Shown piece by piece: positions 1-59,298 of a stretch of 59,298 bases of DNA; positions within the stretch are counted from its first letter, which is position 1, and the number at the start of each line of letters is the position of its first letter. Source of the DNA: a virus (lineage: Duplodnaviria > Caudoviricetes). The translations under genes and the position numbers were made by a program. The stretch lies in IMG/VR virus record IMGVR_UViG_3300009508_000017, positions 1 through 59,298 of that record. The stretch is one strand, 5' to 3'. The notes below the pieces were generated by a model. It made no database searches. It had not been told where the DNA came from and worked only from the letters and a program-made list of their open reading frames with translations.

Positions 1-41
1 CATTCCATATCTATGTAACGCTCTAAGTATTTCTAGAACGT

Positions 42-446
42 TCATTTAACCGGATTGACGATAGTTGTACCGTCTGCTCTTTTGACGGCTTTTCCGTTTT
101 TCTTATGCACAGCGAACTTTACTGTTTTTGCTGTTTTGAAGTAATCTCCAATTGCGACGACTAAGGCTTTAACCTTAGCTTCGAGATTCCTGCTATTAGC
201 AGCAACCGCTGCTCTTGCTTCTCCAACTTCTTTAGGAAGTATCCCTAAAGAGCTTGCGAATATAATCGGTCCGATTGCATTCTCACCTGCATAGACGAGA
301 TGCTCGGCACCTTTCTCATTAACGAGCGCACATGCGTGATGTTTCCCTGCTGAATGAATCATTCTGTTGGTCTTCATCTTATGATTACCTCCTGTTTGAA
401 GTGTGGGTGCATTTGACCCACTGCTAGTTTTCTTTCCGAATGCCAT
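42..446 (-). CDS. Hypothetical protein (134 aa, basic)
   Basis: ATG start with AAGGA upstream; same orientation as the early genes; no motif recognised. Confidence 0.75.
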   Translation of the reverse strand: MAFGKKTSSGSNAPTLQTGGNHKMKTNRMIHSAGKHHACALVNEKGAEHLVYAGENAIGPIIFASSLGILPKEVGEARAAVAANSRNLEAKVKALVVAIGDYFKTAKTVKFAVHKKNGKAVKRADGTTIVNPVK

Positions 447-559
447 ATTTGGTATTTCCTTACATTGTTAATAATAATAATACACCTCTTACTTACTCCA
501 CTTACCCTCTCTCCCTATTACTAAGGCAGGTAATGATAGTTGAAAGCCACCAGCACCAT

Positions 560-599
560 AAAAAAAGACAGACACACGCTGTTACACGCATGCCTGTCT
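560..599 (-). terminator. Intrinsic terminator
   Basis: Minus strand AGACAGGCATGCG-loop-CGTGTGTCTGTCT (13-bp stem with G-U pairs) followed by a T run, just after the stop at 607. Confidence 0.8.
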
Positions 600-606
600 C
601 TCTTTG

Positions 607-765
607 TTAGGTTGTTGTTTCTGTTGTTGTTTTACTCTTCTTTGAGAGGGCTTTTGCTAGCCAAGGAGTTTTGTTAATTCTCATTGTATTAACTGCTTCG
701 TTTCGTTTCTTTCCGTATCCAGCTACTCCTTCTTTTCTTTTTCGTTTTGTGTTTATGTTAGCCAT
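607..765 (-). CDS. Small basic hypothetical protein (52 aa; not in ORF track)
   Basis: Translated by hand: MANINTKRKRKEGVAGYGKKRNEAVNTMRINKTPWLAKALSKKSKTTTETTT. Fills the gap between the kinase and the terminator. Confidence 0.65.
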   Translation of the reverse strand: MANINTKRKRKEGVAGYGKKRNEAVNTMRINKTPWLAKALSKKSKTTTETTT

Positions 766-799
766 ATATCAATTTTGTTATGTTGTTATTGTATTAGTT

Positions 800-1570
800 T
801 TATGTTGTCACACTCCAAGCATGACCATTTTCATGAGCTTCTGCTATGTGGTCTTTCTTGTATTCTTGCATGGCATCGTCATCTTTTGGATGATAGTGCG
901 ATATGTGCGTAGGGCCTTCTGCTGAGTCATACGTATTGTCTACATAGTTACGATAAGCAGGCAGATCTAACACACGATGTGTTACACTTTGGCAATGATC
1001 GCAATCAGTGCTGTCGATAGTCAGTCCGATTTGTCCTAACCATACATATTTACCTAGATGTACTGTGTCTTCATAACCAAGAGCATGTGCTTTTGCTTCA
1101 TCATAATCATAATCAAATACGTTAGTTATTGTTTTAACGTAGTGACTAAGTATGTGACCAGGTAGCTCTAATAATGTTTGAGCTCTTAATTTAACTGCTG
1201 GCACAGCATGCTTTTGATTTGCTTGTCTTTGTTGCCAAGGTGCATCGAACTGCATTAGATGTAGCTCAGTGTCGTAGAACTTTGCTAACTGTAAGTATGG
1301 CATTATCTCCCACAATGTTAAGTTAGTGTTGTCTACAATAATGACATCTTTTTTCTCTCCTAATGCAGATGCATACTTATCGAAGCATTCGGAATGAGCA
1401 TTACATAGTTTATGATGATTGAACTTGTAATTAAACGATCCATCAATGAAGTAATCGTCTGCAGAACAGTATGCTAACGAGAGATAGTTTTCTCTACACC
1501 AGTCTTTAACTGCTACTGCATGTTGGCTCTTTCCTGCACCGCTTGTGCCTCTGTACATTATTATTTTCAT
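800..1570 (-). CDS. AAA_33 / N4BP2-like P-loop (polynucleotide) kinase
   Basis: Walker A RGTSGAGKS, plus SADDYF and IIVDNTN motifs; C-terminal extension with CDHC. Confidence 0.85.
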   Translation of the reverse strand: MKIIMYRGTSGAGKSQHAVAVKDWCRENYLSLAYCSADDYFIDGSFNYKFNHHKLCNAHSECFDKYASALGEKKDVIIVDNTNLTLWEIMPYLQLAKFYDTELHLMQFDAPWQQRQANQKHAVPAVKLRAQTLLELPGHILSHYVKTITNVFDYDYDEAKAHALGYEDTVHLGKYVWLGQIGLTIDSTDCDHCQSVTHRVLDLPAYRNYVDNTYDSAEGPTHISHYHPKDDDAMQEYKKDHIAEAHENGHAWSVTT

Positions 1571-2019
1571 AATGTTACTTCTAAGTTATATACTAGTTTG
1601 AATACCTCTGCTGTTATTTGCATGACGTAGTTTGTTTTACTCAAGGCTCCTGGACCTTCAGGCATGTAGTCACCTTGTACACACAGGCTGTCTTGCCTTG
1701 TGTGTGGCTTACTAGAGTTCCATGTGTGGAATTGAATGTAATGCCATTTATCTTTTGTGAATCTCCAGTTTGCTTGGCCAGAAGTTAACCAACATATACA
1801 AGCATTATTCGGTAGTTCTGACATCAATGAAGATGCTTTGATTAACTTCACTGGATTTGAATCTACATTTGCAAAAGCTTTTTGCTTTTTGAAATATATA
1901 CTTAATCCGGTTGAATCTTCACATTCTTTTATCTGCCTAGCAATGGATGATAGTTCTGGACAAGGTATATTTACTGGCACATCAATGTATTCGTTTCGTT
2001 TTAATTTAGTATTTTTCAT
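1567..2019 (-). CDS. Hypothetical protein (150 aa)
   Basis: Overlap-coupled ORF in the early operon. Confidence 0.7.
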   Translation of the reverse strand: MKNTKLKRNEYIDVPVNIPCPELSSIARQIKECEDSTGLSIYFKKQKAFANVDSNPVKLIKASSLMSELPNNACICWLTSGQANWRFTKDKWHYIQFHTWNSSKPHTRQDSLCVQGDYMPEGPGALSKTNYVMQITAEVFKLVYNLEVTL

Positions 2020-2314
2020 AGTTTAGTTGTATGGATTCGTAATCATTAGGGTCAAATGTCGGAGACAAAGGTTGAGTTGCTTTGGCAAACTCTCTTGTAT
2101 TCTTGACATTTATTAATCTAGGCTGGTCAAAGCCTTTGTTTTTCATTGTATTGACAACATGAACAGCTAGGGCTTGAGTTGTTTGTCTAGTAGCTTCTTC
2201 TTCTACTTGTTCTCTGCCGGCATCGTATCCACACTTCCTTAATATTCGTTGTGCGGATACGATGCTTGCTTGTTCACGTGCTTTTTCACGCGACTCTTTA
2301 TTCTGTTTCTTCAT
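2006..2314 (-). CDS. Hypothetical protein (102 aa)
   Basis: Overlap-coupled ORF in the early operon. Confidence 0.7.
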   Translation of the reverse strand: MKKQNKESREKAREQASIVSAQRILRKCGYDAGREQVEEEATRQTTQALAVHVVNTMKNKGFDQPRLINVKNTREFAKATQPLSPTFDPNDYESIQLNYEKY

Positions 2315-2792
2315 AAGTAATTCCCAGGTCTTGTGGTGTCCAATTCTTAGATAACTTACTTCTTAGTAGAACGTTTGACTCTCTTAGGTTAATGAATTCT
2401 TCAAAGCTAAGGTATGAGTTGCTGTTCTGTTCTTCTTTATCTAGTCGCTTTTCATGAGGATTTAATTCCTTCATGTGATGCACGATGTTACTTACTCCAT
2501 TGGTATATAGAGCACTTAACTTGTTGTCTACGGCAGGCACTATTTTGTATAGTATATCTGCTAATACAACGTCCTGTATTTTGAACTTGCTTGCTAGTCC
2601 TGGTTGTTGCTTGAGTCTACTTGAGAAGACCGCTGCTTTTTCCATCTTCTCTGCTTTTTTAGCAATGAAGCTGGCTTCGTTTAAAGATTCGTACGTACCT
2701 ATTAACCGTTCACCTGTATAGGTTTTGGTTTTTGGGTCATACATGGACAGTCTTATAACTGAATGTTTAGTTGTTTGTATTATTGATATCAT
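2298..2792 (-). CDS. Hypothetical protein (164 aa)
   Basis: Overlap-coupled ORF in the early operon. Confidence 0.7.
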   Translation of the reverse strand: MISIIQTTKHSVIRLSMYDPKTKTYTGERLIGTYESLNEASFIAKKAEKMEKAAVFSSRLKQQPGLASKFKIQDVVLADILYKIVPAVDNKLSALYTNGVSNIVHHMKELNPHEKRLDKEEQNSNSYLSFEEFINLRESNVLLRSKLSKNWTPQDLGITYEETE

Positions 2793-3162
2793 CTTTTAGT
2801 TCATCGAGGGTTTTACTTAGTTTTTCTGCGTATTCTTCTTTTAGTTCTATAGCTTTATTACTTATGCTATTTTCTGATTTGTATCCTTTGTTATCCATGA
2901 CACAGTCTGCTAGTAGCAGGACTATGTCTGATAGTTCTCTTAACAGGACTACGTCTGCTGCATCAGCGGCTTCATCTACGTCAAGCCCCTGATCCATAAG
3001 CCTGGCCATGTCATTGAAACATTTTCTTTTTAATGTCTCGCTGACCATTGCTGCTGCGAATATTTCTGGATGCTTACAGTCGCTTACCTTGTCATAGGCA
3101 AGTTCTATAACTTGTTTTATTGCATCTTCTTTGTCTTCTGAATCTTCTTTTATGTATACCAT
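2767..3162 (-). CDS. Hypothetical acidic helical protein (131 aa)
   Basis: Coupled ORF (TAATG junction at 3162). Confidence 0.7.
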   Translation of the reverse strand: MVYIKEDSEDKEDAIKQVIELAYDKVSDCKHPEIFAAAMVSETLKRKCFNDMARLMDQGLDVDEAADAADVVLLRELSDIVLLLADCVMDNKGYKSENSISNKAIELKEEYAEKLSKTLDELKDDINNTNN

Positions 3163-3413
3163 TAGGCTGCTCTCCTTATATTTTGATTGTTATATTTCTT
3201 TCGTGCTGTGAATATTTTGCTCCACTCGTTTGCTATGTTTTTTACATAGACCACACCACCTACGCGTCTTGCGCATTGCTTGGCCCATTGTAATCCTTCT
3301 GCACTTTTCATGTATGCAACTTCATAGCCGCCTCTGATTATTGTTCCGTCGCTTAGTCTTTTTGCGTGTTTCTTTGAGGGATCTACGCCTTCCCTGAATA
3401 CGAAGTATGACAT
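3162..3413 (-). CDS. Hypothetical protein (83 aa)
   Basis: ATG preceded by AAAGGA; first gene after the conserved leader at 3444-3526. Confidence 0.7.
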   Translation of the reverse strand: MSYFVFREGVDPSKKHAKRLSDGTIIRGGYEVAYMKSAEGLQWAKQCARRVGGVVYVKNIANEWSKIFTARKKYNNQNIRRAA

Positions 3414-3443
3414 CGTTTTTCCTTTGGTTTATTGTTTCTGTTG

Positions 3444-3526
3444 TTTAATGAATTAAATAAGTATAATTCAAAAAATATATATAAAATTTACATACACTGT
3501 TCTAGTTTGTTATACGTGATGATAGT
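3444..3526 (-). promoter_or_regulatory. Conserved early promoter/leader element, copy B
   Basis: Minus-strand ACTATCATCAC box followed by an AT-rich block that aligns by eye with 9562-9641. Confidence 0.6.
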
Positions 3527-3560
3527 GGCCGGGGCAATGCGCTTGGGCACTACCCCGACC
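3527..3560 (-). other. GC-rich RNA hairpin downstream of rIIA, without a U-tract
   Basis: GGTCGGGGTAGTGC-CCAAGC-GCATTGCCCCGGCC; 14-bp stem with G-U pairs that favour the minus-strand transcript. Confidence 0.65.
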
Positions 3561-3569
3561 GAGCTTTAG

Positions 3570-6098
3570 TTAGCTGGACAAGTATTTTACAATAGAATCT
3601 AGTATGTAAGTGTTTTCTCTGTTGTTGTATTGCATGTTATCTGCAATTGCTTTTTCATCTTCATCCTCGGCTAGTCTTCTACCTAGACCAAACATGTAAT
3701 CGTCAAGGATCCTGTCTTGATCGTTATATTCACCACCTTTATTTAACAATTGCTTCATTTCTTTTGCTATTACATTTAGCAAAGGCCAATTAGCTTTAAC
3801 TGTTTTTAGTGTTTTTAATACTAATGTTTTTGTTAAGGTGTTTTTGTTTGCTTTGTCTTTACACAGCTTAAGTATTCCTAGTTCTTTTGCTTGTATTAGA
3901 ATGCTTGCACATGGTTCTGAATACGCATACGAGATTCTTGCTAAGTCTGTTAGCAATTTGTATCTGGTAGACGATATCTTTGTTGATAACGATTTTTTTA
4001 TTTGAGTGAACACATAATTGAATTCATCAAGCAATTCATTAATAGACGAATGCCTTAGTCTAGTGTACTGCCAGTTATATCCTTTAGACAATCTGCCATC
4101 TAACGTTATGGAATCACGATGATCTTCGAAGCCAGGTTCTCGATATCTAGTACTTAAGATTTCTTTTAATCTTACATGATTGTCTAAGACATCACTTTTA
4201 GCATGCTCTTCTTTTATCTTTCTAGATAAGAGAGTAGCTGCAAACTCATATAGATTTATTGCATTAGGTAACTTATCAATTATCTTGTAGTGCTTTTTTC
4301 TAACACCGTATAGATCTGCATTTTTGAATGATAGTGCGTCATCAACCATATAAGCAGACAATGCTTTCTTTTCATCATCTGTTGCATATTTTATATATTG
4401 TTTTGCTATATTTATTATATGTTTAAGCCTGTCTTTTGAGATCTTTGCATCTGTTTGATTAACATTTGTAACATGTTTACTTTCAGGCGTTATTGCTGAA
4501 TGTCCTGACAGATACATACACAACACTGCTTTTGAAGAACTTATAGACACGTTACCTGCATCAATCCATTGATTAGTTTCCATTAGATAACTGCTACCTG
4601 TGTTCATTTTGAACAGTTCTACATGTGTAGTAGAATCTCTTGAGCTAATACTTGCTTGTGCTTTTGCTGGTTCATAATCCATTAGGTTGACAAGCTTGTC
4701 TTTAGCTATGAATGGCAGTCCGACTGTTTTTCTCATAACCTCAAGGCTGGACTTTATGTCTCTTGGGAACGCTATGATTTTCATCTTACTAGGTTCTTTG
4801 AATTCATTCATGAACGACTTGATTCTTTTAGTTACATTTGCTTGGCTGGTTCCATGGTCGAAGAACACAATATGTAATGTGTTGTTTTTCCAGGAATGAG
4901 GACCGAACCTGACGTAATGGTTATCGTTATCTGCAAACAGTTTGTCACTACCTCCGTGATATCTTTTTTCATAGTAGATATAGTCGATACCTTTTGCTAT
5001 CGGTATGTTGGTATTACATACTGAGTTATTTACTCTAGCAGAGAGTAAGTTGATCAATGAATTATCTAATTCTTGGATGACTTCACTGTATACTTTTTGT
5101 GCATCGAGATAGCACGGTATGTTGTTTACTGCATTTGCACTGTCGCTGAGTACCTGTTCTAAGATATCTTCTGCTGCCTTACTAATGTTAGTTATCGTTA
5201 GCTTGTTGTATTCTAACTCTTCTCTGTTTGAAGCGATACTGAGATCTCCAATGTCAAAAGAAATATGAAGACTACTTTCGTTAAGCATTGCTCGCATGGC
5301 TGACGTGATACCTGGTAGCTGCTGCGTGTTGATAGGATATCCTATGTTGCCCATGACTGCTACAGCACCTCTGTATTTGTTGAAATGCCAAGTGTTGTCT
5401 TTCTTGTAACGTTTGTACTTGGCTTCTTTAGTAATTACTTCAGGTAGTTTTAGACCATCGTCGCCCCATCCAATAATTTTTGGCTGTACTTTGCTTGTTA
5501 AGCATAGATTCCAGATTTCTGATTTGAACTGATCGATGTCATTTGTTGATACTCCGACTCCGATTTCTATACCTGTATCTTCACCTTGTTCTGCTAACAC
5601 AGGTGGTTGCATAACCTTTAACGTTCCAGTGTGTGATTCATCAATGATTGCTACATACACGGCTTTCATAATAGCATCGTCTTCTTTCCACCAGCTTGTG
5701 ATAGTAAATTGCGAACCGTATGCGAATGCAGCTTTACATCCGATACCTAATCCGCCTGTTAACTCATCTGTGTTTCTTTTAGTAGAACACCCGTACATTA
5801 CATACACTTCTTGGATCATCTCTTTTGATAACCCTGCACCGTAGTCTCTAACTTTGAACTCTGGTTTGGTTGTTGTAGGTAAGGTAACTTCAACACTTTT
5901 AGTAACATTGTGAGTCTTATGTTCATCTAATGCATTAGTAATATACTCACGAACTACTGCAGCTGGTTTGTTGGAATATATTTTACTACGCAACATCTCC
6001 ATAATGATTGGAGAATCTGCTGAACGAATACCGAATTCGGTGCTTTCCATATTGTAATCGCTTTGGATTACTGATCTGTTGTCTCTAACTAATTTCAT
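3570..6098 (-). CDS. rIIA: rIIA-like protein (N-terminal GHKL/HATPase domain)
   Basis: YSNKPAAVVREYITNALD, VRDYGAGLS, GGLGIGCKAAFAY and SIASNREEL motifs; 842 aa; adjacent to rIIB. Confidence 0.9.
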   Translation of the reverse strand: MKLVRDNRSVIQSDYNMESTEFGIRSADSPIIMEMLRSKIYSNKPAAVVREYITNALDEHKTHNVTKSVEVTLPTTTKPEFKVRDYGAGLSKEMIQEVYVMYGCSTKRNTDELTGGLGIGCKAAFAYGSQFTITSWWKEDDAIMKAVYVAIIDESHTGTLKVMQPPVLAEQGEDTGIEIGVGVSTNDIDQFKSEIWNLCLTSKVQPKIIGWGDDGLKLPEVITKEAKYKRYKKDNTWHFNKYRGAVAVMGNIGYPINTQQLPGITSAMRAMLNESSLHISFDIGDLSIASNREELEYNKLTITNISKAAEDILEQVLSDSANAVNNIPCYLDAQKVYSEVIQELDNSLINLLSARVNNSVCNTNIPIAKGIDYIYYEKRYHGGSDKLFADNDNHYVRFGPHSWKNNTLHIVFFDHGTSQANVTKRIKSFMNEFKEPSKMKIIAFPRDIKSSLEVMRKTVGLPFIAKDKLVNLMDYEPAKAQASISSRDSTTHVELFKMNTGSSYLMETNQWIDAGNVSISSSKAVLCMYLSGHSAITPESKHVTNVNQTDAKISKDRLKHIINIAKQYIKYATDDEKKALSAYMVDDALSFKNADLYGVRKKHYKIIDKLPNAINLYEFAATLLSRKIKEEHAKSDVLDNHVRLKEILSTRYREPGFEDHRDSITLDGRLSKGYNWQYTRLRHSSINELLDEFNYVFTQIKKSLSTKISSTRYKLLTDLARISYAYSEPCASILIQAKELGILKLCKDKANKNTLTKTLVLKTLKTVKANWPLLNVIAKEMKQLLNKGGEYNDQDRILDDYMFGLGRRLAEDEDEKAIADNMQYNNRENTYILDSIVKYLSS

Positions 6099-6167
6099 TT
6101 AATTAATATTTATATTATATAGGTGTACCGTTTTGACCCACGGTACCACAGGTTCTTTTCTTTTTAC

Positions 6168-7232
6168 TTAGCTGATATCGTCAGCAGTGGCTTCGTCTAA
6201 GAGATCACTTAGCTTCACGTCATCTACTTCGAACTCGATATCAAAGCCGGTATCTTCACCATTGACTTCTTCTAACAGATCAGTCCAACAGTCGGACCAC
6301 CACTGGCTAGCACCGAATTCGCTGTCTAGATATGATTTGGATACTTTTACATATCCATTTTCTTTCTGACTTTGAATGTAGTTACGAGCTTTGTACCAGT
6401 CATCGTGATACTGTTGTGTTTGTGATAGTTCTCCGTTCTCACTTTCTGATTCTGTCAGTTCGCCATCTTCATCGTTATAGACAGGAGCTGTAAGATAAGC
6501 ATCATTTCGTTGTTCTCTTGGTATCTCGCAAACAACTTGATACTTTGAAACTCTAAGCTTTTCGAACATCCCATCTTCCGGTACAGACACAGCGTCTGCT
6601 GGATCGTATTTAACAACCATAAGATGTCCGTCGTGACCTGCCCAACCATCTGCATAATCTTTACTACCTACATGGAAACCATGGGAGCATTGATTGTTGC
6701 AGTTGTCATCTACACCTCTTCTAGCCATGCTATTTACTTCTCCAGGTTTGTTACTGAACTTACCTGAATATTTATCCATGTAGTCATGTGCAACACCCTT
6801 GTAGCCAAGTACGCAGCCGTCTTCTGTGATAGGCATTTCTTTATGTTCGATAAACTTATACAGCTGTTCTCTCGAGTTTTTCGAGGGATTGTTGTACGTA
6901 TTTTCCATGAATTTTATATACATGGTTAGGTCAGCATGACCTGATGATATGATGTCCAGTAGTCTTTTGACTAAGCTTTCAGCAAGAACGTCTTCTTTAT
7001 AAAGAACGTTATTACCTTCTGCTTTTAGTAATCCATTTGATTGTTTTGCAATCATGTCCATGGGATTTAACATGCATTCGATGTCAGAATATTTCTTTTC
7101 CAAGATAGCTACTTTAATAGCTTGGAAGTTCATATTACCTGATGTGACGTGGTGCATCGTTCCGTTATAGAAGAAACAGATGCTTTCGTCGTTTATTATT
7201 GCTCCAGTTATGCTCATAATATTTTTGCCCAA
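6168..7232 (-). CDS. rIIB: rIIB-like protein
   Basis: PITEDGCVLGYKGV, CSHGFHVGS, DPADAVSVP and KLRVSKYQV motifs. Confidence 0.9.
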   Translation of the reverse strand: MGKNIMSITGAIINDESICFFYNGTMHHVTSGNMNFQAIKVAILEKKYSDIECMLNPMDMIAKQSNGLLKAEGNNVLYKEDVLAESLVKRLLDIISSGHADLTMYIKFMENTYNNPSKNSREQLYKFIEHKEMPITEDGCVLGYKGVAHDYMDKYSGKFSNKPGEVNSMARRGVDDNCNNQCSHGFHVGSKDYADGWAGHDGHLMVVKYDPADAVSVPEDGMFEKLRVSKYQVVCEIPREQRNDAYLTAPVYNDEDGELTESESENGELSQTQQYHDDWYKARNYIQSQKENGYVKVSKSYLDSEFGASQWWSDCWTDLLEEVNGEDTGFDIEFEVDDVKLSDLLDEATADDIS

Positions 7233-7894
7233 TAATGGGAATTATTTTGATTTTGTGCTCGATCCCAATAGATACAACGAGCGATATAAGGTGGCACGTC
7301 TCTTTCTTGTGAGAGACGCAGCCAATAGTCTTCCATTCCATGATATAGGATTTTGCCTGGGGCTTTTTCCTTGTCATGACCATAGAGACCTAGGATATGT
7401 CGGTCTAAACAAACGACATTTGCGGTGAGAGGATTGCACATTTCCAGTGCAAAAGAAACTTTAGCGTAATTTATTTGTATTAGTTGTTTTGCTAAGTCGT
7501 CTCTTAATCCTCGGAGACACGTTGGTACATCTAGAAACAGCTCTTTGTTTTGATTAAAACTTATTCCGAAATGGAATATTCCAGCTGCTTTTTGATTCTG
7601 CATACCTCCGCGTGATAGTATTAGTTGGTGTGTTATTCTAAGTATGTTGTTCAGTGGTTGGTCTTTTAACAGACCGTATTGAACTACATTTTTATCCCAA
7701 GACGTGTGAACACTTGTGTATGCAAATACCCATCTGTTCTTTACTTCTTGTTCTGTCTTTGGTGCTTTCTTTTGCCAGTACTCAATTTGAGTGTTTACCT
7801 CATGTTCTTGAATACTTTCAAAGAAGTTACGCACACGCTTTTTCGATGTCTTCGATAGCGGTTTTATGTGTCTTCCCATAACCATTCCATCCAC
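7214..7894 (-). CDS. Helix-hairpin-helix DNA glycosylase/lyase-like protein (Ogg2/EndoIII-like); start may be ATG 7879
   Basis: YAKVSFALEM...VVCLDRHIL resembles the catalytic K and D motifs of HhH glycosylases (K..SH.L...ILDRHIL). Confidence 0.65.
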   Translation of the reverse strand: MDGMVMGRHIKPLSKTSKKRVRNFFESIQEHEVNTQIEYWQKKAPKTEQEVKNRWVFAYTSVHTSWDKNVVQYGLLKDQPLNNILRITHQLILSRGGMQNQKAAGIFHFGISFNQNKELFLDVPTCLRGLRDDLAKQLIQINYAKVSFALEMCNPLTANVVCLDRHILGLYGHDKEKAPGKILYHGMEDYWLRLSQERDVPPYIARCIYWDRAQNQNNSHYWAKIL

Positions 7895-8603
7895 GTGTTT
7901 TTCTTAATTTCTGCAGAGCTACTGAAGCTTTGCTACTTGCTGGCTGAGTGCCATGTAACAACAATCCAAACGATGGACCATCTACTCGAGCTAACGAGTC
8001 GTCATGATCTATTTCTAGATTAAGTCTTTTAGCTTCTTCTACAGAATACACTACCTTTGCATATTTAAGACCTAGGTCGTAAACATCGTTGTCCCACTTA
8101 CCACCTAATGAAGCATTAAGTACTAAGTTGGAAGGCAGTGTTTCGAGATGTTTGATCCACATTGGTATAGCTTTTGTGTAAGCATATATTTTCGTGAACG
8201 GAAACGTCTCACATATTTTTAACCATGATTCGAAGTATTTTATATTGAAGAAATCACCACCTACTCCGTGTCTAATGAACGGCGTTTGGTCGTGATTAAC
8301 TACATACTCGTCATGTATTGGTACAAGTGATTCATAAATCAGTTTGTACATTTCTTTTACTGTTTTTGCAGCACGAAGCTGAAGCAGATTTGACCAACGA
8401 TTCTTACGAAGAGCTGGAGATCTTGCTTCTTGGCTTGCAGCCCAACATCTGAACTTGGTGTCAGAGCCGTCTGTTATTTTACCAGTTATCTGATCTGCAC
8501 TACTCAAACAATCTTTTGCACCGCAACAGGTATGACCTGACGGAAGACTGAAATGAATAGTTCTGTCTGATAACTTTGCGTTACCTATTTGGAACTTAAG
8601 CAT
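7827..8603 (-). CDS. GP88-like protein (Cys-rich, radical-SAM-like)
   Basis: FSLPSGHTCCGAKDC...RCWA, IRHGVGGDFF and YAYTK motifs. Confidence 0.75.
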   Translation of the reverse strand: MLKFQIGNAKLSDRTIHFSLPSGHTCCGAKDCLSSADQITGKITDGSDTKFRCWAASQEARSPALRKNRWSNLLQLRAAKTVKEMYKLIYESLVPIHDEYVVNHDQTPFIRHGVGGDFFNIKYFESWLKICETFPFTKIYAYTKAIPMWIKHLETLPSNLVLNASLGGKWDNDVYDLGLKYAKVVYSVEEAKRLNLEIDHDDSLARVDGPSFGLLLHGTQPASSKASVALQKLRKTRGWNGYGKTHKTAIEDIEKACA

Positions 8604-8802
8604 TTTTATTTGTTGTACACATGTAACAGGATTGTCCTTGGTCTGCTTGGAAGCGCATTACTTGGCTTACTGAACAAGTAGGACATTTAACCATTTCTCT
8701 ATTTTTTTTTACCGTTAGAGATGCGTTGAGAACTTCCCAAGGTCTTTCTTTAATTCCTCGGGTTGCATTACGCAGCAGCTCTCTGGCTTCTGCATATGAC
8801 AT
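8596..8802 (-). CDS. Small zinc-ribbon protein
   Basis: CPTC...CYMC. Confidence 0.65.
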   Translation of the reverse strand: MSYAEARELLRNATRGIKERPWEVLNASLTVKKNREMVKCPTCSVSQVMRFQADQGQSCYMCTTNKNA

Positions 8803-9159
8803 TTAAGCAACATCAAGTAGCGTTAGTTGCTTTTGAGAATAATCTGTTGAAGCATCTGCATGTATTATTGGATCGGGTGTGATCTCTGCTTTGATGCCGT
8901 AACATTTTATACTTGTGATAGTATCAAGGTTTACTGATCTGTAGTTCTCAGGTCCTCGTTTACCGGTCATTTCATATACAGTGAACTGACTATTGTCTAT
9001 TTTTGCTGAACCTCCAGGATTTATTCCTTTTGCATACTTACGCACGCGAGCTCTGCAGTTCATTATTCTTACATCACCATTCTTTTTGATGAATGTAACA
9101 CCGAAGATCTGGTTGCCCAGTGCTTTGATGATTTGTATTACTTTACTTCTATGTAGCAT
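8803..9159 (-). CDS. WYL-like / SH3 beta-barrel protein (DUF2693-like)
   Basis: VTFIKKNGDVRIMNC...YRSVNLDTI pattern. Confidence 0.7.
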   Translation of the reverse strand: MLHRSKVIQIIKALGNQIFGVTFIKKNGDVRIMNCRARVRKYAKGINPGGSAKIDNSQFTVYEMTGKRGPENYRSVNLDTITSIKCYGIKAEITPDPIIHADASTDYSQKQLTLLDVA

Positions 9160-9193
9160 GTTGTTATTTGTTATTATTTGTTATACAGAAAAT

Positions 9194-9547
9194 TTAATCG
9201 TCAAAACTCATATGATACAATTGGTACTCAAGATAACTTGAATCTTTTTCGGCATCTGCTTGGCTTTGCAGGAGGTCTTGCCCTTTAGGACCTTCGAACC
9301 AACCTTTTACTGCTTCGTCGAGCAGTTCTTCTAGCTCTGGTTTGGGCAGTACTACATCAGATGTTCTTAGAATATCTTCGTAATACACACAGTCTACGCC
9401 AAAATCATCATCCATAGGCGGATCCCAATACGTACCTTCTTGACCTTCGCTATGCACCGAGAATTCTAATTCACCGGATACATACACAACCTCATCAACA
9501 CCACCTATAGTCACTTTCAAGTCATCAATTTCAAACTTCATATTCAT
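9194..9547 (-). CDS. Highly acidic hypothetical protein (117 aa), first gene of the early operon
   Basis: About 30 D/E against about 7 K/R by hand count. Confidence 0.75.
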   Translation of the reverse strand: MNMKFEIDDLKVTIGGVDEVVYVSGELEFSVHSEGQEGTYWDPPMDDDFGVDCVYYEDILRTSDVVLPKPELEELLDEAVKGWFEGPKGQDLLQSQADAEKDSSYLEYQLYHMSFDD

Positions 9548-9561
9548 ACAAAACCTTTTTT

Positions 9562-9641
9562 TTTAATTAATTAATAAATAAATCTTCAAAAAATAATTAT
9601 AAAACTTACATCACTAAGGCATTTGCATCGGTGATGATAGT
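9562..9641 (-). promoter_or_regulatory. Conserved early promoter/leader element, copy A
   Basis: ACTATCATCAC box, then a perfect TATAAT (plus-strand attata 9596-9601) with no canonical -35; similar to 3444-3526. Confidence 0.6.
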
Positions 9642-9696
9642 TGTTCGGCCAATACAAACGCTTGCGTATAACATGTGTCAAGTTTATTATACAGTC

Positions 9697-9924
9697 ATGC
9701 CCAGGAACTATGCCAAAGAGTATAAAAACTACCATAAAAAGCCTAAGCAGAAAAAGCGTAGGGCTAACCGCAACACTGCCAGGGCTAAGATGGTAAAAGC
9801 TGGTAAGGCGTCAAAGGGAGATGGAAAAGACGTCCATCACAAGAACCGGAACACTAAAGACAATAGGAGTAAAAACTTAGCTGTCATCTCCAAGAGGAAG
9901 AATCGGTCTTTCAAGAGGAAGTAG
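9697..9924 (+). CDS. Small basic HNH-type endonuclease (75 aa)
   Basis: GDGKDVHHKNRNTKDNRSKNLAV...NR HNH-like motif; ATG 9697 (MPRNYAKEY) preferred over GTG 9631. Confidence 0.75.
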   Translation: MPRNYAKEYKNYHKKPKQKKRRANRNTARAKMVKAGKASKGDGKDVHHKNRNTKDNRSKNLAVISKRKNRSFKRK

Positions 9925-10080
9925 GTTTTCGATCAAAGGCGGACGCTCGAGGCAAAGTCTCACATAAGCACTAAAACTTATATGAGCTTCAAAAGCCACC
10001 TTTACATGTTTTTTATGAAATTCTTTGGGCAGAGAAATATTCACACGAATCTGGGCGCATTTATCGTTTCTTTTTAACAT
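9877..10080 (-). CDS. Ribbon-helix-helix DNA-binding protein
   Basis: RVNISLPKEFHKK...ISFSAYVRLCLE fits the RHH pattern. Confidence 0.65.
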   Translation of the reverse strand: MLKRNDKCAQIRVNISLPKEFHKKHVKVAFEAHISFSAYVRLCLERPPLIENLLPLERPILPLGDDS

Positions 10081-10385
10081 AATATTGTTTTTTATGGAGA
10101 AACAATAAGGTTTTTGGCAACCCCAAACCGCTGTTTTTCAGCAGTTTACGCACCAAGTACGCACTTAAATATTGTTTCTTGTTTTTTTTTAGTACTAAGC
10201 GTACAACAGAGAATTTACAATCACATTCCCCTACCTCCTCTTTTTATTATTATTATTATTATATTCATACATAAAAAAAAACAAGAAACAATATATGGCC
10301 TCTTGAGCCTTTGAATACCAACGACTTATGGAATATTGTTTTTCCTGAGAAACAATATTTTTGGACGAGAAACAATATTTTGACC
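10081..10385. repeat. Iteron-like array of (GAG)AAACAATA(TT) with a 23-bp perfect inverted repeat; candidate origin or operator region
   Basis: Seven copies in both orientations (10081, 10097, 10168, 10285, 10332, 10347, 10367). Inverted repeat 10169-10191/10272-10294 flanks a (TTA)n tract. Confidence 0.8.
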
Positions 10386-10416
10386 AAAAAAAAAGCTACC
10401 CTTGTGAGGTAGCTTT
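10386..10416 (-). terminator. Intrinsic terminator
   Basis: AAAGCTACC-loop-GGTAGCTTT followed by a T run on the minus strand, after the RHH gene 10439..10690. Confidence 0.8.
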
Positions 10417-10438
10417 GCCTAAATGTATAGAGCAAACG

Positions 10439-10690
10439 TTAGGCACGTTTAGTTAACAGGGCCTCCATTTCTTCTTTTAATTTCCGTACTTGAGCTAATT
10501 CTTGCTCAAGGACAGTCATGTCTAGTTCGCTTTGAAGAACTTCCTTGGTTCTTTTTTCCAGTTCAGCGACTATTCCCGACCTGATTATTTCGGACAGTGT
10601 CTTGTGTGACTTCTGCGATATATCGATTAACCTGTCATATAGGGGCTTGTCCAGCCGTACAGCACAAGTTACGTTTTTTACTTCATTCAT
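10439..10690 (-). CDS. Ribbon-helix-helix protein with C-terminal coiled coil (candidate repressor)
   Basis: VTCAVRLDKPLYDRL...TLSEIIRSGI. Confidence 0.8.
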   Translation of the reverse strand: MNEVKNVTCAVRLDKPLYDRLIDISQKSHKTLSEIIRSGIVAELEKRTKEVLQSELDMTVLEQELAQVRKLKEEMEALLTKRA

Positions 10691-10726
10691 GTGTTATATA
10701 GATATTAGGGTTCCTTGAATAGCTCA

Positions 10727-10755
10727 ACATTAGGGTAAAGTTTACACACTGTCAA
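10727..10755 (-). promoter_or_regulatory. Sigma70-type promoter (leftward)
   Basis: TTGACA-17 nt-TAATGT upstream of 10690. Confidence 0.7.
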
Positions 10756-10844
10756 CTCATGTTATGCATAAAAACGACACATAAATAGCTTACTGCTTAC
10801 ACACCAACGACTTAACGTTTATAAAAAAAACCACTTATTCATTC

Positions 10845-10873
10845 TTGCACCCCAATGTATTACATAGTATAAC
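10845..10873 (+). promoter_or_regulatory. Sigma70-type promoter (rightward), probably giving a leaderless mRNA
   Basis: TTGCAC-17 nt-TATAAC, 6 nt before ATG 10880. Confidence 0.6.
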
Positions 10874-10879
10874 AAAACT

Positions 10880-11044
10880 ATGCACTCAGGAGACCCTAAG
10901 AAAGAACTACACAGGCAAGTCAATGTAAGACTAAGTTCAGAGTTGTTTTCAGAGGTAAGTAAGTTAGCTGACTCTGTCACTAGTTCCGTTTCTCAAATCA
11001 TACGAGAAGCTTTGATAAGGTACATCAATGGTAGGAAAAAGTAA
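10880..11044 (+). CDS. Ribbon-helix-helix protein (54 aa; not in ORF track)
   Basis: Translated by hand: MHSGDPKKELHRQVNVRLSSELFSEVSKLADSVTSSVSQIIREALIRYINGRKK; CopG/Arc-like pattern. Confidence 0.85.
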   Translation: MHSGDPKKELHRQVNVRLSSELFSEVSKLADSVTSSVSQIIREALIRYINGRKK

Positions 11045-11246
11045 GCCCGACGCCGAATCCCTTACGGCTTTCTTCGTTCTCGATGTTCTTACCCCATTGA
11101 GGAAACTCTATAATATAGCGTCCAAAGAGACCTGGCGTAAGCTCAGAGCCCAAGGCCTGAAGACCTACAAGGTAAGTGGGTTGGGTGTATGTATTAGACC
11201 ATCCGAACTCAAGCTCTATTTAGATGAGGCCTCTATACAGGAATGA
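11028..11246 (+). CDS. Excisionase-like winged-helix protein
   Basis: ASKETWRKLRAQGLKTYKVSGLGVCIRPSELKLYL resembles HTH_17/Xis proteins. Confidence 0.6.
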   Translation: MVGKSKPDAESLTAFFVLDVLTPLRKLYNIASKETWRKLRAQGLKTYKVSGLGVCIRPSELKLYLDEASIQE

Positions 11247-11680
11247 AAAGCTGTATTTTAGCCGTAGATCCAGGGGTTTCTGGAGGCATGGCGTATTACC
11301 GGGACGGGGAGATAACTCTTCGAAAGTTCACCGACGAAGACGAATTCATAAGTTACGTAAAATCGCATGGAGAATGCGAGCAAGCAGTCGTAGAACATGT
11401 ACCGAAGTATATAGGGAATCAGATGATGGCCTCTCACAGCTTTACACTGGGGTACAACATGGGTTTCGAAGTTGGAGCGATCAAGGGCTTGGATATACCG
11501 GTGGACCTCGTTCGCCCTCAGAAATGGCAAGGCTCGATTCCTGGACTGAAGGGGGTTACTGGACACAAGAGAAAGAAACTTTTAAAGGAACACGCGCAGA
11601 GACTGTATCCTGGCTTGAAGGTTACGCTAGCAACTGCGGACGCCCTACTAATTTTAAACCACTACCTAAAGATGACATGA
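11243..11680 (+). CDS. RuvC-like Holliday junction resolvase
   Basis: ILAVDPG, VVEHV, RPQKWQ and ADALLI motifs. Confidence 0.85.
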   Translation: MKSCILAVDPGVSGGMAYYRDGEITLRKFTDEDEFISYVKSHGECEQAVVEHVPKYIGNQMMASHSFTLGYNMGFEVGAIKGLDIPVDLVRPQKWQGSIPGLKGVTGHKRKKLLKEHAQRLYPGLKVTLATADALLILNHYLKMT

Positions 11681-11919
11681 AAAAAAGACCAAAGAAAAAG
11701 ATGGGTACTTCTAAGTTCCCTGGCTACTCGGCTCCTCCTGAGCCCAGTGCTGACACCTACATTCCCAACTATAGTTGGAGACATACAATGAAGTCTGTTA
11801 AACCCGAAACCAATAAAAGCAATGTATCGCTATTTACTGTGGTTCTTAGGACTGTGCTTCGTGGGTACGGTCTTATTAAATCCTGCTTGTGCCGGATCGT
11901 CTGTACTAAAAAAGACTAA
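11677..11919 (+). CDS. Hypothetical protein (80 aa)
   Basis: ATGA overlap with the resolvase stop; the 3' part of listed ORF 11224..11919. Confidence 0.5.
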   Translation: MKKRPKKKMGTSKFPGYSAPPEPSADTYIPNYSWRHTMKSVKPETNKSNVSLFTVVLRTVLRGYGLIKSCLCRIVCTKKD

Positions 11920-12046
11920 AAACTCTGATAGTAGTTCCCATAAATGCTGTAAAGAGTAGGGTTTCCGGTTTTTTTTCGGTTTTTTTGATTATTTTATTCA
12001 CTTTCTGTGTGATAAGTGTATAACTAAGTGCTTATCTGTTAAACAT

Positions 12047-12385
12047 ATGAAATGTATTATTTGTGGTAAAAACAAGACGAACACCGTTGATTCACGTAAG
12101 AAGGAAAACTACGTACACCGCAGGAGGGAATGTCCACGTTGTGGAACAAGATTCTCTACTTCCGAGTACACCAACAAGCACATTATCGAGCTCCAAAAGT
12201 CTTATCGAGATCTCGAAGAAGAACTTGAAGGGCTTCAAGCCTGGAAAGAACTTGTGGAAAAACGTACCCACGGCTATTCGCTATGCGAAATCCCCGACCG
12301 TTCACTACAAGGGTCACCACAACTGCGATCCCGAAGTAGACGTAAGGCTGGCAGAGATGTGCGAGAAGGCGTTCGTAACGGGTGA
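12047..12385 (+). CDS. NrdR N-terminal zinc-ribbon-like protein
   Basis: MKCIICG...TVDSR...RRRECPRCGTRFSTSE followed by a coiled coil; no ATP cone. Confidence 0.75.
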   Translation: MKCIICGKNKTNTVDSRKKENYVHRRRECPRCGTRFSTSEYTNKHIIELQKSYRDLEEELEGLQAWKELVEKRTHGYSLCEIPDRSLQGSPQLRSRSRRKAGRDVREGVRNG

Positions 12386-12572
12386 GCTTGAATGTAGAGG
12401 TTATACTCTTGAAGAGATAGGTAATTACGTTGGCATAAGTCGTGAAAGGATCCGCCAGATCCAAGACATCGCACTAAATAATCTAAGAGGTTATATAAAA
12501 CAGGCATTTGGATGGGAGTTAGATTTAAGAGATCTGCTTCGCAACACGGAGACGAACTATGACGACCTCTAA
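12252..12572 (+). CDS. Sigma70 region-4-like HTH protein (start uncertain: TTG 12252 or ATG 12357)
   Basis: YTLEEIGNYVGISRERIRQIQDIAL is a near-consensus region 4.2. Confidence 0.75.
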   Translation: MWKNVPTAIRYAKSPTVHYKGHHNCDPEVDVRLAEMCEKAFVTGELECRGYTLEEIGNYVGISRERIRQIQDIALNNLRGYIKQAFGWELDLRDLLRNTETNYDDL

Positions 12573-13878
12573 AGTAGAATTATATTCGTGGCAGAAAGGT
12601 CATGCACAAAAGCTCCACGATTCTTTATCTAAGTACGGGGTAGCAAAGGACGGCTCTGACACAGGCACTGGCAAGACTGTTGTAGCAGTTAAGGTAATCA
12701 AAGACCTAGGCCTAGCGCCCTTCGTCATTTGCCCAAAGGCTGTTATTCCAAGCTGGAGTCAGTGGGTCAAAGAACTCTTCCCCTACCTCGACCCTTCTCA
12801 AGTCGTACACAATTACGAAAAGCTAAAGGGAGGAAAGACTTTATATATCAAACGCAAGGGCAAGGGTTATGAGTGGCAGATCAATCGTGATAAGTTGGTC
12901 ATAGTTTTTGACGAGGATCATTACTGCAAGGGAGAAAAGTCTCTCAATTCTAAGATGCTTCGAGCAGCTAAGCGTCAGGGTTATAAGCTTCTATGTTTAG
13001 GTGCGACCTCATGTTCCTCTCCTCTCGACATGAAAGCCTTGGGTTATGCTTTAGACTTGCACGTCTCTTCAGATTTTTGGTCATGGTGTCAGCAAAACCG
13101 TTGCCGTCCAGGTCAGTGGGGTGGGCTCGAGTATTTTGGTGGAGATGAGCATAAGAAAAAACTGCATGACATGATCTATGCTAAAGGCTCACGTATTTCG
13201 ATTGCTGATCTACCGGCTGGCACCTTCCCTGACAATTTAGTTTCTCCAAACATATACGAGATGAAGAATGTCCATGACATAGATGTGTTATATGAGGACA
13301 TCATGGATGAAATAGAACAGTTAGAAGACGAGGAAGACGATCGGTTAGCTATTACTAAGATACTAGATGAGCGTAGAGAGATCGAACACTACAAGGTAGA
13401 TCTGTTTGCTGACTTGGCTCAGGAGTATTTGAAGGAAGGCAACTCAGTCGTAGTGTTTGTAAATTTCACCGACACTTTAGAACAACTTGCAGCGACCATG
13501 TCTTCTATGCACGATGTCAATCCCCTTACGGTCTATGGCGGCCAGAGTTCAACCATGCGACAAGCTAGTTTAGAACTATTCCAATCTAACAAAAGCAAGA
13601 TGCTTATCGCCACAATACAGAGTGGTGGTGTTGGAATTAATTTACACGATGTTCATGGTGGGCATCCAAGGCGAACGATAATGAGCCCTACCTTTTCAGC
13701 CATCGACATGAAGCAGGCTTTAGGTAGATGTTACCGCGCCGGAGGTATGACACCTGTAATACAAAATTTAGTCTTCGCTGCTAATACCGTAGAAGAATAC
13801 GTGTACCGAAAAGTTAAGGCGAAAATCAATAATATTGACCTAATTAACGATAGAGACGTGACACCATGTGGGATCTAG
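12559..13878 (+). CDS. Superfamily 2 (SNF2-like) DNA helicase
   Basis: SDTGTGKT, FDEDH, GAT, GVGINL and QALGRCYRAG motifs. Confidence 0.9.
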   Translation: MTTSKVELYSWQKGHAQKLHDSLSKYGVAKDGSDTGTGKTVVAVKVIKDLGLAPFVICPKAVIPSWSQWVKELFPYLDPSQVVHNYEKLKGGKTLYIKRKGKGYEWQINRDKLVIVFDEDHYCKGEKSLNSKMLRAAKRQGYKLLCLGATSCSSPLDMKALGYALDLHVSSDFWSWCQQNRCRPGQWGGLEYFGGDEHKKKLHDMIYAKGSRISIADLPAGTFPDNLVSPNIYEMKNVHDIDVLYEDIMDEIEQLEDEEDDRLAITKILDERREIEHYKVDLFADLAQEYLKEGNSVVVFVNFTDTLEQLAATMSSMHDVNPLTVYGGQSSTMRQASLELFQSNKSKMLIATIQSGGVGINLHDVHGGHPRRTIMSPTFSAIDMKQALGRCYRAGGMTPVIQNLVFAANTVEEYVYRKVKAKINNIDLINDRDVTPCGI

Positions 13879-13997
13879 ATACAATCAAAGAGATTAATAA
13901 ATGTTTACCGCGTAAACATGACACCAAGCACATGTCGAAATTATGGCGTTATTTCGACGCATGGAGAAAGCATTTGTTTAACAAGAAAAAAAAATAA
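13866..13997 (+). CDS. Small hypothetical protein (43 aa; not in ORF track)
   Basis: MWDLDTIKEINKCLPRKHDTKHMSKLWRYFDAWRKHLFNKKKK bridges the helicase and ATG 13999. Confidence 0.5.
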   Translation: MWDLDTIKEINKCLPRKHDTKHMSKLWRYFDAWRKHLFNKKKK

Positions 13998-13998
13998 T

Positions 13999-14310
13999 AT
14001 GGGATACTATAGAATGGAAGAAGAAAGCGAAGGAGGGGACGGAGAGTTCCACAAAATTTCTTTAAAGAAATTGGAAGACTTACCTCCCGAGATATACAAA
14101 GAGCTGGTCGAAAGATCGTTAGCTCTAGCTACTCGGATCAAGGAAAGATCTGACAAGCTAAAGTCTGTGATTGGAATCACAACTATAGAAGGCTCGGAAG
14201 CCGCAGAAGACGCGTTTTGGAGGACAGCTAGTATAGAACAGTTAGCTTTCTTCGAAATGCAAATCAACAATATACACACCTGTCTAGAAGACCTAATAAA
14301 CACCAAATAA
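13999..14310 (+). CDS. Hypothetical protein (103 aa)
   Basis: ATG 13999 preferred because it follows the stop of the small ORF. Confidence 0.65.
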   Translation: MGYYRMEEESEGGDGEFHKISLKKLEDLPPEIYKELVERSLALATRIKERSDKLKSVIGITTIEGSEAAEDAFWRTASIEQLAFFEMQINNIHTCLEDLINTK

Positions 14311-14311
14311 C

Positions 14312-14632
14312 ATGACAAAAGAAAAAGAAAAAGAAGAAGAAGTAGGAGAAGAAGAGCTCTCTCGCTATGAGGAACTGGTAAAAGAACGTTTAGAACTTTT
14401 GAAAAAAGGTTTCGACGATTTCCCCAGCGTAGAAGGAGATGAAGAGGGTAATAAACTGCCAGGGTTTATAATGATGCACATCGCTCAGTTATATACTCGA
14501 CTGGATCTGACTCTTGGAGAGATGGAAGAAGTACAGACTAAGGTTCATACCCTTATTAAAGCTTCTCTTCCCGACATGTACGCCCAGGCAAAGGAAGACT
14601 TCGAAAAGGAGTTAGCTAAAGAGCCAGCATGA
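14312..14632 (+). CDS. Hypothetical acidic helical protein
   Basis: Coupled ORF in the replication operon. Confidence 0.7.
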   Translation: MTKEKEKEEEVGEEELSRYEELVKERLELLKKGFDDFPSVEGDEEGNKLPGFIMMHIAQLYTRLDLTLGEMEEVQTKVHTLIKASLPDMYAQAKEDFEKELAKEPA

Positions 14633-14892
14633 GCGGACCTGACGCACATCATAAATTGGGCCCCTCTACACTTAAAAATGTAGAGGTGTGCCCAGGCTTC
14701 AGAAGTACCAACGAGGACAATGTATTTACAATTGAGGGTACTAAAATGCACGAAGCTGCGGAAACAGAAAACTTTACAGGCTTGGAGGAAGAACAAGAAG
14801 TCATGGTAGCTAAAGCGCTAGCATACAAGCAAAGCCTTGAAGATAAAGATTCCGAAACAATATTAGAACAAAGAGTAACAATAAGATTATGA
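14629..14892 (+). CDS. Cas4-like/DUF2800 PD-(D/E)XK exonuclease, N-terminal part
   Basis: HHKLGPST...CPG, EGTKMHEAAE and EQRV motifs of the family N-terminus. Confidence 0.8.
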   Translation: MSGPDAHHKLGPSTLKNVEVCPGFRSTNEDNVFTIEGTKMHEAAETENFTGLEEEQEVMVAKALAYKQSLEDKDSETILEQRVTIRL

Positions 14893-14920
14893 TTTTTAAA
14901 ACAATAATACTGATAGTAGT

Positions 14921-15769
14921 ATGAACGCAGATTTAATTACTGAGATATTTGGGACTGTTGATGTAACCGTTCTCAAAAAAGCCAAAGAGCATGTCGACAT
15001 AGCTGACTATAAGTTTGGTAGAACTAGGGTAACTCATGCCGAGGAAAACATCCAAGGACATGCTTACATGGTAGGGACCTTTGACATGTACCCTTGGGCT
15101 AAAACGGTAACCGTACACTTCATTACTCCACGCCTAGACGAGGTAACAAAGCACACATACCATAGGAAAGACCTTGAATGGCACCGGCTTAGAGTAAAAG
15201 TAATTATTGAAAGAGCCACAGAGCCCGAACCTAAACTGAACCCGAGAACTGAGGTGTGTAGGTTTTGTAAAAACAAAGTCTCATGTCCAGCCCTTCACGA
15301 CCAACTATTACCGCTTGCTAAAAAATATGACTCCAACAACTTTGCTATTGATCTCCTTAAGAATTACAGCCCATCAGCTGTGGAAGACCCTCAAATATTA
15401 TCTCGTATGCTTGAAGTCGCTCCCGTCATGGAGGCCTGGGCGAAAGCAGCTAAGGCGAAGGCGTTGGAAATAGCTACTGAAACTGGTGATGAAATTCCAG
15501 GGTATGAAGTAAGATATAAAAACCCAGCAACAAAGATCAAAAATACACAGGAAGCTTTTGATGCACTTGAAGAACATTTCAATGCTGAAGAATTCATGGA
15601 AGTTTGTGATGTGAGCATAGCTAAGTTGGCTAAAGCACTTTCAAACAAACTACCTAGAGGTGAGAAGAAAAGCGCAAGGCCCACTATTGAACTGGCATTG
15701 ATGGCTAAAGACATCATCCCAAAAGACGATGATGTAGATAAATCACCATATTTAAAGAAAGTTAGTTGA
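14921..15769 (+). CDS. Cas4-like/DUF2800 PD-(D/E)XK exonuclease, C-terminal part
   Basis: FGTVD, DYKFG, NIQ...Y, CRFC...CP and IPGY motifs. Confidence 0.85.
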   Translation: MNADLITEIFGTVDVTVLKKAKEHVDIADYKFGRTRVTHAEENIQGHAYMVGTFDMYPWAKTVTVHFITPRLDEVTKHTYHRKDLEWHRLRVKVIIERATEPEPKLNPRTEVCRFCKNKVSCPALHDQLLPLAKKYDSNNFAIDLLKNYSPSAVEDPQILSRMLEVAPVMEAWAKAAKAKALEIATETGDEIPGYEVRYKNPATKIKNTQEAFDALEEHFNAEEFMEVCDVSIAKLAKALSNKLPRGEKKSARPTIELALMAKDIIPKDDDVDKSPYLKKVS

Positions 15770-15794
15770 CGCATTGCCAACTACAACGTATAAC
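15766..15794 (+). promoter_or_regulatory. Sigma70-type promoter
   Basis: TTGACG-17 nt-TATAAC upstream of 15841. Confidence 0.65.
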
Positions 15795-15840
15795 AAATTA
15801 GAACAAATCAATTTCCTATATAACAAAAAGAAAAAAGACA

Positions 15841-16578
15841 ATGAGTAAAGACACAATGAGTATCGACGAAGCAATAGGCACAGAAGAAATAGTAACAGGA
15901 GCTCCTTCGGGAACCCTCCAAACTATGACTAATGCCGGAGTAGTGGGACAGGTAGATCGTGAAGACGTTCGCTTCCCAAAGATTCAAATAGTTCAAGGGG
16001 TTGGACCTCTTAGCGAGCGTGATGAGTTCAAAAAAGGTGACATCATCCTTGATGGTGAAACTCGCATCGGCGGAAACGGTGATGGGGTTGAGATCACAGT
16101 TCTCCAGATTGGTAAGCAGTTCGAGGAGGTAGTCCCTTATGACGGTGACGACATCCCTCGTATTGTTGACACGAAGGAGGAGGTTCTAAAACTGGGCGGA
16201 ACAACTGAAGGTCATCGTGACGGTGGCAAGTGGGTTGGACCGACATGGAGAGCTATAGCAGATGCAATGGTTTGTATCGAAGCTCCTAAAGGTATCGACA
16301 AAGACCAGCTGGATGTAGCGTTCCCTTTCGAAGCTCCTAAATCAAAAGGTAAGTTTACCTTTGCTCGATGGGTGATCAAAGGTGTGGCTTACAAGTCAGC
16401 TGCCGTTGAGATATTCTCAGCAGCTTCTATGTACTACCGTGACGGATTGCGCAAAGGTACTTTTCGGGTTGATACCACGAAGAGAACCTTTGGTCCCAAC
16501 ACTGTTATGGTACCTACCGTACGTAAAGGTAAGCGTAACGACCCTGAGTTTTCTTCTTGGTTAAGCGAGTTCGCTTAA
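15841..16578 (+). CDS. Putative single-stranded DNA-binding/recombination protein
   Basis: DVRFPKIQIVQG motif; lies between the exonuclease and the polymerase; has its own promoter and terminator. Confidence 0.55.
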   Translation: MSKDTMSIDEAIGTEEIVTGAPSGTLQTMTNAGVVGQVDREDVRFPKIQIVQGVGPLSERDEFKKGDIILDGETRIGGNGDGVEITVLQIGKQFEEVVPYDGDDIPRIVDTKEEVLKLGGTTEGHRDGGKWVGPTWRAIADAMVCIEAPKGIDKDQLDVAFPFEAPKSKGKFTFARWVIKGVAYKSAAVEIFSAASMYYRDGLRKGTFRVDTTKRTFGPNTVMVPTVRKGKRNDPEFSSWLSEFA

Positions 16579-16590
16579 TCGTGTTCATTG

Positions 16591-16637
16591 GGGAGTCGGG
16601 TTTCATGGGGTATGTTAGCCCGGCTCCCTATATTTTC
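16591..16637 (+). terminator. Long hairpin terminator
   Basis: GGGAGTCGGGTT...AGCCCGGCTCCC followed by TATATTTT. Confidence 0.7.
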
Positions 16638-16639
16638 AT

Positions 16640-16867
16640 ATGAGACCAGAAAAAAAAGCAAAAGCTTTTAAAAAAGTTCACGAACTTAGCAAGAACGTGG
16701 GCATAAGTAGAGCAGTAAAAGCTGTCGGTGGCGTCAGTCGCTATGGCTATTATAAGTGGTTAACCCGCCACGGCTTGAAACCTATATCACGATTTAATTT
16801 ACAGCATGACCAAGAAGACCAAGAAGAAACCAATAGTCTGCGCATTCGACACGGAGACGGAGTATGA
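16640..16867 (+). CDS. Small HTH protein
   Basis: GISRAVKAVGGVSRYGYYKWL. Confidence 0.6.
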   Translation: MRPEKKAKAFKKVHELSKNVGISRAVKAVGGVSRYGYYKWLTRHGLKPISRFNLQHDQEDQEETNSLRIRHGDGV

Positions 16868-18725
16868 CCCCAAACACTCAATAGTAATACAAGGAACACG
16901 ACAGTACGTAGAGGACGAGAGATTCGAATGTTATCTCTGTACCTTTGCTAATGATGATTTTACAGAAGGGGCTCACCCGAAAGACATAGATTGGTTTAAG
17001 TACCAAGACGCCACCTTCATTTGCCACAACGCTTCGTTCGATGAAGCAGTGTTTATATCCATGGTTGAGAGGGGTATAGTACCAAAGATAAGAGTTACTT
17101 TTATCTGTTCAGCAGATATGACTACCTATTTCCAATTGCCCAGAGCCCTAGCCCAAGCGGTCAAAGTCGTATTCAAACACGACATGCCCAAAGAGATGAG
17201 GAATTGGATGAAGGGAAAGACATGGCAGGATGCTGTGGATGCAGGGAAAGACGAGGAGCTGATGAAGTATGGTATCGACGATGTCATATGGACATGGAAG
17301 TTGTACAAAAAACTGTACAAGAAGTGGCCGGAGATGGAGAGAAGACTTTCTACAATAAATCGTGAGATGTGTTGGGAAGGCCTCCCTATTGACGTGCCTG
17401 CTTTGAGAAAAGCTCTCAAGAAGATGGACAAGCAGATATGGGAGATCACTCAGAGGATGCCCTGGCACGATCAGGTAGACCCCGACACAAAGAAACCCTA
17501 TGCCTTGACTGGTAAGAAAGGTCTTAACACTTACCTACAGAAGGAAGGGCTCCCAGTTATTAAGTCCACAGCAAAAGATTCAACCGAGTGCGATGAGTGG
17601 ATAAACGATTTTGGTATCAGGTGTTCTTATGTATCTGATTTTCAGACCTTGGTGAGGATTAAGAAACACCACGCTACTCTCAGGAAGCTGATGGACAGAG
17701 TGGACGACAGGTTTCGATTCTCGTATTCGCTATTGCAATACGGTGTCCCCTCGACTCAGCGTTGGAAAGGTGCTGGAGGTTGGAATGTTCAGAACGCTTT
17801 TCCAAAGGAAGTTAAATATGGAGTAGACATCCGTGCCATGGTAAGAGCTCCCAAGGGGTACAAACTTATAGTCTCTGATCTCGGAAACATTGAACCTCGC
17901 TGTGCTGCAATGATCTGTGGCGACGCCGAGGCTTTGGCTGCTTACTTTAAAGGCTCGAATCCTTATCAATACCATGCTGAGGAAACCATGAACTGGACGG
18001 GAGGAGAGGTCAAAAAAGAAGACCCCCTACTCTACAGTTTGGCGAAAGAGAGGGTGCTCTCTCTAGGGTACGGCGTTGGTTGGGTTAAGTTTTTAGATCG
18101 GGCCAGACAGTTTGGTTTTGGTGGAGTGTTTGACAGAGAGTATGACAAGTTTGACGAGAACAACTTTATACGCTTTCTAGAAAACGTACCTAGTCAAAAC
18201 CACATAGTCGACATGTTTGACGTGGCAGACGAATATGAGAAGAGGTGCATGGTCAATGCTTGGTTCCAAGTAATGGATTATAGAAAGAAGTCTCCTCTAA
18301 TCACGGCACTTTGGAAGGAGCACTCGGAGAACTATGCCAAGGCTTCCTCTTCAGACAAGACTTACGAGATCCCACTACTTAGTGGAAGGTCAATCAAGTT
18401 TTTTAAACCAAGGGGAGAGTTGCAGGGAATTTCAAGCAAGCATGTAGAGGGTGGTAAAGACCGTCGTCGTGAGTACGGCGCGTCTCTTTATCAGAAGTCA
18501 GTACAAGCCACTGCTCGTGATGTTTTTGCCTTCCATTTGGATCGCTTGCACGAGGAAGGCATTAAGGTTATCATGCATGTCCATGATGAAATTGTTGCTG
18601 AAGTGAAAGAGGATGAAGTAGAAGAGAAAGCAAAGCTAATTGAGGAAGTAATGACCACCTCTCCACCTTGGGGCAAGCTTCCATTAGCATCTGACTGCGT
18701 AATTGCGGATAAATATTTTAAATAA
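16806..18725 (+). CDS. polA: Family A DNA polymerase with 3'-5' exonuclease
   Basis: Exo I DTET, Exo II HNASFD, Exo III YGIDD; motif A SDLGNIEPR, motif B AKERVLSLGYG, motif C HVHDEIV. Confidence 0.95.
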   Translation: MTKKTKKKPIVCAFDTETEYDPKHSIVIQGTRQYVEDERFECYLCTFANDDFTEGAHPKDIDWFKYQDATFICHNASFDEAVFISMVERGIVPKIRVTFICSADMTTYFQLPRALAQAVKVVFKHDMPKEMRNWMKGKTWQDAVDAGKDEELMKYGIDDVIWTWKLYKKLYKKWPEMERRLSTINREMCWEGLPIDVPALRKALKKMDKQIWEITQRMPWHDQVDPDTKKPYALTGKKGLNTYLQKEGLPVIKSTAKDSTECDEWINDFGIRCSYVSDFQTLVRIKKHHATLRKLMDRVDDRFRFSYSLLQYGVPSTQRWKGAGGWNVQNAFPKEVKYGVDIRAMVRAPKGYKLIVSDLGNIEPRCAAMICGDAEALAAYFKGSNPYQYHAEETMNWTGGEVKKEDPLLYSLAKERVLSLGYGVGWVKFLDRARQFGFGGVFDREYDKFDENNFIRFLENVPSQNHIVDMFDVADEYEKRCMVNAWFQVMDYRKKSPLITALWKEHSENYAKASSSDKTYEIPLLSGRSIKFFKPRGELQGISSKHVEGGKDRRREYGASLYQKSVQATARDVFAFHLDRLHEEGIKVIMHVHDEIVAEVKEDEVEEKAKLIEEVMTTSPPWGKLPLASDCVIADKYFK

Positions 18726-18765
18726 ATTAATAAATGTATAACAAACTCGAACAGAAGAAAACGAT

Positions 18766-19335
18766 ATGATGATTGGATTAGTGGGAAAAGCAAGAAGTGG
18801 CAAGTCAAGTGTAGCAAACGTGTTGGTAAGAGAGTACGGCTATTTACAATACGCTATGGCAGGTGCAATAAGAAAAGGAATATTAGCAGCTCTACCTTAT
18901 GTGGAAGCTAACTATTTACATGAGGATAAGGAAGAAATTATTCCGTTGTTGGGGGTTACTGGAAGGAAACTACTACAGAGCTTCGGACATAATTGGGGGA
19001 GAGCAAATAATGAAGACACTTGGGTCAACGCTCTTAGTTTTGAATTAGACTTAATGAAGGTCGATCACCGCAAGGTAGTGATTGACGACATACGGTACGA
19101 GAATGAGGTCGATTGGATAAAAAGTAAGGGAGGTATGATTATTGGGGTTGATAGACCCTTCTTAGAAGACGAAGGGAGTTCTTGCTGGCGCACTCACCCC
19201 TCAGAAGCAGGCATAGATCCTACAAAAATTGATCACTGGGTAGCCAACATCTCACCGATAACTACTGACCTAGAATGTGCCGTAAGAGCCGTGATGGAAC
19301 GCCTACTCGATCCCGAGCTTGAGGTGGTTCAATAA
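18766..19335 (+). CDS. Deoxynucleoside monophosphate kinase
   Basis: GLVGKARSGKS, RKLLQSFG, IDDIRYENE and HPSE motifs. Confidence 0.9.
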   Translation: MMIGLVGKARSGKSSVANVLVREYGYLQYAMAGAIRKGILAALPYVEANYLHEDKEEIIPLLGVTGRKLLQSFGHNWGRANNEDTWVNALSFELDLMKVDHRKVVIDDIRYENEVDWIKSKGGMIIGVDRPFLEDEGSSCWRTHPSEAGIDPTKIDHWVANISPITTDLECAVRAVMERLLDPELEVVQ

Positions 19336-21437
19336 TGGTTTTTACGATAGATAATTTAAGAGGTCAGGTAGTCACTCCCAAAGAGCCGTGGAGTATATGG
19401 CAAGATTTTAAAGTACCTGAGTTTGACGACCCACTGAAATTGAAAAAGTGGGCTAATCAAAAAGAGACTAAGTACCTTGCCTATTCGACGTTTTCTGGAG
19501 GCGACGAAGCACAGAGAGTAAAGTCTGGAAACACTGCTACTCGTATGATGGGTGTGGTTGCTGACTACGATTGCGAGCTAGACTCTGACGAGTTTAAGAA
19601 ATGCTTAGACAGAGCGATGGATCTCGACCACTCACCGCAGTGGATCAGTAGGTCTTGCAGTGGTGGACTGCACGTGTTGTGGTTCTTCGAAGTCCCTGTT
19701 CTATGTCACACAAACGACGGCACCATCAGGTTCCTCAAGAGATTGGGTAAGGAAATAAAAGCTGATAGTATTGCACCGTCTATGGACTGGGGAGCATTCT
19801 TAGATCCTAGTAAATATTATTTATTAGGGCACGACTGGGTTCAGATTTCAAAAGAAACCGTGAGCACAAAGGAATTACACCTATGGCAATATGAATCTAG
19901 CGTTACCTCGGATTTCCAAAAAGAGGCCACAGAGATTCCATTAGAGGTAGTAAAACAGGAAGTGGATCGGCAATATCCAGGACAATGGAGAGGTGCTTTT
20001 GAGGAACGCTCGAGAGGTAAGAGGTTTTGGGACTCAGGTGCTAGTAACGAAAGTGCAGCTGTTGTATTCAAGACTGGCATTAGATGTTTCACAGGACCTC
20101 AGCCATTTGTTTCATGGAAGGAGATATTAGGTAATAAATTTGTCTCTAAATTTGAGTCAGATCGCATAGGAGCTGCTATAGAAAAATACCACTTTGACGG
20201 GCAGAACTATTTGGTTAGAAAAGATGATGGGGGTTACACGATCGCTGGTCCTAGGGAAGCACAGCTAGCGCTCAGAGCAGACCACGGGCTTAAGAAAACA
20301 GCAGACAAGGGTGATAATCTCTCAGAACTGGAGAAGGGTCTTAATCTTATCCACAAAGAAAAGAGAGTAAAAGCTGGCTTGCCTTTCTCAATGAGGAAAG
20401 AGCGTATAATAAAGTACGAAGGTAACTTTTATTTTAACACATCAATTGTTAAATGTCTCGAGCCACACCCTGAGCCCTGCGCCTGGGGTGAAGGATTCCC
20501 AAAAATTGCCCATTGGTTTGAGGTCATCTTTGGAGAGCAGTTGAAGCATCAACTAAGCTGGTTACATTATGCGTACGCAAATGCGTACAAAGGTAAGCCT
20601 AAGAAGGGGCAAGCACAATTCCTTGTCGGAGGTGTGGATACTGGTAAGACTTTATACAACCAGCATTTACTTCCTCACATCTTTGGAGGACAGCAACCGG
20701 CTTCAGCTTATCTCACTGGAAAGAGTGATAATTTCAACGACTATATGTTCGAGAAATATCTGTGGACGATCGATGATACAACTCCTACAGCCAGTCGTGC
20801 TTTTAGAAACACCTTTACAGGTAAGATCAAAGAGCATGTGGCCAACAGTGAGTTTTTAATGAACGGAAAGAACAAGCAACCTGGACGGGCTCAGTGGTTA
20901 GGTAGAATATCAATCACGCTCAATGATGACTCTACCAATCTTAGAATCTTGCCAGATCTTGACATGTCAATTCGTGACAAGCTGATGATTTACAAGATGA
21001 CAAAGTACGAAGAATTCACTGAGGAATTCTTGGATCAGGTCATGGCTGAAGCTCCTTGTTTTTGCAGATACCTACTTGATTACAAGATACCTGACGAACT
21101 GTTCGACCTACGTTTCGGAGTCAAAGCTTACATAGACAAGTCAATAGAAGAAGTCGTATCCGCAGACAGTCAATGGTCAGCAGTTGCCGATTTACTGAGG
21201 ATCTTTAAGGAAGTTTACTACGACAAGAACAATTCCGAGGAGACCGACTGGGCTGGAACACCTTCAGACCTATTATTGAGACTCTCTAAGATTGAAAAGG
21301 CTCAGATCCTAATTAAGGACATGACCCCTAACCGATTGGGTTGGGGCTTGAGACACCTAGAAAAAGCAGGCTGCGACTGGATAGGACGTAGTTGTAAAAA
21401 AGGCAAGAACGAGTGGGTGATAAAGAAAGCCATATAG
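19335..21437 (+). CDS. Primase-helicase (AEP-like N-terminus, SF3/DUF5906-like helicase)
   Basis: ADYD and SCSGGLHVLW primase motifs; GGVDTGKT Walker A; TIDD Walker B. Confidence 0.85.
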   Translation: MVFTIDNLRGQVVTPKEPWSIWQDFKVPEFDDPLKLKKWANQKETKYLAYSTFSGGDEAQRVKSGNTATRMMGVVADYDCELDSDEFKKCLDRAMDLDHSPQWISRSCSGGLHVLWFFEVPVLCHTNDGTIRFLKRLGKEIKADSIAPSMDWGAFLDPSKYYLLGHDWVQISKETVSTKELHLWQYESSVTSDFQKEATEIPLEVVKQEVDRQYPGQWRGAFEERSRGKRFWDSGASNESAAVVFKTGIRCFTGPQPFVSWKEILGNKFVSKFESDRIGAAIEKYHFDGQNYLVRKDDGGYTIAGPREAQLALRADHGLKKTADKGDNLSELEKGLNLIHKEKRVKAGLPFSMRKERIIKYEGNFYFNTSIVKCLEPHPEPCAWGEGFPKIAHWFEVIFGEQLKHQLSWLHYAYANAYKGKPKKGQAQFLVGGVDTGKTLYNQHLLPHIFGGQQPASAYLTGKSDNFNDYMFEKYLWTIDDTTPTASRAFRNTFTGKIKEHVANSEFLMNGKNKQPGRAQWLGRISITLNDDSTNLRILPDLDMSIRDKLMIYKMTKYEEFTEEFLDQVMAEAPCFCRYLLDYKIPDELFDLRFGVKAYIDKSIEEVVSADSQWSAVADLLRIFKEVYYDKNNSEETDWAGTPSDLLLRLSKIEKAQILIKDMTPNRLGWGLRHLEKAGCDWIGRSCKKGKNEWVIKKAI

Positions 21438-21856
21438 TAAATATCTCTCACAATTTAATTCAAGGTGTAAGATACGAGCATCTTTTCGTAGCCGAAGCCT
21501 TAGGAAAAGAAATGGTACCGTCTCAACCGGTCGTTGCCATGCCCTGGGATTATCTAGTAACTCGGCTAGATAATCTCCAGACATTACGGGTACAAGTAAA
21601 AGGAACGAGGTGTCAGTTAAAAAACAACGGTTGCACTCGTTTTCAAATAACTGCAAAAACAGGTAGTTCTAAAACAGAAATGGTAGACTCGAGGGTAGTG
21701 GATGTCCTTAGTTGCTACGTAGAACCTTACAAGTGTTGGTACAATATTCCAATGACTGCATTGAAGGGAAAGGCAATCTGGCTTTATCCACAAAATAACT
21801 CTAGCAAAGGCCAATATGAATGTTGGCGCCATGACTGGTCATTTTTTAGAACTTAA
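21413..21856 (+). CDS. PD-(D/E)XK endonuclease (group I intron-associated type)
   Basis: G.RYE...PWDYLV...RVQVKGT...WYNIP. Confidence 0.8.
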   Translation: MGDKESHIVNISHNLIQGVRYEHLFVAEALGKEMVPSQPVVAMPWDYLVTRLDNLQTLRVQVKGTRCQLKNNGCTRFQITAKTGSSKTEMVDSRVVDVLSCYVEPYKCWYNIPMTALKGKAIWLYPQNNSSKGQYECWRHDWSFFRT

Positions 21857-22989
21857 GCCCAGCGCTTAATTATCTTATCTGACAGTATGATATCTGCGTA
21901 ACTGTCGCTAGTAGTCTGAGGATTTGAATGCCTCAAACATTTCTGAGCTTTATACAGCGAATCAGTTGTCGCTAAAAAAGCACCATAGAGTTTACGACAT
22001 TCGTGTAATGGTGAATTCCTCGTCCAGCCCAAAGCCCTAAGATCAGCGATCAGAGGTTCGAAGGCAGTGTCTATTGTCTTAAAAGTATCGAGATTACAGT
22101 TAATAAGGTAGTCGATTCCGTCTGCTCTAGCATAAACTCTTTGAGCCCATTTTGCTGTTAGATGGGTAGACCCCGACTTCCCTTTTGGATCAAACTTTTT
22201 ATCGGGTTTAATTTTTATTATGTTCTGTTCATCTCCCGACAGATCAAACCATTCTCTACGGCAGTGAGCGATCTCACTCCTTCTCATACCTCCATGCAAA
22301 GCTAGAGCCAACATGGTAAATTTAACATTACACTTTAAATTTGCAAGGTAGTCGTGCGTATCAAGAATTAACTTTTCGGAAGGCAGTGTGTAGAAAATCT
22401 GTACCTTTTTAAACTTCTTAAGTGCTTGCATGTTTGGAACCCAGCTCATGTCTAAGTCTTTATAAATAGGCATTGCTTCTTCGGACACCAGAGACCTTGC
22501 ATTAGTAAGTACAGAATTGATTGTTCGTTTCCTTGCAAGGATGTCTTCTTCTTCTTCAACACCGTCAAGCATCTTCCTAGTGTAAGAAACATAGCAAGCG
22601 TTCCAGTTGATTGCACAGCTGGGGTTTTTCTTACCCAGACCCACCTTCACTAATCGTCTTATGGCGCTTGCATATGAAGAGACAGTCCTAGGTTTTTTTT
22701 CAAGGATGTCCTTATTTGCTTCAAAAACTTTAATTAACTCCTCTACAGTAGGAACGTTTCCATAGTGGATTTTATTAGGATTAAACTTGGCAACCGCGTC
22801 TTCTATTTTGTTGAAGACACAGAACGCATCTATTTGATCTGCTAATGTTTTTGCAGTAGATAGCAGAGGTCCTAAATTGAAATAATATTGTTTTCCGTTT
22901 TTCTTTTTTCTAAAGTTCCAGTATTTTTGATCTTCACTGGTTTTAAATATTCTATTGTTCCTTGGAGTGGTCTTTCTTATGTAACCCAT
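21853..22989 (-). CDS. int: Tyrosine integrase
   Basis: GMRRSEI (R), KGK (K), LHECRK (HxxR), LRHS (H) and SYAD (Y); N-terminal arm-binding-like domain; adjacent attP. Confidence 0.92.
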   Translation of the reverse strand: MGYIRKTTPRNNRIFKTSEDQKYWNFRKKKNGKQYYFNLGPLLSTAKTLADQIDAFCVFNKIEDAVAKFNPNKIHYGNVPTVEELIKVFEANKDILEKKPRTVSSYASAIRRLVKVGLGKKNPSCAINWNACYVSYTRKMLDGVEEEEDILARKRTINSVLTNARSLVSEEAMPIYKDLDMSWVPNMQALKKFKKVQIFYTLPSEKLILDTHDYLANLKCNVKFTMLALALHGGMRRSEIAHCRREWFDLSGDEQNIIKIKPDKKFDPKGKSGSTHLTAKWAQRVYARADGIDYLINCNLDTFKTIDTAFEPLIADLRALGWTRNSPLHECRKLYGAFLATTDSLYKAQKCLRHSNPQTTSDSYADIILSDKIIKRWA

Positions 22990-23093
22990 TATTAACTCTT
23001 TTACGTTATACAGTAATAGACCATATTGGCCAATATACTTTAATTGTCAACTCCTTAGCGTATAACAACACTATATATTGTGGTATCATATCA

Positions 23094-23150
23094 GACTGTA
23101 AATCCGCCCGCTTCGCGCGTTCGTCGGTTCGAATCCGACCCCTACCACCA
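23094..23150 (+). other. attP: 3' half of tRNA-Tyr(GUA)
   Basis: GA-CTGTAAA-TCCGC, long variable arm, T-arm GTCGG-TTCGAAT-CCGAC, acceptor 3' strand CCCTACC-A-CCA. The 5' half is missing. Confidence 0.9.
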
Positions 23151-23253
23151 TTCTTTAAGTCTTGTTAATTAATGACTTGCAGTAAGGGTGACATTGTTAT
23201 ACATTAAGTTATACGTTATTTAAATAACCCTTTTGTAACCTTTAAATTTAAGT

Positions 23254-23505
23254 ATGAAAGATTGGCTAGATACTCAGAACAGAATAGAAAAAGACCTATT
23301 AATAGAGTTAGGCAGGCAGTGTAGAGACCTACTTGACCTATTAATGCCTCAAATTAGATTGGCTGCTTTAGAGAACGATAATAAAACCTCGGTGACGATT
23401 AACCTAGACTTTGATTTAAGTTCTGGAGTTGCAGTTAAAGGGGAAGGCTCTGTTACTTTTCCGGCCAAAAAAGCCACTATTGAACTTGAGCTGTCTGAAG
23501 AGTGA
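23254..23505 (+). CDS. Hypothetical protein (83 aa)
   Basis: ORF right of attP, coupled to the next gene (GTGA). Confidence 0.7.
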   Translation: MKDWLDTQNRIEKDLLIELGRQCRDLLDLLMPQIRLAALENDNKTSVTINLDFDLSSGVAVKGEGSVTFPAKKATIELELSEE

Positions 23506-23846
23506 GTCGAGTTCTAAAAAAAATAGGTTTAACTAGGCAAGAGGTTCGTGACACGATTGGTTTTCCTCAAGAACCTTCTGTAGACGGGTGTCGAATTGTT
23601 ACTAATAATTATCTTTGCGGAACCGATCAAAAAAGAATACGTCGAAGGATGAAAGAATATACGCCATATGTTGTAGCAAGATATCTCGAAGGCTGGCATC
23701 CTGGAACGATATCCAGACTGTTAGGTGTTTCAGAAGAATCGGTCAGAGGTACTTTAAGGAAAACAAAGGTCTTTAATAAAAAGAAACCTGGACGTCCTCC
23801 TAAGTCAGAGTCTTCCCTTCAAGGAAGCCAATCGAAAGGTCGGTAA
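23502..23846 (+). CDS. HTH protein (candidate transcription regulator)
   Basis: YLEGWHPGTISRLLGVSEESVRGTLRK followed by PGRPPK. Confidence 0.7.
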   Translation: MSRVLKKIGLTRQEVRDTIGFPQEPSVDGCRIVTNNYLCGTDQKRIRRRMKEYTPYVVARYLEGWHPGTISRLLGVSEESVRGTLRKTKVFNKKKPGRPPKSESSLQGSQSKGR

Positions 23847-25530
23847 GCACCCAGTCGTAATCTACATGGCTAGCTATGTAGATCCGAACCCTTACTCTCC
23901 TACTCCTTAGGTTCATAAAAGTTTTTATTTGTTCTTTACCAAATAGAGTTCCTCGAGCCCGTCCTTTAATTAAAGAACCTTCTCCTTGAGCGTAAACCCA
24001 AACATGCCCGTAAGAACCTCCTTGAAAAGTTAGCCCGATTTCATGAATCTGTTTTACTAAATGTGGGCCTCCTAAATCTTCGTAAGAAGTCTCTATTACT
24101 GAAAGGTAAGAGTTTTCGAAATAGATAGGATCGGTTTGTATTGTATTTCCAGGAGCGGAATCAGCCATAGCACTGCTGTAGGTTCTTCCGTTGGAGTTAA
24201 AGGAGTTACCAGACGGAGAGAAAGAAACACACATACCTCCAGGGTCTGTGTTGTCAGGACTTTCCCACGGATCGAAAAGAGGAGAGTCGAGCTCCCTAGC
24301 TTCTTTCATTTGCTCCATGTCGCATGATAGTAGTTGATTGTTTTCTGAAACTCCGAGTAATATTGAAGTGTCCCCTACTGATGTGACTGATGTGAGTCTT
24401 GGATATAAAACTGGTCCAGCTAAAGCGTTTTGTATGTCAGAGTAATAGAATCCTTGGAACCTACCTCCGTCATTCTCTTCTGACTCTTGTGCAGGCATGT
24501 AAAAATTATACAAACCACTAAAAGTTTCATACGCTGAGAAGGAACCTTCTATGTTTCGGTCTACGGTCTTATCCCAGAGCCCTTTGGCCTTTGCAGTGAC
24601 CTGTTCGACATCCGAAAAGCTGGGCTTGTTCTCTGGCCCACGTCTAGCGGAACTGTCTTTATATACCTGACCATCTACACCTAAATAATAAGGCTGTATG
24701 ATTGCAGACCCAGCCACGCAGTTTGGATTAATAGCACCTGAGTTAGCAGCAGCAGTGGTCTGCTCAACCCTAAAGCCAGTGCTCGCTTGCTGTGTTTCTG
24801 CTTGAAATAGTAAGACAACTCCAGCGTCCGTGTGTACGACAACATAGTTTTGATAAGTACTTAGAGCTGTAATCTTAGTAGCATTGGTTGCTAGAATATC
24901 AACAACAGACATTTGAGTAGAGTAGATACCTTCTTTTAAAGGGTCTTCTGTATTCGTAGGCTCTGATACATAAACTCTAAGTGGGTTCTCTGCATTTCCT
25001 GCTGCATAGATACATTTATTAAGACCTATGACAAACATGCTACAGTTTGGAAAAGGAGTGACTTCTAATTTATATATGTCTTCAATATCTGCTGAAAGGT
25101 CTTCTACGACCAACGGTCCAGCACCTTCTATTATTTTTTTTTGGTCTACCCCATTACCAACAATTGCTCTCCGTGACCCAACATCATTTATATAAGCTGG
25201 AGTGTCTACAGTAAGTACCGTATGTTGCATGCCAATTAAATCGCCCAATCTTGAAGGGACAGGGTTTTCATTTGTAAAAATCTTAGTGGAATTTACTATT
25301 CCATCCACTGAAGTGAATGCATACTTATTAAACTCATCGTCCTGTGCAGTTATTACGTGACTCCCCACCTCTGGTATTACCATGGGAAACACATTATCCC
25401 ACCTCGGTGCTGATCGCACAGAGCCCACTGCCCCGAGAACTGCACCTTCACACAAACGAAGCGTTCCTCTGTCTGTATCCTGCCGATGATTCTCTATTCC
25501 AGTAAATGTAGGTATTCTATAATGCTTCAC
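23800..25530 (-). CDS. Tail nozzle / packaged-DNA stabilisation protein-like (beta-propeller)
   Basis: N-terminal IPTFTGI, RVYVSEP, ITAL, and a C-terminal IETSYEDLGGP...K..RSRRVRVRI pattern typical of podovirus tubular protein B/gp10. Confidence 0.7.
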   Translation of the reverse strand: MKHYRIPTFTGIENHRQDTDRGTLRLCEGAVLGAVGSVRSAPRWDNVFPMVIPEVGSHVITAQDDEFNKYAFTSVDGIVNSTKIFTNENPVPSRLGDLIGMQHTVLTVDTPAYINDVGSRRAIVGNGVDQKKIIEGAGPLVVEDLSADIEDIYKLEVTPFPNCSMFVIGLNKCIYAAGNAENPLRVYVSEPTNTEDPLKEGIYSTQMSVVDILATNATKITALSTYQNYVVVHTDAGVVLLFQAETQQASTGFRVEQTTAAANSGAINPNCVAGSAIIQPYYLGVDGQVYKDSSARRGPENKPSFSDVEQVTAKAKGLWDKTVDRNIEGSFSAYETFSGLYNFYMPAQESEENDGGRFQGFYYSDIQNALAGPVLYPRLTSVTSVGDTSILLGVSENNQLLSCDMEQMKEARELDSPLFDPWESPDNTDPGGMCVSFSPSGNSFNSNGRTYSSAMADSAPGNTIQTDPIYFENSYLSVIETSYEDLGGPHLVKQIHEIGLTFQGGSYGHVWVYAQGEGSLIKGRARGTLFGKEQIKTFMNLRSRRVRVRIYIASHVDYDWVLTDLSIGFLEGKTLT

Positions 25531-25667
25531 TTGTTTATCTTAGCTCCTTTCTTGTATGGTATCAATCGGTTGAGTATTTCCTGACGTTGCTTACACCCAC
25601 CACACGGCTTGATTCCAAGTTTATCCATTATTTTTTTAACGGTATCTCCTGCTCCTTTACTTTTCAT
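25527..25667 (-). CDS. Small CxxC protein (46 aa; not in ORF track)
   Basis: MKSKGAGDTVKKIMDKLGIKPCGGCKQRQEILNRLIPYKKGAKINK, coupled at both ends. Confidence 0.75.
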   Translation of the reverse strand: MKSKGAGDTVKKIMDKLGIKPCGGCKQRQEILNRLIPYKKGAKINK

Positions 25668-28039
25668 TCCTTATGTCGTGCTATTAGTGGTGGGCAAAGA
25701 ACTGGATCGAAAGGAGTGTCGCAGTCCGGATCTATATCAGATATTTTGAAAAGCTTCGGTCTACTTTTATCTCCATCGAGATGCCAGTTCCCAATAGGGC
25801 TGGCTCTGTCTTCTTGCTTTTCTTTCAAATCTCTTGAAAGAGGGAGAGGGGCTGGTGCATTGTCATCATCACGCAGGTTATAAAAATGATTATTGTACTC
25901 AAAGTCGCGTCCATACTGGTCCGTGTTGTGGTTAAAGGTCTTGTTTCCTCCGTTTACATATGTGAAGACCCACTCGTCGTCATCTAATTTAAGGGTTATA
26001 CTGGATAGAAGGTCTTCTGGAACTGGAGTATCTATATAACTACCGTCCTTCCATCTCTCTAGGAAGGTTGCAGGGTTTTCATGTTGAGCTTGCCATTGTT
26101 GATTGGTAAAACTCCAATCCATTCTAACAACACCTCCACGTGGATAGGTTGCACCATCTGCGTCTAGTGCGTAAACCCAAAGACGTAAGTTCGGACATGT
26201 GTCTGGAGGCATATGCTCACAGCGTTTTTTAGGAGCACTGAAGTTAAAAGGCTGATCTCCTAACCAATCAGTATCGTAAAATTTAGTGTGTACTGCCCAT
26301 TTATATCGTGTGGGAGTGCCCCCTATAGATTCATAGTCAGAATGCTGAGATTGAAATATTGGCATTCCCCCCAACTCTTTTCTGGGTTGGACTTGTGTAA
26401 AATTTGTTTCCTGAGGAGATTTATTAAAGTCTTCTATAAGAGTTTCTAAAATATCAATATCATTCTCATTATCTGAAAATAGGATTTTTTCTTTTAACTC
26501 GTGTTTTACATAGGCTTCAGAGTCATTCTTCAAACTCCTGTAATAAGTATCTGGAACTTCTTCATAGTATTTTGTTAAATGCCCAGAAACAGAAAAAGGC
26601 CCGTACACCTGTTCACACCCCACCACATATAAACCCCATCCAACAGAGAAGTTATCAGGGTCTGGTACCTGCGTGTAGTTTACGGACATCTTAGCAAAGA
26701 GGTTTGCATCATCTACAGTTCCATTAGTCTGGGGCCTAGCTACACTGTCTTCTGCTTCATATTTATGTGGAATGTGGATTCCTAAATGTAGTACAAAACA
26801 ATATGAGTTGTGACTTACGGGTACTAGGCCGTTGTTTTCTATAAAACCATCCGCTATCCAATATGCGTCATCTGGCATACCCTTAAAATTACCACTCCAG
26901 GTGTTGGTTGGCCCAGTTACCCAAACGTCAGACGGCCATACCTTCTTCATAGTCTTTATTGTTTCACTACCAGATGATGACTTGATGCCTTGGGACTGCG
27001 CGAGCCCGTCCCAGGTACGCCATGCGGAGCCAAGTCCGTTACCATACCCCATAAAGCCATGTTTTATAGATGAATAGCCAGTAGTATCTTCGTCTAATGT
27101 AACTCCATCTATGATTAAATCAGCCGGGCTAAAGAAGTCGCAAGTTGAGATAAACGAAGTAAAGTCTAAATTCTCGTCGTCTAATGTTATTTTATTCTGA
27201 GATGAAAGTACTGCACTTCGAGGTCCTGAAAATCCGCCTCCCAAATATCTTTCATTCCTATTATAATCTGTCTGGTATTTTCTTTCATCCGACAGGCCAA
27301 TTCTTTTATTTAAAAAATAACTATTTCCAATAAATAAACCATTGTCCCTGTTATTAGTTAGTTGAACATTAAAATGCAGACTGTAGTTTAGTTCTAGGTC
27401 AGTTCCTAAAAACCAGGGGTTCCCGTAAAATTGATTGCCTCTTTGTCTTATAACAGACTGCGTATTCCTCATCCAATATTCATCAGATCCAGGATTGCTG
27501 TAACTGTCACTTCCGCCCGCATCTGAGAAGCTTCCATTATCGGTGCTATTAAAAAGAAGCCAGTCAGTTGTCTTTATGTGTGAAGTGCTGCTGTGAGAGT
27601 ATGTCTTACTCGTAGTAAGGCTATAACTAGACCAGTAGCTGTTGCCGTAAGAAGGAGGCCCTTGGGACCAGCTCTCGGAAAACGACTGTGAGTAGGAGTG
27701 GTTGAAATCTCCCCAATTACCGACCCCACTAACTGTTCCAACAAAACACGTACAGTAAGAAAGCCCACCGGAATCGCACCCGATAGGAACAAGTTCTAAT
27801 TTTAAATCCTGATCTCTTATCCCAAGTTTTTTAGGCAGTATAACAGCTGCTATGTCTGTAGGAGTTCCAATTGCAGACAGTTCTAACTTTAAAGGCTGGT
27901 CTCTTGTCCCAAGTTTTTTTGGTAGTTCTATTGAAGCCGTTTTACTACAGGTAGAGCCGTAATCTACAAGCTCCATGCGTAAGTCCTGATCTCTTATCCC
28001 AGGTTTTTCAGGTAAGATGACCTCTTCTGAAACTTTCAT
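25664..28039 (-). CDS. Putative tail/receptor-binding protein (791 aa) with three N-terminal repeats
   Basis: Three copies of LP(K/E)K(L/P)G(I/T)RDQxLx(L/M)EL; aromatic- and Ser/Gly-rich body; position in the tail block. Confidence 0.55.
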   Translation of the reverse strand: MKVSEEVILPEKPGIRDQDLRMELVDYGSTCSKTASIELPKKLGTRDQPLKLELSAIGTPTDIAAVILPKKLGIRDQDLKLELVPIGCDSGGLSYCTCFVGTVSGVGNWGDFNHSYSQSFSESWSQGPPSYGNSYWSSYSLTTSKTYSHSSTSHIKTTDWLLFNSTDNGSFSDAGGSDSYSNPGSDEYWMRNTQSVIRQRGNQFYGNPWFLGTDLELNYSLHFNVQLTNNRDNGLFIGNSYFLNKRIGLSDERKYQTDYNRNERYLGGGFSGPRSAVLSSQNKITLDDENLDFTSFISTCDFFSPADLIIDGVTLDEDTTGYSSIKHGFMGYGNGLGSAWRTWDGLAQSQGIKSSSGSETIKTMKKVWPSDVWVTGPTNTWSGNFKGMPDDAYWIADGFIENNGLVPVSHNSYCFVLHLGIHIPHKYEAEDSVARPQTNGTVDDANLFAKMSVNYTQVPDPDNFSVGWGLYVVGCEQVYGPFSVSGHLTKYYEEVPDTYYRSLKNDSEAYVKHELKEKILFSDNENDIDILETLIEDFNKSPQETNFTQVQPRKELGGMPIFQSQHSDYESIGGTPTRYKWAVHTKFYDTDWLGDQPFNFSAPKKRCEHMPPDTCPNLRLWVYALDADGATYPRGGVVRMDWSFTNQQWQAQHENPATFLERWKDGSYIDTPVPEDLLSSITLKLDDDEWVFTYVNGGNKTFNHNTDQYGRDFEYNNHFYNLRDDDNAPAPLPLSRDLKEKQEDRASPIGNWHLDGDKSRPKLFKISDIDPDCDTPFDPVLCPPLIARHKE

Positions 28040-28446
28040 TATTCCTTAAAGTCGTCGGGAGCAGGGTCTTGTTCATTTAACTCACCGTCACGGACTGGGA
28101 CGGTGACTTTAAGTATTACTGTAGTGTCTCCTTTATCTAGGCCTGCAATGATGTCACCATGGGTTGGTTGTTGAACATTCCCATCATCAAAATACTGTGA
28201 ATCAACCAATCTCTGTGCAAAATCCTGAATGGTATCGTCTCCCCACAAATACCCTTTTCCGTCATCATTTCCAGTCTTCCAAGGATTAGGAGGGGAGTCT
28301 TGATCGCTAGAGTTTAGCCAAATAATGACAGGGTCTCTTTTTAAAGTAGGAGACCCTCTTCTAGCTAGAGACCCCATTCCAAAAGGAACATCTTGAACTT
28401 TTCCTGCTGGGGATATTCTTTCCCCTGGGATTTCATCATTTATCAT
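28039..28446 (-). CDS. Hypothetical virion-module protein (135 aa)
   Basis: Coupled ORF. Confidence 0.7.
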   Translation of the reverse strand: MINDEIPGERISPAGKVQDVPFGMGSLARRGSPTLKRDPVIIWLNSSDQDSPPNPWKTGNDDGKGYLWGDDTIQDFAQRLVDSQYFDDGNVQQPTHGDIIAGLDKGDTTVILKVTVPVRDGELNEQDPAPDDFKE

Positions 28447-31400
28447 AATACAGGCTTAGCGTTAGCAGAGACTTCTTGTTGATGATATACGTTAAAATCC
28501 TTTGCCGTGTATATTAAATCGGTACTTGAAGCGAATACCTTGTTGATAGGAGTCCACGCATTGTAAGCGTCTCCCTCTTTTTCCAAATCACAAAAAAGAA
28601 CAGTAGATCCTTGAAATTTATCTCCATCCCTAGGAACTGCTTTTGAAAATCCTTTACTTACATAGTTTCCTCCACCACCTGTAAATGAATAGTCTTTTAC
28701 TCTATCCCTAAAACCAACAGTCATACTTAAAGAGGCTGATGGTTGCGTGTATGAAAGTGAATTTGATCCGGGAACCTGTACGAGTTGGTGTTTAATCTTA
28801 CACCATAGAGGGGTTGTTTTTGGAGGAATTTCGATAACCCCTTCTTTCCGTCTATCAATAACTCCAGGGCAGGAGAAATTCCTAACCTCATATGTATACC
28901 ATGTTTTTGCTTTAAAAGTTGCTCCTGTAGTGGTGTGTTTATCGATAGTAATAGCTGCCGCACCTTCAGGTACGATTATGGTTTCCTTCTTATGACTTAC
29001 TTCATCTCCCCTGGGTGCAACTTTCGTGCCCCATGAAACTATTTCATGAAAGTCCACACCAAGTCTATGATATGTGCGATCACTTATTGTCTTTCCATCT
29101 ACTTCGCTCCAGAGCTCGTATGCTTTTGTTTTCTTTACATAAAAACCTTCTACTAACTGTGTGGTAGATCCGAACGCATCATTCATGTCAGGATTTTCTA
29201 CAACTGAAGTAGTAGTAGTTACTTTACTAATACCGTTTTCAAGAGTTACAGACTCCCCTTCGAGCTTGTTCAGAGTATATTCTGTTTGAGTCTCGAGCGG
29301 GTCATCTAATGATGGGTGAATATGTGCTTGTATACTTTCAAAATCACCGATCCCTCCACCTATACTTGTTGTCTTAGTTACCTTAACTGCACCACTTCCA
29401 ATAAAATCTATAACTGTATCTTCCTTATCGCTTGGCTCAAATTTCGGTTCGCTTGTTACATACAAGCTTTCACCAATTTGAGAGTAAGATCCTCCTAAGT
29501 CAGGATCTATGGCTGTTGGGCCAGCTTCTACACTCCTAGTCGTTGTAAGCTTATACCATTTCGAATTACTTACATCCTTTGCTTGATAGCCAGCTTGACT
29601 TTCAGTAATAGTTACATTTCTAAATACATCTTCAGCAATTTGTTCAGAAACTCCTCCAATATTGGGTGGAGGGGTGATCGCAGCGTTACTGATTAATGTG
29701 GTACTGGTTCTTTTCTTACCAGTAGAATAGCTAACAGATATGTCGCTGTATTGAGCGGCTTCGACTTCTGTTTTACTGTTCCTAAAAATGTTATCAGCTA
29801 ACTGCTCATTCTTTCCTCCAGAATTTCCTAATGCTTTAGTACCTCCGTCTATTGATGTTTCAGTAGTCCTGACCACTCCTCTAGAGTAGTTTATATTTTT
29901 GTCTGCATAAATAGCAGCTGCGACATCTACTTTAGTGTTTCTAAAAATGTTATCAGCTATTTGTTCTATTTTTCCACCCGAGTTACCAAGGGTTCCTTTA
30001 GATCCAACACTTGTTACAGACTTTCTTAATACTCCTCCTGAGTAAGACTTAGACTCGTCTTCATATTGAGAAGCAGATACGTTAACCGTAGTTATTCTAA
30101 ATATATTACTTGCAAGTTGTTCTACCCTGCCTCCAGAGTTACCTACACTTTGTGATGCGCTTCCTATAAAGGTCTGTGTTTCTTTTTTAACACCTCCTCC
30201 ATAGTTAATGTTTCTATCTGTATAAACAGAAGCAGAGATGTTTTTAGTAGCGTTTTTAAATATTACATTACCTATTTGCTCACTAGAACCTCCTGAATTT
30301 CCTAATGCTTTTGCACTACTGTCTATGGTAGTTTCCCTAACAGTTTTTATTCCAGATCCGTAAGTGGTGTCTTGAGAGCTTAAATGTGCCTTGTCTATGT
30401 TGATCGTAGTGTTCCTAAAGACATCTACTGCCAGCTGAACTACCGCACCACCGTCTGCATAACTGTTAGCACTGGTCTTTCCAATCTCAGTGGTTGATAT
30501 TCTTTTTACCCCACCTCCAAAACTTTTAGAAACTTCTTTTGAAAGAGTAGGCTCTATATCTGTTGCAGCTCCGATGTAGTTTCTGCCGTCTAACCATTTT
30601 ATAGACCTACCTCCAGCAGCGTCTAAATTTGGATAGTTATGGTTGATCTTAGATCTTGTAGTGCTGAAAATACCACTAGAATAGTTAGACTTAAAATCTT
30701 CTTTTGTAAGGTTTGCTACTTTTAATTCATACTTGGTTTTTTGATAGCCCTGTTCTTCAGAGGTAACAATGTTAACAGCTTCTCTTGGAGGAACGGTAGG
30801 CCCTAAAATTACATGGGTTTGGATAGAAAAAAGGCCTTCTTCTCTCTCCCCTACCTGTATAGACCCGCTTCCTTTTGCAAACTTTTTAGTTACTGCGGCA
30901 TATTCTTTGTATGTATGGTCTCTGTGAGACACTTCAACATACCCAGGAGGAGTGTTAGCCGCATTCCAGGCGTCTCCCAAAGAAGTACGGCTTATGATAG
31001 TAAGGTTACCGTTGTGAAACTCTTCCTCTTTATTATCAATTAATGTAAGAGCTTGATCTGTGGTTGAAATTGAAAGGATTTTATATCCGTCTTTTTCATC
31101 TACTTTTCTTTTTAGTTCGTTTGCCTGTAGGTTGGTGTCTACAAATGTCGTGTCAGGAAACAGCCTTACGGTTTCAACAACCGTAGCTAGTCCCTCTTTT
31201 CTTTTTGTTGTAGAGATAAGCCCAACGCCCTTTGCAAAAACTTTTGTGATCGCAGGGTAAACATCGTATCGATGTTTTCTTATAGAGACCTCTACAAAAT
31301 TAGCAGGAGTGTTTGTAGCGTCCCAAACTGTGCCCAATTGCATAAGTGTCTTTATTACAAGAGCACCGTTATTTTTTGTATCTGTCTTTTCTTCAACTAG

Positions 31401-32771
31401 ACCACTGTCTTCGGTTGTGGTAGAAGCAGTTAGTTTTTGGTAACCGTCAAGAAGTTCTACCTTTCTAGTAAGCTCGCCAGCTTGAATTGAGATCGGGAGT
31501 GCGGGAACTGGAGGGTGGAGAGATACAGTCTCGTTTACTATAGCAAACCCAACCTTTTTTTCAGTTTCAGAAATTGTTCCATTACCTCTGGCAAAAGTTG
31601 ATGTGAAGACGTCGTATTCACCAGTAGTATTTTCTCTTTCAGTGACCAAGACATAAGGCCCAAGGCTAGAGTTGTCTCCAGCGGGATAAACAAAACTAAG
31701 TACGTCTAAAGCGTCAGGAGCTATTCCGTAAGAGATTGCTTTTGCCACCTCTAACTTATGGTTAGGTTTTTGTCCGTGTTTGTATTGAACGTCTACATCT
31801 ACCACACCGTTATCGGTATTTACTACTACGCCCCGTATGGTATGTAATTCCCAACCGTCTTTTTCTTCCTTACCTTCAAAAGTCCTTCTCGTAAAAGCAG
31901 GTATGTCGGCTGCTGGAACTGCTCCATTTTCTCCTGTAATGTATTTTACAGTAGTTACCTCAACTGTGTTTGGAGGCTTACCTTTAACCTCTGCATCTAC
32001 TGACAATAGCCCTTCGCCCTTTGCAAAAACGACTGTCTGTACGGTCTTCCCTAGTTGGCCAAAATCTTGATTACCTGGGCCTTCTTTTTCATCAACTCTA
32101 AACCAAGATCCGTTTCCAGGACCTTCTGTGTTGGGAGGACTAGGGATATCTACAACTGATCTAAGCGTACGTACTTCCAGCCTGTGATTCGGGTACTGGC
32201 CGTATTTATAAGACACACTTTCTGAGAGAACACCGTCTTCAAAATAAACTTCTGTAAACTGTGTAAAGACTTCATTTTTTTCAGATTGAATTGTTCCAAG
32301 GTAGCACACAGAGCCTGCCACGTTTATGGTAACGACTCCTATTCTCCCTGCCGAGTAGTGAGCTTCATGAGGGTTCTTTACAATAAATACTTTAGTGACC
32401 GTGAGTCTGTCTTGAGCACCCCTAACGATCTTTTCGGAACCTATCTGCACTGGTTCATTGCTTGCATCGAGTTCTTGATAAACTCGAGTGAGGCCAGCTT
32501 CATTCATGCTCTGGCCAGGAGTAATGGATTGCTCTACTAGATATGCTCCAGTTACTTCAGAATTTGTTAAACCTCCGTTGGTCAGGTCTTGAGTGATCGT
32601 AGCATCGTACTCCACATCAGCAGTTCCGTAAGGAAGGAATACTTGAGCCTCAACATTACCTTCAGTTACCGCAGATCCTTGTACAATGTATGTCCTTGTA
32701 ATACGACGAAGACCGCTTGAGTCTCGGTCTATCTTCGGCCTACCAGTTAATCTGATTACTGCGTCTGACAT
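28443..32771 (-). CDS. Large repeat-built structural protein (1442 aa)
   Basis: Tandem beta-rich units of about 53-65 aa; seven clear 53-aa repeats at 29568-30683. Confidence 0.7.
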   Translation of the reverse strand: MSDAVIRLTGRPKIDRDSSGLRRITRTYIVQGSAVTEGNVEAQVFLPYGTADVEYDATITQDLTNGGLTNSEVTGAYLVEQSITPGQSMNEAGLTRVYQELDASNEPVQIGSEKIVRGAQDRLTVTKVFIVKNPHEAHYSAGRIGVVTINVAGSVCYLGTIQSEKNEVFTQFTEVYFEDGVLSESVSYKYGQYPNHRLEVRTLRSVVDIPSPPNTEGPGNGSWFRVDEKEGPGNQDFGQLGKTVQTVVFAKGEGLLSVDAEVKGKPPNTVEVTTVKYITGENGAVPAADIPAFTRRTFEGKEEKDGWELHTIRGVVVNTDNGVVDVDVQYKHGQKPNHKLEVAKAISYGIAPDALDVLSFVYPAGDNSSLGPYVLVTERENTTGEYDVFTSTFARGNGTISETEKKVGFAIVNETVSLHPPVPALPISIQAGELTRKVELLDGYQKLTASTTTEDSGLVEEKTDTKNNGALVIKTLMQLGTVWDATNTPANFVEVSIRKHRYDVYPAITKVFAKGVGLISTTKRKEGLATVVETVRLFPDTTFVDTNLQANELKRKVDEKDGYKILSISTTDQALTLIDNKEEEFHNGNLTIISRTSLGDAWNAANTPPGYVEVSHRDHTYKEYAAVTKKFAKGSGSIQVGEREEGLFSIQTHVILGPTVPPREAVNIVTSEEQGYQKTKYELKVANLTKEDFKSNYSSGIFSTTRSKINHNYPNLDAAGGRSIKWLDGRNYIGAATDIEPTLSKEVSKSFGGGVKRISTTEIGKTSANSYADGGAVVQLAVDVFRNTTINIDKAHLSSQDTTYGSGIKTVRETTIDSSAKALGNSGGSSEQIGNVIFKNATKNISASVYTDRNINYGGGVKKETQTFIGSASQSVGNSGGRVEQLASNIFRITTVNVSASQYEDESKSYSGGVLRKSVTSVGSKGTLGNSGGKIEQIADNIFRNTKVDVAAAIYADKNINYSRGVVRTTETSIDGGTKALGNSGGKNEQLADNIFRNSKTEVEAAQYSDISVSYSTGKKRTSTTLISNAAITPPPNIGGVSEQIAEDVFRNVTITESQAGYQAKDVSNSKWYKLTTTRSVEAGPTAIDPDLGGSYSQIGESLYVTSEPKFEPSDKEDTVIDFIGSGAVKVTKTTSIGGGIGDFESIQAHIHPSLDDPLETQTEYTLNKLEGESVTLENGISKVTTTTSVVENPDMNDAFGSTTQLVEGFYVKKTKAYELWSEVDGKTISDRTYHRLGVDFHEIVSWGTKVAPRGDEVSHKKETIIVPEGAAAITIDKHTTTGATFKAKTWYTYEVRNFSCPGVIDRRKEGVIEIPPKTTPLWCKIKHQLVQVPGSNSLSYTQPSASLSMTVGFRDRVKDYSFTGGGGNYVSKGFSKAVPRDGDKFQGSTVLFCDLEKEGDAYNAWTPINKVFASSTDLIYTAKDFNVYHQQEVSANAKPVL

Positions 32772-32772
32772 A

Positions 32773-33780
32773 TTACCACCCGAATCGTTTTTTCAACCTA
32801 ATAGGTCTTTTCTTTTGACTACTGCCAAACGACTTGAGCCTGTTCCTTGCATTCTCAGCAAGTTTAAAGACGATCTCTTTGTTGTCTCCACTGTACCTTG
32901 GATCTGAAAGAGCAAGGGTAGCAGAAGCTAAAGGAAATAAAATGTCCCACACGATGTTTCCAGGAAGTCTAGCAACGTCGTCATCATGGGTAAGTTCTAA
33001 GGGTAGGATGTTAGCCCTCATCCTTATTGGCTGTTTTGTATCAGGCAATGGATATACGCAAAAACGATTCCTCAAAGCTTTTTTATCTAAATCAGTAGTG
33101 TCTATTTGTTCTGAATATACTTGCAAGTCAGAACTGTCTACATAGTACCAAAGCGGACGGTCTACATGGAAGTCTCTGCCCCTAGAAGCTATGCTGGGGA
33201 CGTTTCCGTAATGCTGAGAAGGGTAAGGCATGAAGTCCGCCGCATAAGAGGCTCTCATTTCTATTTCCTGCTCCTTGCCGTGCATGGCAGACAGTTTACC
33301 CCAGCCTACTATTTCAGGGCTGTCACATACATCTATTACTTCACGATCTAACTGATATGAAGAATGGTATATAGTTGCAGGTTTTTGCCCAGTGCCGTTT
33401 GACCAAGGAATTAAAGTCTTAATGTCGTCGTTTTCAATTTCTGCAATAACATAAAACTCTTTCTCTATTTCAATATAAGACCCTACATATTTAGGATCTA
33501 CAGGGTCGTCTAAGGTTATTACATTAAATCCATCAGTACAGGTTGCTATTGTTTCTTTTTTAGCAGGCAGTTCAAACCCGTAATTAGCAACAGACCATTC
33601 GGGTCTACCTCCATCAATAGGAGCGTAGCATTCTCTATATGCTTGATTTATGTATATACCGACTCTTTGTTGATCTATGGGAGACAAGTCATCAACACCG
33701 TCTGCTCCGTAAAGAGTAGCTAACTGATCTTTAAGGTTCCTAAGGGTCGGCGAAACTCCGTATGTTAAATTTTCTGCCAT
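32773..33780 (-). CDS. Head-tail adaptor (tubular protein A-like)
   Basis: N-terminal helices with YINQAYRE, VYPLPD and a C-terminal helical pair; lies after the capsid genes. Confidence 0.65.
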   Translation of the reverse strand: MAENLTYGVSPTLRNLKDQLATLYGADGVDDLSPIDQQRVGIYINQAYRECYAPIDGGRPEWSVANYGFELPAKKETIATCTDGFNVITLDDPVDPKYVGSYIEIEKEFYVIAEIENDDIKTLIPWSNGTGQKPATIYHSSYQLDREVIDVCDSPEIVGWGKLSAMHGKEQEIEMRASYAADFMPYPSQHYGNVPSIASRGRDFHVDRPLWYYVDSSDLQVYSEQIDTTDLDKKALRNRFCVYPLPDTKQPIRMRANILPLELTHDDDVARLPGNIVWDILFPLASATLALSDPRYSGDNKEIVFKLAENARNRLKSFGSSQKKRPIRLKKRFGW

Positions 33781-33816
33781 GTCCCTATGCTACATTGGTA
33801 AGATTACTCTTGCCAA

Positions 33817-33830
33817 CGGTTGTAAAATTT
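33817..33830 (-). promoter_or_regulatory. Late-promoter box TACAACCG, copy 3
   Basis: Intergenic; 24 nt upstream of TAGCAT, before the adaptor gene. Confidence 0.55.
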
Positions 33831-34200
33831 ACTGCCCAGAACCTAGCTTGTATGCATTTATCATTCTAGATAAAGATCTTTCTTTGTCCTGAGGAAGTAC
33901 TTCTATACCTAAGCCTCTGCAGATTTCTTTTAATTCTATTAGAGTTTTACCATCTAATGCTTCTATTTCTTTTTTTTCTACTGCTTCTGAAGTTTCAGAA
34001 AATACAGGAGTGAAGAAATAAGGATATCTCTGGCTCTGAGATTGAAAGATATCTTGAATATCTCTAGTGTCATCCGTTTCATGTATGTAGCCTTTTCCAG
34101 AGCGTTTTTTAAATGCAAACTTCTTTCCAGAAGGCCCACGTACTTGAATTGTACTATTACCAACCGTACCGGTTGTTTTTCCTACCATTTTGATTTCCAT
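33829..34200 (-). CDS. Hypothetical protein with C-terminal HeH/Rho-N-like motif
   Basis: KTLIELKEICRGLGI. Confidence 0.7.
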   Translation of the reverse strand: MEIKMVGKTTGTVGNSTIQVRGPSGKKFAFKKRSGKGYIHETDDTRDIQDIFQSQSQRYPYFFTPVFSETSEAVEKKEIEALDGKTLIELKEICRGLGIEVLPQDKERSLSRMINAYKLGSGQ

Positions 34201-34219
34201 AATTTTTTGTTTAAGGGTT

Positions 34220-34254
34220 AAAAAGAAGGGGCTCCCCCCTAAAGAGGAGCCCCT
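34220..34254 (-). terminator. Intrinsic terminator after the major capsid gene
   Basis: AGGGGCTCC-loop-GGAGCCCCT followed by TCTTTTT. Confidence 0.8.
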
Positions 34255-34280
34255 AAAATGAAGCTAGCTTCCGCTAATCA

Positions 34281-35783
34281 TCAGGTTGAAGCCAGACCAG
34301 GGACCTGACGAACCATTTTGATCAATTGAAGACCAGGAATACGACCATTCGTATCCTTGTAAGCAGCCCATCCACGAACACCTTGCATGCCGATAGCATT
34401 TAAGTGTGCGTCGTTTCCGCTATTAGCGAAATCGTCATAATGGAAGATTTGCTCAGCATCGACTGCACCTTTGGCGTAGTAGAGAGCATTTTTACCCATC
34501 ATGAGACCGTAACAGATTGGAGTACCGTTTGAGTCAGCAGGAACAATTAAATCTCCTGGACCAAATGCAACAGTACTTGCTAAAGCAGAGATACCATTAG
34601 CACCAGCAGTGAATGCAGTAGCTTGAACATTTACAGCATTGAGCCTAGAACGATCTGCTTGCATAGCAGTATACGTGTAGTGTTTAACACGTCCACGCTG
34701 AGGACCAGTCATCTTGATTGCCAAGAAATCATGGGTACCAGCAGCGTCATCCCACTGAGTATCACCAGAGATAAGATCGAGATTGGCATGATGCCAATTT
34801 GCGAACCAATCACCAGTTCCAGCTTGTCCAACAGTTTGCGCACCTGCGCCAACAGTTAGAGCATCACCAGTCTGCAAGTAGTACACAGGAGCCATTGGAC
34901 TTCCTTGACGACCATTTGCAGTGTCGACGATGTTATTGTGAGAATAAACCATAATGTTATCCCACATTGCATATTCACCACTGTAGAGCTTATTGTCTCC
35001 AGAACGAACGTCTGCATTGTAGATAGCATTTAAGTAATCTGTGTCACCACGAAGAGGACGAAGTCCAGCGTCAGGAGCAAAGAATAGATAACCTGGAATC
35101 TCATGTCCGCTTTTTGCATCGGATTTAAGATTTGTAGGCTCACCACCAACGGCAATAAGACGTTGTTTCATGTGCTCAAGTAAGTCTGTTGACAGACCAT
35201 CAGCTGCATAACTAAGAAGTCCACCTATTGAACCATAAGAGTCCAAGGTGTTTGCTTCTCCAGCTAAGATACAGGTTTGACGTGCAACATAGAGACTGTC
35301 GTCTTGTTCCTTACGGGCATACCACTCAGACATAACTTCCGAAGAAAGTTGGTCAAGGGTCTTGCCTGTGAAACGCATAAGTTTAAGAACTTGCGTCCAG
35401 GATACAGCGTGACGAATTAAGTCAACTTCAACTGGGAATGTTCCGAATTTCAGAGATTCGGTGCTGTTCTTGAGGATTGCTTCCCCGAGTACACCTTGTC
35501 CACGAATTGGAGCAACAGTTGTGAAAGTTACCTTGTCAGATCCTCCAGCAGAGAGATCACGTTTTTCAACGATAGGTTTACCGCTGCCTTCTCCTCCGAT
35601 GAAGTCTTTGAGGACGTTTTTTTCCCGTGCATCTCTTTTTACGAGCTCAGACCAAATCTGAGTGCGCAAGTTTGCATCTTGGGCTATAGTTCCTGCATAG
35701 GAAGAAGCGTTAGAAATAAGGTCTACGTTTGTAGCACCTCCGAGTTGATAGTTGGCGGGAACTCCGCCTAAGGTTTTAGCCAT
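34281..35783 (-). CDS. Major capsid protein (DUF4043 / N4 gp56-like)
   Basis: DLSAGGSDKVTF, GVLGE...E.L...DLIRHAV and LYSGEYAMWDNIMV; follows the scaffold and precedes a terminator. Confidence 0.88.
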   Translation of the reverse strand: MAKTLGGVPANYQLGGATNVDLISNASSYAGTIAQDANLRTQIWSELVKRDAREKNVLKDFIGGEGSGKPIVEKRDLSAGGSDKVTFTTVAPIRGQGVLGEAILKNSTESLKFGTFPVEVDLIRHAVSWTQVLKLMRFTGKTLDQLSSEVMSEWYARKEQDDSLYVARQTCILAGEANTLDSYGSIGGLLSYAADGLSTDLLEHMKQRLIAVGGEPTNLKSDAKSGHEIPGYLFFAPDAGLRPLRGDTDYLNAIYNADVRSGDNKLYSGEYAMWDNIMVYSHNNIVDTANGRQGSPMAPVYYLQTGDALTVGAGAQTVGQAGTGDWFANWHHANLDLISGDTQWDDAAGTHDFLAIKMTGPQRGRVKHYTYTAMQADRSRLNAVNVQATAFTAGANGISALASTVAFGPGDLIVPADSNGTPICYGLMMGKNALYYAKGAVDAEQIFHYDDFANSGNDAHLNAIGMQGVRGWAAYKDTNGRIPGLQLIKMVRQVPGLAST

Positions 35784-35825
35784 TGTATTGTATAATTAAG
35801 TGTTTGTTAGAAAAAACACACTAAT

Positions 35826-36824
35826 CTATCTTAAAGGTGCTCGTTGGCCGTTTGACTGTCCTAAATATTGATAAAGTTGTTCATTAGACAGCTGGGTGAC
35901 ATCACTAGCAGATTGATTAGTGTTTACCGGTTGTGCCGTGCTCCCAGAGGTTAAAACTCTAGCCTGATTTCCGACAGAGGGAGGAAGTTGTTGAGAGGCT
36001 TGCTGTACCACTTGCTGTTGCATGTGGGGTTGCTTGCCTTTTATATTTCCGAATTCCCTTGCCATCAACTCAGGCCATTTTGGCGACTGAAAGATTGGCG
36101 AATAGTCAGGGTTATTTGAAGCCTGGGTTACGAAATTATCAAACTCTTTACGATAAAGTGAATTATTATCGTTAAGATCTGGGTATTCGGAAACTGCCTT
36201 CTCCCTACTCTCCGTCGACTTTTGTCTCTGGGTGGTTTTGAACTCTGCTTGCATACGATCTTCAGCAATAACCTGACGGGTTTCAATTTTCTGAATATTT
36301 AGTTCTTTGTTCATTATCTCTCGCTGAAGCGAAAGAGCCTGAACGGTGTCTAAATTTTCAGAAGCTTCTTCAACCTGTTTGGTTAAGTCGTCGATCTCTC
36401 CACGGATTCCGCTAATTTGATCTACCTGTTCCTGATTAGGGTCTCTGGGAGGTTCCGCAGAGGGCTGGACTGGTTGGGAAGTTTCAGACTGTCCATAGAT
36501 GATATTCGCGGCTGCTTGAAAAGATCCATCAAACCCCTCGCTTCGATATAAATCGATAACTTGTTGGTCTTCGTTACTTTTCGGCCGGATTCTCCTCTTG
36601 GCGAGTCTTTCCTCTTCCGTTCCCTGTTCAACAGGTGTTTCTATAACTTCTGCCGTTTCCATTGGAGGGTTCGCCCCCTCTGGTTGGGTCTCGAGATTAA
36701 GCTCCTGTTGGGGAACCTGGCTCTCGGTCTGCGCTGCTAAGAAGTTTCGGAGGTCGTTTGTAGACGCGTCCTCTACTGCTGGTGTATCTTGGGGGGAGTC
36801 AACCACCCCGGTTTCGTTTTCCAT
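35826..36824 (-). CDS. Capsid scaffolding protein
   Basis: Acidic disordered N-terminus and coiled coil; immediately upstream of the major capsid gene. Confidence 0.7.
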   Translation of the reverse strand: MENETGVVDSPQDTPAVEDASTNDLRNFLAAQTESQVPQQELNLETQPEGANPPMETAEVIETPVEQGTEEERLAKRRIRPKSNEDQQVIDLYRSEGFDGSFQAAANIIYGQSETSQPVQPSAEPPRDPNQEQVDQISGIRGEIDDLTKQVEEASENLDTVQALSLQREIMNKELNIQKIETRQVIAEDRMQAEFKTTQRQKSTESREKAVSEYPDLNDNNSLYRKEFDNFVTQASNNPDYSPIFQSPKWPELMAREFGNIKGKQPHMQQQVVQQASQQLPPSVGNQARVLTSGSTAQPVNTNQSASDVTQLSNEQLYQYLGQSNGQRAPLR

Positions 36825-36860
36825 GAACTATGTATAACAAAGTTTACGGATGTTTTCGAC

Positions 36861-36875
36861 CGGTTGTATTATTTT
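36861..36875 (-). promoter_or_regulatory. Late-promoter box AAAATAATACAACCG, copy 2
   Basis: 15 bp identical to 38365-38379; upstream of the scaffold/capsid genes. Confidence 0.65.
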
Positions 36876-37146
36876 AACACTTCCACCTGGCTCTAGCGGC
36901 TTTGCCTCTCTCACCGTTCCAGCTCTTAGATCTAGCGCAAAATGCTTTACGTCGTTTTGCTGCTTTTCCACCTTTTTTGACTTTACCTGTAACGGCAGTC
37001 TTGAGTTTAGATCCAGGGTTGGCTTTGCGATACGCAGCCACTCCCTTCTTCGTCATGCCGGCTCCAGCCTTAGCGGTGCGGTAGTTAGCTCCCTTACCTT
37101 TAGTGGTTTTAGGGATCCGTTTACTGGGCTTCCTTTTAGTAGCCAC
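36874..37146 (-). CDS. Small basic phage protein (DUF6321-like)
   Basis: GMTKKGVAAYRKANPGSKLK...RRKAFCAR...RWKC. Confidence 0.75.
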   Translation of the reverse strand: MATKRKPSKRIPKTTKGKGANYRTAKAGAGMTKKGVAAYRKANPGSKLKTAVTGKVKKGGKAAKRRKAFCARSKSWNGERGKAARARWKC

Positions 37147-37282
37147 CTTTTTTGCCGGTCACTTGACCTGGTTTTTTGGGCTTCCCGCTAGAAGCTTTCT
37201 CGGAAATACACTTACCGATCTTTTGACATGTTTTTGGGTTAATACATTTACCCCCTGGTGCTGAACATCCTTTTTTACTCAT
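37136..37282 (-). CDS. Small basic Cys-rich protein (48 aa; not in ORF track)
   Basis: MSKKGCSAPGGKCINPKTCQKIGKCISEKASSGKPKKPGQVTGKKGGY, ATGA-coupled. Confidence 0.65.
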   Translation of the reverse strand: MSKKGCSAPGGKCINPKTCQKIGKCISEKASSGKPKKPGQVTGKKGGY

Positions 37283-37533
37283 TTTAAGTTATTGCTGCGG
37301 ACTGTTATGATTAATTCGTCCAATTTTTTAAATATTTCTGAAAGATTTGCATCAATGCGTTTTACATTAGAATACAATTCCTGATTTTCTTGTCCCTGTT
37401 TAGCCATATCGACTCTAAGATTATCAATCTTGACTTCATTGTCTCGGATTCTTCCGGTCATATATTTCATTATAAATCCGAATAGACCGAGAACTATACC
37501 AAGTAAGATATCAACTATGTCGTATGCACTCAT
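37279..37533 (-). CDS. Single-TM coiled-coil protein (possible lysis accessory)
   Basis: N-terminal hydrophobic helix followed by heptads. Confidence 0.6.
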   Translation of the reverse strand: MSAYDIVDILLGIVLGLFGFIMKYMTGRIRDNEVKIDNLRVDMAKQGQENQELYSNVKRIDANLSEIFKKLDELIITVRSNNLK

Positions 37534-37940
37534 TTTCCGGCTGCTTGTCCAAAGTAAAAAGAAGATACTGCTAAAAATACGGTTCTGTTTTCTTTAACTA
37601 ATAAGTACCCGTCTACTTGATGGTAAGAAATCTTATCCTTACCTCCAATAAGACCAAAAAGCCATTCTCTTGACTGTTCGTTAATTTCAACGAAAGTCGG
37701 TACAGAAAAGAAAGAAGCCAAGAAGGGAAATCCTATGACCGCTAGAACTACGCTTATAACAATAAAACGTCGTACTACGACACCCCCTCGCGAGGCAGCT
37801 TTGTCAGCACTTTCGTCTGACGCTTTTTGAGCACTTATCGCTCGCTTTAGGGCTTCGTCCTTAGCCTTGCGACTTTCGGCCATAAATCTAAAGACAAAGC
37901 CCAAAGCAGACGAGGCCCCCATTACTAGGAGATCCGTCAT
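37530..37940 (-). CDS. Holin-like membrane protein
   Basis: Two or three hydrophobic segments; C-terminal SFYFG. Confidence 0.55.
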   Translation of the reverse strand: MTDLLVMGASSALGFVFRFMAESRKAKDEALKRAISAQKASDESADKAASRGGVVVRRFIVISVVLAVIGFPFLASFFSVPTFVEINEQSREWLFGLIGGKDKISYHQVDGYLLVKENRTVFLAVSSFYFGQAAGK

Positions 37941-37950
37941 GCGATTAAAA

Positions 37951-38304
37951 TCAGGTAATTGTTATTGCGCCAGCAGCGGAAGTCGTTGCAGATTTTCCGA
38001 TACCGTTTTCTGCCTCTACTCCGTAGATATAAGTTCCAGCGTTAGATTCTTCGTACTGAACAGTAAAAGAATTCGTTGTAGAAGGATCGGCAGTTGGAGC
38101 TGCTCCAACGAAAGCTGCGGATGCGGTTGAGTCTACTACTCCAGAAGCGATGTCCCAAATAGAGTTAGTAGTGTTCCAAGTAACTGTAGCAACTGCTTCG
38201 GTGGCAGCGGCACTTGTTACTGCTGCTCCGTCTGCGGAACGATAAATTGTGAAAAGATCCTCGTTGTCCGAGTTGTCTGTAAATGCGATTTGTACTGTAG
38301 CCAT
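37951..38304 (-). CDS. Stand-alone fibronectin type III domain lacking strand A (117 aa)
   Basis: Starts at strand B (TVQIAFTDNSDNEDLFTIYRSADG); strand F TYIYGVEAENGIGKS; in-frame TAA five codons upstream of the ATG. Confidence 0.8.
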   Translation of the reverse strand: MATVQIAFTDNSDNEDLFTIYRSADGAAVTSAAATEAVATVTWNTTNSIWDIASGVVDSTASAAFVGAAPTADPSTTNSFTVQYEESNAGTYIYGVEAENGIGKSATTSAAGAITIT

Positions 38305-38364
38305 GATAAAATAAGGTTAATGGTTAAGACTATAAAATAACACCTAATGCCCTCTTTTGAGGAT

Positions 38365-38379
38365 CGGTTGTATTATTTT
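38365..38379 (-). promoter_or_regulatory. Late-promoter box AAAATAATACAACCG, copy 1
   Basis: Identical to 36861-36875; upstream of the Fn3 gene. Confidence 0.65.
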
Positions 38380-41300
38380 TAAAAGAAAGTTTTTATCGTC
38401 ACATCCGAAAGCCTAGAGCCTATATAGTATAACGAGGTGTCTATAATTAGATCTGAACCATTTGTAGGATTACTGGCAGTATGAAAAGTTACATAATCTT
38501 CAACTTCTTCTATTACTTCATAAAAGTAACCCCTAGGAATAGCTGTTGACAGGTAAGAGCTTGCAGCTGAATTTTCTTTCCTTAGCAGAGGCTGTCCTGA
38601 TCCTGAAATTCCCTCGACAAGAGCGTAGTTTCCCTGAACATAATACACTCCTGCACCGGTTGAGAAAGAGTTTTTGATAAGCACCTTTTGACCAATGGTC
38701 AAAGCATCATTTGGCTGTTCCACGTCAACGGGTTGTTTCTTTTGATACTGGATTTGATTGCTTGCGGAATAATGTCTAATTCTAAGCCAATCACCTGCGG
38801 TCAAATAGTGTGCACCCGTGCTAGGAAATCCAGGAGCATTAACTGATCCGTTACCATTTACTGAAAGCCAATATGGTTGAAAATTTCCAAAATCTACGTC
38901 TTTGTAAGTAAGTCCTACCTCAAGGGACTTCCCAAGAACTACCTGGAACTGAGTATACCCGTCTCTGTTACCTGACATTGTTTGAGCTGAAGAAGCTCCA
39001 GTATTGTAACCATTAGGGCCAGCAGTTTTCTCAATACCTCCTCCTGGGTAAGTGGTGACGACACCAGCGGCTTTTACTCCTTCAAAGAAAGAAACAGAGT
39101 TTATTGTTCTACCATTAAAGCAGAGGACTTTTAAACCGTAAATAAGAGTTCCAGAAGGCACTTCAACGCTTGCAGTATTTATGCATGTACAGTTCTGAGT
39201 ATTGTTTGTTCCAGTAGAACCTGTCCAGGGCAATGTAATCGAATTTCCAGTCGAAGTAAGAGCAGCTACTTGAAGTATTCCAACATCTGCATAAGGTCTT
39301 TCGAACACTACGGTGTAAGTTCCTGCTCCTACTGGAGATGAAAACATTTGCTTGATAACTATATCTGTATTATAGCCTGTTAAAAACCCTGAATAGAGCC
39401 CTACAGTGTCTGCGGCTCCGGTTACCTTAGTCCAACCTACTGGGGCTTCAAAAGGTGAAGTACTCGGAGGAGTAGCGTATTCCCATTTTGTCCCACGATC
39501 AGACATATTTACCCATTCCCAATTTCCTGTGTTTTGATTGCTTGACCAATAGGGATAATCCCGTGGGTCATTTGGGTCTTCCATCCTTTGAAGTGCTCCA
39601 CCCCCTCCGCCTCCGACTCCATGTAAAACAGTGCCAACAGGAAATACGATGCTTGGGTCACCTAAAGCAAATGGATCCAAGACAATTATGTTCACAGGAG
39701 CATCCCCTGCTCCACCATTTGTCCCATCGTTTTGAGGGTCTGCCACGATTTGCTGGACAGCATCAAGTGTTCCGTTTACTAACAGCTCTGAGCCCTCTCT
39801 AATATATTCCTTGTTTTGCCATCTTACTGGTTCGTCGTAAATAAAATCGGCTGTGGGTGGGAAAGTTGCATATGGAAATGCTCCTACTCTTATTGGAGTT
39901 CTGGGTGCATTTGGAGTGAGAAGACCAGTGATAGTAGTGTTGACTGCGGCAACTGCATTTGGGGCAGTATTTATAATAGGTATTTGAGGCGCGTTTGGAT
40001 CGTAAGATACAGTAGGTACCAATGTCTGGTTCGGTCCTACGAACAATCCAATTACTGGTGCTTGAGGCGCAACTGGTGTTGCTAATACTACTGGCACTTG
40101 AGGAGCGGTAGGTCTTGCGGACACTCCAATCACAGGTGCTTGAGGCGCACTTGGTGATTTTGTTATATAGAATATAGAGTTGAGTGTTGGTGCTGCTGGG
40201 TTTGAAACAGAAGTTACTGAAGAAACCTGGCCAGGTCCATGAGCTACGAGCACCTGGTCTACTGCACCTGGTTTTCCTCCAACTGTGATTGTCTGAGGAG
40301 TGTTTGGAGAGTTCTGTACCGTAGGAACCAGTGTTTGGTTTGGCACTCCCACTACAGAAACTGTCTGAGGAGTGTTTGGAGTGTGAGATACCACAGGAAT
40401 TTGTGGAGCTGAGGCACTTTCCCCAGAAGTCACTATTTGCGGTGCTGAAGGTGATTTCTGTATAACAAGCAAACCCTTTAAGGTTGCTGCATTTGGAGAA
40501 TGTTCGACAGTTACAAGAGCTGGCATTCCCACAGTTACTACCGAAGTCAAGAACTGAGGAGCGTTTGGTGCGAACAACATTAGTTGCGTACTTACAACTG
40601 CTGGAGCTCCTGGATTTGTTTCTATTACCTGAGGAGCGTTAGGAGAAACTGTAATAACAGGTGTAGTAACAGCGACTGGTTTGCTTATTGCGGTTACAAT
40701 CGCTGGAGCTTCTGGTATGTGGTCTACAGATATTATAGAGATACTGTTCGGAGCTGTAGAAAGAACAGGAACTTGAGGAGCCACAGGTCTTGCTCCAGCT
40801 GTTACAACTTGAGGCGCATTCGGGTTGTGAGAAATGACCGGAATTCCTGGTCTTGAAAGGAGTTTTATTGTTGTTACGATACCTACAGGTTGAGGTATAG
40901 TAGAAACTGTTATTGGAGCTACCTGATTTGGAGCGGTTACTATAGAAGCTACAGGAATCTGTACTGCAACAGGAGGGGTGTGTATTATTCGATCTATAAC
41001 AGGAGCGTTTGGATCGCTTACTATTACAGGTATCGTAGTCTGATCTGGAGACTTGGAAAGAGTTACGGTAGAGACTCTGCCTGGAGAATGTTCGGATGTA
41101 ACTAATTGAGCTGCATTCGGGTCGTGCTCTATGGTTACAGATACAACTCCGTTTGGTTCTGATGCAATACCTACAAATGCAGGAGCCAATGGGGGTCTTG
41201 TAATTCCTCGGTATAGACTGTAATCAGAAGCTAAAGGAGTGTTTGCAAACTCAACGTATTCCCATGTAGATCCCCTGTCACTAAGTTCAAATATTTGAGC

Positions 41301-42068
41301 AGTTTCAGTTCCACCTATTAAGCCGTCATCTGTTTGTAAAAGATCAAACGGACCTCCTGTGGAAGAAAGGTATTTCTGAATTTTAACGATTTCGTTCTCG
41401 TATCCGAGAGGATAGTCTGGTTCGTTTGGTGAGTTCGCAAATCCAAAAGGTACGAGAATTGAGATGTAATCTGTTTGCACAGAGGAGTATCTCCAAAGTC
41501 CGATATGAGGAGCATTGTTTTCGTAAGCTTCTGCCTGAGTAATTGTGACTGCGTTTGGATCGCTTTGAACCGTAATGCTTGCAGGCATAAGAACATTGTT
41601 TCCAGAACTGACAACAAGAGGTTTGTTGGGCTGGTGTTCGACAGTAATAGCAGGTGCATTTGGACTTTGAACCACTGTTGTAACAGCGGGAGCTTTTGGG
41701 TCTTGCCCAACGACCACTACCCCAGGAGCAATGGGATCTGTTATAACACCAATGGGCTTTGGTTGACCAGGAGTGTTATTAATAACAGGTGCTAGTGTTG
41801 CATTTGGATCTACTGAAATGGTAACAGCAGCTGCATTTGGACTAAATTGAATTGCAGGAACGAGAGGCTGATTAGGCTGAAAATTTACAAGGACTCCATA
41901 TTTTAAAGGAGGTCCTGGAAGAAAAGGCCCAGCATATCTGGGAGGAGCTCCAAGAGGATCTACTTTACCAAAAGGTTTTACCCTATCGGAAAGACCAGCT
42001 AGCTCATCCCCGTAGGGTAATATTCGATCTACCAGACCGTCTACTTTATCTTCCAAGGGTGCAATCAT
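38379..42068 (-). CDS. Fibre/scaffold protein (1229 aa) with about 45 Pro-rich 12-aa repeats and C-terminal globular domains
   Basis: Repeat blocks at 41526-41876 (10 units) and 39885-41192 (35 units). Confidence 0.8.
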   Translation of the reverse strand: MIAPLEDKVDGLVDRILPYGDELAGLSDRVKPFGKVDPLGAPPRYAGPFLPGPPLKYGVLVNFQPNQPLVPAIQFSPNAAAVTISVDPNATLAPVINNTPGQPKPIGVITDPIAPGVVVVGQDPKAPAVTTVVQSPNAPAITVEHQPNKPLVVSSGNNVLMPASITVQSDPNAVTITQAEAYENNAPHIGLWRYSSVQTDYISILVPFGFANSPNEPDYPLGYENEIVKIQKYLSSTGGPFDLLQTDDGLIGGTETAQIFELSDRGSTWEYVEFANTPLASDYSLYRGITRPPLAPAFVGIASEPNGVVSVTIEHDPNAAQLVTSEHSPGRVSTVTLSKSPDQTTIPVIVSDPNAPVIDRIIHTPPVAVQIPVASIVTAPNQVAPITVSTIPQPVGIVTTIKLLSRPGIPVISHNPNAPQVVTAGARPVAPQVPVLSTAPNSISIISVDHIPEAPAIVTAISKPVAVTTPVITVSPNAPQVIETNPGAPAVVSTQLMLFAPNAPQFLTSVVTVGMPALVTVEHSPNAATLKGLLVIQKSPSAPQIVTSGESASAPQIPVVSHTPNTPQTVSVVGVPNQTLVPTVQNSPNTPQTITVGGKPGAVDQVLVAHGPGQVSSVTSVSNPAAPTLNSIFYITKSPSAPQAPVIGVSARPTAPQVPVVLATPVAPQAPVIGLFVGPNQTLVPTVSYDPNAPQIPIINTAPNAVAAVNTTITGLLTPNAPRTPIRVGAFPYATFPPTADFIYDEPVRWQNKEYIREGSELLVNGTLDAVQQIVADPQNDGTNGGAGDAPVNIIVLDPFALGDPSIVFPVGTVLHGVGGGGGGALQRMEDPNDPRDYPYWSSNQNTGNWEWVNMSDRGTKWEYATPPSTSPFEAPVGWTKVTGAADTVGLYSGFLTGYNTDIVIKQMFSSPVGAGTYTVVFERPYADVGILQVAALTSTGNSITLPWTGSTGTNNTQNCTCINTASVEVPSGTLIYGLKVLCFNGRTINSVSFFEGVKAAGVVTTYPGGGIEKTAGPNGYNTGASSAQTMSGNRDGYTQFQVVLGKSLEVGLTYKDVDFGNFQPYWLSVNGNGSVNAPGFPSTGAHYLTAGDWLRIRHYSASNQIQYQKKQPVDVEQPNDALTIGQKVLIKNSFSTGAGVYYVQGNYALVEGISGSGQPLLRKENSAASSYLSTAIPRGYFYEVIEEVEDYVTFHTASNPTNGSDLIIDTSLYYIGSRLSDVTIKTFF

Positions 42069-42334
42069 CTAAACATGTCAGGGTGGCGTGCTTTAGTTTT
42101 TTTAGCAGCCCTAGACAAGTTTGCCTCAGCAATCTTTGTAGGAGACATTAAATCAAGAGCGTTAAGCACTGCTTTTAAATTAAGAGTTTCTTGGTCAGAA
42201 GTGTCTGCTTTTAACATTTTAGTTAAATATCTTTCCTTTTCTTTCTGGAAAGCTCTTTCAATAATCTGAAAGGACTCACTATTAATGAGCCTTTTCATAT
42301 CAGAAAGATTGTCATATATTATAATGTCGCTCAT
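42065..42334 (-). CDS. Small helical protein of the kind often found after podovirus portal genes
   Basis: 89 aa; DMKRLINSESFQII pattern; coupled to its neighbours. Confidence 0.65.
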   Translation of the reverse strand: MSDIIIYDNLSDMKRLINSESFQIIERAFQKEKERYLTKMLKADTSDQETLNLKAVLNALDLMSPTKIAEANLSRAAKKTKARHPDMFR

Positions 42335-45300
42335 TAAAATGCGTGTGATGTGGTTGGTAGTCTGTACCAGGAGTTGTCGCTAGCACTGAAAGTAATTACT
42401 ACCCCGTCTCGTTTTACAAAAACAGTACCCGAATCGTCTACAAATTCGATTTTACTGTCTCCATAATCTACTCCACTTACGGAATCGACTCCAGAAGGTA
42501 TTGCTGCAGAAATTTCAGTTAAAGTCGGGTCGGTAGCTAAAGGATTTCCAAAAGATCCTGCTGATCTCCAATTGCTGTACAGATCACAAGGAGCTTGAGG
42601 GAAGTTGATAACACCTACAGTTCCGTCAACATACAATATTCCAATAGTAGTAACATATCCGTTTTGATCGGAGGCTGTCGGTACAGAAGTGTTGTCTGCG
42701 TAATCATGGACACTTTTTCCTGAGTTGTGGTCTGTGCCTATGCGGAAACATTTCTTAATTGGTACAGCAGTGTCTATGGAGTCACCAACACCTGCTCCGG
42801 TAAAATGTATTCCCCAATAGAGAGGTCTAATGACAGACTTTTCTATAAAGGCTCCTCCTGAATCCAGTTCGTCATACCAAGTCATTATAGGATGCCATAC
42901 GAACCTAAAATTCATGGGTCCGAAGACTCCTGGATTCAGTTTACCACTATAGTCGATAGTGGTCGCACCTCCTGTAGAACCTGTGTAGCCTCCTGCAAGA
43001 ATTGGAGTAGGATTTCGAAGATTTCCTCCTGGGGCCCAGGCAGTCCAATGGTTCCTGCCCATGAAATAGAGTTTTTTGTCTGACTTGTAGAAAAGATTAA
43101 ACTCATGACCACAATAGAAGGTGTGCATTCCTGAGATGGCATCATTAGTAAGTACCTGGAATGACGAGCTGCTTCTTGGGGAAGAGAGGTAAGTGTGGTA
43201 ATTAGAGCCTGTACCAGATCCAACACTTCCAAAACCTGAACTGGTGCTTGATCCGTGAAGGTTCGTACCTTCTTGAAAAAGCATACTGCCTCCAGAGAGT
43301 GCAAAATACTGTTTATCCCAGCCTATCGTGTTATCGGAAGGCTTTCCCCCGTCTATTAATTTTAATGGAGAGGTTGTATCCCAATCGACTCCTTGTGCGC
43401 CCAGACCGGTCGTTCCGCCCGCAGATCCCGCCACATCTTGTAAGCAGTTGTAATGACCTATGAACCAAAGGTCGGTTTTCAGTCCTGTGTTTCCGTGACT
43501 AACAATGAAAATACCCTGTTGTTTTGCAGTACCTCCTTTATCTTCATGTGAAGTTACTTGTATTATACCGTTATATGCAGTTGGCATAGAAGTGTTGTCG
43601 ATATAGTTTGAAGTATCTACCCAAAATGCTTTCAAGGAACTGTAGTTAGGGTCATCTGGAGTATTAGAAGCTGAAGTTGCGTTTAATACTAGATCTCTAC
43701 TGAGTAGAGAATTAGAAGAGGTTTTTGGAGCTGTTGAAAATATTTTATTCTTATAAATTTCCCAATGATTTTCAGAACTAAATCCTGGAGAAACTCCGTA
43801 AACTACGTCATTAGTTTCATGTCCAGCAAAAGCTCTTTTAATCGGAGTTGCTCCACCGAATATGTATGGTTCGGTATCTGAATGTTGATACGAATTACCA
43901 GGGTCGGTCACGGAATGATCAGAAATAGTTTTATTAGTCAGTGTTGCTCTTATTTTTGCACCGCTACCAGTGTTTTGTTCTGAAATTAAAATAGCTGGAA
44001 GGTATTCATACTCTGCTCCTGCCACATCTACCTGGATGTCGTTTTTAGACAATCCTCCAGCTGCGGCAGTGGCGAAAGGACTTGCTGTCTTGGTGCTGGA
44101 CATTTCGGCAACTGTAACTGCAGTGGTGTTTTCAACTGGAGGGCCTGAAAGGCTAGAGTTGTTTGGAGCTATGTCTGCATTATCTCCAACCCCGTCACCA
44201 TCGGTGTCAGCTGATTCGGAAGCATCCAGTGGAAAGGCATCGGCAGTATCAAGTACGCCGTCGTTGTCATCGTCGGTGTCGAACTCATCGTCTATGCCGT
44301 CTCCGTCGGTGTCAGTCCCAGATGCTCGATTTGGATCGAGTGGGAAACTGTCGTTTGTGTCAAGTACTCCATCACCGTCGTCGTCAGTGTCTGAAACATT
44401 GAATGTACCGTCGTTATCTGTATCCAGTCTGACCAATAGTGTGAAATTCTGACCATGTATGTAATCGCCAGTAGCGTCGTTTATAGCTTTAACGGATATA
44501 TAGTAAAGACCTTCAAACTTAGCAAAGGGATCATCAGGAAAAGTAAAAGAAGTAGTGGTTGTGTCGAATTTATCTGAGAACAAGGTAGAGCCCCAACTGC
44601 CAGGATTACTGGTATAGTTAGATGCATTACCACCGTCTCCATAACATCGAACTAAGACTTCGTATCGATCTGCACCTCCTACAGGGTCCCAGGAGAATAC
44701 AGTACCCACAGGGTTGTGTGCTTCTGCATCTAAACTGGTGTCTGCTGGAGTTAGTCCAGTACTTGGTATTGAATAGTTGCCTGGCGGGTCTGCAACTGCA
44801 TCCGTCAATTTGTAAACAGCTAAAGGTAAGTTGTTATCTAGCCAATTGTTGGGGATCGACCAGGTTCCAGAAGAACTGTTTAACATGCCTGAAACTGATT
44901 TATCTTTCCATGCAAAGATTCCGCCTGCTCTAAAATTGTCACCAGACCTGGAAAGGTAGGCTTCTTTAGGTTGATAAACATTACTATACCAGTTATTCGG
45001 GTCTGTAAATGAAATGAAATATAATGCCGACCCACCACCTGAACTTGTTTGAAGATAGCCTGATTTATATCTTCCCGCTACAATTCCTTCAGGGAACCCA
45101 ATATCTGTATATAATGGAGCAGATCCGTAATTAGTTCCATCGTCGTTCGTAGCTGTAAAAGTGTGAGTTCCTGCAGGCATATTAGTGTTGCTATCCCAGC
45201 CACTACCGCCAACCGTTAACGTAAATGAAGTGATTTGATTGTTCGAGTCCTTAGTGTAAACAGGATTTAAAAGGTTCTGAAGAGTTGTGGTTTGATGGTC

Positions 45301-47775
45301 TTGATAAAAAAGGACACTGTAGGGATCTGAGGTATCAATCGAGTATTCAAACAATTCTTGCTGGTGAGAACTCCATGTCCAGTTGGGGTTTTCATCCAAA
45401 TCTGCGCTGATGATTGGAAACCTGTCTGAATCTATAACCATTCTTTGGGTTGGGACTAGAGAGCTGTCATTTACGATTTTTTGTTTAAATATCTGCTGTA
45501 GTTGATCTCCAAAATAATAAGCAGTTAGGTCGTAACTGGTTCCAAGTTCTGTATTTAAATCATCAGTGTAGTCGTCTCTGTTACCTCCAGCGTTTCCTGC
45601 GGATGAGTAATCTGATGAAACGGTATAAGAAACGACTCCAGCCTCGGATAGAGTAACTGTGGTTTCAGTAAATCCTAAGATATCCTGTGGTTGGCCTTCG
45701 TAGTATGCTTTATATGCATAATTCCAATTGTAAAAATTAGGAAGCGCCTGAGCGTTTGGTGCAAGCGGGAATCCTGAAGGTTGGAGACTTCCTCCGAAAG
45801 TAATGTCTGTAGAATCGTAATAGTAAGTTACTCCATCTATTACTAAACTTTGAACATTGTTTAGAGCAGTTGAGGCTTGATATAAAGGGTAGTAATAACC
45901 TACTCCGTTTGTTCCGTCATTACCATATACCATAAAAGGCTGGTTCATTAATTGGTTTGTGACAGTGCTTGGAGCTTCTGGATCTTTCCCTACAGTCGTA
46001 GAAGTGATCGAATTCGGATCGTGTTGGACGGTAAAGTTATTAACGACTCCAGGATCTGCCCCTACGGTTGGTGTAGAAACTGCACTTGGATCGTGGGCTA
46101 CAGCTAAAGTGCTTATTGCATTCGGGCTGTGGCTTACGCTAGGAATTGAAACTGCAACGGGGAGGTCTTTTTTACCTCCTATTAAAATGTATCCTGGAGG
46201 CAGTGTGATCGTACTTCCAGGGATTGCCACCGTTTCGTCACCAGTAAGCGGATTCCAAACGACGTAAATATCGTCAGTTGATACGCTTCCAGGAACTACA
46301 ACAGTTTGCGAGGTTGAAGAGTTGTTCTGTATAACAGTTAAGTCGTTGTCTCCAACTGAAAGAAGTATGTCGTCGGGTTCACCGTTACCACTAGCTCCAC
46401 CTATTATTATAGTTCCTGTAGGATAGAGGTTAAGTGTTCCTCCAATTTGGAACCCTCCACCTGTTTGTATTTTAGGAACACCTGTTATAATGAATCCTCC
46501 TGGAGGTATCGTGATCGTTGTTCCAGGAGCTATGATAGTAGTAAGCCCTGTCGCAGGATCGTAAAGCCCTGAAACCAGAGGCATTCCGGGTACGGAGGTA
46601 GCAGGAACTGTATGTTCTTGGCCAGTGCCTGCTGGGTTTTTAGTGATGTCTATATCCGCACCACTCCCACCATCACTAAATCCTGCGAGATCATCAAGGA
46701 ATGTTTTCAGTTCTCCTGTGATTGGTATTGTGCTACCTCCTACGGTGATTCCAGTTCCATTATCTAAAAGAGTTTCTGATCCACCTTGAAGTTCTAGATC
46801 GTCCGAGATCCCATCTCCGTCTGTGTCGGATAAAGTAGTTCCCACATTTGAATCAAGGGGATCTAAATCGTCTCCATCTAAAATTCCATCGTTGTCATCA
46901 TCAGGATCGCCTGAATCAATAATTCCATCACCGTCTGTGTCTGGCTCTGTGTCGTTTCCGGGATAGTCAGCATCTATGATGTTCGGTATTCCGTCTCCGT
47001 CTATATCGTCATTGTTGGTGTTTACATAGTTCACTCCTTGAGGAGATCCAGTTCTGTCAAGGGTGTTCCAGTTTGCAATAACTCCTCCCTGGCCTTGAGG
47101 CCCAGTATCTCCCTGATATTGATATACGGGAAGCCCGTTTATGAGTAAATTGCCATTCCCGTCTGAGCTGACAGTTGCGGTCATAGGAGGCACTGCGTTT
47201 ATCGTGCCTTGAACTTTAACCAGTGGCCACCCACTTCCACCATAGTTAGGTGGCTGTCCTGCAACGTCTCCACCAAAAGTGTAAACAGTTCTTGGCTCTT
47301 CTGTGCCGGTTCCGCCAGCCAAAGTAACAACTATGAAAGTGTTTCCGAGGGCGTCTGTTATAGTAGAAACTATAGTGTTTTTAACAAAGTTAGGATCTTG
47401 AGAGTCCATGACACCATTACCTGTAGAATCTTGATCGGAATCTACTGGGCTGGGCGAGCTTTGAGGAACAAGTTCATTACTAGGTATTAAGAAAGATCCA
47501 GGAGAGCCAGCAGCAATAGAGGTTGTGGTGTTGATAACAAACCTAGTTTTTCCGTCTTGGCCTACTTCAACTACTGCTATTCTTTTATTTCCTTCTGGGA
47601 CTGAAGGCACTGCCCAAGAAGCCGTATTTCCTTTACCTGGAGGGGTAAGCCTGTTGGTAGGTGTGGTGACTCCGTAAACCAGAGTAGATCCGAGATCTAG
47701 AAGATAGACTAAATACTCAGAAGAATCTACGTCTTCTGAGAGTTGTAACCAAGAAACTTTTATATGCTGTGCCAC
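42334..47775 (-). CDS. Large multidomain adhesin-like virion protein (1813 aa)
   Basis: N-terminal Fn3-like domain, Lipoprotein_15-like segment, two clusters of TSP3-type DxDxDG Ca-binding repeats, six 12-aa Pro repeats, an internal Fn3 (FSWDPVGGADRYEV...YYISVKAIN) and an RCC1-like blade. Confidence 0.75.
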   Translation of the reverse strand: MAQHIKVSWLQLSEDVDSSEYLVYLLDLGSTLVYGVTTPTNRLTPPGKGNTASWAVPSVPEGNKRIAVVEVGQDGKTRFVINTTTSIAAGSPGSFLIPSNELVPQSSPSPVDSDQDSTGNGVMDSQDPNFVKNTIVSTITDALGNTFIVVTLAGGTGTEEPRTVYTFGGDVAGQPPNYGGSGWPLVKVQGTINAVPPMTATVSSDGNGNLLINGLPVYQYQGDTGPQGQGGVIANWNTLDRTGSPQGVNYVNTNNDDIDGDGIPNIIDADYPGNDTEPDTDGDGIIDSGDPDDDNDGILDGDDLDPLDSNVGTTLSDTDGDGISDDLELQGGSETLLDNGTGITVGGSTIPITGELKTFLDDLAGFSDGGSGADIDITKNPAGTGQEHTVPATSVPGMPLVSGLYDPATGLTTIIAPGTTITIPPGGFIITGVPKIQTGGGFQIGGTLNLYPTGTIIIGGASGNGEPDDILLSVGDNDLTVIQNNSSTSQTVVVPGSVSTDDIYVVWNPLTGDETVAIPGSTITLPPGYILIGGKKDLPVAVSIPSVSHSPNAISTLAVAHDPSAVSTPTVGADPGVVNNFTVQHDPNSITSTTVGKDPEAPSTVTNQLMNQPFMVYGNDGTNGVGYYYPLYQASTALNNVQSLVIDGVTYYYDSTDITFGGSLQPSGFPLAPNAQALPNFYNWNYAYKAYYEGQPQDILGFTETTVTLSEAGVVSYTVSSDYSSAGNAGGNRDDYTDDLNTELGTSYDLTAYYFGDQLQQIFKQKIVNDSSLVPTQRMVIDSDRFPIISADLDENPNWTWSSHQQELFEYSIDTSDPYSVLFYQDHQTTTLQNLLNPVYTKDSNNQITSFTLTVGGSGWDSNTNMPAGTHTFTATNDDGTNYGSAPLYTDIGFPEGIVAGRYKSGYLQTSSGGGSALYFISFTDPNNWYSNVYQPKEAYLSRSGDNFRAGGIFAWKDKSVSGMLNSSSGTWSIPNNWLDNNLPLAVYKLTDAVADPPGNYSIPSTGLTPADTSLDAEAHNPVGTVFSWDPVGGADRYEVLVRCYGDGGNASNYTSNPGSWGSTLFSDKFDTTTTSFTFPDDPFAKFEGLYYISVKAINDATGDYIHGQNFTLLVRLDTDNDGTFNVSDTDDDGDGVLDTNDSFPLDPNRASGTDTDGDGIDDEFDTDDDNDGVLDTADAFPLDASESADTDGDGVGDNADIAPNNSSLSGPPVENTTAVTVAEMSSTKTASPFATAAAGGLSKNDIQVDVAGAEYEYLPAILISEQNTGSGAKIRATLTNKTISDHSVTDPGNSYQHSDTEPYIFGGATPIKRAFAGHETNDVVYGVSPGFSSENHWEIYKNKIFSTAPKTSSNSLLSRDLVLNATSASNTPDDPNYSSLKAFWVDTSNYIDNTSMPTAYNGIIQVTSHEDKGGTAKQQGIFIVSHGNTGLKTDLWFIGHYNCLQDVAGSAGGTTGLGAQGVDWDTTSPLKLIDGGKPSDNTIGWDKQYFALSGGSMLFQEGTNLHGSSTSSGFGSVGSGTGSNYHTYLSSPRSSSSFQVLTNDAISGMHTFYCGHEFNLFYKSDKKLYFMGRNHWTAWAPGGNLRNPTPILAGGYTGSTGGATTIDYSGKLNPGVFGPMNFRFVWHPIMTWYDELDSGGAFIEKSVIRPLYWGIHFTGAGVGDSIDTAVPIKKCFRIGTDHNSGKSVHDYADNTSVPTASDQNGYVTTIGILYVDGTVGVINFPQAPCDLYSNWRSAGSFGNPLATDPTLTEISAAIPSGVDSVSGVDYGDSKIEFVDDSGTVFVKRDGVVITFSASDNSWYRLPTTSHAF

Positions 47776-47778
47776 TTT

Positions 47779-49821
47779 TTATACCCTTTGTTGAAATTGA
47801 TTTTGACCTTGAGGATTGCTGTTACCCATACCTTGAACTTGAGCATCTACTCCGTTTTTGGCTTCAGGAACTTGCCCTCCACCTGAGCTTTCACCCGATC
47901 CACCTTGAGCGTCAGCCATAAGCTTGGCTTGTTCTGCTTGTTGTTGTGGATCTGCTGGAGCTTCCTGAGGCAATAGTTCGTCTGAATTTTCGAATCCCAT
48001 AGCATCTAGTATGCGTTTTAACATAGGTCTGACAAACGGTCGTATTTCCGGAGGGTAGTTAAAAAAGCGTTCTTGTACTTGAAGTGCTAGGTTTGCTTTT
48101 TCTATAGCCCTCTGCCCTTGGTCCTGAGATAAAACGACTATGGCATTAATTTCTAGCTTTCTTGCCATTTCTGGAGTCATTGTTGCAAGGGCGGAAACCT
48201 CTCCTTCCATGTATTCAAACACTTCTTCCTGATCCATCGTGGCTATCGAAAGTTTGACCATCTTGGTTAGGTGGTTTTCTAAACCCTTGACTATACGTCT
48301 CATCCAACGTCTTCCTATTTTGGAAGCTTCGTTGAGAGTCGCTTCGACACCTGTAGCCGTGTTGGCCGGAGCAAGAGCTTGATAATCGCCTTGCGCAAGA
48401 TTACTGACACCCAGCCAGAGCTGAACCATACCAAATACAAAATCAATAAGCTCTTGTGTCTTAGCGTCTGCGGCTGGTATCTGAGCAAACTCAATAAAAT
48501 CTGCAAGCTGATTTTGTTCTTTAAGTTGGAATATTTTTCCCGCATGTATCTCAATATCATCTGGCTCATCCTCTACTGCTTGGGGATGTACCGCTATAAT
48601 AGGGTTAGCTGACATCTCGTTTCTATAGGATTCGCTGTTGAATTGACGGTCTATATACTCCTGATAAATGTTTATTTTTTCAGGTAAACTTGGACCCCAC
48701 CAGTTATTTTTAGCTTTTCCGATAGCAACAGCTGTAAAAGGTATTCTATTGTCTGGAGTTACTTTAGCTACATATTCGTAAAAAATTGCAGTCTTTGACT
48801 CTGGCTCAATAAAAAGGCAGAAATCTTGAGGCACTCCTGTTCCAAGGACATCTCTTTTTATCCAACATTCAACCACTTGAATCTTTGGATTTTTTAAATT
48901 GTCAAAACTAAGGTCTTCTTTGTAATTTTCGTTAGCTTCAGACTTAGTTCTACCATTAGCATCTTTTTTAATAATTGCTAAGAATTTTTCGAAATCAAAC
49001 CACCCTCTTTCAAGGAACATTTCTTGAGCCCAACCCGTGTCTTTGTCATACAATTCGGCAATAAAATCAGCATCCTCGATGTCTTCAACATTTGAAGGTG
49101 CTAAAAACCTATCGCTGTCAATAATCCTAGATCTTGGGCCAGAGTATTTAACTTCTCTTGCAGGAACGCCTTGTGGGAAGTCTTCAAAAGTATGAACATT
49201 AGGGTCTAAGAAAAAAGAAGGGTCATCTACTAAAGATAAAGTAGGAGTTCCGTCAGGTCCCATAGCTTGTTGAAACTGTGCGTTTCCTTCAACTACTGGG
49301 CCCATTCCAGGTAACATCTCGAAGTCTCCGTCTGCATTATTAAATAACGCTTTTTTATCAAAGTCTAGCCATTCAGAAACGACTTCTTCATATGTGACTT
49401 TAAGAATAGCTGCCCTTTGAATAAAAAGATGCATATAGCATTCCTCTAGACGCTCTCTCGTCTTGGCCATCTTCTCCAACTTCCAATGGAAGTACTTGTC
49501 AAACATATCAGCCATTCCTTGGTCTTGAGCTCCCTGAGGAACAAACTTAAAATAAGGAGACGTTCCAGTTATTTCGTCTTCTGCCCTAGCTAAGAAATGG
49601 TCTACTACTAAACTAGTTAAAGGTATCGGAACATTAGAACGATCGTAAATAGAATCATTATTTGCTCTGTCATTCCTTTCATTGTTGTAAACATTCCATG
49701 CACCCTTATCTACATCGATTCGCTCTTTGTTGTCTGTCTTGAGCTGTTCTATTCTGTCGCATGCATATTCAACAAGTTCTTTTTCCTGTTCTTCGTTTAG
49801 TATAAAATTAGTTGATTTCAT
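47779..49821 (-). CDS. Portal protein
   Basis: 680 aa; IQVVECW, IPF...WWGPSLPE and TATGV motifs plus a Q-rich tail typical of podovirus portals. Confidence 0.85.
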   Translation of the reverse strand: MKSTNFILNEEQEKELVEYACDRIEQLKTDNKERIDVDKGAWNVYNNERNDRANNDSIYDRSNVPIPLTSLVVDHFLARAEDEITGTSPYFKFVPQGAQDQGMADMFDKYFHWKLEKMAKTRERLEECYMHLFIQRAAILKVTYEEVVSEWLDFDKKALFNNADGDFEMLPGMGPVVEGNAQFQQAMGPDGTPTLSLVDDPSFFLDPNVHTFEDFPQGVPAREVKYSGPRSRIIDSDRFLAPSNVEDIEDADFIAELYDKDTGWAQEMFLERGWFDFEKFLAIIKKDANGRTKSEANENYKEDLSFDNLKNPKIQVVECWIKRDVLGTGVPQDFCLFIEPESKTAIFYEYVAKVTPDNRIPFTAVAIGKAKNNWWGPSLPEKINIYQEYIDRQFNSESYRNEMSANPIIAVHPQAVEDEPDDIEIHAGKIFQLKEQNQLADFIEFAQIPAADAKTQELIDFVFGMVQLWLGVSNLAQGDYQALAPANTATGVEATLNEASKIGRRWMRRIVKGLENHLTKMVKLSIATMDQEEVFEYMEGEVSALATMTPEMARKLEINAIVVLSQDQGQRAIEKANLALQVQERFFNYPPEIRPFVRPMLKRILDAMGFENSDELLPQEAPADPQQQAEQAKLMADAQGGSGESSGGGQVPEAKNGVDAQVQGMGNSNPQGQNQFQQRV

Positions 49822-52800
49822 TATAGTGCGATTCCCATATCTCTTGCCATGCCGATAGAGCGACGTTGTATATTATCACGCATATCCTCGAGTTTATCCA
49901 TCTGTTGTATTATGCGTTCGTCCTTTTGGTCTTGTTTTTCAAGAGCTTCTCTTCTCCTTCTGTACATCTTCATTGCATTTTCACTAGCTTCAAAAGCTTT
50001 AATTATCTTTAAGTAGTGCGAGTTAGATTTTAAGAATTGCGCCTTGTCTGCAGGATCCATGGAATCTAGAGATGACTTTGCTTGTTGGGCTCTGGTTTTT
50101 AGCGAGTTGTATTCGTTGTATGTTTTAAAAGAAGAGCCTCTCATCTTAACTATACCTTTTACTACAGGAAGCTGCATTTCTTGAGGATCATCAGTAAACA
50201 TGTTTAATGTACTCATGAACCCTGTGGCTAAAGAGCCTCCGAGGAAATCAGTCCACCATTGAAGTCCTGATCCACTCCAGCCTCCTCCGAGAGTAAGGGA
50301 TTCTGTTCCAACATATTTAAGAGGATCAGAAAAAGTCATCATTGAAAGTAAGTTTCCAGGGACTACGTTGTTGCCTCCGGCCGCAGAGTTGATTCCATCA
50401 GATATATTTTTATAAATCTGTGGAGTGTTCCTCTTAGATAGAATTGAGGGGGATGCAGTTTCAGATCCAGAGAATTCTTTGTATACAGTGTTTCCATTCC
50501 ACTGCTCATTCATTCCAATTTGGAACAGCCCTTGAAGCGCTGGAACGGGGACAGATTCAGACAGACTGGTTGGTGCATATGGAGAATAGGTCTGAGACAT
50601 AACTTTTACGAACTGTAGAGAATCTTTTACAATGTCTCTACCTCCAGTCATTAATTGCTTTGAAAGGAAGTCGCCCATAGCCCAAAGCCCATGAGGTCCA
50701 TAGCCTATGGGTACTGTTGTATGTCCAGGAGTTTTGTCATCACTGAACAGTGAGTGGGGCACGACAACACTAGTATATCTTGCGTGCTCGGAGACGTCGT
50801 CAAAATACGTGCTTTTATCGTCTTCTTCGTCATCGTCTCTACCTGTAAGAGCTCTCATCAACAAATTGTATGCAAGGCTGTATCTAATAACTTTTCCTCC
50901 AAGTACAAGAGATGACTGTAAGCCTCTCTTTTTAAGAGACTTTGCAAACACTCTATTACCTTGCACACTTGGGTTGAAGAACTGGATAAGTACTCCTAGT
51001 TGCTGAGACCAAGTACCTCTTTTATTAAAGTCTACGGTTACGTTTCTGGATGCAGGGATGAGTGTTTTTATGTCTATCCCCTCCTGAAGACCGTGCATAA
51101 TAACCCTAGCACGTAAAACATTTTCCAAAGAGGTGTTAAGGTTGTCCACAAAGGAAGTCATAACACGAATTGGTTTTACTATTTTGCCTCCCTTTCTTGG
51201 TGTTTTAGAAGCTTTTTCGTTTTGCTTCAGTAGTTCTCTTATTTCATTAAATTTATAAAAAGCAGTCTTTCCGCCCAGCTTTTTGAGAACGTGATAAGCG
51301 GCTCCCATATCTGATTTAGCTAATTGGAAAAGCGAATCATTATCCATCTCCGCATAGCCGTTTGGAGCCTTACCGTATTCGTCTAAAGATTTCTCATAAG
51401 CAAAAATATCTCCAGCATGTTTGTGGAAGTTTATTGGGTTAGCTACCTTGTTTTTTATAACCTTAAGCTCTGAATCTGAATCAAGATTAAACCAGGCATT
51501 GGTTACATCACGAAGCGGGTTCCTTAACCAAAACTCGGGACTGTAGGAAGTTCTTATCTTAGAAAGATATTTTGTAGATATGTTAACCGTTGAAAGGACT
51601 TGACCTAGCTGTTCGTAAGTCATGTTTTTAGCAGAAGAGGCAAGTAGATTCCCCTGTTCTGTGTCTGCAAACATAATGACTTTTGGCCTTCCGTCTTCTC
51701 TTACAAATAGAGCACGTCCAGAATCTAAAACCTCAGCAGAAAACTTCATCTCCTGTATGTCGAAGAGGGTTTCCCCATCGCTGTTCTCTATAAGTTTTGA
51801 GGTCATTTTTATTCCCTCTTTCGGTTCTCTGAAAAGAACATCGTAGAGCTTTCCAGCTGCGGAATCTTTGTTCTCAATTTTTGCATTAAGAAGTTCTGTA
51901 TGCACTTGATTAATTGCTTGTGCTGACTTTGCTCGTGTAGACCTAATGACAGCATCTTGATACCCTTGAGTAGTGTGAGCAAAGATAGTAAGTGGATCAG
52001 CCAGCATTGACCTACCTGTAGCGCTTTTTTGATAAACAGCTCCGTGTGGCATGTCAAAACCACGACCTTTTGCATCACCTGATCCAAGTAAGTCGTGCTG
52101 TTCTTCTTGCCTCGCATACTGATCTTCCATTCCCAAGAATCCTTGTAAGGGAAGTCTTCTAAAAGTTCCAAAATTAAGCCCCTCTATGGTGTGCAAGTCT
52201 TTGTCGTATCCTTTACTTGCTACAGTTGCGGCAGCTTCCATTCTTTCTTTAGATTTCTTGTCTAACATCTCAGCCTCGTACTGCAAATCCAGAGACTTTT
52301 TATGCATGTCAAACATCAGTTTTACTGGGTTGTTCCGATGTTTAATAAACTTTACCAAGTCTGGTTTTGTTTCAAGATCCTGAATTATCTTTTTAGCTTC
52401 CTTGTTGGACATTCCAGAGCCTGTGTCAGCTCCTTCGTCATCTACCAAAGCTTCTTTTCCTAGGTCTTGTCTGCTTTTTCTAATAGCTGCATTTGCTTGC
52501 GGTGCTACTAAAGCATACATGTAATAACCAATATCTTCCAACTCAGCTTTTGAGTCGTAAAGAGCGTCAGAGATAGGATTGATGTAAGCCCTTTGCCCTT
52601 CGTCCAGAAGGTCACCAGCAACGCCCATTTGAGAGTAGAAAGTGTCGTAAAGCCGAAGACGTTTTGCATCTTGTCCTTTTTTATCGTAACCAAGCTTTTC
52701 TATTATATGTTCTTGTGCTTGCATCCAAGGACCGAACTGTTCGACTAGTTTTCCATAAACACCTGTAAACTTTTTAGGACCTCTTTGCCCAATATTTATA

Positions 52801-55800
52801 TCAAGCTCATTTGGCGGAGTCACTGGGTTCTTGGCTTTTTCTCTCCACTCAGTGTATTTGGATGTAAAGGAAGAAGCTAGTTTACTAAGAGCGTTTAGTG
52901 AACCAGGTCGTGAGAACATTTTAGATTCGTAACTTCCTAAATAGTTATCTTGTTCGTGAGCCGTTCCTACATCCTTATCACGGTTTACACTGTCGAAACT
53001 ACCAAAAGCATCTGAGGTGTCAGAACCAGGACTCGCTTCGGGGTCTACAACTTCTCCCTCTGTATTTTCCTGTTCTGTTCCGTCTTCATTAAACCCTTGT
53101 TCGTCCACTCCCCTATTCACTTGGGCATCTTTTATTGTCTTCGCTTCTGATGCCGCCATGTCTTCTGCACTGGTTAGCTGTAGACCTCCCATATTAAATA
53201 CAGCATCTTGCAAGGCTTGTAGCTTTGCTTGCATGTATTTTGAATTGGGCTTTTTCATGTCGCCCATGATGTTGTTGTAAAACTCGTTGTCTGATTCTAA
53301 ATAGAATAGATTCTTAGCAAACTTTGATTGCATTTGTAATTGCTTGGCTTCCGCAGAAGCCATGTCCGTGTTTTCTAACTGAGAGAGAAGCTCGTTTATT
53401 GTTTCTAATCTGGCTTTATCTCCTTTTTCAAAAGAAAGGAAGCTCTCTTGTTCAGCCTGCCTGAAAGTCGATTCAATTTGAGACTCGTCATATATAATTT
53501 CCAGCCTGTAAGGAAATGCAAAAGTGGTTTCGGGCTTCTCTTTTTCGGTTTCGTTATCTTTAGATTCTTCTTGTTTACCCTCTTTATTATCCTTCTGTGC
53601 TTTTTTGTAAGCGGGCCATCTAACCTCTAAACCACCAATATTTCTAGGAGCGTTTTCTTCTTGATTTGTAAAGTCTGAGAAAGACCACTTTGAATGCTTG
53701 GAATCGCCAATGCTTTCAGATCTCTTCATGTTTTCATCAACATGGACTCGTGCATATGCGGGAAATGCTTTCCTTATTGTTTTTCCTTTGTCGTCTTTTT
53801 CAGCCGGAATCACTCCAACCTTGATGACCTGTCCGTGTCTATATTTTTTCTCTAGAGTTGCTACATAAAGACTCTCCTGTGCTTGGTTTTGAATTAAAGT
53901 ATTGATTGCGTCGATGTCTTTTTTACCAAGTCCTTTTTTTTCAGCTACTACCGGCTTCATCTTCTTTGCTTGGTCGAGCCTGAAAGAAGCAACGTAGTTT
54001 AAAAGAACTTTGGTGCTAAGAGGGATTTTAGACTCTCTGTCTGTTACAACTTGAGCGAGTCTTTCCTTTAAGTAAGCAAGTTCACGCCTAACCCCGTAGC
54101 TTTCTCTAAGTTCTTTCTTGTCTAAGAATTTAATTTGTTTTTCGAGGCTTTCTTGTGCTTTTTCTAAGGCGCCACTCTCTTCTAGCTTATTTAGTAAGAT
54201 GTCAGGTGCATGAGTGATATACTTTAATAGAGCAATCCCACCTTGAGCATCGGCGTAGTATTTATTGTGCGATCCATCGAGTAAGCCGATGTTTTTAATA
54301 CCGCCCATTTCAATAATAGCTTGCACGAGCTGGCGAGCAGTTAATTTTAGAGAAGATAGGTTTGTTATAGTTTGGGAAAGAGAAATGTCATTTCTTACTT
54401 TTCCACCAACAGTTCGGCCAACCTCTTCTTCTGGTTTTATATAGTTCGAATAAGCGTATTCACTTAGCAGGCTATTATTTACCTCTTCTGAGACCTTGTA
54501 ATACCGGCCATTTTTGCCGAGTTTTTCGAAAGAACCTTTTTCGTTAATCTTTATAATTAATTCTTTTCCCTCTTTCACTAGAGTGGTTTCCATAACTTCG
54601 TTGCCTTGGAACCATCTAAATCTCCAGTCTTTAAGGTTAGTGGATTTCCCTTCTCTAAAAGATTTTAAAACCTCGAGTTCAAGCTCAAGCTCTTTTATTC
54701 CTTCATTGACTGCCAAGGTATTTTTTCCGCTATCTTTAAGCTTTTCAATTAAAGCAATCTTACGATCCTTTATGTTTTCTACTTCACTGTGATAAATAGT
54801 TACCTTCTTAGAATCGTTATGAGCACGTTTTTTGCTTCTTGTAAAACTGGAGTGTCTTTCAAGTACTCCTACGATTTGGTTAATGTCTGCTTCTTCCCTA
54901 ACCCAACCTTGTTGAAGGTGCTGATTAAAAATTTCTTGGATATCTTTAGCTTCCTGAGAGCTGATGTCTATGTTTCTTTTAGCAGTGTATGTGTATCCAT
55001 TTATGTGGATTTTTTCTCTAGCTGCTATGATCACTGCATCGTTTCTTGCAAGAGATGCTTTTACTTCATTGACAAATTGAGTTCCAGAAACAGCTTCCTT
55101 TATATAAGCAGTTCTAGGCACCTCTAATTCTGGGTTCCAAAAGACCCTGACCTTTCCTGATTCATCTTTGGGCAGTTTTGTTCTAGTTCCCTTCAGCAGC
55201 TTGGTTCTAGATACGGGGTTAACAGTAACTTCAAGACGGCCGTCCTTGTTGTACCTTTTCTTTTCCTGAGCAATCTCTCCTTCTAAATGATTTCGGACAT
55301 CGTGGTGGATCTGTCTGTTGTCTTCAAAATTCATCTCGATAGCCCGTCTAACAACATCGGATTTTTCGCCGTGTAGATCTAAGGCCATTGGAAGTCCGGT
55401 CGATTCAGCAAGCCTACGGTTTTCCGCCTGTTGTTCGTCCCAAATCTTTTTATACGCGGGAGTGTTTAAAATTGTTTTTAGATCGTCTATCCATCTACCT
55501 TTGTACAGGATCCCTCTTCTGCTCGGTGGAAGTCTGAGATCTCCGTCAGCAAGCATTTCGACGTACTCTTTTCCGAGATCCATTGCCCAATCTAATCCGT
55601 TTGGATCGTAGTCATTAAAAGCTTGTTCCGTTTCTTTCCTCCTATTTACACGCAAGACAGTGTCAACAAGGGTGTCTATGATTTTTTTATCAGAAGTTGG
55701 GGTTAACTCTCTAACTCCTAACTTCATCCTTGCATCCGCTCCTTTTGCGGCCTGAACACTGGCAGTGTTGTAAGGATCAAACATCTTTCCGGTGGTGTAT

Positions 55801-58800
55801 CCACCTTTTAGGGCATCTTGAAAAGCCTGGTTTTTTCCACTTAATGCAATCTCTTCGTGCATTCTTTGGAGAACGTGTCTGTATTCCTGCGTGGTAATAG
55901 ACTGAGGAACGGGGCCTCCAGAAAGAAAAGTATTAATTGGACTTGTTGGATCTAGTGTAATGTCTAGCCCTTCAAGCATTCCTGCTTGGTTCTTGTATTT
56001 AGGCTGCATTGAGGATAAATCCGAGTGGCTCATCTCAAAACCATAAATTTTTTGTAGCTTAGCTAATCTTTTTGTTAAGAGTTGTAAGTTTTGTAGTGCT
56101 TCTTTCCTCGCTTCATCAGTTAGAGGAATTGTTCCCTCTTCAACTAAAGGAAAAACTTTAGATCTTACTAGGTTCTTTCCTACTCTCTGAACCCTGTAAC
56201 TAGCAGGGCTTGCATATGCTAAGATGTCAAAGGCTTTGTAAGAATTTACAGTAAAACCATCTTTAGCACTGTATAACTCTCCTCCAAAATAAAACTTTTC
56301 TCCCTTTTTAAAGAAAACATCCTTTGCAAAGTTCTTTGGAGCAACCCTTCCACTGTCTAACCCGTCTTGAATAGTATTTATACTTTCTATGAGTTCTCTT
56401 TCTGTATAAAGTGCATAATCAAGAACAAACCGGTCGGTGTTGTTGTACCTAGAACCTCCCACCATTTCTGTGTCTATTTCACCCATTCTTTCTGCTATTC
56501 TAGAATTCGTTAAATTGATAGCTAGGTGCGTTGAGGGTAGGAGTTCTGTCTTTTGTATGGAAGGTTCCGTGTCCATAATCTTCCTCCTGTCAGCTGTAGA
56601 AACTCCTAATTCTGACTCCAGGTCAGCAAATGTTACATTTTTCCTTAACTTTTTATCTTTTGTCAGGCTTCTGATAGCTTGCCATACTTTTTTAGTCTGG
56701 ATGTCGTTCTTTTTCGCAGCCAGGTTAGCAGCAGTAGTGTTAGATAGTTTAACAAGAGATTGCTTTTTACCTGGTGCTTTTTCTAAACCTAAGGCTTTGA
56801 GGATTTCTTTTTGCTTTTGCTCAAACTCAAGCATTGCTGGAAGTTTCTGCACTCTTCTTCTTCTGGAGTTCTTGTTCCTTTCAGCAAATTTTTCATATTC
56901 TGTAATCAGACCATAAACACCGTATTTCTTTTCAAGATCACTTTTCTTTTTCGGGTCATCTTTTACTTCATCGCTAAGCCTCGTATACACCCCACTCATA
57001 CGGCTAATTTTTTCTAAAAGAACCGCAGTCACAGTAGCACCTTCATCTATTTTAAAGTAAGAAGATTCTTTTGGACCGTATTGTGTTTGAATAGTCTCCC
57101 CTGCACGCATCATTGCAAGAGCACTGAGTATGCGGGCTTGATAGACGTTGTAATCCTGGCCGGTCTCACGTTGAAATTCGGCAGCGTTTTCGGGAAGCAT
57201 GTTCCAATCAAAATTGTCTGCTAGTTTAGCGAGCTCTTGTTTTCCATTTATGGTAAAAGTGCCTTTGCTTTCGCCCTTAGCATAAACAACATTTAACTTA
57301 TCAAAAGAAGCTAAATCTGAAAGTGTAATCATGTCTCCTGGCTTGCCGTCTCTACTTGCAATCCTGAGATCTCCAAAATTGATTCCTTTTAGTTTTTTGT
57401 CGTCTGGTTTAAAGTTAATGAGAACTGGAGTATTTCTTATGTCAATGAGCTCAGTTGCAGCTCCCATAGAACCTTTTACTTCTCTTATGTTTTCTACTTT
57501 CTTAACACCTGTTTCAATTCTTTCTCTAGCTCTAGCGATGTTATCTCTAGTCTTTCTGTTCTTAATCCCAGTTATCTTTTGAACTAGTGGCTTAAGATTC
57601 TCTACATCATTTATTAAAGCCTGTGCTTTTTGAACATTTTTAGAAGTCTGGCCTTTTCCACCAGGTTCTTTTACTAGCCAATCCAGTTTAGGAACAAAAC
57701 CAGTAATTTCTTCGTTAGAGTCTAACTCTTTTAACACAGGGCCGCTTAGAAACTTAGATAGAGCTTTTGAAACTTCTTCTATTTCCGTATCTTTAGAGAC
57801 CGTTAAAGTGTCTGTAAGAAAATCTTCCAACTGTCTGCCTGTGCCTAATGCGTCTTTTTCATCAAGTTTAAAATTACCAAGAGCACTCTTTAAAGAAGTT
57901 ACCGTTTTAGCGATTCCTTCAGAAGAATCTACAGTACTTTCTTCCTCCATGTCTTTGATAAGCTTTCTTTCAGCAGCAACTCCGGCTTCGAGGCTCTCCA
58001 TTTTATCCTGTAAGAGTTCGACTTTCTTACCCATTTCTTCATTGCCGTACATTTCGTAGGCTTCTTCTATTGATTTTATATCAATAGAATCTGAATCAGA
58101 AAGAGCGCCTCTAGCCCTGCTAAGGGCAGCGTCTGTTAGTGCAGTAAGGCCAGCTTTGTCTGCAACCATTTCAAAGATTTCTTCTGTAGTTACCCTTCCT
58201 TTTTTCTGAAATAGCTTTTCAACATCAGGTAGTAACTCATTTAATAGCTCTTTATCGCTAGTTTCTATGATCTTTTTCACAGCCCTATCAACGTCTTTAA
58301 AACTCTTCCCTTGTTCTTTTAGGAGTTTGTTCGTTCCTTCGATATCGGCTATTATTTTTAAATTCCTTTGCTCGGAATAGTCGACCTCTTCATTTGGGTC
58401 TGCTACCTTTTGGCCTGCTCTGTTCTTAGACGTCTTTGGTTTAAAGGTGTCTGTCTTGTTGTCATACTTTTGACCAACATTAAAATCTAGTTCTTCCTGT
58501 GCAATTCTTTCGTCAGCAGCTTGTTCATAGCCAGTTGTGGTGCTTTTGTAATCTTCTTGAAGCTGTACTGCTTCTGCAATTGAATAGATTTCGCCTTTGA
58601 AGCGTATGTCCTTTGCTCCTCTAGACTCGGTAGGAGCGGCTGCCTTGATAGCTTTCTCTAACTTTTTTTGGTTTTGTAAAGCATCTATGTAAGTACTTTC
58701 TGCAGGCTCTCCCTTTAAACCGGTAGGGTCTGTCTTTAAACTTTTGAGCTTCTGTTTTCTGTCTGACTTGGCCATCTCATTGAGGATGATCCTTTTACGA

Positions 58801-59298
58801 GTTGCTCGCTGTTCTTCAGTGTACGCTTGCGGCTCGCTCGGACCCTTTCCAAGTCTTTCTTTTCTTATCCTGGAAGTGCCTGTTTCAATAGCTTGTTCTA
58901 CATCTTGGTCCTGGAGTAATCCGAGATCGTCGTCTGCGTTTACTGGAGGTTTTAAGCGGTATGCTTCTCCTAGAGGAGAAAACTGATCAGGAGTTGCTGT
59001 GATTTCAACTCTGTCTTTTAACATGGCATCGGTGTTTAAAACCATACCTATGTCTTTTAAAAATTGTTCTTCGCTGAGAAGTTTATTCCTCATACTACCT
59101 AAAGCATTATAGTCACTTTGTTGGGATCTTCGATCTGCTTTACCAGGTCCTTTATAGACCAGTTGGTTGTTTGGACTTACTGCAAATTGCATCCACTCTA
59201 AAATCTGAGCATCCATGTCTTCTGGAGCTGTTTTCTCTGAGCGAGTGCCTGTGTCTCCGTCCTGCATTGGGATGCCAGAAACGTCTTCTCCAACTGGC
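49821..59298 (-). CDS. Giant internal virion/ejection-type protein (>3148 aa, 5' truncated), LPD38-like C-terminus
   Basis: The frame stays open to the window edge (PVGEDVSGIPM...). C-terminal FWLRNPLRD, TVDFNKRG, FFNPSVQG and VPIGYG motifs. Confidence 0.75.
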   Translation of the reverse strand, partial: PVGEDVSGIPMQDGDTGTRSEKTAPEDMDAQILEWMQFAVSPNNQLVYKGPGKADRRSQQSDYNALGSMRNKLLSEEQFLKDIGMVLNTDAMLKDRVEITATPDQFSPLGEAYRLKPPVNADDDLGLLQDQDVEQAIETGTSRIRKERLGKGPSEPQAYTEEQRATRKRIILNEMAKSDRKQKLKSLKTDPTGLKGEPAESTYIDALQNQKKLEKAIKAAAPTESRGAKDIRFKGEIYSIAEAVQLQEDYKSTTTGYEQAADERIAQEELDFNVGQKYDNKTDTFKPKTSKNRAGQKVADPNEEVDYSEQRNLKIIADIEGTNKLLKEQGKSFKDVDRAVKKIIETSDKELLNELLPDVEKLFQKKGRVTTEEIFEMVADKAGLTALTDAALSRARGALSDSDSIDIKSIEEAYEMYGNEEMGKKVELLQDKMESLEAGVAAERKLIKDMEEESTVDSSEGIAKTVTSLKSALGNFKLDEKDALGTGRQLEDFLTDTLTVSKDTEIEEVSKALSKFLSGPVLKELDSNEEITGFVPKLDWLVKEPGGKGQTSKNVQKAQALINDVENLKPLVQKITGIKNRKTRDNIARARERIETGVKKVENIREVKGSMGAATELIDIRNTPVLINFKPDDKKLKGINFGDLRIASRDGKPGDMITLSDLASFDKLNVVYAKGESKGTFTINGKQELAKLADNFDWNMLPENAAEFQRETGQDYNVYQARILSALAMMRAGETIQTQYGPKESSYFKIDEGATVTAVLLEKISRMSGVYTRLSDEVKDDPKKKSDLEKKYGVYGLITEYEKFAERNKNSRRRRVQKLPAMLEFEQKQKEILKALGLEKAPGKKQSLVKLSNTTAANLAAKKNDIQTKKVWQAIRSLTKDKKLRKNVTFADLESELGVSTADRRKIMDTEPSIQKTELLPSTHLAINLTNSRIAERMGEIDTEMVGGSRYNNTDRFVLDYALYTERELIESINTIQDGLDSGRVAPKNFAKDVFFKKGEKFYFGGELYSAKDGFTVNSYKAFDILAYASPASYRVQRVGKNLVRSKVFPLVEEGTIPLTDEARKEALQNLQLLTKRLAKLQKIYGFEMSHSDLSSMQPKYKNQAGMLEGLDITLDPTSPINTFLSGGPVPQSITTQEYRHVLQRMHEEIALSGKNQAFQDALKGGYTTGKMFDPYNTASVQAAKGADARMKLGVRELTPTSDKKIIDTLVDTVLRVNRRKETEQAFNDYDPNGLDWAMDLGKEYVEMLADGDLRLPPSRRGILYKGRWIDDLKTILNTPAYKKIWDEQQAENRRLAESTGLPMALDLHGEKSDVVRRAIEMNFEDNRQIHHDVRNHLEGEIAQEKKRYNKDGRLEVTVNPVSRTKLLKGTRTKLPKDESGKVRVFWNPELEVPRTAYIKEAVSGTQFVNEVKASLARNDAVIIAAREKIHINGYTYTAKRNIDISSQEAKDIQEIFNQHLQQGWVREEADINQIVGVLERHSSFTRSKKRAHNDSKKVTIYHSEVENIKDRKIALIEKLKDSGKNTLAVNEGIKELELELEVLKSFREGKSTNLKDWRFRWFQGNEVMETTLVKEGKELIIKINEKGSFEKLGKNGRYYKVSEEVNNSLLSEYAYSNYIKPEEEVGRTVGGKVRNDISLSQTITNLSSLKLTARQLVQAIIEMGGIKNIGLLDGSHNKYYADAQGGIALLKYITHAPDILLNKLEESGALEKAQESLEKQIKFLDKKELRESYGVRRELAYLKERLAQVVTDRESKIPLSTKVLLNYVASFRLDQAKKMKPVVAEKKGLGKKDIDAINTLIQNQAQESLYVATLEKKYRHGQVIKVGVIPAEKDDKGKTIRKAFPAYARVHVDENMKRSESIGDSKHSKWSFSDFTNQEENAPRNIGGLEVRWPAYKKAQKDNKEGKQEESKDNETEKEKPETTFAFPYRLEIIYDESQIESTFRQAEQESFLSFEKGDKARLETINELLSQLENTDMASAEAKQLQMQSKFAKNLFYLESDNEFYNNIMGDMKKPNSKYMQAKLQALQDAVFNMGGLQLTSAEDMAASEAKTIKDAQVNRGVDEQGFNEDGTEQENTEGEVVDPEASPGSDTSDAFGSFDSVNRDKDVGTAHEQDNYLGSYESKMFSRPGSLNALSKLASSFTSKYTEWREKAKNPVTPPNELDINIGQRGPKKFTGVYGKLVEQFGPWMQAQEHIIEKLGYDKKGQDAKRLRLYDTFYSQMGVAGDLLDEGQRAYINPISDALYDSKAELEDIGYYMYALVAPQANAAIRKSRQDLGKEALVDDEGADTGSGMSNKEAKKIIQDLETKPDLVKFIKHRNNPVKLMFDMHKKSLDLQYEAEMLDKKSKERMEAAATVASKGYDKDLHTIEGLNFGTFRRLPLQGFLGMEDQYARQEEQHDLLGSGDAKGRGFDMPHGAVYQKSATGRSMLADPLTIFAHTTQGYQDAVIRSTRAKSAQAINQVHTELLNAKIENKDSAAGKLYDVLFREPKEGIKMTSKLIENSDGETLFDIQEMKFSAEVLDSGRALFVREDGRPKVIMFADTEQGNLLASSAKNMTYEQLGQVLSTVNISTKYLSKIRTSYSPEFWLRNPLRDVTNAWFNLDSDSELKVIKNKVANPINFHKHAGDIFAYEKSLDEYGKAPNGYAEMDNDSLFQLAKSDMGAAYHVLKKLGGKTAFYKFNEIRELLKQNEKASKTPRKGGKIVKPIRVMTSFVDNLNTSLENVLRARVIMHGLQEGIDIKTLIPASRNVTVDFNKRGTWSQQLGVLIQFFNPSVQGNRVFAKSLKKRGLQSSLVLGGKVIRYSLAYNLLMRALTGRDDDEEDDKSTYFDDVSEHARYTSVVVPHSLFSDDKTPGHTTVPIGYGPHGLWAMGDFLSKQLMTGGRDIVKDSLQFVKVMSQTYSPYAPTSLSESVPVPALQGLFQIGMNEQWNGNTVYKEFSGSETASPSILSKRNTPQIYKNISDGINSAAGGNNVVPGNLLSMMTFSDPLKYVGTESLTLGGGWSGSGLQWWTDFLGGSLATGFMSTLNMFTDDPQEMQLPVVKGIVKMRGSSFKTYNEYNSLKTRAQQAKSSLDSMDPADKAQFLKSNSHYLKIIKAFEASENAMKMYRRRREALEKQDQKDERIIQQMDKLEDMRDNIQRRSIGMARDMGIAL

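Follow-up and report, generated by a model that had tools for sequence, protein, structure and literature searches.

RTGATAGT is a selected one-strand signal in uncultured marine N4-like podophages

A clade of N4-like podophages, marine and uncultured, carries the word RTGATAGT as a selected one-strand signal. The window, which is the whole 59,298-nucleotide stretch of viral DNA analyzed here, comes from an uncultured N4-like phage of marine origin. It encodes a capsid protein of the N4-gp56 type, a giant protein of 3,148 amino acids, an integrase and an RHH protein. Exact counting of the heptamer TGATAGT gave 19 copies on the + strand and none on the - strand, matching every start and the absence of reverse copies recorded in a first-pass annotation. 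Its spacing of 0.4 to 1.4 kb in the first 9.7 kb was measured as 357 to 1,370 bp, and the extension to TGATAGTAGT reported for five copies was found at 11926, 14911, 24325, 39929 and 46533; this extension is not common to the relatives, where it is present on 0 to 2 of 6 to 27 copies. Among 7,869 reverse-complement 7-mer pairs, TGATAGT has the top strand asymmetry in the window. Dinucleotide shuffles of the window gave 9.07 ± 3.18 copies on both strands together, with 1 of 100 reaching 19. The codon-aware nulls (300 shuffles each, non-coding copies kept fixed) were more demanding of the window: synonymous shuffling expected 11.94 forward copies against the 19 observed (2 of 300 reached 19) and 2.65 reverse copies against none (21 of 300 gave 0), and in the first 9.7 kb 5.16 against 11 (none of 300 reached 11). 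Ranked under this null among all 16,384 words, TGATAGT comes 296th for the window as a whole and 50th for its first 9.7 kb. Codon-aware nulls thus explain much of the window's own signal and leave a modest excess; because of this and the low rank, the window by itself is insufficient for the claim, and the relatives carry it.

The dense block of the window holds 11 copies in about 9.1 kb (534-9641, + strand) and comprises a PNK-like ATPase, rIIA, rIIB, a GP88-family gene and small ORFs. One point needed correction: the genes at 1-9.7 kb run leftward (- strand), so that TGATAGT on the + strand is antisense there; ACTATCA is what the coding strand shows, and it falls in each of the three frames. 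Two copies are intergenic, one at 534-540 with genes 42-446 and 607-765 on either side, and one at 3520-3526 with rIIA upstream of the copy and gene 3162-3413(-) downstream. Those within genes lie at 891-897 in gene 800-1570(-), where the sense strand reads CAC TAT CAT (HYH); at 1948-1954 in gene 1567-2019(-), GAA CTA TCA (ELS); at 2929-2935 in gene 2767-3162(-), ELS; at 4329-4335 (ALS) and 5699-5705 (ACT ATC ACA, TIT), both in rIIA (3570-6098, -); at 6423-6429 in rIIB (6168-7232, -), ELS; at 7613-7619 in ORF 7214-7894(-), ILS; and at 8916-8922 in gene 8803-9159(-), TIT. The copy at 8916 aligns with a copy of a relative (G001, position 54387), as few window copies do. The last copy of the block, 9635-9641, falls within the divergent region and overlaps nothing but a doubtful 49-aa - strand ORF; the probable start (9697) of a rightward HNH gene follows some 60 nt later.

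Beyond the block lies a rightward replication module (11224-21856, +) encoding a sigma70-region-4 protein, helicase, exonuclease, DNA polymerase, dNMP kinase, a 700-aa DUF5906-like protein and a PD-(D/E)XK-like protein. Here two + strand copies of the TGATAGTAGT form are intergenic, at 11926-11932, 7 nt past the stop of gene 11224-11919(+), and at 14911-14917, 10 nt ahead of the ATG at 14921, while the copy at 19763-19769 places the stop-containing word in sense in rightward gene 19335-21437(+), read as GCT GAT AGT (ADS). The remaining copies, again on the + strand, lie in leftward genes: 24325-24331 (TGATAGTAGT form; gene 23800-25530, LLS), 30995-31001 (gene 28443-32771, TII), 35746-35752 (major capsid gene 34281-35783, NYQ), 39929-39935 (TGATAGTAGT form; gene 38379-42068, TIT) and 46533-46539 (TGATAGTAGT form; gene 42334-47775, TII). 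The capsid-gene copy had an aligned copy in none of the nine relatives compared.

By comparing the relatives, we found that the polarity of TGATAGT is clade-wide and close to absolute. Forward-to-reverse counts were 19:0, 19:0, 27:0, 10:0 and 26:0 in five large relative records and 24:0 in another (G031), and 23 further IMG/VR records gave 118:2 in total, with 21 of the 23 strand-exclusive. In 89 capsid-centred loci (833,108 bases), which belong to the five large and 23 further records and therefore overlap partly with those tallies, the count was 112:0, the most asymmetric of all 7-mers. Two relatives carry one reverse copy each, within the giant gene, which indicates that a reverse copy is not instantly lethal. 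Coliphage N4 (6:12) lacks the polarity, and the sole cellular bin searched, a mis-binned MAG, gave 140:135. The lineages are independent at the DNA level: the window can be aligned to other lineages over 3 to 5% of its length and has almost no alignable DNA in common with these records, and one pair of relatives (G001 and G003) aligns over about 31% at 70% identity. TGATAGT is the highest-ranked asymmetric 7-mer in three independent lineages. In four lineages it stands at 75:0, whereas its one-mismatch neighbors have 8 to 30 forward copies and mostly forward-to-reverse ratios of about 1-5:1; TGATAGC (19:0) and TGATAGG (8:1) are polar themselves. Of 145 copies, 119 have a purine immediately 5' of the word on the + strand, and the exact word is RTGATAGT, or ACTATCAY on the opposite strand. 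The polar heptamer first noticed in the window is therefore real, and the comparison with relatives strengthens it.

The orientation of TGATAGT is tied to the DNA strand and not to gene sense. Across 11 genomes, the rightward genes (82.5 kb of coding DNA) have TGATAGT in sense 16 times and ACTATCA never, while the leftward genes (376 kb) have them in sense 2 and 88 times, respectively, a difference by gene direction with a Fisher P of 4e-17. The claim that orientation is kept in the rightward module was thus borne out, as a selected DNA-level signal. The caveat that the TGA-TAG stops might explain the bias fails, because rightward genes hold the stop-containing word in sense and never its complement. 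An anti-termination factor, which had also been suggested, would track gene sense, and TGATAGT does not. The pattern of pure coding bias is displayed by ACTATGA in a control phage (G030), 18:0 and in the sense orientation on both arms. A word that keeps to one strand whatever the gene direction is a genuine signal, and we infer that TGATAGT is the target of a DNA enzyme.

A block of leftward early-type genes, about 10 kb long and with about 1 to 2 TGATAGT per kb, adjoins the rightward replication module in the window and in eight relative records, and the description of a dense early region with sparse copies beyond it holds in every lineage with that block. Pooled over these blocks, 55 coding copies were counted against 14.87 ± 3.37 expected from synonymous shuffling (3.7-fold; maximum of 200 shuffles, 26); the block of the window has 7 against 2.04 (1 of 200 shuffles reaches 7). 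Outside the blocks, again pooled, coding copies number 24 against 15.0. Copies in rightward genes were enriched 2.7-fold under the same null (16 against 6.00 ± 2.34; largest shuffle, 13). The enrichment thus survives the codon-preserving check proposed in the first-pass annotation when the blocks are pooled, while the window alone gives 19 against 11.9 at rank 296. Reverse copies, whose equal abundance had been named beforehand as one refuting outcome, are absent: 14.1 (synonymous shuffle) or 17.7 (codon permutation) were expected in four lineages and none was observed. Selection therefore works in two ways, with the forward word kept and enriched and the opposite strand actively purged of it. 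Every reading frame holds copies; others lie between genes, overlap start codons or sit in a terminator loop. Conservation of positions among relatives, whose lack had likewise been named as refuting, was mostly not found; what is conserved between lineages is the word, its polarity and its regional density. Density and direction matter, and place does not.

We tentatively favor, by analogy, the reading that a strand-specific nickase of the phage may recognize TGATAGT, in the manner of the Pseudomonas phages tf and Rembedalsseter. For tf, Glukhov et al. 2012 (PMC3517423) describe the motif 5'-TACT/RTGMC-3', whose 14 sites all lie on the top strand, 11 of them in one half, in a genome whose two gene sets converge; its heavily nicked part is the genome end observed joined to phage heads, which the authors suggest is packed first. 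Rembedalsseter carries 13 sites of its motif WACTRTGAC on one strand. Sixty relatives retain the motif although BLASTN coverage is 8%; it is concentrated toward one side, and 88% of its occurrences fall within coding DNA (Dougherty et al. 2025, PMC11780129). The clade studied here likewise has a short exact word on one strand only across two opposed gene sets, spread unevenly and dense in one part, with copies in and outside coding DNA, and the word and its polarity are kept across relatives of little nucleotide similarity; its copy number is higher, at 10 to 27 compared with 13 to 14. The recognition words differ, being ACTATCAY here, TACTRTGMC in tf and WACTRTGAC in Rembedalsseter; the cores ACTAT-C-A here and ACTRT-G-A there are alike, with only ACTAT common to both. 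Since 7 to 8 bases are specified here and not 9, absence from the other strand is real avoidance, whereas the other-strand absence of the tf 9-mers is described as matching chance expectation (PMC3517423), so that tf, on that account, offers no precedent for the active purge. Moreover, tf and Rembedalsseter belong to another phage family and have nick-associated motifs, while the present analysis covered assembled contigs of public runs, in which strand breaks do not show.

Other phages extend this comparison. The same account (PMC3517423) describes one-strand, site-specific interruptions in T5/BF23 and phiKMV-like phages, denser in the presumed first-packed half and of still unknown function, and the breaks proposed here would similarly be site specific, confined to one strand and dense in one part of the genome. 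However, the 7-nt nick consensus of T5 is reported there to occur on the un-nicked strand as well, so that T5 needs extra determinants, and the phiKMV motif is given as a 19-nt bipartite site, whereas a bare 7-8-mer seems enough here.

It is unlikely, though worth weighing, that the word is a polar loading or recognition signal for a one-way DNA motor or helicase-nuclease, either an analogue of KOPS/FtsK or a Chi-like site for host RecBCD/AddAB coming in at the end exposed first, in which forward sites would recruit or tame the enzyme and reverse sites would misdirect a KOPS-like motor. Chi and KOPS are, as TGATAGT would be here, short oriented words, read by a DNA-travelling enzyme, whose density and direction count and whose position does not. 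The absolute orientation relative to the DNA strand, independent of transcription, the enrichment of forward copies with a maximum in one block, and the turnover of positions at a maintained density, as expected of a distributed signal, are all consistent with such a role, and a KOPS-like motor would also account for the purge. If a genome end lies at the divergent junction, as on the map of N4, TGATAGT would be on the 3'-ended strand, and an enzyme coming in there would encounter the word from its 3' side, as in the geometry of Chi. However, no terminal repeat was found in the window and contig ends of the relatives fall at different places; a tRNA-like attP was also not found adjoining the window integrase. 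No reader of such a signal was found. Chi (RecBCD/AddAB) and KOPS (FtsK) are host-genome words that change polarity where replication starts and ends, and no switch at a defined point (dif or terminus), the mark of a KOPS/SRS-type word, was found in any genome compared. Known Chi sites are host specific, whereas TGATAGT is common to lineages that share 3 to 5% alignable DNA with the window, although their host group is possibly shared. Chi also predicts no removal of the inverse orientation, so that the host Chi site suggested by the first-pass annotation, whose interpretation is partly supported overall, is not supported.

Still less likely is that ACTATCAY serves a phage RNA polymerase, for which the giant virion protein would be suspected, as a minimal promoter or start site. 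Such sites would drive leftward transcripts that overlap across the early block and perhaps pull the genome into the cell, and reverse promoters would be harmful. N4 RNAPII offers the precedent, since its minimal promoter spans -7 to +2 and gives a succession of transcripts that overlap one another (Lenneman and Rothman-Denes 2015, PMC4496689), and N4 transcription is described in that source as driving genome injection. The 7-9-bp size and the many copies in the early/middle region are alike in both systems, and in the present clade the word is in sense orientation throughout the dense block. The ACTATCAY word also resembles the ACTATAG core of T7/SP6 promoters. In addition, 37 of the 135 listed copies are intergenic, though gene models span about 87 to 94% of the genomes, and each relative has 2 to 3 intergenic copies with a conserved upstream palindrome, GCTAGC or GGTACC; the element GCTAGC-N0-3-ACTATCAT stands beside the divergent junction or past a terminator, 18 to 50 nt ahead of a gene. 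These copies look promoter-like rather than like nick sites and thus run counter to the nick reading. However, no GCTAGC-type copy was found in the window, and about four-fifths of copies have no conserved flanks beyond one base. Sites point along the genes in the leftward set (88:2), and the reverse is seen in the rightward one, where the 16 copies, enriched 2.7-fold, would fire antisense and none would fire in sense. Nor was a T7-like RNA polymerase or RNAPII homologue detectable: PF00940 had no match at E<=1 in the window and four relatives (two complete), while the positive control found N4 RNAP2 at 9.6e-15 and N4 vRNAP at 0.007. The giant protein could not be aligned to N4 vRNAP, a five-sequence profile giving E 0.13 in low-complexity sequence, and it had no match at E<=1 among PDB sequences. 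The motif-B pattern R-x3-K-x6-8-[YF]G was absent at any conserved place of the five giant proteins, one of which holds two chance-looking matches. Coliphage N4 itself also shows no TGATAGT polarity, unlike this clade.

It is improbable that, by purging one orientation, the phages escape a host restriction system of Type III or Type ISP, which cuts only between inversely oriented sites. A single orientation is indeed kept genome-wide whatever the gene direction, and TGATAGT is asymmetric and 7 bp long, similar in length to Type ISP recognition sites. The precedent is T7, whose 36 EcoP15 sites share one orientation and go unrestricted, while T3 has both orientations and is restricted, in the part of Rao et al. 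2014 (PMC3874151) used here. T7 resembles the clade in carrying a short asymmetric word in one orientation along the whole genome; however, T7 is transcribed one way, so that coding bias is confounded with its site orientation, whereas here the orientation persists across an opposed module. Evasion predicts that the kept orientation occurs at or below chance frequency, yet coding copies exceed expectation 3.7-fold in the block and 2.7-fold in rightward genes, the same block is dense in every lineage holding it, and some copies sit inside conserved intergenic elements. One enzyme specificity would also be required across the hosts of all lineages. The stoperators of cluster A mycobacteriophages, like TGATAGT, are many asymmetric sites across a temperate phage genome, and the window has the integrase and RHH protein, but stoperators are 13 bp long, mostly intergenic and oriented with transcription, which TGATAGT ignores (P 4e-17), and repressor sites of this type were rejected. 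Finally, there is a practically negligible chance that the pattern simply follows from codon usage, amino-acid content and the TGA-TAG stops, given that about 80% of the genome is transcribed leftward: this reading agrees with the window's own synonymous shuffle and rank and with the ACTATGA control, but coding bias predicts a like sense preference in both gene directions and is contradicted by the opposite preferences observed (16:0 and 2:88), by the missing 14 to 18 reverse copies, by the 55 copies against 14.9 in the dense block, by the top rank in three independent lineages and by the 6:12 of coliphage N4.

As for strand-specific nicking, our preferred reading, the rightward module is headed by a basic 75-aa HNH endonuclease (9697-9924, +; Pfam HNH_3, E 6.4e-8, 32.5 bits against a cut-off of 24.8). 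With 72.4% mean identity to five relatives, the top value among window proteins, it is the clade's most conserved protein. The protein is a candidate nickase, but its family also occurs in many marine phage contigs that lack the TGATAGT polarity, which speaks against a link to the word: 80 loci with this HNH give 59:45 overall, and only five of the 80 are forward-only with at least three copies. The passages on tf and Rembedalsseter used here name no nickase. With nicking as the function, the word alone would be recognized by a phage-encoded, strand-specific DNA enzyme, and a site-specific nickase would leave localized breaks confined to one strand of the DNA that is packaged. The other strand would be required intact, so that copies there would be selected against; the single reverse copies of two relatives count against this reading. 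The dense block would be the heavily nicked part of the genome.

The heptamer TGATAGT occurs 19 times on the + strand of the window, every copy at a position listed by the first-pass annotation, and the same annotation was right that ACTATCA is absent from that strand, meaning that the - strand carries no copy of the word. TGATAGT ranks first in strand asymmetry among 7,869 7-mer pairs in the window. The early-block genes run leftward, so the coding strand there reads ACTATCA, which occurs in each of the three frames, as Thr-Ile, x-Leu-Ser, or x-Tyr-x. A synonymous-codon shuffle with the amino acids kept expects 11.9 forward and 2.65 reverse copies in the window, and in a codon-aware ranking of all 16,384 words TGATAGT takes rank 296 for the entire window and rank 50 for its first 9.7 kb. 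Because this shuffle removes much of the surprise, the finding is weak on the window alone. The enrichment claimed at first thus became far less striking in the window (19 versus 11.9) and survived in the pooled dense blocks, the ~10-kb stretches of leftward early-type genes, where six genomes hold 55 coding copies against 14.87 ± 3.37 expected, the maximum of 200 shuffles being 26. An extension to TGATAGTAGT is present in 5 of the 19 window copies but in only 0 to 2 copies per relative, and it was rejected as part of the signal.

The window is an entire virus record of 59,298 bases, with a completeness of 87% (CheckV). Leftward genes (- strand) occupy 42-10,690 and 21,853-59,267; those in the first 10 kb include a polynucleotide kinase (PNK)-like ATPase, rIIA, rIIB, and a GP88-family protein, and the leftward set also encodes a 500-aa major capsid protein of the N4-gp56 family (PF13252), the portal protein, and an integrase (21853-22989). 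The rightward module (+ strand, ~9.7-21.9 kb) encodes a 75-aa HNH protein, a 54-aa CopG/Arc-like ribbon-helix-helix protein (10880-11044), a 169-aa protein with sigma-70 region 4 (12063-12572), a helicase, an exonuclease (14921-15769), a DNA polymerase, a dNMP kinase, a 700-aa DUF5906-like protein, and a PD-(D/E)XK-like protein (21413-21856). The same plan is common to every genome: leftward structural genes, a ~10-kb leftward block of small genes with rIIA and rIIB, and then the rightward replication module. From DNA run X1 comes a contig of 26,174 bases that spans window positions 1-20000 and continues ~3 kb past position 1; the record has therefore probably been truncated at its left end. 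No terminal repeat joins the two ends of the window. The integrase, ribbon-helix-helix, and sigma-70-region-4 proteins stand together in this N4-like genome, and a temperate lifestyle would be unusual for the group. Neither a tRNA beside the integrase, as a candidate attP and host clue, nor an Rfam match near it was found in the window.

Marine metagenomes are rich in capsid homologues with 53-86% identity to that of the window, 142 IMG/VR stretches carry capsid relatives, and the first 10 kb of the window is held by at least 20 public runs from 12 studies among the matches listed. The GenBank phage collection, a searched set that may omit near relatives, yielded no cultured relative: blastn of window 3570-9700 and tblastn of the portal protein gave no match, and tblastn of the capsid protein gave a single weak one, a Paracoccus phage. 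As an IMG/VR probe, rIIA returned no confirmed relative, and capsid alignment succeeded instead. Scans of metagenome collections yielded short capsid-centred contigs only, and a scan of a cellular-genome collection yielded one mis-binned contig only.

The polarity extends across the relatives. Expressed as forward TGATAGT to reverse ACTATCA on the oriented strand, the large relative records G001 to G005 gave 19:0, 19:0, 27:0, 10:0, and 26:0, and a further one (G031) gave 24:0; another 23 records total 118:2, and 21 of them are exclusive to one strand. The exceptions are one reverse copy each in G012 and G019, both within the giant gene. Alignable DNA between the window and each relative record amounts to 3-5% of the window length, and G001 aligns to G003 over ~31% at 70% identity; G002, G003, and G005 are mutually close, as are G004 and G013. 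The lineages are independent at the DNA level. TGATAGT is the top asymmetric 7-mer in G001 and G003 as well as in the window. Its one-mismatch neighbours have 8-30 forward copies at mostly ordinary ratios, with the exceptions of TGATAGC (19:0) and TGATAGG (8:1), against 75:0 for the word itself. In 89 loci of related contigs oriented by the capsid gene (833,108 bases), the capsid-sense strand has 112 copies of ACTATCA and none of TGATAGT, the largest asymmetry of any 7-mer there, beside 11 copies of TGATAGA, 13 of TGATAGC, 6 of TGATAGG, and 65 of TAATAGT. The controls gave 6:12 (coliphage N4) and 140:135 (a 1.6-Mb cellular bin). A different heptamer, CTGGTTC, is at ordinary levels in these phages, with 9:3 in the window and 1-4 copies per strand in four relatives. 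Among the papers listed by a full-text literature search, the uses of the word were all unrelated, supplementary tables of nick sites lying outside its reach.

Gene sense does not account for this asymmetry. In the rightward genes of 11 genomes (82.5 kb coding), the sense strand reads TGATAGT 16 times and ACTATCA 0 times, while in the leftward genes (376 kb coding) it reads TGATAGT 2 times and ACTATCA 88 times (Fisher P of 4e-17 for gene direction versus word orientation, some of the genomes being related). Nine genomes each contributed at least one of the rightward-gene copies, and none contributed a reversed one. The word therefore keeps its orientation in the oppositely transcribed module, as the first-pass annotation had proposed. 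A codon bias would give an equal sense preference in both gene sets, and since the opposite is seen, a codon artefact is ruled out. The caveat that the TGA-TAG stops bias the word toward non-coding strands likewise falls, because the stop-containing word stands in sense in rightward genes and its complement does not; the same counts rule out any RNA-level reading. By comparison, a similar word, ACTATGA, tracks gene sense on both arms of control phage G030 (18:0), for which reason TCATAGT in that phage was rejected as a sister motif and used as a control. TGATAGT is very probably a signal at the level of the DNA strand.

Selection favours the forward copies and acts against the reverse ones. 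Across four lineages, 14.1 reverse copies are expected by synonymous shuffle and 17.7 by codon permutation, and none was observed. Rightward genes hold 16 forward copies versus 6.00 ± 2.34 expected (largest shuffle, 13), and leftward genes outside the block hold 24 versus 15.04, a value that the largest shuffle also reached. The feature is real, selected, and clade-wide. When four-fold-site GC skew is split by transcription and strand, four of five genomes show a slight + strand excess of G (about +0.05), and the window gives a value near 0; the effect is so weak, and so entangled with gene class, that no replication direction can be inferred from it.

Flanking information is limited to one base, a purine preceding TGATAGT in 119 of 145 copies. 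Every reading frame contains copies, and others lie between genes (37 of the 135 listed), overlap start codons (ACTATC-ATG), or occupy the loop of a recurring terminator hairpin. Conservation of position among relatives, which had been put forward as a check, was not borne out, as most copy positions differ between lineages; the few aligned copies include window 8916 with G001 54387, and an rIIB-like site is common to G001, G013, and G016. Each relative genome has 2-3 intergenic copies preceded by a conserved palindrome (GCTAGC-N0-3-ACTATCAT), a form with no copy in the window. These promoter-like copies are found next to the HNH gene, at the divergent junction, or directly after a terminator, with oriented examples at G003 7601, 7642, and 68032; G001 48094 and 55781; G016 36974 and 45979; G018 795 and 6126; and G013 1159 and 8916. 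In addition, an intergenic element of ~70 nt is conserved across lineages otherwise poor in common DNA (L092:7304-7467 in G001, L098:2567-2730 in G003, L115:18116-18279 in G016), and it is absent from the window. It consists in order of a small C-rich/G-rich hairpin, GGTACCA-ACTATCA, N16, ACTATCA, and an A-rich run, the second ACTATCA being degenerate in G016 and G018. G001, G003, and G005 have it where the dense block ends on the far side, and G002 has a near-identical core form there; possible roles are those of an origin, a terminus, or a strong primary site.

For 50 years, nick motifs confined to one strand have been on record in T5, phiKMV, and tf, and no function has found acceptance. 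To our knowledge, they have come so far only from cultured coliphages and Pseudomonas phages. At the sequence level, the closest published pattern to TGATAGT is a nick-associated motif. In phage tf, whose two gene sets converge, the top strand is reported to carry all 14 TACT/RTGMC sites; 11 of them fall in one half of the genome, and every one is a ligatable nick (PMC3517423). Rembedalsseter is reported to have 13 WACTRTGAC sites on one strand that match strand-specific coverage drops, the motif being kept in 60 relatives despite 8% BLASTN coverage, with one-sided concentration and 88% within coding DNA (PMC11780129). All sequence-level features and the ACTAT core are common to these phages and the clade of the window; the word and the phage family differ, and the marine clade shows a demonstrable purge of the opposite strand. 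Whereas the 9-mers of tf do not allow enrichment and purge to be measured, a word of 7-8 bases makes both measurable. On these likenesses, the copies may tentatively be regarded as candidate nick sites of the strand-specific type, a reading to which we give somewhat less than an even chance.

As a reader of such sites, the HNH endonuclease (window 9697-9924, + strand; Pfam HNH_3, very basic) was considered, since no protein of the clade is better conserved: its mean identity to five relatives is 72%, versus 62% for portal and 55% for capsid. Its family comprises 287 metagenome proteins and at least 588 IMG/VR stretches, on contigs of 32-56% GC, and tblastn against GenBank phages found no match. 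The fold model was of high confidence (pLDDT 88.7), and Foldseek against the PDB returned nothing at E ≤ 0.001, with I-HmuI, Cas8-HNH, and colicin DNases only at E > 3. In 80 IMG/VR loci with this family, TGATAGT is non-polar (59:45), only five (L125, L126, L140, L180, and L196) being forward-only with at least three copies, and no other polar word stands out; records G032 and G033 gave 6:1 and 4:1. HNH was therefore rejected as the specific reader and is at most a generic nuclease partner. Separately, GCTGGTG, which we take to be the first seven letters of the Escherichia coli Chi octamer, runs 13:0 in the 11.7-kb locus of L158, an unrelated HNH-bearing phage contig (IMG/VR, 50% GC), and may be a coding repeat there. 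The PNK-like ATPase (window 800-1570, - strand; AAA_33; PHROG "polynucleotide kinase," E of 1.7e-8) lies in the dense block, and as an end-healing enzyme it would suit a phage resealing nicks, which is only an association.

Of the words sampled from the first 10 kb of the window, 54-59% are present in two metatranscriptome runs, as short Logan contigs with a depth about equal to that of the DNA runs of the same study. These short contigs showed no clustered molecule starts or ends, and among ~15 right ends of RNA contigs that were listed, a single one (9633) is adjacent to a copy (9635). In DNA run X4, the depth of 3-8x made contig breaks unusable as nick traces.

Among the rivals to the nick reading, we keep a KOPS- or Chi-like polar signal. 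In one version, the word would be a direction code for a DNA motor: either a translocase, of the phage or its host, or the ejection machinery would load at RTGATAGT and move one way; the dense block at the first-handled end would set the direction of genome entry or packaging; and a single copy in the wrong orientation, wherever it lay, would stall the motor or turn it round, which would explain the near-absence of such copies in ~30 genomes. These three propositions, taken jointly, seem improbable to us; if true, a KOPS-like orienting system would have been found in a virus for the first time.

Also kept as a rival is a minimal promoter resembling the N4 RNAPII site, which is reported to span -7 to +2 (PMC4496689). 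T7-like RNAPII genes were not detected in the clade genomes searched, and PF00940 gave no match at E ≤ 1 in the window or four relatives, in a search whose control found N4 RNAP2 and, weakly, N4 vRNAP. The place of the virion RNA polymerase in N4-like phages is occupied by a giant protein (window 49821-59267, - strand; 3,148 aa, and 3,546-4,222 aa in relatives) conserved within the clade only over its last ~900 residues. It was rejected as a vRNAP, having no profile match to N4 vRNAP and no PF00940 signal; no conserved motif B or DxDxD was found in it, nor any match to PDB sequences or the ESM Atlas. T7-style evasion of a Type III enzyme (cf. PMC3874151) is kept as the last rival.

The genomic signature of the nick motifs recurs here in marine phages of an abundant, uncultured clade, where the word is shorter and the opposite strand is under clear negative selection. 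Should the sites prove to be something other than nicks, the pattern would call for an oriented phage DNA signal of a new kind.

What the first reader, a model, noticed from the sequence alone, without database searches (positions are those of the whole stretch)
37951..42068. Candidate strand-complementation fibre: an A-strand-less Fn3 subunit plus a scaffold carrying about 45 copies of the missing strand
Seen: the 117-aa protein follows the bacterial Fn3 pattern from strand B onward (TVQIAFTDNSDNEDLFTIYRSADG ... TYIYGVEAENGIGKS ... ITIT). It has no N-terminal P-x-A-P-x-x-L-x-A/V A strand, and an in-frame stop five codons upstream rules out a longer start. The adjacent 1229-aa gene contains about 45 tandem units of about 12 aa that look like that strand (PNAPQVVTAGAR, PVAPQVPVLSTA, PEAPAIVTAISK, PSAPQIVTSGES, PNTPQTITVGGK), in blocks of 10 and 35. 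The small gene has its own copy of the promoter box that precedes scaffold/capsid, as expected for a high-copy subunit. Established: Fn3 domains commonly start with such a Pro-rich A strand, and chaperone-usher pili polymerise by donor-strand complementation. Twelve extended residues span roughly one Fn3 length (about 4 nm). Inference: each repeat completes one Fn3 subunit in trans. The result would be a beads-on-a-string filament (order 150-200 nm) whose length is set by repeat number and whose tip is the C-terminal globular region. Its position between portal and capsid genes suggests a head fibre. I know of no described phage appendage built this way.
Basis: partly seen in the sequence, partly recalled or inferred. 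Interest (0 to 1): 0.93.

Follow-up and report, generated by a model that had tools for sequence, protein, structure and literature searches.

The report
Phage fibre with strand-less Fn3 partner
An uncultured marine phage encodes a small antibody-like domain that lacks its first strand, right beside a long fibre protein carrying about 45 short peptides that resemble that strand; the same gene pairing recurs in many related phages, which points to an undescribed way of building virus appendages, although binding has not been shown.

Summary
The 117-aa gene (37951-38304, -) cannot start earlier: a stop lies five codons upstream. Its model is confident (pLDDT 95) and is an Ig/Fn3-type sandwich that begins where V-type Ig domains have residues 13-19, so strand A/A' is absent. 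The 1229-aa neighbour has about 45 twelve-residue proline-anchored units (10 + 35).

The new evidence is comparative. Small Fn3 proteins that start exactly at strand B occur in three groups: this protein's family, plus head-region and tail-region forms of a second profile family. They lie beside proteins with arrays of 12-15-residue P-x-x-P-x-x-hydrophobic units at two genomic positions, and also in a 31-kb phage with no detectable homologue of this capsid protein. By a strict motif count, 23 of 30 small genes have such a neighbour. Of the seven misses, three are contig-end cuts, two have short arrays and two lie in one genome without arrays.

Binding is untested. The one complex prediction gave no verdict, and the fibre's own fold prediction was uninformative. 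Head location, filament length and one-bead-per-unit stoichiometry remain inference.

The scan noted the same idea earlier on other DNA (e1-6172119). That DNA shares no detectable sequence with this window.

Best reading (about 0.55): the fibre's repeats supply the missing strand in trans.

The parts
37951..38304 (-). P0001, 117-aa stand-alone Ig/Fn3-type domain that starts at strand B (no A/A' strand)
   Evidence: ORF and translation. Stop five codons upstream. AF2 pLDDT 95. V-type Ig matches start at chain residues 13-19. 19 homologues of 100-124 aa; the 18 aligned share an invariant N-terminus.
38305..38378 (-). Intergenic spacer holding the conserved box AATAATACAACCG (38365-38377), identical to the box before the scaffold gene (36861-36873)
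   Evidence: The box keeps the same two positions in L002, L003, L013 and L105. Function as a promoter is inferred.
38379..42068 (-). P0002, 1229-aa fibre-like repeat protein
   Evidence: ORF. No Pfam or PHROG family. Seven homologues besides its own cluster, 884-1657 aa, with a conserved N-terminus and variable C-termini.
41898..42068 (-). P0002 residues 1-57: conserved N-terminal segment, a candidate virion anchor
   Evidence: Conserved at the start of P0028-P0033, and more loosely in P0034. The anchor role is inferred.
41529..41876 (-). Array block 1, residues 65-180: 10 units of about 12 residues
   Evidence: Segmentation. Invariant prolines at 65, 77, 88, 100, 124, 136 and 147 across 8 homologues.
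41193..41528 (-). Residues 181-292: conserved non-repeat insert between the two arrays
   Evidence: Many invariant columns, from G190 and W192 to Y286, R287 and G288. Strands were predicted, but at pLDDT 23-39.
39879..41192 (-). Array block 2, residues 293-730: about 35 units of about 12 residues (P-x-A-P-x-V/I-x-T type mixed with weaker units)
   Evidence: Invariant prolines at 293, 305, 317, 341, 353, 416, 428, 440, 452, 476, 501, 525, 540, 588, 600 and 691.
38382..39878 (-). Residues 731-1229: non-repeat C-terminal region, the probable distal or receptor-binding part
   Evidence: Shared with P0028 and P0029 only. Other homologues carry different C-termini: Laminin_G_3 in the L053 protein and an FGE-sulfatase-like end in L002 and L105. 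The role is inferred from fibre-gene architecture.
42065..42334 (-). 89-aa gene that marks the syntenic position of the module
   Evidence: 43% identical (E 3e-29) to the 96-aa gene that precedes the small-Fn3/array pair in relatives.
45946..46161 (-). Six further 12-residue units inside the 1813-aa protein P0003 (42334-47775)
   Evidence: Read from the translation. Periodicity count 13. Belongs to the same repeat type. An N-terminal strand-less Fn3 in P0003 was not supported by a profile (E 14).

Best explanation
P0002 and P0001 form a two-component virion appendage. P0002 is the string. It has a conserved N-terminal segment that probably anchors it to the particle, two arrays of about 12-residue proline-anchored units, and a variable distal region that probably binds the host. 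P0001 is an Ig/Fn3-type sandwich made without its first strand. The most likely mechanism is strand complementation in trans. A unit of the array lies along the free edge of strand B (and G), in the place of the missing A strand. Copies of P0001 then coat the array like beads on a string, stiffening it and setting its length by unit number.

Shown: the missing strand, the periodic array, and the recurrent gene pairing.

Inferred: that the two proteins bind, that the units are the donated strand, the number of beads per chain (anywhere from about 20 strong P-x-x-P units to all 45), the oligomeric state, and where the fibre sits on the virion.
For: (1) P0001 lacks strand A. See (no room upstream; pLDDT 95; alignments to V-type Ig start at chain residues 13-19).

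(2) Strands B and G, which would flank a donated strand, are the most conserved elements of the family. Mean column identity is 0.94 and 0.90, against 0.57-0.88 for the other elements.

(3) The protein stands alone. 19 homologues are 100-124 aa and no fused form was found. Of the best 150 hits to its profile, I count 21 as stand-alone proteins of 100-136 aa matched from residue 1-5.

(4) The gene upstream of every P0001 homologue that could be read carries such units. These are the window (adjacent), L096 (adjacent, about 9-10 units), L105 (adjacent, several short blocks) and L053 (one gene between, about 20 units). That is 4 of 4; L002, L003 and L013 are cut by contig ends.

(5) A second profile family of 24 small ORFs (77-119 aa) begins M-A-x-[IV]-x-[LV]-x-W. 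Two of them match Pfam fn3 from profile position 15 of 84 at residue 3, below the gathering score. These ORFs sit beside array proteins in the tail-fibre region and in the portal-capsid region.

(6) Systematic count: 23 of 30 small ORFs have an array protein with at least 5 strict units within 4 kb on the same strand. Of the 7 misses, 3 are contig-end cuts and 2 have arrays of 4 and 3 units.

(7) Every array shares P-x-x-P-x-x-[LVIF], the signature of the A strand in 17 canonical bacterial Fn3 domains. A matrix built from those domains is enriched in several relatives' arrays: L049 9 hits against 0.24 expected, L043 8 and 8 against 0.4 and 0.3, L055 12 against 0.39.

(8) The pair also occurs in a 31-kb, 97%-complete phage record with no detectable homologue of this capsid protein.

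(9) Unit number varies between close homologues: 1028 against 1098 aa, 19 against 23 GPxNL motifs, 88% identity.
Against: No direct evidence of contact exists.

The window's own units are degenerate. Only 20 pass the strict motif. The canonical A-strand matrix gives 4 hits against 0.70 +/- 0.92 expected, with shuffles reaching 5, and none at the higher cut-off. It was also no better than chance in about half of the other arrays tested, giving 0 hits in two (L017, L040).

One record (G009, 54 kb, 81% complete) has two small strand-less Fn3 genes, plus one at the head of a 641-aa protein, but no array.

In two complete genomes, the 1028-aa tail-fibre array read in G007 (its homologue in G006 was seen only in part) lies about 19 kb from the only small Fn3 gene.

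A homologue of the small array proteins carries a collagen-like Gly-X-Y stretch in place of the array. This suggests trimeric fibres, whose arrays might fold on themselves.

Twelve residues barely span one Ig-type domain (general knowledge), so full occupancy would be sterically tight.

Several loci are near-duplicates (L019/L020, L017/L032, L077/L079, L080/L086), so there are fewer independent examples than rows.
Confidence: 0.55

Rival explanations
1. The arrays form an autonomous shaft, probably a trimer of interdigitated beta-strands as in other viral fibre shafts. The small Fn3 is an accessory of the fibre: an assembly factor, a cap, or an adhesin. It binds at one or a few specific sites, or to the conserved insert or terminus, not to every unit.
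For: A homologous small fibre protein has a collagen-like Gly-X-Y segment where others have the array, with the same C-terminal motif. Collagen segments are trimeric (general knowledge). Many of the window's units lack the P-x-x-P signature. In G007, a complete genome, the tail-fibre array has no adjacent Fn3 gene. Small genes after fibre genes are often assembly factors (general knowledge).
Against: It does not explain two things: why the partner always starts exactly at strand B in three groups of small Fn3 proteins, and why the units carry the A-strand signature. AlphaFold2 found no confident self-fold for residues 1-760 (pLDDT 29). That is weak evidence, because the alignment was shallow and the prediction was of a monomer.
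Confidence: 0.25
2. P0001 is an ordinary capsid or tail decoration protein that docks on some other virion protein. It lies near fibre genes only through conserved gene order.
For: Ig-like decoration proteins are common in phages (general knowledge). In the window the gene lies in the head-gene block and shares a conserved upstream box with the scaffold gene.
Against: The pairing survives changes of genomic position, gene order and Fn3 family, and a move to a phage record with no detectable homologue of this capsid protein. Synteny alone would not produce that.
Confidence: 0.1
3. Annotation artefact: strand A is in fact encoded upstream and joined by frameshifting or read-through, or the small ORF is not expressed.
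For: Ig-like domains of phage structural proteins are sometimes appended by programmed frameshifts (recalled, not checked here).
Against: A 74-nt spacer with a conserved box and an in-frame stop separates the genes. In all 30 small ORFs the listed start is the first possible start codon after a stop (script rule). Contigs from four RNA-library runs of one study cover the gene at 99% identity or more, though such libraries can hold DNA.
Confidence: 0.03

Closest known systems
Donor-strand complementation/exchange fibres: chaperone-usher pili (Pap/Fim), type V pili, and TasA fibres (for PMC9674648 the search listing and abstract start were seen; the rest is recalled)
   Same: A subunit with an incomplete Ig-like sandwich is completed by a strand from another polypeptide, and this builds an extracellular fibre.
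   Different: There, each subunit both accepts and donates a strand, the missing strand is C-terminal (pilins), and a chaperone/usher or protease drives assembly. Here acceptors (P0001) and donors (arrays in P0002) would be separate proteins. The missing strand is the N-terminal A strand. One chain would template many acceptors, and no chaperone or usher is seen.
Tandem beta-zipper of bacterial fibronectin-binding proteins (FnBPA, SfbI) on fibronectin F1 modules (recalled, not checked here)
   Same: A disordered tandem-repeat peptide adds one beta-strand to each of a row of small beta-sandwich modules.
   Different: The F1 modules are complete folds joined in one host protein, and the peptide augments an edge. 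Here the modules would be free, incomplete domains encoded by the same virus as the peptide array.
Canonical tandem Fn3 arrays of bacterial surface proteins (example: the 1126-aa protein in L007)
   Same: The same B-C motif (L-x-W-x-D-N-S-D-N-E ...) as P0001, and the same P-x-A-P-x-N-L A-strand motif as the units. P0001's family profile hits these proteins.
   Different: There each domain has its own A strand in cis. In the phage the A-strand-like units and the rest of the domain are in different genes, and the unit count is unrelated to the domain count.
Repetitive trimeric fibre shafts of viruses: adenovirus and reovirus triple beta-spiral, phage triple beta-helices (recalled)
   Same: Short repeats (8-16 residues) with Pro or Gly at turns and alternating hydrophobic residues, lying between an anchor and a receptor-binding tip.
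   Different: Those shafts need no separate subunit. Their repeats do not resemble Fn3 A strands and are not linked to strand-less Ig-domain genes. Whether P0002 forms such a shaft could not be tested.
Ig-like decoration proteins of phages such as T4 Hoc (recalled)
   Same: A small Ig-type domain displayed on virions, possibly for weak adhesion.
   Different: Those are complete domains with a dedicated capsid-binding part. No strand-less form paired with a peptide array is known to me. Five of my six full-text searches listed no paper on a phage fibre of this kind. The sixth listed one archaeal-virus preprint that I could not open.

Membership tests
Fibronectin type III domain (Pfam PF00041) | Sequence match to the family profile at or above the gathering score | tested here: not met
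   P0001 has no fn3 hit even at E up to 10. The relatives' small ORFs L049-87 and L043-96 score 23.6 and 20.5 bits against a cut-off of 25. P0001's own profile does hit canonical multi-Fn3 proteins.
Fibronectin type III domain (Pfam PF00041) | Seven-strand sandwich including strand A | tested here: not met
   The model starts at the equivalent of strand B. The fn3 profile alignments of the relatives start at profile position 15 of 84. No upstream coding room exists.
Ig-like beta-sandwich (V-type topology) | Two-sheet sandwich with a C'-C'' hairpin, superposable on solved V domains | tested here: met
   VIA-align gave Z 8.4-7.2, rmsd 2.7-3.6 A and 83-101 residues aligned over model residues 1-117. 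Foldseek gave only weak nanobody hits (best E 2.6e-3, TM 0.5-0.6). The tool notes that Z near 8 may mean only a common arrangement.
Donor-strand complementation fibre systems (chaperone-usher type) | Subunit with an incomplete Ig-like fold lacking one strand | tested here: met
   The missing strand is N-terminal (A), not C-terminal (G) as in pilins.
Donor-strand complementation fibre systems (chaperone-usher type) | The donor strand is an extension of the neighbouring subunit of the same kind | tested here: not met
   P0001 and the 17 homologues aligned with it have no N-terminal extension. The candidate donor strands lie in a different protein.
Donor-strand complementation fibre systems (chaperone-usher type) | Dedicated chaperone and usher genes | not tested
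   Pfam and PHROG scans covered 13 proteins in the structural block between 23800 and 49821, not every ORF. None matched such families. No targeted search was made.
Donor-strand complementation fibre systems (chaperone-usher type) | Demonstrated insertion of the donor strand into the acceptor groove | not testable with these tools
   The only complex-prediction job returned no verdict (see Tried and rejected).
Trimeric repetitive fibre shaft (triple beta-spiral / beta-helix) | Repeats that fold on their own into a trimeric beta-structure | tested here: inconclusive
   A monomer AlphaFold2 run of residues 1-760 with an 8-row alignment gave pLDDT 29 throughout. A trimer could not be run. A collagen-like homologue hints at trimers.

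The most novel reading that the evidence does not exclude
Marine phages use a general plug-and-socket code. Arrays of A-strand peptides act as scaffolds, rather like the scaffoldins of cellulosomes. Free strand-less Fn3 beads plug onto them. So do larger cargo proteins that begin with a strand-less Fn3, such as the 641-aa HExxH-motif protein of L082, a 413-aa protein in the representative library, and perhaps the window's 1813-aa P0003. Unit number sets the length and valency of the appendage, and matching Fn3/array pairs give specificity. The module moves between unrelated phages as a two-gene cassette.
Probability: 0.3. Interest if true: 0.9.

Novelty: new variant of a known kind. Interest (0 to 1): 0.8.

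Why it matters
If the arrays do donate the missing strand, this is a way of building a virion appendage not described for any phage. A single template chain would order tens of copies of an incomplete Ig-type domain, and fibre length would be written in the repeat number.

It would explain a recurrent, unannotated two-gene module. The capsid-gene group that carries it numbers at least 139 viral contigs. The module also occurs in a phage record with no detectable homologue of this capsid protein.

It would extend donor-strand complementation from bacterial and archaeal pili to viruses, in a heteromeric, templated form. It would also offer a natural peptide/domain pair for protein engineering.

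It is directly testable with two recombinant proteins and needs no cultured host.

Tried and rejected
- **Complex prediction.** P0002 residues 413-499 were run with the P0001 alignment. The score was 0.00 in both runs, the controls were not run, and the verdict was 'no answer'. It counts neither for nor against binding.
- **AlphaFold2 of P0002 residues 1-760.** With an 8-row alignment it gave pLDDT 29 everywhere, which is uninformative about self-folding.
- **Foldseek against the PDB.** Nothing at E <= 1e-3.
- **Family scans.** Pfam and PHROG gave nothing for P0001 or P0002. Pfam on nine array proteins found no repeat family.
- **GenBank phages.** No match for P0002 or P0001. The capsid protein matched only a distant Paracoccus phage at 27% identity over 24% of its length. 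There is therefore no cultured relative to read about.
- **First scan of viral contigs with the P0001 alignment.** It found none because its patterns were too narrow. A pattern on the conserved N-terminus then found three true loci among ten.
- **Canonical A-strand matrix on P0002.** Weak, so I do not claim statistical A-strand likeness for the window's own units.
- **Profile test of the 1813-aa protein's N-terminus as a strand-less Fn3.** E 14, not supported.
- **Loose array detector.** It flagged portal, scaffold and other proteins. On reading, L101-702, L025-250 and L092-663 are not arrays, and I dropped them.
- **Prediction that a second small Fn3 follows the tail-fibre array in L030, L057 and L063.** Not met in two complete genomes.
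- **RNA-library contigs.** They cover both genes but cannot rank expression, so 'high-copy subunit' stays untested.
- **ESM Atlas.** Only unnamed small proteins and Fn3 clusters; a lead at most.
- **Literature.** Searches returned no papers. One search returned one archaeal-virus preprint that could not be opened. One search returned six papers; by title and abstract start, none concerns a phage fibre of this kind. Supplements were not consulted.

Full report
**What the window is.** The window is a 59.3-kb viral record, estimated 87% complete. On the minus strand the gene order is as follows:
- a giant ORF of 3148 aa or more;
- a portal gene (Pfam SU10_portal, E 1.1e-30);
- an 1813-aa protein (P0003);
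- an 89-aa gene;
- the 1229-aa protein P0002;
- the 117-aa protein P0001;
- two small membrane-type genes;
- a probable scaffold gene;
- the major capsid gene (phrog_334, E 6.6e-21).

No cultured relative exists in the GenBank phage collection.

**The small protein.** P0001 cannot be longer, because an in-frame stop lies five codons before its ATG. All 19 homologues are 100-124 aa, and the 18 aligned start with the same five residues. No fused form was found among longer proteins.

Its family profile finds 658 proteins at E <= 1e-3 among 1.84 billion representatives. Of the best 150, I count 21 as stand-alone proteins of 100-136 aa matched from their first residues. One is a 413-aa protein with the domain at residues 1-103. 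The rest are long multi-Fn3 proteins.

AlphaFold2 gives a confident sandwich, pLDDT 95. Foldseek finds only weak nanobody matches. The exhaustive aligner gives V-type Ig domains at Z 8.4-7.2, and in the stand-alone V domains listed the alignment begins at chain residues 13-19. The first strand(s) of the fold therefore have no counterpart.

Strands B and G would border a missing A/A' strand. They are the most conserved elements of the family, at 0.94 and 0.90 mean column identity.

**The repeat protein.** P0002 has 10 units in residues 65-180 and about 35 in residues 293-730, mostly of exactly 12 residues. Proline pairs at spacing 12 number 39, against 13.0 +/- 3.2 in shuffles. The DNA shows no tandem repeat.

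Seven homologues besides its own cluster (27-74% identical, 884-1657 aa) keep the N-terminal segment, the non-repeat insert and, above all, the prolines at 12-residue spacing. Their C-termini differ. This is the usual layout of a fibre with a swappable tip.

AlphaFold2 on residues 1-760 gave no confident structure.

**Comparative evidence, first family.** Every P0001 homologue whose upstream gene is visible follows a protein with such units:
- the window;
- L096, about 9-10 units, 23 nt away;
- L105, several blocks inside a protein of 1792 aa or more;
- L053, about 20 units, one gene between.

L002, L003 and L013 are cut by contig ends. L096 lies in a 31-kb, 97%-complete record with no detectable homologue of the window's capsid protein.

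**Comparative evidence, second family.** In more distant relatives of the capsid gene (80 of 139 loci were kept), the fibre genes with proline-periodic arrays are followed by small ORFs that my first profile had missed. These ORFs begin M-A-x-[IV]-x-[LV]-x-W. Two of them match Pfam fn3 from profile position 15 of 84 at their third residue, just under the gathering score. An iterated profile finds 24 such ORFs of 77-119 aa.

They occupy two positions. One is directly after large tail-region fibre proteins with arrays of 10-15-residue period. The other is after the homologue of the window's 89-aa gene (43% identity), beside 148-347-aa proteins carrying 14-residue units. The window's pair is therefore the local form of this second position, with the gene order reversed.

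**Counts.** With a strict motif (P-x-x-hydrophobic anchors 10-16 residues apart, at least 5 units, same strand, within 4 kb), 23 of 30 small ORFs have an array neighbour. The seven misses are:
- L002, L003 and L013, where the upstream gene is cut;
- L040 and one L055 ORF, whose neighbours have 4 and 3 units;
- two ORFs in L082.

L082's record (54 kb, 81% complete) shows no array at all. It also has a 641-aa protein that starts with the same strand-less domain.

In the reverse direction, every clear array with readable flanks has a small Fn3 within two genes. The exception is the 1028-aa tail-fibre array read in the complete genome G007; its homologue in G006, also complete, was seen only in part. 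Each of these two genomes holds a single small Fn3 gene, about 19 kb away. There both arrays share a G-P-T-x-L core, so one Fn3 could serve both. This is inference.

Several loci are near-duplicates, so there are fewer independent cases than rows.

**Likeness to strand A.** All arrays share P-x-x-P-x-x-[LVIF]. Seventeen canonical bacterial Fn3 domains, taken from loci fetched by chance, show the same signature directly before their B strand.

A matrix built from those domains is strongly enriched in several relatives' arrays. It is only weakly enriched in P0002, with 4 hits against 0.70 expected and shuffles reaching 5.

Unit number changes between close homologues by about whole units: 1028 against 1098 aa, a 70-aa difference equal to five 14-residue units, and 19 against 23 motifs.

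**Reading.** The best-supported explanation is a two-component appendage in which array units complete the strand-less domain in trans. What is shown is the missing strand, the arrays and the recurrent pairing. Binding, stoichiometry, oligomeric state and location on the virion are inferred.

The main rival is a self-folding, probably trimeric, shaft with the Fn3 as an accessory. A homologue with a collagen-like segment in place of the array supports this rival.

The conserved box before the small gene and the scaffold gene is real and conserved in four relatives. Its function, and any high expression, are untested. RNA-library contigs cover the genes but give no levels.

**Known systems and novelty.** The principle matches donor-strand complementation in pili and TasA fibres, and resembles the tandem beta-zipper of fibronectin-binding proteins (both recalled, apart from the listing). 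It differs in three ways: donors and acceptors are separate proteins, one chain would template many acceptors, and the missing strand is N-terminal.

Five of my six full-text searches listed no paper on a phage fibre of this kind. The sixth listed one archaeal-virus preprint, which could not be opened.

It shares no detectable sequence with this window or with two of the relatives' small proteins. I treat it as a lead, not as support.

Noticed in passing
window 42334-47775 (-), P0003: The 1813-aa protein carries two Asp-rich stretches of D-x-D-G-D-G-type repeats (about residues 265-330 and 1075-1150) that look like calcium-binding thrombospondin-type-3 repeats, besides six 12-residue units. 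No Pfam family reached significance.
   Followed up: partly
L084 2430-3041: A 203-aa protein has a collagen-like Gly-X-Y segment where homologous small fibre proteins have the 14-residue array. It shares their C-terminal motif (13 of 27 identical, E 2e-6). This hints that these fibres are trimers.
   Followed up: partly
L063 2724-3236, L017 3707-4222; C-termini of P0030-P0033: A short C-terminal motif of the type [IL]-[FY]-[IV]-[YF]-x-G-[TS]-x-W ends many small and large fibre proteins of these phages, with or without arrays. It may be a shared trimerisation or docking element.
   Followed up: no
L082 2190-4115; L081 7688-10309: Two relatives' proteins of this system contain an H-E-x-x-H motif, suggesting zinc metalloprotease domains. 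One begins with a strand-less Fn3 (L082, 641 aa). The other carries an array (L081, 873 aa). Seen by eye.
   Followed up: no
window 36861-36873 and loci L043, L046, L053, L054 and others: The box ATACAACCG sits about 45 nt before the probable scaffold gene in the five loci where I read that gene (L002, L013, L043, L053, L105). It occurs in 15 of the 106 loci held at that point, including second copies of three contigs. It is probably a late-gene control element of this phage group.
   Followed up: partly
window 36874-37146 (-): A 90-aa, extremely Lys/Arg-rich ORF lies between the membrane-type genes and the scaffold gene. It may be an internal or DNA-binding virion protein. In one RNA-library run, word depth over this stretch was 29-44, against 0.5-11 elsewhere. 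Such depth cannot rank genes.
   Followed up: no
window 49821-59267 (-): A giant ORF of 3148 aa or more lies directly upstream of the portal gene and runs to the window's end. A 3859-aa counterpart lies in the related record G009.
   Followed up: no
L105: The closest relative (capsid 78% identical) is a 12.5-kb contig. Its record title files it under an uncultured archaeon bin. This could be a binning artefact or a host clue.
   Followed up: no
window 37279-37940 (-); L096 3308-4102: In both the window and L096, a phage record with no detectable homologue of this capsid protein, the strand-less Fn3 gene is followed by small proteins with hydrophobic stretches. Coiled-coil and membrane character is judged by eye. 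The window's 84-aa protein has weak spanin-like and lipoprotein PHROG hits.
   Followed up: no
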